Below the pieces are notes generated by a model. It had not been told where the DNA came from. It did not search any database and was given only the letters and a program-made list of their open reading frames with translations. Below are positions 1 to 64,000 of a stretch of DNA of 64,000 nucleotides, in pieces. Made by a program: the position numbers and the translations under genes. Source of the stretch: Azolla caroliniana (taxonomy: Eukaryota; Plantae; Polypodiophyta); the NCBI GenBank assembly GCA_043228905.1, contig JBHGNT010000005.1, positions 24,676,001-24,740,000 of the forward strand. Direction: 5' to 3'. Within the stretch, counting starts at the first letter, position 1, and the number at the start of each line of letters is the position of its first letter.

Positions 1-1627
1 TGTGTGTATGACTATCTTTTGGAAAAGAAGCACGATGCATTTTTCCAAGAATGCAACCTTCACATGCATGTTTTTCAATGGACTCAAGTGTAGGCAACCC
101 AATAACCATATCCTTCTTTTGCAAGTGAAGCAAACTATTGAAGTTCAAGTGACCAAAACGAGCATGCCAAAGCTCCATTTCAGCCATGGAAGAAGTATGT
201 ACAGCCAAGGCATTTAGAGAAGCCCTCTTGTATGTATCTAAACGGTACAAGCCATTGCATAATGTACCGGACATCACGATAACATCACCATTGCTATAAT
301 CGTGAACCATGCACTTATCATCAACAAAATGTACATGAAGTCCGGCTTTGGCAATCAAAGGAACCGAAATTAAGTTCTTCTTGATACCGGGCACATACAA
401 TACATTCTTTAAGATGACAACACCTCCATTTGCAGTCGAAAGCTCAATTTCTCCTACTCCAATGATAGGATAAGAGGCATTGTTTGCACACACCACATGT
501 CCACCTTTGGGTGCATCTTTCAAGGATGCAAAAAAACTTTTGCATGAAGTAATGTGCTTTGAAGCACCACTATCAAAGAACCAATCCGAATCAATCTCAC
601 TTACAACCATACATTTAGAGTGCAATGATGCATCATAATGATATGTAACAACACATGCCCAATAATCTTGAGCCATGTTGGCCTCATCACTCTTTGCACT
701 TGAAACATTTTCAGAAATGGTCATGCCGGATTCCTTCTTCTTCTCATTGCGCTTAACAAGCTTTCTACATTCTTCAATCGTATGGCCAACCTTTCGACAA
801 TATTTGCATCTTTTCTTCTTTTGCAAATCACCATCATTAGAGGAATAAGTGAAAGAGGGAGGTTGAGGCTTTGGTTTTGAAGAACCAAAAGCTGAACCAT
901 GCTTGCCTTTTCCTTTTTGTGAGATAGCAAGTGCTTGTGTTCCCTCTATCAAACCACTTCTATTCACTCTAGATTGTTCTTCTTGCAAAAGAAGAGACAC
1001 AACCTCATCAAATGCGTACATATCCGTATTCCCTCTTGCAACCAAACGAATAGTAGTAGCAAAGCTTTGAAAAGATTCGGGTAATCCTTTCAACAACGTA
1101 GAGACAAGTGATGTATTCGAAATGATCTCATCAATGTTTGCCAATTGCTCTTTCAAATCTTTAATGCGTGTCACATACACATCTACCGACTCATTTTCAG
1201 CCATATATACATCCTCAAGTTGCTTTCTCAAATATGCAACACGTGCTTCGTTACGCACGGCATACAACGAAGCAAGAGTGTCCCATGCTTGTTTGGACGT
1301 AGAGCATGACCGAATATGTGGAACTATATGACGCTTCACAGAAAGTGCAATCAATGCATGAGCTTGAGCATCTTTTCCATCCCATCTAAGTTGCTCTTGT
1401 GTTGGTGGAGTAGATGAAGTCACTGTGCTCGAAGATGAACCTGTATCTGTGATAGTAGACTGTGAAGTAGTAGGACCGGCGGGGCGTCGATCTACATCTA
1501 CCACTATGTTCCATAGTTGTTTGGCAACAAGAACGTGTTTCATCATGTAGGACCACATTGGATAGTTTGTCCCATCAAGCTTATCTTCAGCTTGAAGCAT
1601 GCCAAACAAATCACCATTGTTTGCCAT
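1..1627 (-). CDS. copia gag-pol polyprotein, N-terminal part (partial)
   Basis: Read manually: ATG at 1627 is in frame with DWFFDSGASKHIT at ~586-550. Absent from the ORF track, presumably because it has no stop before the window edge. Confidence 0.8.
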   Translation of the reverse strand, partial: MANNGDLFGMLQAEDKLDGTNYPMWSYMMKHVLVAKQLWNIVVDVDRRPAGPTTSQSTITDTGSSSSTVTSSTPPTQEQLRWDGKDAQAHALIALSVKRHIVPHIRSCSTSKQAWDTLASLYAVRNEARVAYLRKQLEDVYMAENESVDVYVTRIKDLKEQLANIDEIISNTSLVSTLLKGLPESFQSFATTIRLVARGNTDMYAFDEVVSLLLQEEQSRVNRSGLIEGTQALAISQKGKGKHGSAFGSSKPKPQPPSFTYSSNDGDLQKKKRCKYCRKVGHTIEECRKLVKRNEKKKESGMTISENVSSAKSDEANMAQDYWACVVTYHYDASLHSKCMVVSEIDSDWFFDSGASKHITSCKSFFASLKDAPKGGHVVCANNASYPIIGVGEIELSTANGGVVILKNVLYVPGIKKNLISVPLIAKAGLHVHFVDDKCMVHDYSNGDVIVMSGTLCNGLYRLDTYKRASLNALAVHTSSMAEMELWHARFGHLNFNSLLHLQKKDMVIGLPTLESIEKHACEGCILGKMHRASFPKDSHTH

Positions 1628-2202
1628 TTTACCAAAGAACAAGAAAGTGGTAAAATATTACCTCAACGAATCGGAAATGAGTGCTGAAAATGCAGCTCAC
1701 AAACTATCACTCGGATGACGATTTCGACTACACGAACGGCTTCGAAATGGGGGTAAAACAGCAGGGTACCTGCTGAAAATGCGCTCCAAGTGCTGAAATA
1801 CACTTCTCTATATTCAGAAGTTGATTTGCACAATGAAAAGTGCGCGCGCGCCGCGACACCGCGATGCGGACAACCGAAGATGGAGAGGATGAAGAACTTG
1901 GCTCTGATACCACTGTTGGGTATGTGAGGAAGAGTGGGAAACACACAAGAAGCTCAAAGAAAGAAGCACTCACACAAGGAAGGCAATGGCTGGAATAGCT
2001 CTGGCTCTCTATTGATGAATGTTCCTAAAAAAAATAGGAGCTGAAATATATATCCCTAAGTACTAAGTACCACCACATATGAGTGACTCATGTATGTGGT
2101 AACATGGGGAAAAAACCTCTAGCCAACACTAGAGTAAAAAGTGCCCATGTATAGGGAAAATGGTTCACATCAAAGCTACTAGAGGAACACGCAAGTGTAA
2201 CA
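1..2202 (-). mobile_element. Ty1/copia LTR retrotransposon, 5' part (5' LTR 1914-2202, PBS, gag-PR-integrase start; runs off window edge)
   Basis: LTR bounded by TG..CA (1914 tgttggg ... tgtaaca 2202). PBS TGGTATCAGAGCC on minus strand at 1900-1912. Minus-strand frame from ATG at 1627 (MANNGDLFGMLQAEDKLDGTNYPMW) contains zinc knuckle CKYCRKVGHTIEEC and protease motif WFFDSGASKH. Confidence 0.9.
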
Positions 2203-3569
2203 CGAATATGGAGCCATCACTCTTATGTTTCAGATGTTCAGTCGTGGCGCGTCGATACAATTAGAGAGGCAAAAGATCCTGTCAGTGTGGTTGGATCGGT
2301 ATGCTCCAATCCTAAGCTTTAACTCTTATGTTTCACATGTTCAATGGTGGCACATAAGCCGAACAACAACATCTTAGTAAGTATGATTCAAATTGCAACT
2401 TCGTAATCCTTTTTTGGTTTTTGAAACAGTTAGATTGGCGTAGTGGAAGCGTGGTGGGACCATAACCCACAGGTGCCAGGATCAGAACATGGCTCGAATA
2501 TAAACCATGCGTTGGAATCTTGAACCGTCGTTCTTATGTTTCACAAGCTCAGTTGTCGAGTGTTAACAATACAACGACCTCTTACTAGGTACGATCCAAA
2601 TGGCAAAGAGGTAATTGTCTTTAGGTTCTTCACAGAATTTGAGTGGCGTAGTTGAAGCGTGGTGGGCCTATAACCCAGAGGTTCCAACATCGAAACCTGC
2701 CTCTGATATATAGCCTACGTTGGTGTGGTTGAATCAATACCCTTGAATCCAGAGCCGTCACTTTTATGTTTAGTATGTTTCGTGGTGGTGCCCCGTCTAA
2801 ATAGCAAAATCTTAATCGGAACAATCAAAGAGGCAAGAAGAGTGTGTCAGTGTGGTTGGATCGATATGCTCGAATCCTAAGCTTTCGCTCTTATGTTTCA
2901 CATGTTCCATGGTGGTGCCTTGTCTAAATAGCAACATCTTAATCGGTATGATCAAAGAGGCAACAACATGTGTCACTGTGGTTGGATCAATATTCTCGAA
3001 TACGGAACCGTCGTTCTTATGTTTTAGATGTTCAGTGTTGGTGTGTCGGCCATACAACAACATCTTAGTAGGTATGATCCGAGTGTCAAAGTGGTAATCA
3101 TTTTTTCGTTTTCCAAAGAAGAAGAGTGGCGCAGTGGAAGCAAGGTGGGCCCATAACCCATAGGTCCTAGGATCGAAACTTGGCTTTGATATAAAGAGTT
3201 TGTTGGTGTTGTTGGATCTATAGCCTTCAAACCCTAATTGTTTAGTAGTGGCGTGTTGGCAATACAACAACTTCTTAGTAGGTATAATCCGACAACCAAA
3301 GCGGTAATTCTTTTTAGGTTCTTCATAGAATTTGAGTGGTGCAGTGGATGCGTGGTGGGCCTATAACCCAAAGGTCTCAACATTGAAACGTGCCTCTGAT
3401 ATATAGCCTACGTTTATGTGGTCGAATCGATATCCTTGAATCCCGAGCCGTCGCTTTTATGTTTCGTATGTTCTATGGTGGTGCCTTGTCTAGATAACAA
3501 CTTCTTAATTGGTACGATCGGAGAGGCAACAACATGTGTCACTATGGTCGGATTAATATGCTTGAATAC
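2203..3569 (+). repeat. tRNA-iMet-derived tandem array, segment 1 (4 tRNA-like copies at ~2429, 2637, 3120, 3330)
   Basis: Recurring GAGTGGCGCAGTGGAAGCGTGGTGGGCC(C/T)ATAACCCA..GATCGAAACC..CTCTGATA separated by conserved spacers (GCTCTTATGTTT, ATACAACAAC.TCTTAGTAGGTA). Confidence 0.9.
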
Positions 3570-6500
3570 TGTTGAGAGACAAGCTCAACATCGGCCGGAT
3601 CGGCTGAAGAAGCCGAGGACCGGATCGGTTAGGCCGAGTGCGTAAACCGGGAGGTCGTTAGGAAAGATATTCCGTGAGGAATATATTTGGGAGTTAGTGT
3701 AGGAGCTCTTGATGAGCATTGAAGTACTGTCAGTACTTCAGTCAGTCCTTCTAGGACTTGTATAAAAGTGTTCACTGAGCACGTCTTATGTACAGATAGG
3801 AGTATTATTGTTGAATATATTTTTTGTGTCTTCTCTCTCACTCTCTCTGTCTCTCCTGCGTATACCGTGTAAACTCAAGCTCTCCATTGAACCTGAGTTT
3901 CCTTCCTTCTGTTCGGTCTTCATACCTGCTTCCGCACGCTACTTTTTACATGGTATCAGAGCACGAGGGTTGAGAACCTCTCTGCAGCCGACATAGCTTG
4001 ACGAAGAAGAACGAGAAGAACGATGGATAGAGGCATGGCGAGCTCGCTTCCAACAGAGAAGCTCGACAGAACCAACTATGCGTCTTGGTCCTACAAGATG
4101 CACCAGTACCTGCTCGGGCATGGCTACTGGAGTTATGTCGAAGGAGCTAATGACGCGGCACCCGAATCGACGCATAGAGACTTCCCGTCGTGGGAGCAAT
4201 CGGCAAGCAGGGTATTGTACTGCTTCGCGTCGTGTGTGGGCGAACAACTATTGAGCTATGTTCGGGATGCAAAGACGCCGAAGGGTGCGTGGGAAAATAT
4301 GAAGAAGATTTTCGCCGCGAGCACCACAGCCAGGAAGCTTTAGCTTCGACAGGAGTTGAGCAACCTACGACAACGCGACTTGTCGGTGGCGGACTATACC
4401 TCGAAGATCAAGGATATCTGCGACTCCCTCGCCTCCATAGAGGTGAACATCGAGGAGAGCGAGATGGTCCAGATCTGTCTCGGAGGTTTGGCGTCGAAGT
4501 TCGGAGCGTTCCGAACGGCTGTGTGTACCTGGGAGAATACGCCGTCCTTCTTTGACTTACAGTCAATGCTCCTGGTAGAGGAGAACCACGCGGGTGCGTC
4601 TACAAGCATGCACACCGACAACAAAATGCTGTACACGGAGGGAGATAGGCCCCGTGGACGTGGAGGACGAGGCGAGTCGACGCACAATGGAGGCGGCCGA
4701 CGAGATCAGGGAAGAAGGCACTGAAGTGATGCCGACAGTAACTCCGGACCCTTCGGAAATAGGGGGAGTCGAAGCGATGAGAACCGGCAAGGGAAGTCCA
4801 TCGCGGAGTGCTGGTACTGTGGCAAGAAAGGCCACAGGGAAAGTAAGTGCTGGAAGAAGTGCACCGATTCGGAGAGAACTGGTTCCGGGAACGGCTCCAG
4901 ACATACCGACAAGGGAAGTCGGCAACAATCGCACTACGCCGAAGACTCCGGGAGAGCCGGAGAAGGGACTGCCTTCGTGACAAGACACGAAGCAAACTCA
5001 ATGATACAGACCACCCCGAGATCGGACGAGGTGTGGTACGTAGACTCCGGCGCATTAAACCACATGACGAGCCATAAGGAGTGGTTCTCGTACCTTGAAA
5101 AACCGATACAACCTGGAGTAGTCGCAACTGGAGACGACACTTCGCATCCGATCGCGAATGTCGAAGAAGTTCCCCTTAGCCATGTCGGGCAGAAAGGGAA
5201 ACTCATGAACATGCTGCACGTCCCGACAATCACGAAAAACTTGGTCTCGGTCGGACAGATCGTCGACCAAGGGATGGAGGTTCGATTTACACACCTCGGG
5301 TGCTTCATTGAGGAAGAAGGCCATGTGATTGCGCAAGGGCGCAGAGACGGGAGGATGTTCATCCTCGACTCCACTGACGGCGGCACCGCAATGTTCGCGA
5401 AGGGACAAAAGACCGAGTCGGACATCGACTTGTGGCACAAGCGGATAGGCCATGTCAACCACCAACGGCTTCAAGATCTGCAATCGAAACAGGTAGTATT
5501 CGGATTGCCCAAATTTAGTGGCCGAAAGGCACAAATTTGTGAAGCCTGCCAACTCGGGAAGCAACACCGACTTCCTTTCCCAAACGAGCGAAACCGGAGC
5601 CGGAATAAGCTCTACCTTATACACTCTGATGTATGGGGGCCGACACAAAACGTTAGTCTTGGCGGGAGCCGATATTTCGTCTCCTTCATCGACGACCACA
5701 CACGGCACACGTGGATCTACCTCATTGAGAGGAAGAGCGAAGTCTTCAACTGTTTCCGGGACCTCAAAGGGTTCGTGGAAACGGAAACGGGATGAAAGAT
5801 CAAGTGCCTGTGGTCGGATGGCGGGAAAGAGTACTTTTCCAGTCAATTCAACGGTTACCTACAACAAATGGGAATTCGTCGCGAATTCAGTTGTAGATAC
5901 ACGCCGGAGCAGAACGACGTGGCCGAGAGAAAGAATCGGTTAGTTGTGGAAGTGGCACAGGCAATGCTGGAGGAGAAGAGCTTGCCCAAGTTCTACTGGG
6001 CCGAGGCGGTAAGGACCGCGGTATACATCCAAAACCGGATCGGAGACAAAGTGTCAGCGCACGAGCTATATTTCGGAACGAAGCCGAACTTACGACACTT
6101 GAGGGTGTTCGGTAGCATTGCGTATGTGCATGTACTGAAGGAGAAAAGGAGGAAGTTGGACGCAAAGGCCGAGAAATGCATCTTGGTCGGTTACTCGGAC
6201 GAGTAGAAGGGTTATAAGTGCTATAACCCTCGCACCAAACAAGCGCGTGTCAGCCGCGACGTTGTGTTTGACGAGTCCGCGTCCTGGTACCAGCCCCTGA
6301 CTCCGAACCCCGACTCCAATCCGAGCTCTGACAATGAGGTCAGCGAGGCCGAGATGCCTCCGGATGAGCCCGAAATCGAGACCCGCGACGAGAGTCCGAT
6401 TTCACTCCGGTTAAGTGGACCGATTGGACGACTGAGTCGGTACGACCAGTCCGATGAAGAGCCGGCGAGTAGTGGAGACTCGGCCGTGCATTCCCCGCGC

Positions 6501-7928
6501 AAGAAGCCGAGGAGACGGCTTACCCGCAAAGAGAAAGGGAAGAAGAAGGTGTCGAATTCCGGCACGAATAGGAACGATTCAGACCGACGCGAGTCCGACT
6601 CCGAGGGAACCGGTGACGGGTCTTTAAAGGTGAAGAACGCGTCGACCGAGAAGGCCTCGACATCGGCTAATGTGAGATTACGCCGATCTACCCGCCAGAA
6701 GAATCCTGTTTTGCGGTTCGGATACAACGAGTACATGGCGCATCATTATGCGTACATGACCCGTGTAGCGGAAGTGCGTGAGCCGGAGAGCTACGCAGAA
6801 GCGGCTAAAAACGTGAACTGGCGTGCCGCGATGGAGGAAGAGATGCATGCATTGGCGGAGAACGAGACCTGGGACCTGGTTGACGCACCAACAGGGGTAA
6901 AACCGATCGGGTGTAGGTGGGTGTACAAGGTCAAGTACAACACCGATGGCTCTGTTAACCGGTACAAGGCTCGGCTAGTGGCAAAGGGCTACGCGCAGAA
7001 ACACGGAATCGACTACGATGAGACGTTTGCGCTGGTCGCGAAAATGACGACTGTCCGTGTTTTGCTCGCAGTAGCTGCGGCGAAGGGGTGACACTTACAT
7101 CATATGGATGTAAAGAATGCGTTCCTGCAAGGTGACCTTGAGGAACAAGTGTACATGGTACAACCCCTCGGATTTCACTCCAGAACGAACTCCTCGGCAG
7201 TATGCCGACTGAAGAAGTCCCTTTATGGACTGAAGCAAGCCCTGCATGCATGGAACGCGAAGATCACGCAACAACTGCGTCGGATGGGCTTCATCACGAC
7301 AAAATCAGATTCTTCCCTGTTCATCCGGAAAGGTCGACTTGGACCGGTTAGTATTTTACTATATGTTGATGACTTGGTCATCACCGACGTTGACCTAGGT
7401 GAAATCTACCGCGTGAAGCTCCAGCTTGCGGCATCGTTCGACATGAAGGATCTGGGGGACCTTCATTACTTCCTCGGGATCGAAGTGATTCGTACCCTCG
7501 AAGGCATATTGATCAGCCAACGTCATTACGTGTTGAATATGCTCTTCAAGCTCGGGATGGCCGACTGTAAGTCCGTCTTGACTCCTCTGGACAGAACCAT
7601 CAAGCTTCGTCCCGATACGGGAAAGGAATGCGACCCAACGAGGTTCCGACAAATTGTCGGAAGCCTCATATACTTGACCATCACCCGACCCGACCTTAGT
7701 TATCCGCTCGGGGTGATCAGTCAGTTCATGGCGCGACCTACCGAGGAGCACCTTCAGTGTGCGCAACGCGTACTTCGGTATGTAAGCGGCACTAAGGACC
7801 GCGGACTGCTATATCGGACCGGTGCAACCGCGCAGTTAGTCGGCTACACCGATGCTGATTGGGCTGGCAACGCTGCCGATCGCCGATCCACGTCTGGATA
7901 CGCGTTCTCCCTCACGCTACTTTTTACA
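3570..7928 (+). mobile_element. Ty1/copia element B1, decayed; RNase H and most of the 3' LTR deleted; 5-bp TSD AATAC
   Basis: 5' LTR 3570-3950 (TGTTGAGAG...TTTTTACA). PBS TGGTATCAGAGC at 3951-3962. Last 16 bp of the LTR (CACGCTACTTTTTACA) reappear at 7913-7928. AATAC at 3565-3569 and 7929-7933. Confidence 0.93.
4023..7912 (+). pseudogene. copia gag-pol pseudogene (several premature stops)
   Basis: gag (KLDRTNYASW, CWYCGKKGH..KC), PR (WYVDSGALNH), INT (LWHKRIGH, CEAC, HSDVWGP), RT (DVKNAFLQG, LLYVDDL) and the start of RNase H (GYTDADWAG), split across ORFs 4023-8027. Confidence 0.9.
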
Positions 7929-10037
7929 AATACGGAGAAGTCGCTCTTATGTTTGAGATCTTCAATGTTGGCACGTCAGCCATACAACGACATCTTAGTG
8001 TGTATGATCCGAGCATCAATGTGGTAATGCTTTTTTCATTTTCCAAAGAATCATAGTGGCGCTGTGGAAGCGTGGTGGGTCCATAATCCACAGGTCCCAG
8101 AATCAAAACTTGGCTCTGATATTTAAAGAGTTTGCTGGTGTGGTTGGACCTATAGCCTTGAATCCCGAACAATCGCTCTTATGTTTCACATGCTTAATTG
8201 TGTTGTGTAGGCAATACAACGACTTCTTACTAGGTATAATTGGAATGGAAAAATGGTAATCGTTTTTAGGTTCTTCAGAGAATTTGAGTGGCGTATTGGA
8301 AGCATGATGGGCCTATAACCCAGAGGTCCCAAAATCGAAACGTGGCTATGATATATAGCCTGCATCGGTGTGGCAATACAACGACTTCTTACTAGGAACA
8401 ATTCGAACGGCAAAATGGTAATCATTTTTAGGGTCTTCATAGAAATTGAGTGGCGTATTGGAAGCATGATGGGCCTATAACCCAGAGGTCCCAAAATCGA
8501 AACGTGGCTTTGATATATAGACGATGTTGGTGTGGTCGAATGGATAGCCTTCAATCCCTCGACGTGGCTTTTATGTTTCGTATGGTCCGTGGTGGTGCCT
8601 CATTTACATAACAACTTCTTAATCGGTATGATCGGAGATGCAAAATCGTGTGTTTGTGTGGTTGGATCACTACAGTCGAATCCTGAGCCGTCGTTCTCAT
8701 GTTTCACATGTTGAGTGGTGGCACGTCAACTAAACAACAACATTTTAGTAGGGATGATGCGAGCGGCAAAGTGGCAATCCTTTTTGGGTTTTCCAAAGAA
8801 TCAGAGTGTTGCAGTGGATGCGTGGTGGGCCCATAACCCACAAGGCCCAAGATCGAAACCTAGCTCTTATATATACACTGCGTCGGTCTGGTCGGATTCA
8901 TAGCCTCAAATCCCAATCCATCGCTCTTAAGTTTCCCATGGTCCATTGAGGCACCTCGCCAAAGAACAATTGCATAGGCAGTATGATTGGTGTAGCAAAT
9001 TCGTAGCACGATCATCCTTCTTTGGTTTTTAATAGTAACTGGCGATGTGGTGGGGCCATAATTGACAGGTCCCAAGATCGAAACCTGCCTTTGATATAAA
9101 CCGTGCATTGGTGTGGTCGGATCTAAAGCCTCGAATCCTGAGCCGTCGTTCTTATGTTTCACATGTTCAGTGGCGGCGTGTCGGTAATACACCAACTTCT
9201 TTCTAAGTACGATCCGAGCGTCAAATTGGTAATTCTTTTTAGGTTCTTCACAAAATTTGAGGTGCGTAGTGGAAGCGTGGTGGGCCTACAACGCACAGGT
9301 CGCAACATCGATACTTGCCTCTTATATATAGCTTGTGTTGGTGTTGTTGAATCGATACACTTCAATCCCGAGACGTCGCTTTTATGTTTCGTATGTTCCG
9401 AGGTGGTTCCTCATCTAAATAGCAACTTTTGAATTGGTACGCTTAGAGAGGCAAAAAGAGTGTGTCAGTGTGGTTGGATCAATATGCTCGAATCCTGAGC
9501 TTTCGTTCTGATGTTTCACATGTTTAGTGGTGCCGTGTCAGCCAAAAAATAACATCTTAGTAGGTATGATCCAAGTGGCAAAGTGGTAATCTTTTTTTGG
9601 TTTTCGAAAGAATCAAAGTGGCGCAATGGAAGTGTGGTGGGCCCATAACCCACAAGTCCAGGATCAAAAGCTAACTGTGATATAAACCGTGCATTGGTCT
9701 GGTCGGATTTATAGCCTCGAATCCTGAGCCGTCGCTCTTATGTTTCACATGTTTAGTGGTGGCGTGTCGACAATACAACAACTTGTCACTAGGTACGATC
9801 CGAGTACCAAAGGGGTAATTCTTTTTATGTTCTTCACAGAATTTGAGTGGTGTAGTGCAGGCATGGTGAACCTATAACTCATAGGTACCAACATTGAAAC
9901 CTTCCTCTAATATTTAGCCTACGTCGGTGAGGTTGAATCGATACCCTGGAATCCCGAGCCATCGCTTTTATGTTTCATATGTTCCGTGGTGGTGCCTCGT
10001 CTTAATTGCAACTTCGTAATAAGTACGATCGGAGAGG
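7929..10037 (+). repeat. tRNA-iMet-derived tandem array, segment 2 (~8 copies)
   Basis: Same unit; tRNA-like copies start at ~8050, 8282, 8444, 8800, 9040 (partial), 9255, 9612, 9841. Confidence 0.9.
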
Positions 10038-11782
10038 TGTAAAGAATCGAGAGAGAGAGAGAGAGAGAGAGAACAAGAAACTGTATACTACTTCCAACAA
10101 CAACATAGTTACAAAGGGTTGGTTTAAATACCAAGTAGGCTAGGGTAAGTGCCCTTTCAACTATTTACAAAACTAACATGGTGTGTCCATGAGCTAGTGT
10201 GAAACCTATCTCTATGGGAAGTTGAGTTCGACTCTCAACACGCCCCTTCGAACACAACTTCCATATGTCGAAAAGTTGTTTTGGTTTGGTCTTCGAAGTA
10301 CTTCGATTCGAATGAATCGGCTTTCGACTTTCATCATCCTACTCATCCGAACTCTTGTTCGGCTTTTCGGCTTCATGCTCCTTGTTCGGCTCGAGTGCTG
10401 CCATCGTACTTTGAATCATCTGGTCGTCTTCGATCAACTAATCAACTACTTCCGTGTTGGCTGCCTCCATGCCGCATGTTGTACTCCCCCTCAAGCTCGG
10501 CAATGTGGATATCGTGACCAAGGTCGTATGAGAATTGCCCAAGCTTGTTGACGCCTAAGGCCTTCGTAAAGATATCAAAAACTTGAAGGTGCGTATTGAT
10601 GTGTTGTAGCTCAATTTCGCCAGCCTGAACGCGCTCGCGAATGAAGTGGTTGTGCACTTTGATGTGTTTAGTCTGCGCGTGAAATACGAGGTTGCGTGCC
10701 AGGTAGATACTGCTCATGTTGTCACAATATAAGCAAATCAGATCTTTGATGGGTACGCCCAGATCCTTTAGTACACACTTCAGCCATACGACTTTGCATG
10801 CAACTACTGCCGCGCCCCTGTATTCAGCCTCTGTGCTCGATAGTGCGACTGTTGATTGCTTCTTGCTGCTCCATGAGATCGCTCTGCTGCCGAGGGAGAA
10901 GACGAATCCGGATGTCGATCATCCATCGTCCTTATATCCGGCCTAGTCCGTGTCTGTGTACCCTTCGAGTTGAATAAGCGTGTTCAACTTGTACATAATG
11001 CCGTAACCATCGTACCACTGACATACCGAAGTATCCTCTTAGCACAATCGAGATGGAGATTTCCTGGGTTCTACATGAATTGGCTAAGTAGGCCAACAGA
11101 ATAGCTGAGGCCAGGTCGTGTTGTGGTTAGGTAGATGAGGCCGCCGATCAATTGGCGATATTGAGTTGGCTCACACTCGGCTGTGCTGGAATTGACATCG
11201 AGCTTGAGATTACGGTCAAGAGGAGTAGACACAGGTTTGTGCTCTGTCATTCTGAACTTGTAGAGTAAGTTAAGAACGTAGTGCTGTTGAGAGATCAGGA
11301 TCCCAACTGGTGTCCGAATTACATCGATGCCAAGGAAGTAATGGAGCTCCTGCATATCTTTCATTTCAAATTTGTTGGATATGAGTGATTTATGGATGTA
11401 CAGGGAGTTGTCTGATTTCGACATTTGAAATCCAATTTGGTGAAGATAGTGCGTGATATTTGAATGCCAAGCACGCGGTGCTTGCTTAAGACCATAGATT
11501 AGCTTCTTGAGTCGACACACGGCTTTTGGATGAGTACACGATTCAAAGTTGGGTGGTTGTACCACGTACACCCCCTCTTCCAATTCGCCTTGAAGAAAGG
11601 CGTTCTTGACGTCCATCTGGTGGAGGTGCCACCCTTTCGCTGTTGCGAGTGCGATCACGGTCTGCACCGTTGTCATCGTTGCCATTGGGGCAAAGGTCTC
11701 TTCGTAGTCGACTCTATGTTTTTGTGTGTATCCCTTCGCAACGAGTTGTGCTTTGAAGCGATTTACGGAGCCGTCGGCATTG
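10038..11782 (-). mobile_element. copia element C, 3' part (3' LTR ~10038-10240, RNase H, RT)
   Basis: LTR TGTAAAG...CTCAACA containing (GA)n. ORFs 10442-10717 (RNase H C-terminus, HAQTKHIKVH) and 11071-11892 (RT, DVKNAFLQG). Interrupted at ~11783 by another LTR. Confidence 0.85.
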
Positions 11783-13589
11783 TGTGAAAAGAATAGCGCG
11801 TGGAAGCAAATAGAAAACCAAACACAGAAACCCAGGTTTAATGGAGAGCTTGAATATACGTAGTATGCGGGAGAGATAGAGATAGAATGCACACAGAACT
11901 CTTTTCAAAATAATACTCAATCTGTAGATAGGATGTGCTCAGTGAGCACTTTTATACAAACCTTGACTATCGGGCTGACACAAGTATTGACAGTACTTGA
12001 ATGCTCATAAATGAGCCTACTACACTAACTCCCAAAATTATTCCTTACGAGGAATACCATACTAACGGTCTTCCGGTTTACGCACTGATACGGCCACATT
12101 ATGCGTACTATTTTACGCACCCAGTCTACGCACTGGGTTACGCACCGTATTACGCACTCAATGTTGAGCGTGTCACTCAACACTCCCCCTCAAGCTCAAC
12201 TTGAGGTTCCATCCGCTCTTCCGGATCTACGCTCTGGTTCCTTCTGGCTTCACGCCTTGCCCGCACTCCTCGACCCATTCGATTCCGTGCACCTCGACCC
12301 TTTCGGTCAGCTTGTCTGCTCGCATGGCCATTCTCAGATTCCTTGCTATTGCGGTGTTGGCGCCTCTTCTGCTGCCTTCTCTTCCGCTTGGCCCTTGGTT
12401 GATTCAATGTATCCGAATCAAACATCCAAACCGACTCAGCTTCCTCCGATCGGTTTTCGTTTTTGTCCGAGTTGGCTGTCTCCAACTCGTCTTCGATATT
12501 ATCGCCCTTGATGGCTTCATCTCCCCCATGCTTGGCTGGCTTTGGCTATTTCTTCCGGCTGCTCCCCTTGTGTCTGCTTTCGGACTCTTCCACGGATCCG
12601 CCCTCGGCTTCTTCAGCTGATCCGAAATCGAATTCGTCATCCGACTTGGCTTCGCGGTCTTTCGGAGCTTCTCTCATCTTTGGGATGCCTCTCCCCCTCG
12701 TGTGGTCATTCGGGACATCTCTCGCCCTCAAGTTCGGCACGTCGAAGTGACGCAACCAAGCGCACCCGAGAATTGCCGCAACTTGTCCATACCAAGAGGC
12801 TTGGTGAGTATGTCGGCAGTCTGCCGATCCGTCAGAACATATTGAAGTTCGACTTCACCGGAGAGGACACGTTGACGGAAAAAATGGTGGTGCACCTCAA
12901 TGTGCTCGGTCCGGGTGTGGAATACGGGGTTTTTCGCTAGCTGGATGCTGCCGAGGTTGTCACAGTAGATCGTCGTTGGATTGGACACCTCTTGCTGCAG
13001 ATCCTTAAGTAGTCGTTTCAACCATATGGCTTCGCACGTCGCGACAACCGCTCCTCTATATTTGGCTTCAATGCTCGACAGTGCAACTGTCGGTTACTTC
13101 TTGCTACTCCACGCGATCGCGACGCTCCCAAGAGAGAACGCGAAACCGGATGTGGATCGGCAATGGCGGCGTTGCCGGCCCAGTCGGCATCAATGTAGCC
13201 GACCAACTGCGGGGCTGTACCGGTCCGATATAGTAGCCCCCGGTCCTTAGTGCTGCTGATGTACCGAAGTACGTGTTGCGCACACTAAAGGTGCTCCTCG
13301 GTAGGTCGTGCCATGAACTGACTAATCACCCTGATCGGGTAGCTGAAATTTGGTTGGGTGATGGTCAAGTATATAAGGCTTCCGACTATTTGTCGGAACC
13401 TTGTAGGGTCACATACCACTCTGGAATTGGGGCGAAGCTTGACGGTTCTATCTAGAGGAGTCGAGACGGACTTACAGTCGGCCATCCCAAATTTGAAGAG
13501 CATACTCAGCACATAATGCCATTGGTTGATCAATAGGCCTTCAGGGGTGCGGATCACTTCGATCCCGAGGAAGTAATGAAGGTCCCTCA
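11783..13589 (-). mobile_element. copia element D, 3' part (LTR ~11783-12182, 3' extension, RNase H/RT), relative of the B family
   Basis: LTR resembles the B-family LTR (GTTTAATGGAGAGCTTGA, CACTTTTATACAA, ...CTCAACA). PPT CTCCCCCT at 12183. ORFs 12728-13021, 13018-13206 and 13285-13590 are RNase H/RT. Confidence 0.85.
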
Positions 13590-13669
13590 TGTTGGGGACA
13601 AGGTCATCAGTGTGGAAGAACAAACAACATCTGTTATGTTGAAGGACTTGTGTATGAGAATAAAACAAG

Positions 13670-13724
<55 letters not shown>

Positions 13725-26560: not shown

Positions 26561-26890
26561 CCATTGCCATCATTCTATACTCAGTTGCCGCTACTGTCCA
26601 GTCCCGGATTGCTTCCACATTTCGATTTGACGGAGTTCACTCATCCAACAGCAAAATTCTACACTTAGTTGTCGCCATTGGTCGGTCTTGGATCGCCTCC
26701 TCAACTGTTCGATCCAACGGAGTGAACTCCTCTACTGTTCGGTCTTGGATTGCAATAACTTTTCTGTCTATTGATTATTTTGTGTATTGTTGTGTCTAAT
26801 ATTGTGTATTGTGGAATATTTTTGTTTATTGTTGTTGCCCATAGCTATCTTAAATACTTGTTTTTTTTTCTGGAAATTTAGGGTTTTAAC

Positions 26891-29800
26891 ATGTCCAGCC
26901 AAATGGAAGGGGAAGAAGGGTGTTTAGAATTACCCCTCAATGATCATAAGGATAGGGATGATGCTATCAGGACACAACAAGCCATACGAAACTATTGGGC
27001 AGAAAAAAAAGGAAACATCGTCAATTGTTGAAAGATATAAAAGCCACACTCAGTAAAGGTAAGGATAGTTTAGCTGAGAATGTAAGTAATGTGACTACCA
27101 TCATAGAGAGAAAGGTTGTAGACTATTTCAATGTTCAAACCAAGCACATCAGCAATGAAGAAAAGAAGGTAGTACTTTATGGAATATGTAATGATCCATC
27201 GATAAAGGACTTAGTTGATTGTGATGGTCTTAATGCAAACATATCATCTATTTTAGTAAATAATCTTCGTAATAGTTTCGTATCCATGAGCAGGTCAGAA
27301 GATGATCTTGTCTTAAAAAGGTCTAGTCTAATGATGTTACTTAATAGTGATGTTGATGATATAAACATCAGTGAGCTATCTAAGGTAATTGGTGTTAGTA
27401 GAAAAACAGTGTACAATACAATGAACCGTATAATTTCCTCGGGTGAAGGAACTAGTCTACTAAAGCTAACTACAAGATGTAAGCCAATGACACCCATAAC
27501 ATTTGAAATCAAGGATGTAATCACAATGTTTTGGACTAATGAGAGTAGGGTTTCACCTAATAAAAAGGATTTATGCAAGAAACGTGTTGGAAGAAATCAA
27601 TACGAGGAGCATCCCATTCATCTTCTTGATGTACCTCAGGTATTTACATTTATCTCAACATTTGTTTTGACTCTACATGGAAAGTTAATTAGCTCAGTTA
27701 GTAGAAAAGCTAATTAGCTTATCAGTTACATTTACCTCAGTTAGCTACTAGGATAGCTACTACATAGGTAACTGGCTACTCTCAATAGCTACTACCATGA
27801 TAACTAATTAGCTATTCTCAATAGCTAATTTAGGTACTACCAGATAATTAGCTGTACTGGTAGCTAGTTAGCTATTTCGTTATTACCAGCTAATTAGCTA
27901 CTAGGAAAGCTAATTAGCTACTAGGATAGCTACTACATAGGTAACTGGCTACTCTCAATAGCTACTACCATGATAGCTAATTAGCTATTCTCAATAGCTA
28001 ATTTAGGTACTACCAGATAATTAGCTGTATTGGTAGCTAGTTAGCTATTTCGTTATTACCAGCTAATTAGCTACTAGGAAAGCTAATTAGCTACCATGAC
28101 AGCTAATTAGCTTACTAGGATAGCTAATTAGCCACCGTGATAGCTAATTAGCTACTAGACCAGCTAATTTGCTACCATGATAGCTAATTAGTTAGGACAG
28201 CTAATTAGCCACCATTATAGCTAATTAGCTACTAGACCAGCTAATTTGCTACCATGATAGCTAATTAGTTACTAGGACAGCTAATTAGCCACCATGATAG
28301 CTAATTAGCTACTAGACCAGCTAATTAGCTACCATGATAGCTAATTAGTTACTAGGAAAGCTAATTAGCTACTAGACCAGCTAATTAGCTACCATGATAG
28401 CTAATTAGCTACAACGACAACTAATTAGCTACTAGGACAGCTAATTAGCTACCATGATAGCTAATTAGCTACCAGATTAGCTAATAAGCTACTAGAATAG
28501 CTAATTAGCTACTAGGATAGTTAGCTAGTTACGAGAATAACTAATTCCCCTTTATTACGCAGGTCGATTTATTTATTAGGTTCAAACGAATGCATCCAAC
28601 TATCAAAGTTCAACTACGAACATTCCAGTCTCTTAAGCCACACTTTGTGAGACGTTTAAAGGATCGATACACATGTTGTTGCATTTACCATGTACAGATG
28701 GGTTTTCTGAAGGACTCTGTTAATCTACTACATCACCATAGCGCATCCCTAACTAATACAGTTTGCACATGTGGGTGCCCAATCTGTCGATCAAGCCTGC
28801 AAGAGGAGTGTAAATCATCTGAGCACGTTATCTCTTCCATGAGTTATTTATTAGATTCAATATTGTGTCCGAGAGAAATTGACGTTATCTTCCATATTCA
28901 TAAATGTGTCATGGGTTTATGTCAAGATTGTGGCCCTACTAGATTTAGGTGGTGTCCAAATGAATTGAGTAGTGAAATATTGATCTCTGTGAAGTTCTTT
29001 GAGTCAGTGAACACCAATTTCGAAGGAAAGGTGTGTAAAAGAAAGGATCTAGTTCGGAAGATGCTTAAACCAAGGGGCTCAACGTTATTAGCTCAACGTT
29101 TGGAGCTTACTCAACATTGGGTTTGGTCTGACGGAGCTGCGTCACAATTCAAGGCTCGACGTCCATTTTATTTTGTGGGGAGGTATCCTGCCATAACAGG
29201 TTTGGAGATGAGATGGATTTTTTTTGGGTCTAGCCATGGTCAAGGTGAACATGATGGTGCAGGGGCTGTTATAAAGCGGGCACTTACCCATGAACAACTA
29301 AAGACAGATGGTGTGCACATGAATTGTGCATCACATGTAGTTGAATTTTTAAGAACAAATATGTCAACCAGTGCCACATGTGTTTATTCCTCGCAAGTCC
29401 GAGATATCAAATGTGAATTTTGGGAAGTTAAGATAGATGAAGTAAATAGGGAGAAGACCTGGGAGTGCCAAGGAATTCCCGAATTGCGATCTCTGCATGC
29501 TTTCGCGGTTATTCCAGGTTGGATGGTCATTGTATTGCAGTTAGAGAATTGACTTGTTTTTGCTTTCATTGTGTGCAGGGAAATTGGAGATATTGTCTAA
29601 ACAAAGCATATATTCAGAATTGAGAGTATCACACTCTGAATGATAAGGAAGCAGTTGATGGAGAAACAAGGCAGAATGCTGACTTCACATATGAGGGACT
29701 TGGAGATACTTTGAGTGATGTCCTGAACGTTGGGGATAACTTCGTTGTAAATGCTGAAGAAGGCAATTCAGAGGGTGCTGATTTCTATATATTAAAGTGC

Positions 29801-30079
29801 ACGGTTAGTAAACAGTGTGCAAGGCAGAATATTGTAGATGCATGGGGAAATTTTGTATCTGCCGGGACATTCTACATCGAAGGCATTTTTTATGCAAAAC
29901 TAGATGACTACGAATATGTGTACAGGCTGTTAGAAGACAAACCAGCGGCGTCCATGTACTCTCATTTGGTCAGGTGCATCAATGTCCCAATGTCAGAATA
30001 CAATAGCTGCTCAGGTTTATACACTGTTGGTGCTAATGTGTATGAATGTATTTACAATAGTATGCCATGGAATTTGTAG
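26891..30079 (+). pseudogene. Sola2-like transposase, spliced (exon to 27639, intron 27640-28562, exon from 28563), with frameshifts and a core deletion
   Basis: CAG|GTATT donor at 27640 and CTAAT..CGCAG| acceptor at 28562 join ORF 26995 (…LLDVPQ) in frame to VDLFIRFKR-MHPTIKV of ORF 28590. Cys-rich segment, then SDG..SQFK and HGxG..DG.GA motifs. Frameshifts in the A-run at ~27003 and near 29500. The first catalytic-Asp region appears deleted near 29075. Confidence 0.7.
27687..28545. repeat. palindromic (TAGCTAATTAGCTA)-based minisatellite in transposase intron
   Basis: Dozens of ~20-21-bp units such as AGCTAATTAGCTACCATGAT and AGCTAATTAGCTACTAGGA. Confidence 0.93.
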
Positions 30080-30427
30080 CTACAAGTAGCACTTACCATG
30101 TTCTCTTGTAAAACAAACATGTATTTTGCAAAAACAGTTAAATAAATTCTTTTGAGAATCAATTTCTTGTATACAGTCTGCTTTCTGTGCTTCTTTCTCA
30201 ATAAAATCATGTCTTTTTTGTTAAGTTTTAAGTTTTAAGTTATAGCGAAATAGTCATCAATAGCTAATTAGCTGTACAAATGCAGCTAATTAGCTGTCAA
30301 TAGCTAAATAGTCATCAATAGCATGAAATCAACAATCTGCAACATATTCCTCAAATTACACAGTAGATAAGTACAGCGGGAACAAGTAATTAAATTCTTC
30401 ATTGAATAATGTCATCTCTTTACATAT

Positions 30428-31767
30428 TTATAAATTACCATTGGAAATGTCTACAAATCTCCTATAAACAGCTAAGCTCTTGCTAGTCAGTGGAACGAGT
30501 CTACATATATTATCCGCATATTGAGCTCGGTATGGAGTCCACAACCATGCACCTAGTTGGCAGCTCACTGTTTGCACAAGGTACTGTTCAGGCATTTCCT
30601 CGGGTAGAATAATACAGAATCTCCGAATATTGAAGTAGTGCCGGAAATGTTCTGTATCCAAAATCAATGTATTGTTGGCATTATATTCAGGCCGAGTAGC
30701 CCAAAAATCAGAAAGTCTCTTGAATCTTGCAGCTTCAATTTGCTCACAATTTTCTCGTGCCCATTGACCTTTAAAACAACGGGCGTCCTTTTCCTCTTCA
30801 AACCCCTAGTCGACTGTGTTGGGCCTGGCTTCACATTCTGGTGCTCTTGTTTTGTCGACTTAGTTATCAATCCTTGGATTACCTCGGTGCATGTAGCTAC
30901 TGATCTGCTCGATATCAGTCCACTGGTATCACATGTTGCATCTACGTGCAACACCAAGTCATCTGTGCTACGTGTTGCATCTACTTGCAACACCAAGTCA
31001 TCCGTGCAGCATGCTTGATCAACTTGTGTGACCAGATCACTTGTGTTAGTTGCTACATCTACTTTCAAGATGGGGCCCTTTAAACATGCCGCAACATCAA
31101 CAGTATCCACACTGCCATTGGCCTTACGAGCAATAGAATCAAACCCTTTAGACTCTGCAACATCAAAAAACACCAACATATTCACACTCACAAAGTAACT
31201 AACAGTCTCACAAAACAACATCCTGAACATCAAAGAGTTTCAGTCATAGAACAACACTCTTCAAATTATCTTGGAAAAACATCATAGAGTTCCATTACAT
31301 AATGTGGATCAAGCAACAACCAATCTGAGGTTTTACTTGTCCAACAGGACAGTAAAACTTCATAAAACCCTAGCAAAATCCCTAAGCTAACAATCATATC
31401 CAACTAAACAATATTTCGCTCCACTACGTCTGGGCCCCTTGACCGAGTAACTGGTCTTGTTCCCAATCGTGGCCCCTTCTTCAGCCTTTTTCTGGTCGGT
31501 TCCCCATTTAGCCTTGCTTCTTTCACCCAATGCGCAAGTGTGTCCTCTCCAACAACCTTCCCATCGCCTCAGCAGCTAATTGCACATCAGCCGTTTCTTG
31601 AACTAGCTTTTCAAGTACAGAGGGATCTATTTGGACATTTTCAATAGTTGGGCTCGGTGGGGTGGAATCAAGGTCTTGAGATTCGAAGAAATGTTGCATC
31701 AAGTGTTCATAAACATTGTTGTTGTGAACCTCAGTTTTACATGTTGTTTCCACTATTTCATGGCATT
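30428..31767 (-). pseudogene. second, convergent transposon-borne gene of unknown function (fragmented, probably spliced)
   Basis: ORFs 31523-31771, 30664-31233 (repeated VDA...TDDLVL motifs, KRKR) and 30428-30667. Possible GT..AG intron ~31155-31336. No recognisable family. Confidence 0.45.
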
Positions 31768-34700
31768 TCAAATACCGAGTTGTCTCTCTTATAAGTTATG
31801 TTTTAGATGGTCAATGTTGGCGGGTCGGCCATCCAACAACATCTAATTAGTTATAATGCAAGTGTCAAAGCGGTAAAACTTTCTTTGTTTTCCAAAGAAT
31901 CATAATGGTGCAGTGGAAGCGTGGTGGGCCCATAACCCAAAGATCCCAGGATTGAAACGTGGCTCTGATCTAAAGAGTTTTTTAGTGTGGTCGTATGTAT
32001 AGCCTTGAAACCCGAACCATCACTCTTATGTTTCACATGCTTTGTAGTGTTGTGTCGGCAATACGACGACTTCTTAGTAGGTACAATCCGAGAGCGAAAG
32101 CGGTAATTCTTTTTAGGTTCTTCACAGAATTTGATTGGCGCAATGGACGCATGGTGGGCGTCGCCTAAATAGCAACTTCTTAATCAGTACGATTAGAGAG
32201 GCAAAAATATGTGTCACTGTTGTCGGACCGATATGCTCGAATACGAAGCCGTCGGTCTTACATTTCAGATGTTCAGTGTTGGCGCGTCGGCCATACAACT
32301 ACATCTTAATTGGTATGATCTAAGCGTCAAATTGGTAATCCTTTTTTTGTTTTTCAAAGAATGAGGATGGGATAGTGGAAGCGTGTTGGGCCCATAACCC
32401 ACAGGTCCCAGTATTGAAAACTTGCTCTGATATAAAGAGTTTGTTGGTGTGGTTGTATCTATAACTTCGAATCCCGAACCGTCCCTGGTATGTTTCACAA
32501 GCATAGTAGTGTCATGTCAGCAATACAACAACTTCTTAGTAAGTACAATACGAGAGCTAAAGTGGTAATTCTTTTTAGGTTCTCCACAGAATTTGACTGG
32601 CGCAAAGGATGTATGGTGGGCCTCGCCTAAATAGCAACTTCTTAATCGGTACGATCGAAGACGCAACAACATGTGTCACTGTGTGGTCGGATTGATATGC
32701 TCGAATACGGAGTTGTCACGCTTATGTTTCACATGCTTAGTACTAGCGTGTCGACAATACAAAACCTTCTTAGTAGGTACAACACAAGAACCGAAGCGGT
32801 AATTCTTTTTAGGTTCTTCACAAATTTTGATTCATGCAATCGACGCATGGTGGGCCTCGCCTAAATAACAACTTGCTAATCGATATGATCGGAAAGGCAA
32901 CAACATGTGTCATAGTGGTCAGATCGATATTCTCGAATACGGAGCCGTTGCTCTAATTTTTCAGATGTTCACTGCTATCACGTCGGCCATACAACAACAT
33001 CTTAGTAGGTATTATCTGAGTGGTAAAGTGGTAATTTTTTTTTGTTTTCCAAAAAATTAGAATGGTGTAGTGGAAGTGTGGTGGGCCCATATCCTACAGG
33101 TCCCAAGATCGAAACCTGGCTCTAATGTAAATAGTTTGTTGCTGTGGTCAGATCTATAGCCTCGAATCCGGAATCGTCGCTCTTATATTTCATATGCATA
33201 GTAGTGGCATGTCACCAATACAACTTCTTAGTAGGTATGATCCGATCGTCAAAGTGGTAATCCTTTTTTCGTTTGCCAAAGAATCAGAATCGTGCAGTGG
33301 AAGTGTGGTGGGCCCATAACCCACAAGTCCCAGGATCGAAACCTGGTTCTGATATAAAGAGTTCGTTGGTGTAGTCATATTTATAGCCTTGAAAACCGAA
33401 TCATCGCTTTTATGTTTGACATGGTTAGTACTCGTATCTCGGCAATACAACAACTTTTTAGTAGGTACAATACGAGAGCCAAAGTGACAATTCTTTTTAG
33501 GTTCTTCATAGAATTTGAGTGGCGCACTGGACATCAGGTGGGCCTATTACCCACAGGTCCGAGTATTTAAACGTGCTTGTGATATAAAGCCTACATCGGT
33601 GAGGTCGATTTGATACGTTGAGCCGTCGCTTTTATGTTTTGTATGTTCCGTACTGATGCCTCGTCTAAATAGTAACTTATTAATCGATACGATCGGAGAG
33701 TGAACAACATGTGTCACTGTGGTTGCATCGATATGCTCGAATACAGAGGTGTCGCTCTATGTTTTAGATGTTCATCAATGTCGCATCGGCTATACAACAA
33801 TATCGTAGTAGATATGATCCGAGCCTCAAAGTAGTAATCCTTTTGTTGTTTTCCAAAGAATCAGAGTGGCACAGTGGAAGCGTGGTGGGCCCATAACCCA
33901 CAAGTCCCAGGATCGAAACCTGGCTCTGATATAAGGAGTTTGTTGGTGTCCCTGGATCTATAGCCTCTTATGTTTGACATGCCTTGTAGTGCCATGTCAG
34001 CAAACAACAACTTCTTAGGTACAATCCGAGAGCCAAATTGGTAATAATTTTCAAGTTCTTTACATAATTTGAGTGGTGCAGTGGTCGCATGGTGGGCCTA
34101 TAATTCATATGTCCCATCATTGAAACCTGCCTTTGGTATAAATTCTACATCGATGTGGTTGAATCAATACCCTTGAATCCCGAGCTGTGGCGTTTATGTT
34201 TTGTATGTTCCGTGTTGGTCGTTCGTCTAAGTAGTGGCGTGTCGGTAATACAACAACTTCTTAGTAGGTACAAAACGAGAGCCAAAGCGGTAACTCTTTT
34301 TAGGATCTTCATTGAATTTGAGTGGCACACTGGACGCGTGGTGGGCCTATAACCCACAGGTCGCACTATTGAAAGTGCATGTGATATATAGCCTGCATCG
34401 GTGTGGTCGACTCGATCACCTTGAATCCCGACCGTCACTTTTATGTTTTGTATGTTCCGTGCTGATGCCTCGTGAAAATAGTAACTTCTTAATCGGTACG
34501 ATCGTAGAGGCATCAATATGTGTCAGTGTGGTGAGACCCATATGCTCGAATACGGAGCCATCTCTCTTATGTTTAAGATGTTCAGTGATGGCGCATCGAC
34601 AATACAACAACGTCTTAGTAGGTATAATCAGAGGCTCAAAGTGGTAATCCTTTTTTTGTCTTCCAAAGAATTAGAGTGGTGCAGTAGAAGCGTGATGGGC

Positions 34701-35961
34701 CCATAACCCAAAGTCCCAGGATCGAAACCTGGCTTTGATATAATGACTTTACTCGTGTGGTCAAATGTATAGACTCGAATCCGAAACCGTCGCTACTATG
34801 TTTGACATGCATAGTAGTTGCATATCGGCAATACAACAACTTCTTAGTAGGTACAATTCGAGAGCCAAAGTGGTAATTCTTATTAGGTTCTTCATAGAAT
34901 TTGAGTGGTGGACTGAACGCGTGATGGGCCTATTACCCACAAGTCCGAGTATTGAAATGTGCCTGTGATATATAGCCTACATCGGTGTGGTCGAATCGAT
35001 ACCCTTGAATCCTGAGCCGTCGCTTTTATGTTTTGTATGTTCCATGCTGATGCTTCGTCTAAATAGGAACTTCTTAATCGCTACGATCACAGAGGTATCA
35101 ACATGTGTCAGTGTGGTCGTATGGATATGCTTGAATACAGAGCCATCGCTCTTATGTTTCAGATGTTTAGTGCGGGTGCGTTGGCCATACAACAACATTT
35201 CATTTTTTCGTTTTCCAAAGAATTAGAGTGGCGCAGTGGAAGCATGGTGAGCCCATAACCCATAGGTTCCAGGATCGAAACTTGGCTCTGATATAAAGAG
35301 TTTGTTGGTGTCGTCGGATTTATAGCCTCGAAACCTGAACCGTCGCTCTTATGTTTGACATGCTTAGTAGTTGTGTGTCGGCAATACAACAACTTCTTAG
35401 GAGGTACAAAACAAGAGGCAAAGCGGTAACTCTTTTTAGGATCTTCATAGAATTTGAGTGGCGCACTGGACGCGTGGTGGGCCTATTACCCACAATTCAC
35501 TTTATTGAAATGTGCATGTGCTATATAGCCTACATCAGTGTGGTCGAATCGATCACCTTGAATCCCGAGGTGTTGCTTTTATGTTTTGTATATTCCGTGT
35601 TGATGCCTCGTCAAAATAGTAACTTCTTAATCGGTATGATCGCAGAGGCATCATTACAACAACTTCTTTGTAGGTACAAAACGAGAGCCAAAGCGTTAAC
35701 TCTTTTTAGGATCTTCATAGAATTTGAGTGGCGCACTGGACGCATGGTGGGCCTATAAGCCATAGGTCACAATATTGAAATGTGCATGTGATATATAGCT
35801 TACATAGGTGTGGTCGAATAGATCATCTTGAATCCCGAGCCGTCGCTTTTATGTTTTGTATGTTCCGTGCTGATGCCTCGTCTAAATAGTAACTTCTTAA
35901 TTGGTACGATCACAGAGGCATCAATATGTGTCAGTGTGGTCGGATTGATATGCTCGAATAC
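31768..35961 (+). repeat. tRNA-iMet-derived tandem array, segment 4 (~16 copies incl. partial)
   Basis: Same unit; copies e.g. at 31899, 32361, 33056, 33282, 33513, 33860, 34067, 34316, 34670, 34899, 35222, 35452, 35722. Confidence 0.9.
33860..33931 (+). tRNA. tRNA-iMet (CAT), near-intact copy or pseudogene
   Basis: Differs from 24990-25061 by two G->A changes (D-stem mismatch, variable loop). Confidence 0.55.
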
Positions 35962-38448
35962 TAAAGTGTTAAGAAACGCATGTAACCATTCATGCGGGAA
36001 ACGTGAACAGCTAAAAGCCCTGTGTATATAAAGGGCAGGAATCTTCTTTAAGAGGTAGCGTGTAATTTCAGAGTATAGAGCGTTTTTCTAATAGAATACT
36101 ATCTTCTCTGATCTCTGATCTCTGTGCATATCTTTCTCTATTATGTACTGTTAATCGTAAGGGTGTAGGCGTAAGCGCGGATCCCATCGCACTTCCTAAG
36201 GAGTTCGGTTGTAGCCGTCTCCCTTATACGCTACTAGGATACGAGAGAGGATCCCATTATGATTTACGGTACGAAGGTTCTATTCCTTGTAACACGGTCA
36301 CCTTGAGGTGTACCTCGAAGGACTTACTGTAGACAGTGTTCCTAATTGGTAACACGTTGGGCATGCCTGGTGATCTGTGATTTCTCGCAGACGAACAACG
36401 AGGGATGGATGTCTAGCCGTAAACGACCCAGAGAACCGACCCGACAAGTCCGACCACTCACGAGGTCCATCACACGCCAGATAGAGGAGCGTGCAAGGCA
36501 AAAAGCTTGCCTTAGTGATATCTGTCCGGATGACAAAATCTACTCCACGCTCACCCAACACCGCAACGTCAAGCAGGAAGTTCTGTCACCACACGAGTAC
36601 CGTGATCTTTCGCTACCCTCCATCACATCCGGAATGGCCTTCTCCTACCCACGCTTTAATGCCGAAACAGACTCCGCAAGCCACATCCGGCTATTCTTGA
36701 ACGTTTGGAACGCGAATCACAAGGCGCAGTGATTCCAGAAGAGGAAGTGCACCAATAAAAAATGACAGAGTTTCATTTAACTCTGGATGGTAGAGCCACG
36801 TTTTGGCATTCACAAATGGATCTAACAACAATCCACACCTTTGACCAGTTGTAGTCAACATTTCTGCGATTTTTTCATCGGAGGGTACCTCAACGCGAAA
36901 TCATCAAGTAGTTCTACACGATCAAGCAACTGCCAACATAATCGGTCACGGACTTTAGCTTAGGCTTCCAAAATCTACGACGGAAATTAGAACGAGCCCC
37001 AACAAATGACGAGGCTAGGGAGATGTTTGTGGCAGCCCTACAGAGGCCTATCAGGACGATGCTCAACACAAGTAGTGTGAAAGGGGAAACAACCAATCTG
37101 GTCATCGAGCGAGCATTACAGCTTGAGTTGGAGGAAGAAGTGGAAGGATTTTCTCTATCCGCATTAATACAGGCATTCCCTCAGGACGAGGAACGCCACT
37201 TTCGTCACGCTATTCAATGCACAATTTGCCTCAAATCGGGGCATTCCGCGGTGGAATGCAATATGTGAATTCACTTCCCAATTTGTCACTCAAAGGCACA
37301 CACGGTCGAGCAACATGAGTACAATATGCTGAACAAACCTACGCCCACAGTACGACGCGTAGAACCACAGCGACCAGCTCGCTGAAATGATCCAATGCAC
37401 CAAGAGGAACGACCCTGATGTACGGATCGAAATCCATGTGATGACCAGCACTACAACAATCACCAAAATAACAACGATTCCGATGAAGAGGAGCCAGAGG
37501 ACGAAGAATATCGGGGCAAGCACCAATATAATACAGGAGGGCGTCGTTACGACAACCAACGTTCGGCGAATAGGCGTGCTAGATTCAATGGGCCGCGCTC
37601 ACAAGGAAAGCATTGACAGTATAGGGACCAACGACGTTACGACGAAAGTTCGGAGGATGACCAGCGCCAGGAGTCACGCAGGGACTAATCGCAAACACCC
37701 CGGAATTCCCGGAGAATGCAATAAGACCAGGAGGAGCCATTGACGCTTGGGGATAGGAATCCGCCACCAGTTGCAAAGAAAGGAGAGTCCAACGTACATT
37801 GTTTTGCCTGCCAACAGCCCGAACACTACGCAACTCAATGTCCACTGCACAAGGGCAAAGGACCAGTCGTAAATACGATTACGGCGGAAGTTCAGCAGGT
37901 TAAGACACGGCAACAAACAAAGAATGTTGACTGGGCTATACAAGATGAGGTACGCAAAGCGGCCCAAGCATGGGTAGAAAAAGCAAACGCGGCAAATATG
38001 ACGTGTATGCAGCAGGAGTCTGCAACCAATGTTGGGTCACTAGAAGAGAACATCATATCCTCGAACCCCATATGGCAAGCACTGGCAAGCTACGAAATAC
38101 TTATGGAAAAACTCCTTCAACTAGTTCCACGATTTCGGCAAGCCGGGGAGGGACTGTTACACCCTGGTTACATCACCTTTATTCTCTGTCCCTTCGGACA
38201 GAGATACACATCGATTTCCCAGACAATAAATCTTTCCTACCTAGTATGTTTACATGAGCCGACCTATCCCCAATTATGTACTCCTCATCAATACTTCTGC
38301 CCGCGTGTAAGGGCCAGTTCACACTCTCCATTCACTGATTCCTCCTAGCGACAGTTTTCTCCACAACAGCGTGGGAAAGGCGTTCTCACGGTCACCTTGA
38401 GGTCTACCTCGAAGGACTCCGAGTAGACAGTGCTCCTACTCGGTAACA
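35962..38448 (+). mobile_element. Ty3/gypsy-like element remnant (5'-truncated LTR to 36354, decayed gag, 3' LTR end 38386-38448); no pol seen
   Basis: LTR homologous to the 39738-40207 solo LTR, ending GGTAACA. gag-like text (HIRLFLNVW, LDGRATFW) and zinc knuckles CTICLKSGHSAVEC and CFACQQPEHYATQC. CACGGTCACCTTGAGG...GGTAACA is repeated at the 3' end. Confidence 0.7.
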
Positions 38449-40310
38449 CTGCATAGAATTGGAGTGGCGAACTGAACGCGTGGTGGGACTATTACCTACA
38501 AGTCCGAGTATTGAAACGTGGTTATAATATATAGCTTACATCGGTCATACAACGACATCTTAGTCGGTATGAACCAAGAAATCGTTTTATCATTTTCCAA
38601 GGAATCAGAGCGGCGCAATGGAAGTGTGGTGGGCCCATAACCATAGGTCCCAAGATCAAAACCTGGCTCTGATATAAAGAGTTTGTTGGTGTTGTCGGAT
38701 CTATAGCCTCTAAACCTGAACCGACGTTCTAATCTTATGTTTGACATGCTTAGTTGTGGCGTGTCGGCAATACAACAACTTCCTAGTAGGAACAATTCGG
38801 GAGCCAAACGGTTTTGTTTTTAGGTTCTTCATAGAATTTGAGTTTTGTTTCTAGGTTCTTCACAGAATTTGAGTGGCGTAGTGGACATATGGTGGCTCAA
38901 TAACCCATAGGTTCCAACATTGAAATGTGCCTCTAATATATAGCCTACATCGGTGTGGTCAAATCGATACCCTTGATACCTAAGCCGTCGCTATTATGTT
39001 TTGTATATTCCGTGTTGGCGCGACGGCCATACAACAACATCTTAGTAGGGATGATCCGAGCCTCAAAGTGGTAATCTAATATAAAGAGTTTATTGGTGTA
39101 GTCGGATCTATAGCCTCAAAACCCGAACCGTCGGTCTTCTGTTTGACATGCTTCGTAGTAGTGTATTGACAATACAACAACTTCTTAGTAGGTACAATTC
39201 CAAAGCTAAAGCGGTAATTCTTTTAAGGTTCTTCAAACAATTTGATTGGCACAATGGATGTGTGGTGGCACTAACCTGCATAGCAACTTCTTAATTGGTA
39301 TAATCGGAGAGGCAACAATATGTGTCATTGTGGTCAGATCGATATGCTCGAATATGGAGCCGCCGCTCTTATGTTTTAGATGGTCAGTGTTGGCATGTCG
39401 GCCATACAACAACATCTTAGTAGGTATGATCCGAGCGTCAAAGTGGTAAAACTTTTTTTATTTTCGAAAGAATCAGAGTGGCGCAATGGAAGCATGTTGG
39501 GCCCATAACCCACAGGTCCTAAGATCAAAACCTGGCTCTTATACAAAGAGTTAGTTGGTGTCGTCAAATTTATAGCCTCGAAACCCAAACCGTCTTTCCT
39601 ATGTTTGACATGCTTAGTAGTGGCGTGTCAGCAATACAACAACTTCTTAGTACGTACAAAACGAGAGCCGAAGCGTGGTGGGCCCATAATCCATAGGTCC
39701 TAGGATTGAAACCTAGCTCAAGACTTTACTCGTGTGGTGTTGTCCGTCGGAATAGTAACCGACGAACAGGAGCGCAGAAACATAGAATATAGTAAAAACG
39801 TAACGCATGTAAGAGTTCACGCGGGAAGCGTGAACAGCTAAAAGACCCTATGTATATAAAGGGCAGAAATCCTCTGTAAGAGGTAGCATGTAAATTTGGG
39901 TGCATAGAGCGTTATCTTAATAGAGTGCTATCGTCTCTAATTCTTGTGCATATCTGTGGTTAATCTACTGTGTGTCTGTGATTCTTGGTGGCGTATTGTA
40001 ATCGTAAGGGCGTAGGCGGGAGTGCGAGTGTTGTTACTAGTGCACTGTCTGAGGAGTTCGGTTATAGCCATCTCCCTTATACGCTACTACGATACGGGGT
40101 GGTATCCCATTACATATTACGGTACGACGGTACCATTCGTTGCAACGCAATCACTTTGAGGTCTAGGTCGAAGGACTGACCGTAGACCGCGTTCCTAATT
40201 GGTAACATGTGGTCAGATGTATAAACTCGAATCCCAAACCGTCGCTCTTATGTTTGTCACACATAGTAGTTGTGTGTCAGCAATACAACAACTTCTTAGT
40301 AGGTATAACC
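38449..40310 (+). repeat. tRNA-iMet-derived tandem array, segments 5-6 (interrupted by solo LTR)
   Basis: Copies at ~38458, 38604, 38867, 39240 (partial), 39472, 39670 (partial). Confidence 0.88.
39738..40207 (+). mobile_element. solo LTR (gypsy-like family of 35962-38448), TSD TGTGG
   Basis: TGTTGTCC...GGTAACA, 470 bp, TATATAAA box. TGTGG at 39733-39737 and 40208-40212. Confidence 0.9.
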
Positions 40311-42683
40311 GAGGAATATGCATGGTCGGGTCTTCGGACCTAGTTTTCCTCTCCGGTCCTTAGCTACATGCACATATGCAAGACACCCGAATACCTTCAG
40401 ATGCCGGTAGGACACTTCCTTACTGGTCTAGACTCTCTGTAGCGTGTCTCCGTCCAAGGGCTTGAGGGTGATCTGTTTATCACATATGTCACCGTCGACA
40501 GTGCCTCAGCCCAAAACTTCTTGGGTAGTTTTGCACGCGCCAGCATACTCCGGACCCTCTCCATTATGGTTCGGTTCATCCTCTCGGCCAGCCCGTTTAG
40601 TTCCGGCATCTTCGGCACGGTAAACTCGAGTCGGATTCCCTTCGAGCGACAATACTCCTCGAACTGCCCCCGGTATTCACCTCCGTTATCTACTCAAACT
40701 GCCTTTAGCTTCCAGCCGGTTTCTCTTTCCACTCTCGCGTGGAGCTCTTTGAAGACGGATAACACCTGATCTTTCGTCTTCAACGGTGTGGCCCACAGCT
40801 TCCGGTTGTGGTCATCTATGAACGTCACGAAGTACTGCGATCCGGCATGTGACTTTGTGTCCACTTGACATACATCAGTATGCACCAACTCCAATGGTGC
40901 ATTACGTCTCATCGGTGGCCTCGATCGGAAGGAGGTCCGGTTTTGTTTACCAGCCAGACAATCAGTGCACTTCTCCAAGTGCACGTTCTTCACTGGAATG
41001 AGGTTGTCGTCTGCAAGCCTCTTCATCCCCTTCTCGCTCATGTGACACAGCCTCTTGTGCCACAGCTCACCGGCAGTGTCGGATGCCACGTTCACTTCTT
41101 CCGGGCATATGCGGGCATTCATCAGGTACAATGTGTTTACCTTCCGGGCCCGAGCCACAATTAGGCTCCCTTTGTTGAACTTCATAACACCATTCCGGAT
41201 GCTACCCGTGTAGCCTTCATCATCTAGCCGACCGGCTGATATCAGGTTCAGACGAACCTCCGGAACGTGTCGGACATCCTTCAGCAGCAGCTTGCATCCG
41301 GTTGGTGTTGTCAACCACACATCTCCTATGCCGACAATTCGGCATGTACCTTCATTCCCCATCCGGACACAGCCGTGATCACCGGCTGTGTAGGATGAGA
41401 AGTATTTCCGGTCCGGGGTGAGGTGGAACGACGCTCCGGAGTCGACCACCCAGGTCATCTCGTCGCCGGCAAGGTTTAGCTCACTCTCCTCGGTGATGAG
41501 CATCAACTCTTCTTCACTTGCCGTCGTTCCCTTCCGGTCCGGCCCCCTCCGGTCTTTACCGTTTCGGTCCGGTGTCCGCTTCGAATCGGTACCATCGGTT
41601 TCCTTGTCTTTTCGGAAGTGTTGACAGTTCTTCTGGAAGTGTCCCGGCTTGCCACAATAGAAGCAGGTAGGCCTCCCCCTTGACTTTGACCGTGTCCCCG
41701 ACTTCTCCCGATTCTGGGGACTACGGTTCCTTTGTCTTCCGCATTCCGATTCGGTAAGGAGCACTTTGGAGTCGGAGCTCGTATCCTTATCTTTCCGACG
41801 CACCTCCTCATCTAGCAAGCTCGACTTCACTCTTGCTAGGGATAACCATTTCCCTTCCAGCCCGGCGTTGCCCAAAGTGACAACCAACGTCTCCCAGCTA
41901 TCCGAGAGGGAACCGCACAGGAGCAGCGCTAGTACCTCATCGGCGAGGGGTACTTCCAATGATGTTGCCTGGTGTATCAACCCCTGGAAGGCATTCATGT
42001 GCTCCGCCATGCTGGAGCCATCTTGGTACCGGAGTCTTACTAGCTTCCGGAATACAGAAACCTGGTTGACAACATTTTTGTTCTGAAACATAATGCCAAT
42101 CTTCTCCCAGAGCTCATGAGCCTTGCTCTCTTCATTGAAGTTGTTGTATAGGCTCATGTCAATGAAGCACCGTATGTACGCCGTTGTCTTCATGTGCATC
42201 ACCTCCCATATCGTGGCGTCGATTTTGTCTGGTCTCTTGTCCCCGAACTGAACCGGCAACCAAAGATCTTTAACCACGAGCATGTCCCTCATCTTCGACT
42301 TCCACACGGAATAGTTGGAGCCGGTGAGCTTGAACATGCCTCCCAACAATTCGTCCATTTTCTGTGTCGTTTCGCTCTGATACCACTTTGTCAAGGAATA
42401 TGCGGACTAGTCTCCGGCAACAACCGAAGAGTGAATCACTTTGTACAGTCGAACACAGAAGAAATGAAGAATGGAGGTAAGTGCACAAACATAAAGAAAA
42501 AAAAAAGAGAATACACAGGATATTAACGTGGAAAACCCTGAGAGGGAAAAACCACGGGAGTCCACAAACTCCAAACTATCACTATATCACAATGATTACA
42601 ACAGTGAGCGCATGGAGGCAACGACCTCGTGCTCACAATCTTCGCCACAGGCGGCGGTTACAACAGAGGCAATGACCTCTCTA

Positions 42684-42727
<44 letters not shown>

Positions 42728-43095
42728 CACGGTTGCTCTCTCACAATCGTGACAACGACAATGACAACCTATACACTAAGTTTGCCCTAAGTCATATTTA
42801 TACTAAAATGACTTTTCGGCTATTTACAAATATAGCCCCGATGGACTCTCAAAAACATATTTACGAATATGTCCCTTCATCCGGTGAGCACTCCTCACCG
42901 GGCCTGCATCATCCGGCGCTTGCCGGGCACTCATCATCCGGTTCTCACCGGGTCTTCCATTTCCGGGTACTCCTCATCCGGTTCTCACTGGGTCTTCCAT
43001 TGCCGGGTACTCCACATCCAGTTTCGGCCTCGGCCGAGTTTGCTCATCAACACTGTTCTTCTCACTTCCCATCCAGAGGGACCTGTTTCCTAACA
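40305..43095 (-). mobile_element. Ty1/copia element G (Tnt1/Tork-like), 5' half: LTR 42389-43095, PBS, gag-PR-INT; 3' half deleted
   Basis: PBS TGGTATCAGAGCG on minus strand at 42373-42385. LTR TG..CA with CCCGTGGTTTTT..GGGTTTTCCACGTTAA. Sequence breaks off in integrase (CIFLGY) at ~40305. Confidence 0.9.
40694..42358 (-). CDS. copia gag-protease-integrase polyprotein (truncated)
   Basis: KLTGSNYSVWKSKM, CFYCGKPGHFQKNC, WVVDSGASFH, LWHKRLCH, VHTDVCQ. Confidence 0.85.
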   Translation of the reverse strand: MDELLGGMFKLTGSNYSVWKSKMRDMLVVKDLWLPVQFGDKRPDKIDATIWEVMHMKTTAYIRCFIDMSLYNNFNEESKAHELWEKIGIMFQNKNVVNQVSVFRKLVRLRYQDGSSMAEHMNAFQGLIHQATSLEVPLADEVLALLLCGSLSDSWETLVVTLGNAGLEGKWLSLARVKSSLLDEEVRRKDKDTSSDSKVLLTESECGRQRNRSPQNREKSGTRSKSRGRPTCFYCGKPGHFQKNCQHFRKDKETDGTDSKRTPDRNGKDRRGPDRKGTTASEEELMLITEESELNLAGDEMTWVVDSGASFHLTPDRKYFSSYTAGDHGCVRMGNEGTCRIVGIGDVWLTTPTGCKLLLKDVRHVPEVRLNLISAGRLDDEGYTGSIRNGVMKFNKGSLIVARARKVNTLYLMNARICPEEVNVASDTAGELWHKRLCHMSEKGMKRLADDNLIPVKNVHLEKCTDCLAGKQNRTSFRSRPPMRRNAPLELVHTDVCQVDTKSHAGSQYFVTFIDDHNRKLWATPLKTKDQVLSVFKELHARVERETGWKLKAV

Positions 43096-43263
43096 TAATC
43101 AGAGAGGCAACATGTGTCACTGTGGTCGAATCGATATGTTCGAATACGGAGCATGCGCTCTTATGGTTTAGATGGTCAGTGTTGGCATGTCAAGCATATA
43201 ACAACATCTTAGTAGGTATGATCTGAGCGTCAACATGGTAAAACTTTTTTTATTTTCCAAAGA

Positions 43264-43335
43264 ATCAGAGTGGCGCAGTGGAAGCGTGGTGGGCCCATAA
43301 CCCACAGGTCCTAGGATCGAAACCTAGCTCTGATA
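43264..43335 (+). tRNA. tRNA-iMet (CAT), fully paired variant
   Basis: Identical to the 24990 copy except the T-stem CTAGG/CCTAG, which still pairs. Confidence 0.75.
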
Positions 43336-45119
43336 TAAAGAGTTTGTTGGTGTCATCGGATTTATAGCCTCGAAACTCGAACAGTCGCTCTTATGTTTGA
43401 CATGCTTAGTAGTGCCCTGTCGGCAATACAACAACTTCTTAGTAGGTACAAAACGAGAGCCAAAGCGGTAACTCTTTCTAGGATCTTCATAGAATTTGAG
43501 TGGTGCATTGGACGCGTGGTGGGCCTATAACCCACAGGTCGCAATATTGATATGTGCCTGTGATATATAGCCTACATCGGTGTGGTCAAATCGATCACCT
43601 TGAATCCCAAGCCGTCACTTTTATGTTTTGTATGTTCTATGTTGATCCCTCGTCAAATTAGTAACTTCTTAATCGATATGATCGCTAAGGCATCAACATG
43701 TGTTAGTGTGGCCGGATCGATATGCTCGAATACGGAGTCATCGGTCTTATGTTTAAGATGTTCAGTGATGGCGCGTCAACTATACAACAACTTCTTAGTA
43801 GATATGATCCGAGCCTCAAAATGTTTCGTTTTCCAAGGAATCAAAGTGGCACAGTGGAAGCATGGTGGACCCATAAGCCACAACTCCTAGGATTGAAACC
43901 TGGCGCTGATATAATGACTTTATTCGTGTGGTCAGATGTATAGACTCGAATCCCGAATCGCTACTCTTATATTTGACATGCATAGTAGTTGCGTGTTGGC
44001 AATATAACAACTTCTTAGTAGGTACAATCCGAGAGCCAAAGCGATAATTCTTTTTAGGTTCTTCATAGAATTTGAGTGGCGCATTGAACGCGTGGTGGGC
44101 CTATTACCCACAGGTCCAAGTATTGAAACGTGTCTGTGATATATAGCCTACATCGGTGTGGTTGAATCGATACCCTTGAATCTCGAGTCGTCGCTTATAT
44201 CTTTCGTATGTTCCGTGTTGATGCCTCATCTAAATAGCAACTTCTTAATCGATACGATCACAGAGGCATCAACATGTGTTAGTGTGGTCAGATCGATATT
44301 CTGGAATACGGAGCCATCGCTCTTATGTTTCAGATGTTTAGTGCGGGCGCGTCGGCCATACAACGACATCTTAGTAGGTATGAGTCGAGAAATCCTTTTT
44401 TCGTTTTCCAAAGAATCATAGTGGCGCAGTGGAAGCGTGGTGGGCCCATAACCCATAGGTCTCAGGATCGAAACTTGTCTCTGATATAAAGACATTGTTG
44501 GTGTGGTCGGATCTATAGCCTCTACACCCAAACTGACGTTCTTATCTTATGTTTGACATTTTTAGTAGTGGCGTATCGGCAATACAACAACTTCTTAGTA
44601 GGTACAATTCGAGAGCCAAAACGGTTTTGTTTTTAGGTTCTTCATAGAATTTGAGTGGCTTAGTGGACATATGGTGGCTCAATAACCCATAGGTCCCAAC
44701 ATTGAAATGTGCCTCTGATATATAGCCTGCATCAGTGTGGTCGAATCGATACCCTTGATTCTTGAGATGTCGCTCTCATGTTTTGTATATTCAGTGATGG
44801 CGCGACGGCCATACAACAACAGCTTAGTAGGGATGATCTGAGCTTCAAAGTGGTAATCTTATATAAAGAGTTTATTGGTGTGGTCGGATCTACAGCCTCG
44901 AAACCCGAACCGTCAGTCTTATGTTTGGCATGCTTCGTAGTGGCGTATAATCGGAGAGGCAACAACATGTGTCACTATGGTCGGATCGATATGCTCGAAT
45001 ACGGAGCCGGCGCTCTTATGTTTTAGATGTTTAGTGTTGGCATTTCAAGCATACAACAACATCTTAGTAGGTATGATCCAAGCATCAAAGTGGTAAAACA
45101 TTTTTTATTTTTCAAAAGA

Positions 45120-45191
45120 ATCAGAGTGGCGCAGTGGAAGCGTGGTGGGCCCATAACCCACAAGTCCTAGGATCGAAACCTAGCTTTGATA
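45120..45191 (+). tRNA. tRNA-iMet (CAT), near-intact variant
   Basis: T-stem CTAGG/CCTAG, one G-U in the acceptor stem, G->A in the variable loop. Confidence 0.55.
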
Positions 45192-47043
45192 TAAAGAGTT
45201 TGTTGGTGTCGTTGGATTTATAGCCTCAAAACCCGAACCGTTGCTCTTATGTTTGACATGCTTAATGGTGGTCTGTCGGCAATACAACAACTTCTTAGTA
45301 GGTACAAAACGAGAGCCAAAGCGGTAAGTCTGTTTAGGATCTTCATAGAATCTTAGAATCTGAGTGGCGCACTGGACGCGTGGTGGGCCTATAACCCACA
45401 AGTTGTAGTATTGATATGTGCCTGTGATATATAGCCTACATCGGTGTGGTTGAATCGATCACCTTGAATCCCAAGCCGTCACTTTTATGTTTTGTATGTT
45501 CCGTGTTGATGCCTCATCAAATTAGTAACTTCTTAATCGGTATGATCGTTGAGGCATCAACATGTGTCAGTGTGGTTGTCAATTATACAACAACGTCTTA
45601 GTAGATATGATCCGAGCCTCAAAGTGGTAATCCTTTTTTTGTTTTCTAGGGAATCAGAGTGGCGCAGTGGAAGCGTGGTGGGCCCATAAGCCACAAGTCC
45701 CAAGATCGAAACCTAGCGCTAATATAATGACTTTATTCGTGTGGTCAGATGTATAGACTCGAATCCCGAACCGTTGCTCTTATATTTGACATGCATAGTA
45801 GTTGCATGTTGGCAATATAACAACTTCTTAGTAGGTACAATCCGAGAGCCAAAGCGGTAATTCTTTCACTGAACGCGTGGTGGGCCTATTACCCACAGGT
45901 CCGAGTATTGAAATGTGCCTGTGATATATAGCCTACATCGGTGTGGTCGAAATCGATACCCTTGAATCTCCAGCCGTCGCTTTTATGTTTTGTATGTTCC
46001 GTGTTGATGCCTCATCTAAATAGCAACTTCTTAATCGGTACGATCGCAGAGGCATCAACATGTGTCAGTGTGGTCGGATCGATATGATCGAGCCGTCGCT
46101 TTATGTTCCGTGCTGATGCAAGAATGGTTCCAGTCACATGGCATGAATATAAATGCTGAAATGCAAGAATGGTTCCAGTCACATGGCATGAATATAAATG
46201 CGATGTCCTGTTTCATTATAGCCTGGATTGTCCAGACTTGGATATGATGAAAGTGGAAAAGAATTGCATCAACCAAAATTTGATCATATAAGAATATGGT
46301 CCAGCTCCACAATGCCACTTGGGTGAAAGAAGGCTTATTACAAGGCTCTTTTCTTCACTTGACAGCTGATAAATTTATCAAGTTATTTTGAATGGATTCA
46401 CATATCTTATATCTTAGTGTGAAACTGCAGCCCAAGACCACTTCAGATCAGTCAGAGATGGAGACAAGAAGATCATGCAAAGCTCTAGAGAAAGAAAATT
46501 ACGAATTGTAAGCATCCCATCTTGTAAACCAGTTGTGAATAACAAAAGACTTATGGCTTGCCATACCAAAAAATGAGCATGTTTGTAAGTCCAAAAGAAG
46601 TGTTCTGTAGATCATGGCAACACCCAGTGGGGTCTTGACTGATCCCTTGGGCCCAAAATCTTCATGTCCAATACCTGTGTACAAAAATACATATGATCAA
46701 CCTTCAGCCTCCCATGATCAAGGTAGGGTTAGAATTCAATATTGTTCTTGCAGAAAAAGGTGCTTCCTAATCATAGGTGCATATTGAAAGTAAGGTACTC
46801 ATTTATTTGAAAGGTTCAAAGATGGGTAGCTCCATTTCCTGGGATCCCAAAAGACTCTAGAAAAGGGTTAGCCCTCACTAAAAATCGCGTTCCCTTAATC
46901 CAGAACCTAAAAAGGAAAAATTTCACAAATTGAACAAAGATGAGCATGACACTGGCAGGGAAAAAGTCTCACTATTTGGATATATTTTCTTGCCATCGAC
47001 ATATATATGTCACTCCACGAGACCGATAAGGAATTCAGCTAAG

Positions 47044-47305
47044 AATCAAAGTGGCATAGTGGAAGCATGGTAGGCAAATAATCTAACAGAAACATAACTA
47101 ACATAAGAGTGACATAGTGGAAGCACGTTAGGCACATAATGTAAAAGAAACATATCTAGCAATAAGAGTGGTATAGTTGAAGCATCTTAGGCACAAAATC
47201 TTTAAAACAAACATAACTAATAATAAGAGTGGCGTAGTGGAAGCATGGTGGGCTGATAAATCACAGATCCATCACAGATCCAAGGATCGAAACTTGCCTA
47301 TGATA
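47044..47305 (+). repeat. ~60-bp tandem repeat of tRNA-iMet 5' halves x4, last one extending to a degenerate full tRNA
   Basis: A(T/A)(C/A)AGAGTGG..TAGTGGAAGCA....AGGC.CA.AAT..AAACATAACTA at ~47044, 47103, 47162, 47223. The final copy ends CCAAGGATCGAAACTTGCCTATGATA. Confidence 0.75.
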
Positions 47306-48048
47306 TCATGCATACACTTTTATGGTTGGAGCAATAATCTGCAATATGGAGCCTCCTTTTAGACATTTTTAATCTTTGGCATTAGATTTAGATCAAGCGA
47401 CAAGCTTAGTTTACACCACTTCTGCTATGCTCTAATGGTTATTTAACATCTCTACGCCTTCTCAATAATTGGGTCTTGTTAATAATATGTCCCAAGATTG
47501 AAATCTGGCAGAGTTGAATCTTGGTACTATATAACCCATGAGTCCCAAGATTGAAATCTGGTTCTGATATCATAGTTGGAGCATACATACATAGTCATCA
47601 CATGGATGTGGCTAAAGTAAAGATACTAGCTTGGGATCCTAGCATCACCTCCTCACATTATAAATGAAAATATTGCATTTTGATTCCTTGATTTCGTGCA
47701 AAGAAGTACCAAAATAGAGAAACTCTTCTACAATAGCAAGGCCAGGAAAGAAAATGATATTTCTCATTAAATATTGCGAGAAGCATGAGTAATTTCAAAG
47801 GCCCAAAATATGTTGATGGATAAGCAAACATTAGAGATCTGACTTTACAGCATTCTAGCCATTACTATTTAGGAAGCCAATATCATGTTGTCTTGGCAAA
47901 AGCCACCCCCTTGTGATCGTAAGGTCAGAACATGTATCTAGTCCACTAAACATGTTTGATAAAAAGTATTAAGACAATTTTTTTTTACAATATATGCGCC
48001 CCATCACAAAAAAAAACAGATTTGGTGCTCCAACACAAGATTTTCCAA

Positions 48049-50657
48049 TCATGATAAGTTTATTGGCTGTGTGTATCCCGCCTGCGCATATATATTTTCC
48101 ATGCAAATATATGCAACACCACACTGCTCATCCAATTGTACTAGTTCCTCAAATGCCCATCTCCCTAGCTTAACATTGCCCCATTTTCCACAAGAACCCA
48201 GTATATTCTGGAATAGAGAATGATGGTCAAAATGGGGAACCTTGTCAAGCAAAGCTTGCACCTTATCAATGCATCCTGCACGGCAAAATAGATCGGCCAT
48301 ACATGTGTAGTGCTCTATTGTAGGAGTGATAAAATAAACACCACACATTTCATCAAAAAGCCTTTCTCCCTCCTTCAATACGCCTGCATGGCTACATGCA
48401 TTCAGCAAAATAACAAAGGTAATTGAATTCGGCACAATATTTTCGGCCCTCATTCTAGTATAGGTATCAAAAGCCACATTGGCTTTACCTAACTGTCCAT
48501 ATCCAGCAACAAGGGCACTCCATGACACAACATTTCTCTCTGGCAGATTCTCAAACACTTCTTTTGCTTTATCTAGCTCAGCACACTTGGAATACATGTC
48601 CACCAATGCATTGCCAAGCACGACATCTTTACACAATAACCCTTGTTTTCTGACCTCCGCATGTATCTCCTCCCCAATCTCTAAAGACCCCACAATGCCA
48701 CAAGCTTTCAAAATGCAGAGATAAGTTACCTTGTCTGGACAGATTCCAGCATCTCTCATTTGCCCGAAGCATGTCAATGCTTCTTCTCCGAGTCCATTAT
48801 AGGAGTACCCACCAATCAGGGCACTCCATGACATGACATTCTGCACAGGAAGTTGGTCAAACACTTCTCGTGCTTTCTCTAGTGAAACACATTTGGAATA
48901 CATATCTACCAATGCAGTACCAAGAACAATATCTTTTCCCCACAGCCCTTGATTTTTTATGTCTGTATATATCTCTTCTACCATCTCTAGGGATCCAACA
49001 GTGCCACAAGTTTTCAAAACACAAAGATAAGTTGCCACATTTGGACAAATACTTGCAGCTTTCATTTGTCTAAAGCATTTCAGCGATTCATTACTGAGTC
49101 CGTTTTGGGCATACCCAACAATGAGGGCACTCCAAGCAACACCATTCCGTTCTGGAAGCTTTTCAAACACTTCTCGTGCTTTCTCCATTGCACCACACTT
49201 GCAGTACATGTCCACTAACGCATTTCCAAGCACGGGATCTTTCTCTAATAACCCTTGCTTTCTGATGTCAACATCTACAGCTTCCCCAATCTCTAGAGAC
49301 TGTACGATGCCACAGGCTTTCAAGATGCATGTATAAGTTATGACGTCTGGAAAGACTCCCTCATCTTTCATTTTTCCAAAGCATTTTAATGCCTCGCTAC
49401 CACACTTGTTTTGAGCATAACCAGAAATGAGGGCATTCCAAGTCACAATGTTCCGAACTGGAAGCTGTTCAAATACTTCTTGTGCCTCATTCAGTGCACC
49501 GCACTTGAAATACATGTCCACCAACACATTTCCAAGCACACCATCTTTCTGCAATAACCCTTGGTTTCTGACCTCCCTGTCTATTTCTTTTCCAATATCA
49601 AGAGACCCCACAATGCCACAAGCTTTTAGAACAGAAATATAAGTTATCACATCTGGATGAAGCCCCACATCTTTCATTTGTTTGAAACAATCCAATGCTT
49701 CATAGCCAAATCCATTTTGGGCATATCCAGCAATAAGAGCACTCCATGATACAACATTTTTCACCGGAAGTTGTTCAAACACTTGTCGTGCTTTCTCTAG
49801 GAAACCACATTTGCAATACATATCGACCAATGAGGTGCCAAGCACAGTATTTTTCTTTAATAACCCTTGATTTTTAACCTCGGCATATATACCTTCGCCA
49901 ATCTCAAGGGATCCGACAATGCCACAAGCTTTCAATGTGCATATGTACGTTACTGGATTGGGCAAAACACCTACATCTTTCATTTGTAAGAAGGATTTCA
50001 ATGCTTGGTCACCGAAGCCATTTTTGGCATATCCCGATATCAAGGCATTCCAGGATACGACATTTTGGAAGGGAATCTGCTCAAACACTTTAAGTGCCTC
50101 TTCTGATGCACCACACTTGAAATATGTTGTAATGAGAGTGTTGGCGATATAAACATCCTTGGCAAGTAATTTATCATTGAGAATATCAGCATGTATTGCT
50201 CGTGCCTTCCATATATTCTTCTCTTTCCCACATGATTTTAGGAGATTTATAAGTGCACTTTGGTCATGAAACTTAACTTTTGGCAGCAGCCCATCATCAT
50301 CAATCACTTTAACCGTGGAATAAAGCGAGTTGTGCTCTTTTAAATTGTCTTTGACATAAGCAGGACTGGAGACAACATGGACCAATAAGGGTTTTCTTGT
50401 TTGTTTGGGACAACAATCAAGGAAATTAGGGTTTATCTGTGAAGAAAGCCATAGACAAAACATAAGAAAACAAATGCAGTGAATCCTAAATGAGAAACAT
50501 TCGACAGTTGCAGTGGTCTTACCTTGTGGTGATGATGGTTGGCCCAGAAGTTCGATGGGTCCTCAGAAGAAGAAGAAGAAGAAGAAGAAGTCACACAGGG
50601 GCTTGGTTTCTTTGGTGGACATAGGCCAGAATTTAGAGCAGGGCACTCCATAACCAT
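48049..50657 (-). CDS. PLS-class pentatricopeptide repeat protein with C-terminal E domain (organellar RNA-editing factor type); exons 50657-50523 and 50436-48049
   Basis: 804-aa ORF with repeating P-L-S triplets (VVSWNALISGYA / ITYTCILKACG / LGNALVDMYCKCG), ending HYTCMADLFCRAG…GRWAFEELVQLDEQCGVAYICMENIY (E motifs, no DYW). An 86-bp GT..AG intron (50522-50437) joins …HHHHK to INPNFL in phase 0. Confidence 0.9.
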
Positions 50658-51479
50658 GTGGAAACCATGCTTTTGGAGAAATATGTAGTTACTAGTGTTT
50701 GAACAGGGCACTCCATGGCCATTTAAACACCAACACTAATCACAATAATGTGATTGAGACATTTGGATACCCTGATTCATTAGTATGTACATATAGGATG
50801 AAATGCCGGAAAGATTGCATCTGAAGGACGGAATAAATCCTTCTTTAACAACTCGGAGTGATGGGATTTTCATAGCCTTGGACCCGATGATGATTTATTG
50901 ATGTCTATGGTTCTTGCCGCCCATATGATTCTAGGAAGTTGATGTTAGGGAGTTTTTTGAACCTTAAGCATGTACTTGCTTAAAAAAGAGTGTGTGTGAG
51001 AGAGAGAGAGAAGGGGAAAAAATATGATGTTCCATTAGTAGTGTCAGAACAAGTTTTTAGACTATTTGTTCGTGAAGTTTTGTGGTCGTTACGAAAACTT
51101 ACAGAGAAATTTGCCGCCCTTTCAAGTTTGTTTCAATCTATGCAGTTATGATGTTTGACACGAGAGCAAGAAGCGGGTTGATATTTGTCGATTGGTGTGG
51201 TATTGATGGTGTTTGTGAAAATTTCAAGTGGCAAAAATGTATCAATTCTACAAATCATGAGAAGACATATGCTACAATTATTTGTGGGAAAGATGTAGTC
51301 ATGGATGGTTGTGATGTTCACAGTTGTCATGATTCTGTTAATGCTTTGGTTTCTAATTTTATGAAAAAAACGAGAAAGATGTTAGGGATTGTGTAGAAGA
51401 GGATGTTATAGAGGTGGTGATAGAGACCAACTTGATGTTAGCAACATTTGATAAGTGCTATATTCTATTTTTCCTTGCT

Positions 51480-52500
51480 CCCTTGAACTAAGAAAGCATT
51501 ACAAACATTGTTGCAACCTCTTTGGTTCATGTTGTGGTGAAGGGGAGAAAACATGGGAGTGGTTTCATGGGATCATTTGTCTACTCCCAAATGGTTAGGT
51601 GGTGTTGCAATATTGAATTTGGAAGTGCATTTGATGGCCTATACATTTGCATTATTACAAGATATTAGCCAATAAGATAAACCATGGATATCTATAATGC
51701 GATATTTTATTGAACATGAACGATTGATGCATCGGAAAACTAAGATTCAAGCATTGTGGTGCCATTGTTCAATGGATAAATTCCTCTAAAGATTCCACTT
51801 TCTATATGTGTGCAACAATTGATAGGTAATGAAAAAGATGCCTTATCTTGTTTTGAGTGAGCACCATCAAGTAGCCAAAAACTTTTTAACTCATTACAAA
51901 CTGAATTGCTCATTTCTTCTCAATTGTTGCATTGGCATGGAAAAGAGAAGTTGAGATCTCACTTGAATAATTTCTTTTGATTGGGGGTTGTAGACTTTGG
52001 GGCTGTAGTTGATAATGAAACTCAAAGGTTGTTCGAATTTGAAGATTCGAAATGATGGTTATGTATTCCCCCAAACTATGTATTTATTTGGAAGAAATTA
52101 CAAGATATACCATTGTTGCATGGATGTTTGCCAATGAAAACAAATGGTGGCGTACACACTTGTTACATGTCACTACAAATATATTGTATCATTATACAAC
52201 GACATCATTATATTGGCTATCACCTAAAGCACAAACAATGTGGAATGTATGTAAGTCGATTGCTAGATGGTGGAAAATATTACAACATGGTTGGCATTCC
52301 CATTTATCATTTCGTACAAATGTACATATTCATATGGAGAGTTATGATTAGTGAGCTCCCATTGGGTTCAACCTCAAAGAAACAAGGACTAACTTCTTTT
52401 GTACCATTCCATTGGAGGACAATACATATAGTTTCATTAAATGCCATGCAATACATATCATTTGGAATTACTTGTTGGAGATTTGACAAGTTTTAACTCG
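51480..52500 (+). mobile_element. highly decayed LINE (L1-like) ORF2 3' fragment
   Basis: W..ICLLP..LGGVAILNL-like stretch at ~51570-51625 and Trp-rich post-RT remnants; many stops. Confidence 0.45.
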
Positions 52501-52849
52501 TTATTTCAAGCCTCAACAATGGAGCTTTTCTCAATATGTTCATAATGATGAGGTAGTGGAGATATTGCTCCAATTTTTACAATATTGGGGGACCGCAACA
52601 CAATTGGAGGAATATGTGTAATGCTTTCATGGTCTTTGGCGACCGATGGTCGGTGAATTTCCCGTGGCATTACAGGATGTCTCTGTCTCTACATAGGATA
52701 GGTCAGATAGGTACATGAGACTAAGAAGTGTTGTAACAAGAGGGTTTTACATAGAATTAATGTAGTTGTGTGCTTTTATCAAAGACAGAAAGAGAGATAT
52801 CCCACATATAAAGGAGGATGGAGTTATAGGTACTATATAATTCTGGCAG

Positions 52850-53170
52850 GAAAGCAAGTTAAATGTCTGCAATGAAGATAATGGCACATCTAGTCAAGCC
52901 CGACTGGTCTTCCTTCTGATTGAACAGGATGGAATGTATGTGCCCTGTTCTGAGCCTTCTCAAACATTTTGGTTTGTGCTCATCTCAACAACAACTACAT
53001 GCTCCTTTCGGGAAATCTCACTGAGAACTCTTATCTGTGGATTTCTTCATATATGAAACCCTAATTCTGCAGATGTCCAGCACCAACAAATTGGGGAAAC
53101 CATTATGGGTCCAATCCATCATTTGTAAAAGACATGCTAAAGGAGTGCATAGCATACCTAACTTTCAAAG
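52850..53170 (+). CDS. possible pair of short coding exons (52850-52935, 53073-53170) of an unidentified gene
   Basis: Canonical CAG|, |GTATGT, CTAAT..TGCAG| and AAG|GTAAGG sites. The spliced frame stays open (ESKLNVCNEDNG…DGICPAPTNWGNHYGSNPSFVKDMLKEC). No recognisable domain. Confidence 0.25.
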
Positions 53171-54533
53171 GTAAGGCTCTTTCCATATGTATGGTTATGT
53201 TGCCACTGCCCTGATTTGCTCATGAAGCAATTCAATGCTTTCTTTGGTCACAACTGTGAGATGAGGAATTAATTCTCTCCTGATGTGGCAAATTATGCCT
53301 CAGTATTTAGATTTGGAAGGATATAAATGCTGAGCTGATATGCATTAATTGGCAGATATGCATGCCAAATGTAATGCATTGGAGAAGTAGGAAATGTGTT
53401 TAAAAATTGTGAGATATTGTCCATATATCCTCGTTTTGAAAGAGTATATGGCTGCTTGAGGTCTCTAGAGATAGGGGGAATTTTATATGGTGGTCATACT
53501 AAGCATTTGATCCCTTGGTCTCTCTTGATTAGCATCGCCTCATTATCAACTACTCTCCTCCATAATTTTTGTTGCCTTTGTTGAGATTTTAATGCCACCC
53601 TAGAGACATTTCTCAAAGTTAATCCTTCAATCGATCTACACGGATGTATGGTCATACTAAGCATTTGATCCCCGTCGTCTCTCTTCTCGTATTCTACATG
53701 TCATAAATTAACATGAGATCTAATCATTCTTTTCTCAATGGACATGGTTAGGACTAAGCATCCATGTCATAGATTAACATATGAGGCGATCTTGTCAAAG
53801 GACAAGGTTAGGACCAAACATCTCGTCACTTGGTGCGCATGCTTTAACGTTTTAAGTACTCTTGATTAGTTTTAAGCAATAAGCTCTAGTGAACTTGTTT
53901 ATACCCAAAATCTATCCTTAGTTTAAAGATAGTTGACAAGATGTGTTATAGGTAACATGACAATGGACTAGTACCAACAACCTCGCCCGCAAGCTACCCC
54001 AAGCACTACAACCTTGAGATCCTAGGAGGAATTCCTTCCCAAGGCAAGTCAGGAAAGCTTCCCACAATGCACTAGAATGGGAGATGCATGTTTTACACTA
54101 TCTTGGATTTAGGAACTAGAAGACATCACTATGGGGTCAAGGGAGGAGCCCTGCCTACTTCAAATCAGCGAAGGATTGGCCTCCACCATTCCAATAGGAG
54201 ATATATGACATAAAGTTAATGATGTTAGTAAGTTAGGTTTGACAACCACTTCATCTATTATAAACCCTCAATACAATAATGTAAATACCTCTCATGATGT
54301 GACATGACAAATATGAAGTCTTATGAGAGCTTAAAGATGTAGAAAAGGAGATAGACATTGACCATGTTCGAGTACTAACCATAACAGGGTTTGATATTAT
54401 GTTGCTTGAAATAAGTGTCGGAATAGAAGAATGAACCTTATTAAGGGATGCGCTTCTAATTAAGATTGAATCTATTGGGAGGCAAATTCTTCTAGAACAA
54501 AAACATGACAAGGTTGCGGCAAGGAAATTTTGG

Positions 54534-55262
54534 ATGCAAGAGGGCATAAGTGAAAGGAGACTAGATAAATTCTGGAAAATGATATGGCATGACAAATATG
54601 ACCGCAAGATAATGATGTGTTTATGGCTTATTGCACATAGAGCCTTGCCGGTAGGGACGTGGGGTAAAGGCCCCAATGTAGACCCTCGATGTATTGCATG
54701 TGGACAGATAGAAAGCATCTCCCATTGTCTATGGGAATGTCGTGATGCAATGGCTGTATGGGGAAGGGCACTTCGTTTGCTTTGCCATGCCTCTAGTTCG
54801 TTCACCCTCAACTGGGGACATGCTTGTTGGATGTCTCTTGACGTTGATGTGGCGACATACGATAGCACATGCAATGCTAAGTACAGAGGGGAGAATGGCA
54901 TTGTTCGGCTGATCCCTGACAACGGGGTACCTACAACTTGTGTACAGAATCAAAAACTTGAAGATCTTTGGATGTTGCTTGCCCCCATCACTATATGGCA
55001 TATATGGACAGCAAGGTGTACCAGGGTATTTTCCGCACACAAACGCCCTCCAGCTGAATCGATTAAGCTAATTTGGCACACACTCATAACTACACTAAGA
55101 GCTCAATATGAGCGGATTAATGGTACTAATGATGTTACAGACCTAATGAGGCTGAATTTTCGAAAAAGATGGTGTATGACACCGATGGCCGCAGCAAATG
55201 GAATGGATATACTATGGAAGTATGATGTACCCAGATGGTTGTTTCCCCCTCCCATTAGTTGA
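54534..55262 (+). mobile_element. LINE ORF2 C-terminal fragment (zf-RVT region)
   Basis: FWKMIW…LWLIAHRALPVG…CIACGQIESISHCLWEC…W, IWHIWTARC..VF: typical non-LTR retrotransposon C-terminal zinc finger. Confidence 0.8.
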
Positions 55263-58042
55263 ACGAGGGGCGTGAAAGACATGGCAAGTGGGATAGTGAA
55301 GGTAGGTGATGTATCTGTAAGGATGGCTTGAGTCATATGTAAAAGTGTAAGATAAATAAGTGAGATCTCTCGTATGTAGGCTAGGATAATCTTGGCACGG
55401 CCTACCTGAGAAAGGGATCGTGTTCATGTATATTTTAATTAATGGAGTATATTCTTTTTTGGAAAAAAAAAGAAAGTTAGTTGATGAGAGTAAAAGGATG
55501 CCAAACATCTAGGACATACCATACTAGCAAGGATTCATAAAAAATTACAAGTTGATAAGGAAACCCACCTCTACCAATGTCTTTCGAGATGGAGAATAGC
55601 ACCTTTGTGGGAATCCACTACCCACATGTGACATTACTCTCCAAAGAGCATTTATGCCCAATAAAGTTCATGATAGCTTTGAAATGTATATAAGCTCTAG
55701 TGTTCGTAATGGAGAGAAAGAGAAACAAACAATGACATTAACTTCAAAATGTTAGATAACAAATTAATGACTACTAGTTCATCAATAGCTTATATGGTCC
55801 CAATTTCAAATTTCTCAATAACCCAATTGTTTAGAACTTTATCTAAAGCCTATATGACCTTCATGACCTCTGTAGATTTTGTAATAGAGATCTAAACACC
55901 CATAGCGATAACCACTAATCCAACAGGAGAAGATTACCCACACACCCACATGTAGCTTCTCAAATGAGTATAAAACATTCGATAGGTGACAAAGTACACA
56001 AAAATATCAAGTATCTCCCATGCCAAGGTCATCATATAGGTTATGAATGTCCATATCTCAACGAATGTTGATCACAACATTGTAAATGGTACAAGGATTT
56101 CTTCATGCACCATCGATATAACATTTGGAGAGAATCCAATAGAAGGTTTGGACAAGGACCCTTGGTGGAACACCCTAAATCAGCACCTAGACCACTCCTC
56201 TGGCCATTTTAACTCAACAACCTCTACTTCCCCGCATATGGACTCAACTTGTAGAAGACGAATATGAATATAGGGTAGAGGCTACAATGACCCTCAAATT
56301 TATTACGAGCAAAAGAAAGACAAAGAAGTTTTCTTAGGTAACATGGAGGTAGAAGTGATCACATGGAGGCAACTTTAGGACCAAAAGCACCATAACATCC
56401 AAAAATAGAATGCTAGTAAATGCTCAACCAAACCCTAATACTACAATCATAATACCAATAGACCACATAAAAACCAAGTAGGCTCTTTGCTACTAGCTAG
56501 ATCAACCACATTTTCATACTAACAAACCCAAAACTTCATCACATGGTAAACATATAGTTGACAATACTTATCTATTGGTGTCCATCAAGGGCCAAAAACC
56601 TGTCTTTTGGGGGATAAGCATTGTTGCCACGACTTATCTAATGGAGGTATATCTCTCTCATTTACAAGGAAATTTTTATATGGCCAATGCCACTTTAGAG
56701 ACTACAAGATCTTGTTAATTTAAAGTCCATATGGGGGTGAAGAGAGTGAGGATCCTTGCTTCACTATTATGGGTGAATGATCTTGTAGTGATTGTGATTC
56801 CATTAGTCCTCGCATTCATATGGCCTTCAAATTATATCAAAAGTTATGTGGACATCCACTAGCTATAATATATGTGATCCTTATGTGATCTGCCCTATAG
56901 CTTGAAGTGTGGCAACATGGCCCACATAGAAAACATTCTCTTCAAGGAAACTTTCTCTCAACTTGTACATTGTTCTTTGCTAGCCCACACATGGGCAATT
57001 TATGCTCAAGAATAGGTGCATTTTTAAATTTTGTGCCACACATTTTCAAGATTTGAACGCCCATGTTTTGCACATGTCCCAAAATTGGGAGCAAAAACAT
57101 ATTCTTCAAATAATAACATATAGAAACAATATGTTACTTTGCTTGCTTACAATTGAAATAACTTCATTTTAAATTCTTAAAGTGAAGCTTTAATATAACT
57201 GTTATCTGAATAAGTAATAATAAGATGATAGAATCTTTCGTAATTTTAGAGTATTCAAAGAAAACCAATTTAGTTTTTTAACAATTCCCTATAAATGACT
57301 AGATGTTAGTATCTATCCCCATTGGTTTTGGCATTGTAATCCCTAATGTACCCCAAAGAAAATTGCATAGGAGAGTCGAAGCCTTGAATAGTTCTATCAT
57401 TGTATACTGCAAACTCTGTTATCATTTTTTAGTCTTTTTTGGGATAGGAACATTTATGCAAAGGAGGAAAATAACACTTCATCACAAATAAAAACAAGAG
57501 TGGCATGATTATTTGATTTTGACTTGTGCAAACATGTGAAATGAAGAGAAAGGAAATATATCATGTTCGACCATATGATAGCATATCATATCACGATTCA
57601 CATCATATGCAAAAAGTAAGAACAATCTCAAACCATAGAATAGCATATATTGTTGTTACAATATTTTTCATAGGTAATCTGTTGATGTTTACAAATGTGA
57701 CTAAAAGTATGGAAAAGATCTTTAAGAATAAAATGCAAGGATTTTTTGTTTCACCCAACGTCTCCTACTTTGGGTATGAATTGTGTAAATTCTTAATTCA
57801 AGTCAATAACATTGTAGATTCCGACTTGTATTCATTTCACTTAGTTATCATTAGTGAATGTGGACTAGCATATCCAAAATCTCATAAGAGCAATCATAGT
57901 AGGGAGGAGAGAGCACAATATTGTATCTTTGAAAAATACCATGAATGACGGTGCAATGGTAGATAAGTTGTCTAAATTCTAATAGTGGTGATACATGAAG
58001 TTAGGTATCAAGATATGGAGATTCTAAAGGTAGAACAATGAC

Positions 58043-58291
58043 GCTTATTTGAAAAGGCCCACTTGAATCTGAAGTGCACAATCTGCCAACAAAATAAATA
58101 TGGTATAATAAAAAGGAAAGTGTGATTATGTTAAGTGTTGTGAAAAATAGGAATAGCATCAAGACATGCAATGGCTCTTATTTGAAAAAGCCCACTTCAA
58201 AACCTGGTGTACAATTTGCCAACAAAATAAATATGGTATAATAAAAAGGACCCTTTTATTATGTTAAGTGTAGTAAAAAATAGAAATAGCA
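58043..58291 (+). repeat. ~130-bp direct duplication
   Basis: CTTATTTGAAAA.GCCCACTT…GCCAACAAAATAAATATGGTATAATAAAAAGGA…ATTATGTTAAGTGT occurs twice. Confidence 0.8.
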
Positions 58292-59099
58292 CCTTACATA
58301 CATAAGCAAATAAATTTATATTTATCATTAGCATAAACACATTAATTAGCTAGCCAGCTATATTGAAAATCCATGAGTTAAAGGTCATTAGAAACTATAA
58401 GAGTTGTAAACATTGAATGGCAACATTATATTATACATAGTTTATTTAAGGAAAACTTGATAGTTCTGATTTCGATATGGCTAGCATTTGAGTTGTAAAG
58501 TTAACATCAAAAGATAACTAAAAGTTTGATAAGCATTATCATTTAGTTTTTATAAGTTGAAATTTTGTTTAACAGACACTCACTCGCAATTAGACAAAAT
58601 TCACACAATCAAAGTCCTTTGCCTAGTTATGTAAAGTGTTTAATATAATTTAGCTAAATTCGGGGAGTTGATTGTGACAAAAATGGTTACACAAGATATA
58701 ATCCACACTTCTTTATGACTAATGGTAAGGTAACAAATCCTCATGTTATTGCTCTTCTCGCCTTTCTTGAACTAAACCCAAAATTCATGTTATACCAAAT
58801 CTTATTTTAGGCAATAGCAATCAGCAAAAAGAACTCATAATCCAAAGGAAACTAATGGTGAAATGATGTTAAAGTGAGAATTTGAGGATGTTTAATTTAC
58901 TCTTACAAAAGTTGAGATGTGTGTAACTATAAATTACTACATTTGTTGTTAGGCTGACTACTAAACTAAAAAATAGGTTTTCTATACTTTCTCTCTCTAG
59001 AAGCGAGCTCTTTGACAAAAGTTCTTGGTGTTTAAATATATGTCTCACCTTCATATCATTTTAGCATGTCTAGTTAACATAATGAGAGGAGCTTAATTA

Positions 59100-59993
59100 A
59101 TGAGAATATGGAACTAACACATAATAGAAACATCTAAAGCTTATTCCAACTCCTGCGGCTCAAAAGCACTGGAATAAGTGGGGTGTTTCAAGCAATCATT
59201 TGAAGGCTTATTAGAAATGAATTTGGTCTTTTAGGGAACCAACAAAATACACTCTCTTCAGATGGCTTTTACTACATGCAATACTAGTAGGTCAGTATTT
59301 GAAGGGAAACGTGGCACCCGTTCTTAGACAATGTAGTTATTGTGGTGACTTGCAAGAAACTACCAAGCATGCTCTCTAGTCCTGTTCACTAGCCCAACAG
59401 GTATGGAATAAAGTTCTTTCTTTATTCCTGACAATTAATGAAGGTTGCCTCTTCTCCTAGGAATCAACGGTATGGGGGGTTCCCCGTTCCAATCTCTTAT
59501 TGTATGAGGCAGATGATGCTCTAGAGTCTAAGACGGTCATCAACAAGCATCTAATATCTATCTCCCCTTTTCAGCAACCTTGAAAGCAAATACGTGCAAC
59601 CCATGTATGGAAAAGAGTATCCACGATTACATTATGAACCTTATGGAAGTATCGGTGTAAAAGACGATATGATTCCATAATTCCCCTTCTCTTAGATATA
59701 TTGCTAGAATTATGGGAGCGCTTATTGGCGGTAGTGTGTGGGTAATATGACAATATGTCAGGCTCTTTGGAGGTTGTTCTTAAGAAAAGGAAAAAATTAC
59801 TACAGTTATGGAGGAAGTTGCCTCTATTCACGGTCTCCTCTCAAGGACCAATCTGGAAATATCATCACCCTTGGCCATTCCCTTGATTGTCCTTTTTGTA
59901 TATAACACTCTCATTGTACATTTTGTAGCCTTCCAGTGTTTTTTTCTTAATACTAATGAAGGAAATCTTTTTGGAAATAATAATAATAATAAA
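59100..59993 (+). mobile_element. decayed LINE 3' end with (AAT)n tail
   Basis: CSYCGDLQETTKHAL*SC..AQQVW zinc-finger remnant (~59330-59410), LWKYRCKR, and terminal AATAATAATAATAAAT. Confidence 0.6.
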
Positions 59994-61310
59994 TATCTAA
60001 GGCATTAGGAGGGCATTAGTATTCTCTTAACAAAGGGAGAAGTTGCAACCAACCTACAACATACTCTTCATGGGTTGATATTAGAATGAACATATAACTA
60101 ATTGCAAGTATGCAACTCCTACAAGGTTGCACCTCATTATATTGTTAAGGAGGATCATGGATAGCAACTTAATAGTATCTAATCACCATCTCTAAAAGAG
60201 TTTTCTATGTGTGGGAGAATTTTGGTCAAAACTTTTATAAACAATATTTTATGACCTTTAATAAGTGTTTTCAATTTTTAAAGAAAGAACCAATAGTCCT
60301 CGAGTAAGGAGTAGCAAGTGAAAAACCATTCCCATTAGAAAAAACTCATTATCAATCAATGCTTAAACTAGTGAATCGAGGTCATCTTTCTCTTTCTTTT
60401 TTTCCAATAGGAGGCATGCTCATTTTCCGTTGAAAATAACAACCAAAAGATCTTAAGAAGAAACCTTGACTTTATCTTAAGTAGGTCGTATGAAGTTAAT
60501 CCCAAATATAACCGAGGTGTGTACCAAGAAGAATGAAGAAGACATGTACATACACGACAATAACAAGAAAATCCACACAATGCCTTAAAGTCAATGAAGG
60601 AAAAGGCCTTGAGTGGAAAAAAGATGTAGGACGCAATGTTGGTCTTCTAATAATGTCTAGTTCAAAAGAGGGAGTAAAACACGAGTTTTTGCCACTAAAC
60701 AAAAGTGAGAGGTAGGGGGGGGGGGCATCTTAACTTTTGATAGAAGGCTCTAACAGGTTACCAATAGCATCGTCATCCAAGTATGTGAGGGGACACGAAC
60801 ACGATGTTAGGCTATTTTGATGTTAAACACTTTTGGACACATGTAAAGCTTTTGTTCTTTTGTTGTGGAAATAATGAATGAATGAATGCGAAAGATGCTC
60901 ATTCATTCATACATAAACCTCCTTCACAAGTCTCTTTCTTCTTCTTCTTCTTCTTCTTTAGTCTCTCTTCTTTGTTCTTTCTTTCCTTTGTTTATGTATG
61001 TATATATACATATTTATATGATGATGATTATTTTTATAATTTCGTCCCCTCCTCGGAAAACAAAAAAGGAAGAAAATAATAATAATTTCTTGGAGTGTTG
61101 AAAATGGAATAGGATTGAACACATTGTCTTTTTGTTGGCACTTTTTTGAGATTTTTTTAAAGAGATTCTTCTTCATATATAATATGATATACATGTGTGT
61201 ATGTGTGTGTCGTGACACTCACAATTTCAACATCTCCACTAGTTGAGATAAAGGACTATTCTGATGCAATATGCACACATCCCACATATAAATGTGTGTT
61301 TTGTGTTGTG

Positions 61311-61311
<1 letters not shown>

Positions 61312-61373
<62 letters not shown>
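61312..61373. repeat. (GT)n(GA)n compound microsatellite
   Basis: Seen directly. Confidence 0.95.
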
Positions 61374-61376
<3 letters not shown>

Positions 61377-64000
61377 AGTGCCCTCAATGCTCAAACGCAA
61401 ATAAGACCAAAGACAATTACACTACAAAAAACTACAATTAGGTTATGGGTTGATGTCATTGTCTCTTTATGGGTGAGACTTTTATCATGTGTGTGAGCAA
61501 TAGAGAGACATTGTGTGTGTGTGTGTGTGTGTGTGTGCAAGTGAGTGAGTGAGAGACAAACCTTATTAACATTCATGGGAGATTGATAGATTGGGTATAT
61601 GTGTATGTTTATATAGAGAGGGAGGGAGGGAGGGAGAGGTGTTATGACCTCCTCGTAAGGATATCCAAATATTGGAGAGAACTAAAACATGTCCAAAAGA
61701 ATGAGATAATGATATTAAATGGTTTCACGAGAAGAAAACTATAAGAGGCTACATCATTTATGTATACCTTACACCTACGAGAGAAGGACAGAGTAACAAT
61801 AATATACATTAATGATTAAAGATCATATTCAAACTATCATGTAGTTCATCTTCTAGAATATATTGTATGTATTTTTGGAATCTCGGTGTAGCTCCCAATG
61901 CTATCAACAAAATTACAATTGAGCCTATGTGAGTAATGAATGCTACCGTTATAAAAACGAGCAAAAGTAGGTTTCGGTCTAAAGTTGAAATTAGTCGATC
62001 ATGATGTAGGAATTCAAAGAAATATGGATCTATGTGTGTCCTTTTGTTCAAATATGTGTTACATATGTATGTGATAGCTGAATAGATCTCAATCTAGTAA
62101 CTGCAACAAGCAAGCAAGCAAAAACCTAGGACTTGTAAGGGACACGTTTCCTCAAATGATTTTACTATGGAAATGTTAGTGAGTTCATTATTTTTGAAAC
62201 CTTGAATTGATAACCATATTTTGGATAGCCTAACCTCTTTTATCCCTTGGTGATCATGCCTTGAGCCCTTACATTATGGAGCAACTAGTAAAATAGTGGC
62301 ACATGCAAATTGAGCTCCAATGCACAAGTACCATGTTAACAAATTATATAGCTTTACCACTAGGGTGCAAACGTAACATTTACAAATATAAAAAATTGTC
62401 TTTCCTTAATACCTCAATTGAGAGGCATATCCCACATATTGAGACTAGGTAATGTGCTCATCAAAAGAACCATACACTATAATGAAATGGTTATTATGAG
62501 GCCACATCGATGACCTTGATTAGCATTACATGTCAATGGTAAAGAGACAAATATACAACCCCAACTAGCAATGTATGTCAATTTCAATCCTTTGTTCAGT
62601 GAAATCAACTAAAGAGCTCAATTGACTAGTGAAACTCAGTAAAATATAAGGACTAGCAACTTGGACAACCAAGAGGATATGAATGCACTAAAATTAGAAG
62701 TGTATGAGAATAAGACTCAGGTATTATTCATTTTGCATTTCTCACTTATTTTATCATTTTATTTGTCTTGTATATAAATATAGAGAGAGTGCATGTGTGT
62801 GAGCGCATAAACAATCCAGTTTCAATGTTCTTTGTTGTTTCTTAGTCTATGTCGACCATTTGTGTGCCAAGGATCTATTGTGCTTGTCCTTTTCTTATTG
62901 ATTACACTTGTTCTTTGCATACCCCCTAGTTGAACTTTGATCTCCTTAAGTGAGGTTCACTTTAAGCAAATAAAACTTTTTGTTTGTTGTGAGGATTACA
63001 TGAATTGTGGTCCGGAAATTTTTGTTTTATCATTTGACTACATGATTTATGATGCATCTTGTATCGGTGAAAGAACGCGTGATTACACTTTCGTTTTACT
63101 AATGAATGTCTTGTCAATTTTGGTCTCAAATGATTTTGAAATGAGGTTGCTTGTATTTGTAAAAGAATGAACAAATGCACTTTAGTTTAGCAATAAATAT
63201 CTTGTCAATTTTGGCCTCAAATGATTTTGAAATGGGGTTGGGGGGAGGGGGGGGGGGGGGGGGGGGCGGGTCGCTCCCAATTGGCATGACCTTATCTTGG
63301 TCCTAGGATTATATTTTATAGTGATCACGGATTGAGAAATTGTGGGATGTGTAGTGATCGTATGTTTTTATTCTCTCCTCTATATACTGCAACCAACAAT
63401 TTAAGTGAATGATAATAATAAGGTTTGAACTAAGAGCCCAAGGAAAGAAATTATGAACACATATATGTACATATTTATGTATGTTGCTTATGCATACAAA
63501 AGTGAGAGTTGTTTCTGAGCAGATGAATCACACCTCCTTGAAAGGGAAGGCTCGTGGCATTGATCCCCATTTCAAGATATAAACTTCAAAACGATACTTC
63601 CCCATGCTCGTAACCAAAGTCTAACAATACTATTTTACTACATATTTTATATCCCTCACAAAATAGTGTCTTTGAACATTTCCAAGACATAACGTTACTC
63701 CTTTAATTGAAACCCTACATCTAATCATTTCAATCTCAAGGCACACATAGTGATAGATTTCGCCCACCTTTTTTGTCTTGATATGGTGCAAGAAAGTGGC
63801 GTGTGGGGTGCATCCTCTCATATAGCATGGGGAGGTCGAATGATTGTTGCCACATCAATCCTTTTCTTTTCTTTTCTTTTCTTGTTGGGCTGCTAGCAAT
63901 TGTCTAGCTTCTGCTACCAACTCCCCCATCAATCCGTCTAACTTTATTGTAGCCGATAAGTAGCATTAATCATCTTTATCGGTATGAGTTGCACACCTAT

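What the first reader, a model, noticed from the sequence alone, without database searches (positions are those of the whole stretch)
2203..46115. A satellite array built from the initiator tRNA-Met gene
Seen: once the transposons are removed, about 14 kb of the window is a tandem repeat whose ~560-bp unit holds two tRNA-iMet-derived 72-mers plus a third, homologous spacer with no tRNA. I count about 45-50 tRNA-like copies, all on the + strand. One is essentially perfect (24990-25061) and several are nearly so (33860, 43264, 45120). Most differences look like C->T/G->A at CG/CHG sites. Established: tandem tRNA arrays are known (Arabidopsis tRNA-Pro and Ser-Tyr-Tyr clusters, Entamoeba tRNA arrays), but I know of no large array of the initiator tRNA in plants. 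Inference: a tRNA-iMet gene with its flanks was amplified into a methylated heterochromatic satellite that may retain a few active Pol III templates.
Basis: partly seen in the sequence, partly recalled or inferred. Interest (0 to 1): 0.85.

Follow-up and report, generated by a model that had tools for sequence, protein, structure and literature searches.

The report
Ancient decaying initiator-tRNA gene array
About 47 head-to-tail copies of the initiator tRNA gene lie between retrotransposons in a plant that is likely a fern; most copies are broken and three are structurally intact and likely working, and related genomes carry the same kind of array, so it is likely an old gene family that keeps duplicating and decaying rather than a dead satellite.

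Summary
There are 47 tRNA-iMet-like copies in 2203-46115, all on the + strand, and none in 20 shuffled windows. They form a 13.3-kb array cut by 30.6 kb of insertions. The ~576-bp unit is a triplicated ~230-bp monomer: one tRNA (A) kept, one (B) dead, one deleted.

The label 'satellite' fits poorly. Blocks are at most 89% alike, and rough depth suggests only tens of kb in this genome.

The A consensus equals copy 24990, whose 72 bases recur exactly in five outside contigs, each itself an array. Three have homologous spacers only ~60-64% alike. A was constrained on internal branches; B was not.

Best reading: an old tandem tRNA-iMet gene family under birth-and-death evolution, with methylation-type decay and three likely working genes (24990, 43264, 45120). 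The host is likely a fern. Expression was not shown.

Tandem tRNA clusters are known, and a six-gene iMet cluster is catalogued in Marchantia. I found no fern case in ten literature searches, and the scan had not noted this on other DNA.

The parts
2203..3569 (+). Array segment 1
3570..7928 (+). Copia LTR element inserted in spacer c, with a 5-bp target duplication (AATAC); primer site at 3951 matches this tRNA's 3' end
7929..10037 (+). Array segment 2
10038..24567 (-). Nested copia stack; no target duplication at its outer ends; one internal LTR pair (17476-17873 / 22221-22618) is 97% identical
24568..25799 (+). Array segment 3
24990..25061 (+). tRNA-iMet(CAT) gene equal to the A consensus and to outside loci; full cloverleaf, intact A and B boxes, CAA at -6..-4, first T4 run at +117; likely working
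25800..31767 (.). Insertion with transposase-like frames and 83-bp and 20-bp tandem repeats; likely a Sola-type DNA transposon (label from earlier notes and recall, not tested)
31768..35966 (+). Array segment 4, with A copies 33283 (no broken pair, but an A-box change and a mis-folded minimum-energy structure) and 33860 (one broken D-stem pair)
35967..38448 (.). LTR-element remnant
38449..39737 (+). Array segment 5
39738..40207 (.). Solo LTR with a 5-bp target duplication (TGTGG) in spacer a
40208..40313 (+). Array segment 6 (spacer a only)
40314..43097 (-). Truncated copia element; iMet primer site at 42375
43098..46115 (+). Array segment 7, the most regular stretch (TRF period 576)
43264..43335 (+). 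tRNA-iMet copy with a compensatory T-stem pair change; cloverleaf and boxes intact; likely working
43494..43565 (+). Example of a B-type dead copy (TAT at the anticodon position, broken B box, no cloverleaf)
45120..45191 (+). tRNA-iMet copy with the same compensatory pair, one G-U pair and one loop change; cloverleaf and boxes intact; likely working
47045..47569 (+). Decayed iMet copies with a second spacer type, 70-73% alike to the spacer of outside array L001

Best explanation
This is a tandem array of initiator-tRNA genes that is likely an old gene family evolving by birth and death: a working gene with its flanks was likely duplicated head to tail many times, most copies then decayed, likely through cytosine methylation, and a few were likely kept by selection. 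Shown: a ~230-bp monomer (72-bp tRNA plus ~158-bp spacer) was triplicated; the third tRNA and the end of spacer b were lost in one deletion; copy B gained 11 fixed changes including its B box; the resulting ~576-bp unit makes up the array, which transposons later split. Shown by sequence comparison: the A lineage stayed unchanged while its spacers drifted. [quoted passage not shown] They would give precursors with 3' trailers of about 120-290 nt, cut off by RNase Z. Inferred: the host is a fern, probably a small-genome water fern.
For: A consensus has 0 of 72 changes against copy 24990, B has 11 of 72 (Fisher p=6.5e-4), while spacer branches of the same triplication changed at 9.7-20% of sites. 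Context-matched divergence is 0.63 of spacer expectation for A (132 vs 210.5) and 0.98 for B (198 vs 203). On trees built from one flank, A changes at the held-out flank's rate on terminal branches (ratios 1.06, 0.94) but not on internal ones (0.19, 0.34; p=0.0016, 0.046; 13 of 20 units); B shows no significant drop (12 of 21 units). The exact 72-mer occurs in 5 metagenome contigs, each with 2-10 tRNA-like pieces in one orientation. Spacers of L002, L003 and L005 are ~60-64% identical to the window's (z 3.5-7.7). Spacers before two identical genes differ at 46 of 169 (L002) and 22 of 169 (L005) sites. Organisms B and C hold array pieces with few differences; organism E holds the tRNA with L002-type flanks. 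Four copia primer sites in the window match this tRNA's 3' end.
Against: Expression was not shown. With the tree built from both flanks the internal-branch deficit is weaker (p=0.063). The trees rest on ~150 nt, copies are not independent, and gene conversion from a working gene elsewhere could mimic constraint. In A stems, disruptive G>A changes (26) are about as common as tolerated C>T changes (31), so most copies now decay neutrally. A perfect copy among 20 has a 2.3% chance under the mean A divergence, which is modest. No T4 run lies near the 3' end of the intact copies, although non-angiosperm land plants have the lowest frequency of such runs (PMC13437025 section 7). Spacers of L001 and L004 are not clearly homologous to the main spacer.
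Confidence: 0.72

Rival explanations
1. A dead tRNA-derived satellite: one amplification of a tRNA-iMet locus into methylated heterochromatin, with the near-perfect copies surviving by chance or through gene conversion.
For: CG/CHG deamination signature; 30.6 of 43.9 kb of the span are insertions; 16 of 20 full A copies have a broken stem pair; terminal-branch decay at the spacer rate.
Against: Low rough copy number; blocks <=89% alike; reduced change on internal branches in A but not in B; identical tRNAs inside homologous arrays whose spacers differ by 36-40%.
Confidence: 0.15
2. A tRNA-headed SINE (tRNA head, ~140-nt body, T-run end) that was later amplified in tandem.
For: The monomer has a Pol III head, an unrelated body and its first T5 run about 140 nt downstream in many copies. 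SINE-derived satellites are reported in reptiles (PMC10702118, search listing only).
Against: The head is a complete tRNA kept identical across genomes while the body drifts. Units abut head to tail with no A-rich tail. All 5 outside loci are arrays, none a single copy. Spacer depth is low.
Confidence: 0.07
3. A dicistronic cassette in which the tRNA promoter drives a functional small RNA in the spacer, like plant tRNA-snoRNA genes (recalled).
For: Long predicted 3' trailer; spacer still recognisable across genomes.
Against: No Rfam family other than tRNA at E<=1 in 43098-47600. Two spacers fold no better than shuffles (z -0.57 and 0.31). Spacers lose CG/CHG sites at the same rate as dead B copies.
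Confidence: 0.04

Closest known systems
Marchantia polymorpha chr5 tRNA-iMet homocluster (Mpo_chr5_2; PMC13437025 supplement 5)
   Same: Same isotype, one strand, regular head-to-tail spacing (6 genes, ~345 bp apart, 1.8 kb).
   Different: Here ~47 copies with a three-part higher-order unit, mostly pseudogenes, split by transposons, and homologous across genomes. The Marchantia sequences were not compared.
Arabidopsis Ser-Tyr-Tyr and Pro clusters; maize Ile cluster (PMC13437025, PMC11700998, PMC12308677)
   Same: Tandem tDNA array with a three-part unit and position-specific copies; methylated in Arabidopsis.
   Different: Those are arrays of many callable genes with uniform flanks (27-28 units). 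Here only 5-9 of 47 copies are callable and blocks are <=89% alike.
5S rDNA under birth-and-death evolution (PMC3123226, PMC3215682; search listings only)
   Same: Pol III gene kept by purifying selection while spacers diverge.
   Different: Different gene; whether those arrays hold a similar share of dead copies was not read.
Xenopus laevis 3.18-kb tRNA repeat with two initiator-tRNA genes (recalled; not found)
   Same: Tandem repeat holding a working and a defective initiator-tRNA gene, as I recall.
   Different: Multi-isotype, homogeneous, animal.

Membership tests
Eukaryotic cytosolic initiator tRNA-Met | CAU anticodon, A1:U72 pair, three G-C pairs closing the anticodon stem, A54 and A60, no intron (hallmarks from my own knowledge) | tested here: met
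   Sequence and fold of 24990-25061; CAT in 20 of 20 full A copies
Eukaryotic cytosolic initiator tRNA-Met | Same sequence conserved in other genomes and complementary to copia primer sites | tested here: met
   Exact match in 5 contigs; 4 primer sites in the window
Plant tDNA homocluster (PMC13437025) | One isotype repeated in tandem with shared flanks | tested here: met
Plant tDNA homocluster (PMC13437025) | At least 5 genes with neighbours within 5 kb (as I read the criterion) | tested here: inconclusive
   Met with Rfam hits (8 of 9 chain from 33283 to 45191); not met with ARAGORN's 5 genes
Plant tDNA homocluster (PMC13437025) | Methylated and mostly silent, sometimes reactivated (shown for Arabidopsis) | not testable with these tools
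   Only the mutation signature is available
Satellite DNA | Head-to-tail tandem organisation | tested here: met
Satellite DNA | High copy number or very long arrays | tested here: not met
   13.3 kb here; about 25-34 kb-equivalents in run X1, a rough figure from summed contig depth; array bins 50-474 against up to 1.2e6 for transposon bins
Satellite DNA | Homogenised units (concerted evolution) | tested here: not met
   Best block pair 88.7%
Satellite DNA | Heterochromatic or centromeric location | not testable with these tools
   No genome held; no ChIP or bisulfite data
tRNA-derived SINE | tRNA-related head with A and B boxes followed by an unrelated body | tested here: met
tRNA-derived SINE | A-rich or simple-repeat tail | tested here: not met
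   Units abut with no such tail
tRNA-derived SINE | Dispersed copies with target-site duplications | tested here: inconclusive
   All copies seen are in arrays, but no whole genome could be searched
Dicistronic tRNA-snoRNA gene | A snoRNA directly downstream of the tRNA | tested here: not met
   No such Rfam hit

The most novel reading that the evidence does not exclude
In this fern lineage the initiator tRNA supply comes mainly from ancient tandem arrays that are re-amplified species by species, reaching hundreds to over a thousand copies in some relatives (about 1,400 raw copy-equivalents in run X12). Such turnover would be the mechanism behind the record tRNA gene counts of water ferns (7,848 in Azolla filiculoides), and the arrays would also supply the primer for the copia elements that break them up.
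Probability: 0.3. Interest if true: 0.65.

Novelty: new variant of a known kind. Interest (0 to 1): 0.42.

Why it matters
Plant tRNA clusters are described almost only from callable genes in chromosome-level genomes, and the cluster survey in PMC13437025 lists no fern among its 31 species. An array in which only 5-9 of 47 copies are callable would largely escape such surveys. It records the life cycle of a tRNA cluster: triplication, loss of two of three genes, re-amplification, methylation-type decay and invasion by transposons. Initiator tRNA is otherwise among the low-copy isotypes. If the host is a water fern, the array offers a testable explanation for Azolla's more than 7,500 tRNA genes, which a 2026 review attributes only loosely to duplication and repeats (PMC13578239). 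It is not a new kind of system.

Tried and rejected
Whole-genome copy count: no genome is held. Expression: no RNA holder listed. Runs X6 (RNA by guess) and X7 (kind unknown) hold contigs over 44.2-46.1 kb, but they are not shown to be RNA and contigs give no strand or level, so I drew nothing from them. The other letters that X6 shows behind 46086 were sought in the window with a 20-base motif and not found. A small RNA in the spacer: no Rfam hit, no unusual folding. B copies as an AUA-reading tRNA: rejected, because the B box and cloverleaf are broken. Assembly artefact: rejected, because contigs of four runs cover array pieces. Intact copies sitting in less decayed flanks: no correlation (Spearman 0.34, p=0.14). 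Targeting of retroelements to a fixed site near the tRNA: junctions fall at different spacer positions, so no support. Naming the host through the closest PPR relatives or the transposase-like frame failed, because those hits carry no organism names. The supplement of PMC12652284, with its lists of tandem pairs that include iMet, could not be read and may bear on novelty. The PlantRNA 2.0 paper is not held, so Azolla's per-isotype counts were not seen. PMC9858662 had no relevant passage.
Full report
Observation. ARAGORN finds 5 tRNA-Met(CAT) genes and Rfam 9 tRNA hits, all on the + strand. A profile search with the consensus finds 47 copies at E<=0.5 in 2203-46115 (43 at E<=1e-5), 4 outside, none on the minus strand, and none in 20 block-shuffled windows. 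The array occupies seven segments totalling 13,292 bp. The other 30.6 kb of the span are insertions: copia elements by Pfam, a solo LTR and a probable DNA transposon. Two insertions have clean 5-bp target duplications and the array resumes in register, so they came after the array.

Anatomy. Five modules recur in the order A-a-B-b-c. A and B are 72-bp tRNA copies; a, b and c are homologous spacers (a/c 120 of 150 aligned bases identical, a/b 94 of 130, b/c 92 of 124). Spacer b lacks its last ~28 bases and c its first 8, with no tRNA between them. So a ~230-bp monomer was triplicated and one deletion removed the third tRNA. The unit is ~576 bp, with many internal deletions and duplications; the best pair of blocks over 300 bp is 88.7% identical. 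Further decayed copies at 47045-47569 have a different spacer.

Identity of the tRNA. Copy 24990 folds as a cloverleaf and has the initiator hallmarks: A1:U72, three G-C pairs in the anticodon stem, A54, A60 and no intron (hallmarks from my own knowledge). Four copia primer sites in the window match its 3' end. The exact 72 bases occur in five metagenome contigs. Position 16 is T in all of these; as I recall, flowering plants have C there, so T16 is this lineage's normal base and not decay. The B consensus differs at 11 of 72 positions, including the anticodon and B box, and two B copies folded do not form a cloverleaf.

Mutation and selection. Differences from consensus run at 18.8% per CG site, 16.5% per CHG site and 6.5% per CHH site for C>T/G>A, which points to past methylation (inference). 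A copies carry 132 differences where spacer rates predict 210.5; B copies carry 198 against 203 (copies are not independent). The A consensus has no change while spacer branches changed at 9.7-20% of sites. Using 13 of 20 A units that have both flanks, with the tree from one flank and the other held out, A changes at the flank's rate on terminal branches (ratios 1.06, 0.94) but at 0.19 and 0.34 on internal branches (p=0.0016, 0.046). B, in 12 of 21 units, shows no significant drop (1.13, 0.68; p=0.86, 0.098). With the tree from both flanks p is 0.063. The templates that were copied thus look like working genes, and most daughters then decayed: 16 of 20 full A copies have a broken pair, and G>A (26) and C>T (31) changes in stems are about equal. 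Copies 24990, 43264 and 45120 keep all pairs, both boxes and the cloverleaf. Gene conversion from a working gene could give a similar pattern and is not excluded.

Likely transcription (inferred). The intact copies have internal A and B boxes, CAA just upstream, and the first T4 run 117, 284 and 292 nt downstream. Pol III would make precursors with long trailers that RNase Z removes (established pathway, my knowledge). Non-angiosperm land plants have the lowest share of tDNAs with a near T4 run (PMC13437025 section 7), so the distant terminator does not exclude activity. Nothing here shows expression.

Copy number and relatives. No genome is held. In run X1 at >=90% identity, bins lying wholly or mostly in the array have summed depth of about 50-474, single-copy contigs 35-44, and transposon bins up to 1.2e6. 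At >=80% the array family sums to roughly 25-34 kb-equivalents; the tool warns that this is no copy number, so I use it only as an order of magnitude. Runs labelled organisms B and C hold array pieces with few differences. Organisms D and E show almost no depth on the spacers but much on the tRNA. In E, 22-23 contigs share flanks that match those of L002 at 28 of 30 and 25 of 30 bases (my count), with about 1,400 raw copy-equivalents, probably inflated by contig overlaps. All five outside loci are arrays: L002 and L005 have 10 tRNA-like pieces each with 2 perfect, L001 has 6 with 1 perfect, L003 and L004 have 2 each. Spacers of L002, L003 and L005 align to the window's at ~60-64% (z 3.5-7.7, at most 1 of 200 shuffles reaching the score). 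L001 and L004 do not align clearly to the main spacer, but L001 matches the window's second spacer type at 70-73%. Spacers before identical genes differ at 46 of 169 and 22 of 169 sites. The array is therefore older than the split between these genomes and is still turning over.

Host. The PPR frame at 48049-50562 has ferns as best named relatives in 7 of 7 segments (46-59% identity), ahead of gymnosperms and a lycophyte; the named set was 61 ferns, 13 gymnosperms and 4 lycophytes, with no moss among the 120 listed of 4234 hits. DNA runs assemble to 281-607 Mb, and Salviniales genomes are at least ten times smaller than those of other ferns (PMC6786969, passages). A water fern such as Azolla is thus likely, but this is inference (about 70%). 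Earlier scan notes also guessed a fern.

Comparison with the literature. Plant clusters are dominated by Pro and Ser/Tyr, with Gln, Ala and Ile in some lineages (PMC13437025 section 10; PMC13578239 section 23; PMC11700998 passages). The one plant iMet cluster among all 46 'Meti' places in supplement 5 of PMC13437025 is six genes in Marchantia. PMC12652284 reports 1-34 iMet genes in 50 species and lists iMet among identical tandem pairs (passages); its supplement could not be read. Azolla filiculoides has 7,848 tRNA genes, explained only loosely. The Arabidopsis SYY cluster is silent in most tissues yet active in root tips despite methylation (PMC12308677, abstract), so methylation does not rule out use. 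Ten searches found no description of a fern iMet array; the library lacks most subscription papers. The scan's notes hold no like finding.

Verdict. It works like known plant tDNA homoclusters and 5S arrays. It differs in isotype at this size, in its three-part unit with two of three genes lost, and in its persistence across genomes with identical genes and divergent spacers. New variant of a known kind; interest 0.42.

Noticed in passing
run X11 (organism D), record 10, laid on window 44433-44486: A 991-nt contig at depth 1196 (other contigs of the run ~18-22) ends in at least 54 bases of tRNA-iMet; loose ends behind the tRNA's 3' end in this run begin with CCA. Possibly a multi-copy retroelement with an unusually long tRNA copy at its primer site.
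   Followed up: no
window 44203-46086; runs X6 and X7: Two small assemblies from different studies look unlike whole-genome DNA (X7 has no depth on the highest-copy transposon bins) yet cover the array's right end, and both leave the window's sequence at 46086 with 56-64 other letters. Could be a long transcript or another haplotype; not shown to be RNA.
   Followed up: partly
L003 1535-2233 and 2840-3574: Two copies of one LTR, 93% alike, sit at the same spacer position a few bases behind successive tRNA-iMet units: either duplication of an insertion or repeated targeting just downstream of the tRNA.
   Followed up: partly
window 25800-31767: Insertion with transposase-like frames (31 unnamed relatives), an 83-bp tandem repeat and a palindromic 20-bp tandem array. 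It resembles the Sola-type elements with a methyltransferase passenger that earlier notes describe in this genome; not checked.
   Followed up: partly
window 48049-50562 (-): Open 837-codon PLS-type PPR frame with an E motif, 1.9 kb from the array; best named relatives are ferns.
   Followed up: partly
window 54435-55262 (+): Frame with a zf-RVT domain, probably the end of a LINE.
   Followed up: no
window 25696, 32132, 32594, 32834, 39244: Five units share one deletion that joins the 5' half of tRNA B to the middle of spacer b, defining a second, shorter unit (~460 bp).
   Followed up: partly
window 46116-46201: A 45-bp perfect tandem pair at the array's right edge; part of it belongs to a repeat that is abundant in organisms A, D and E.
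   Followed up: no
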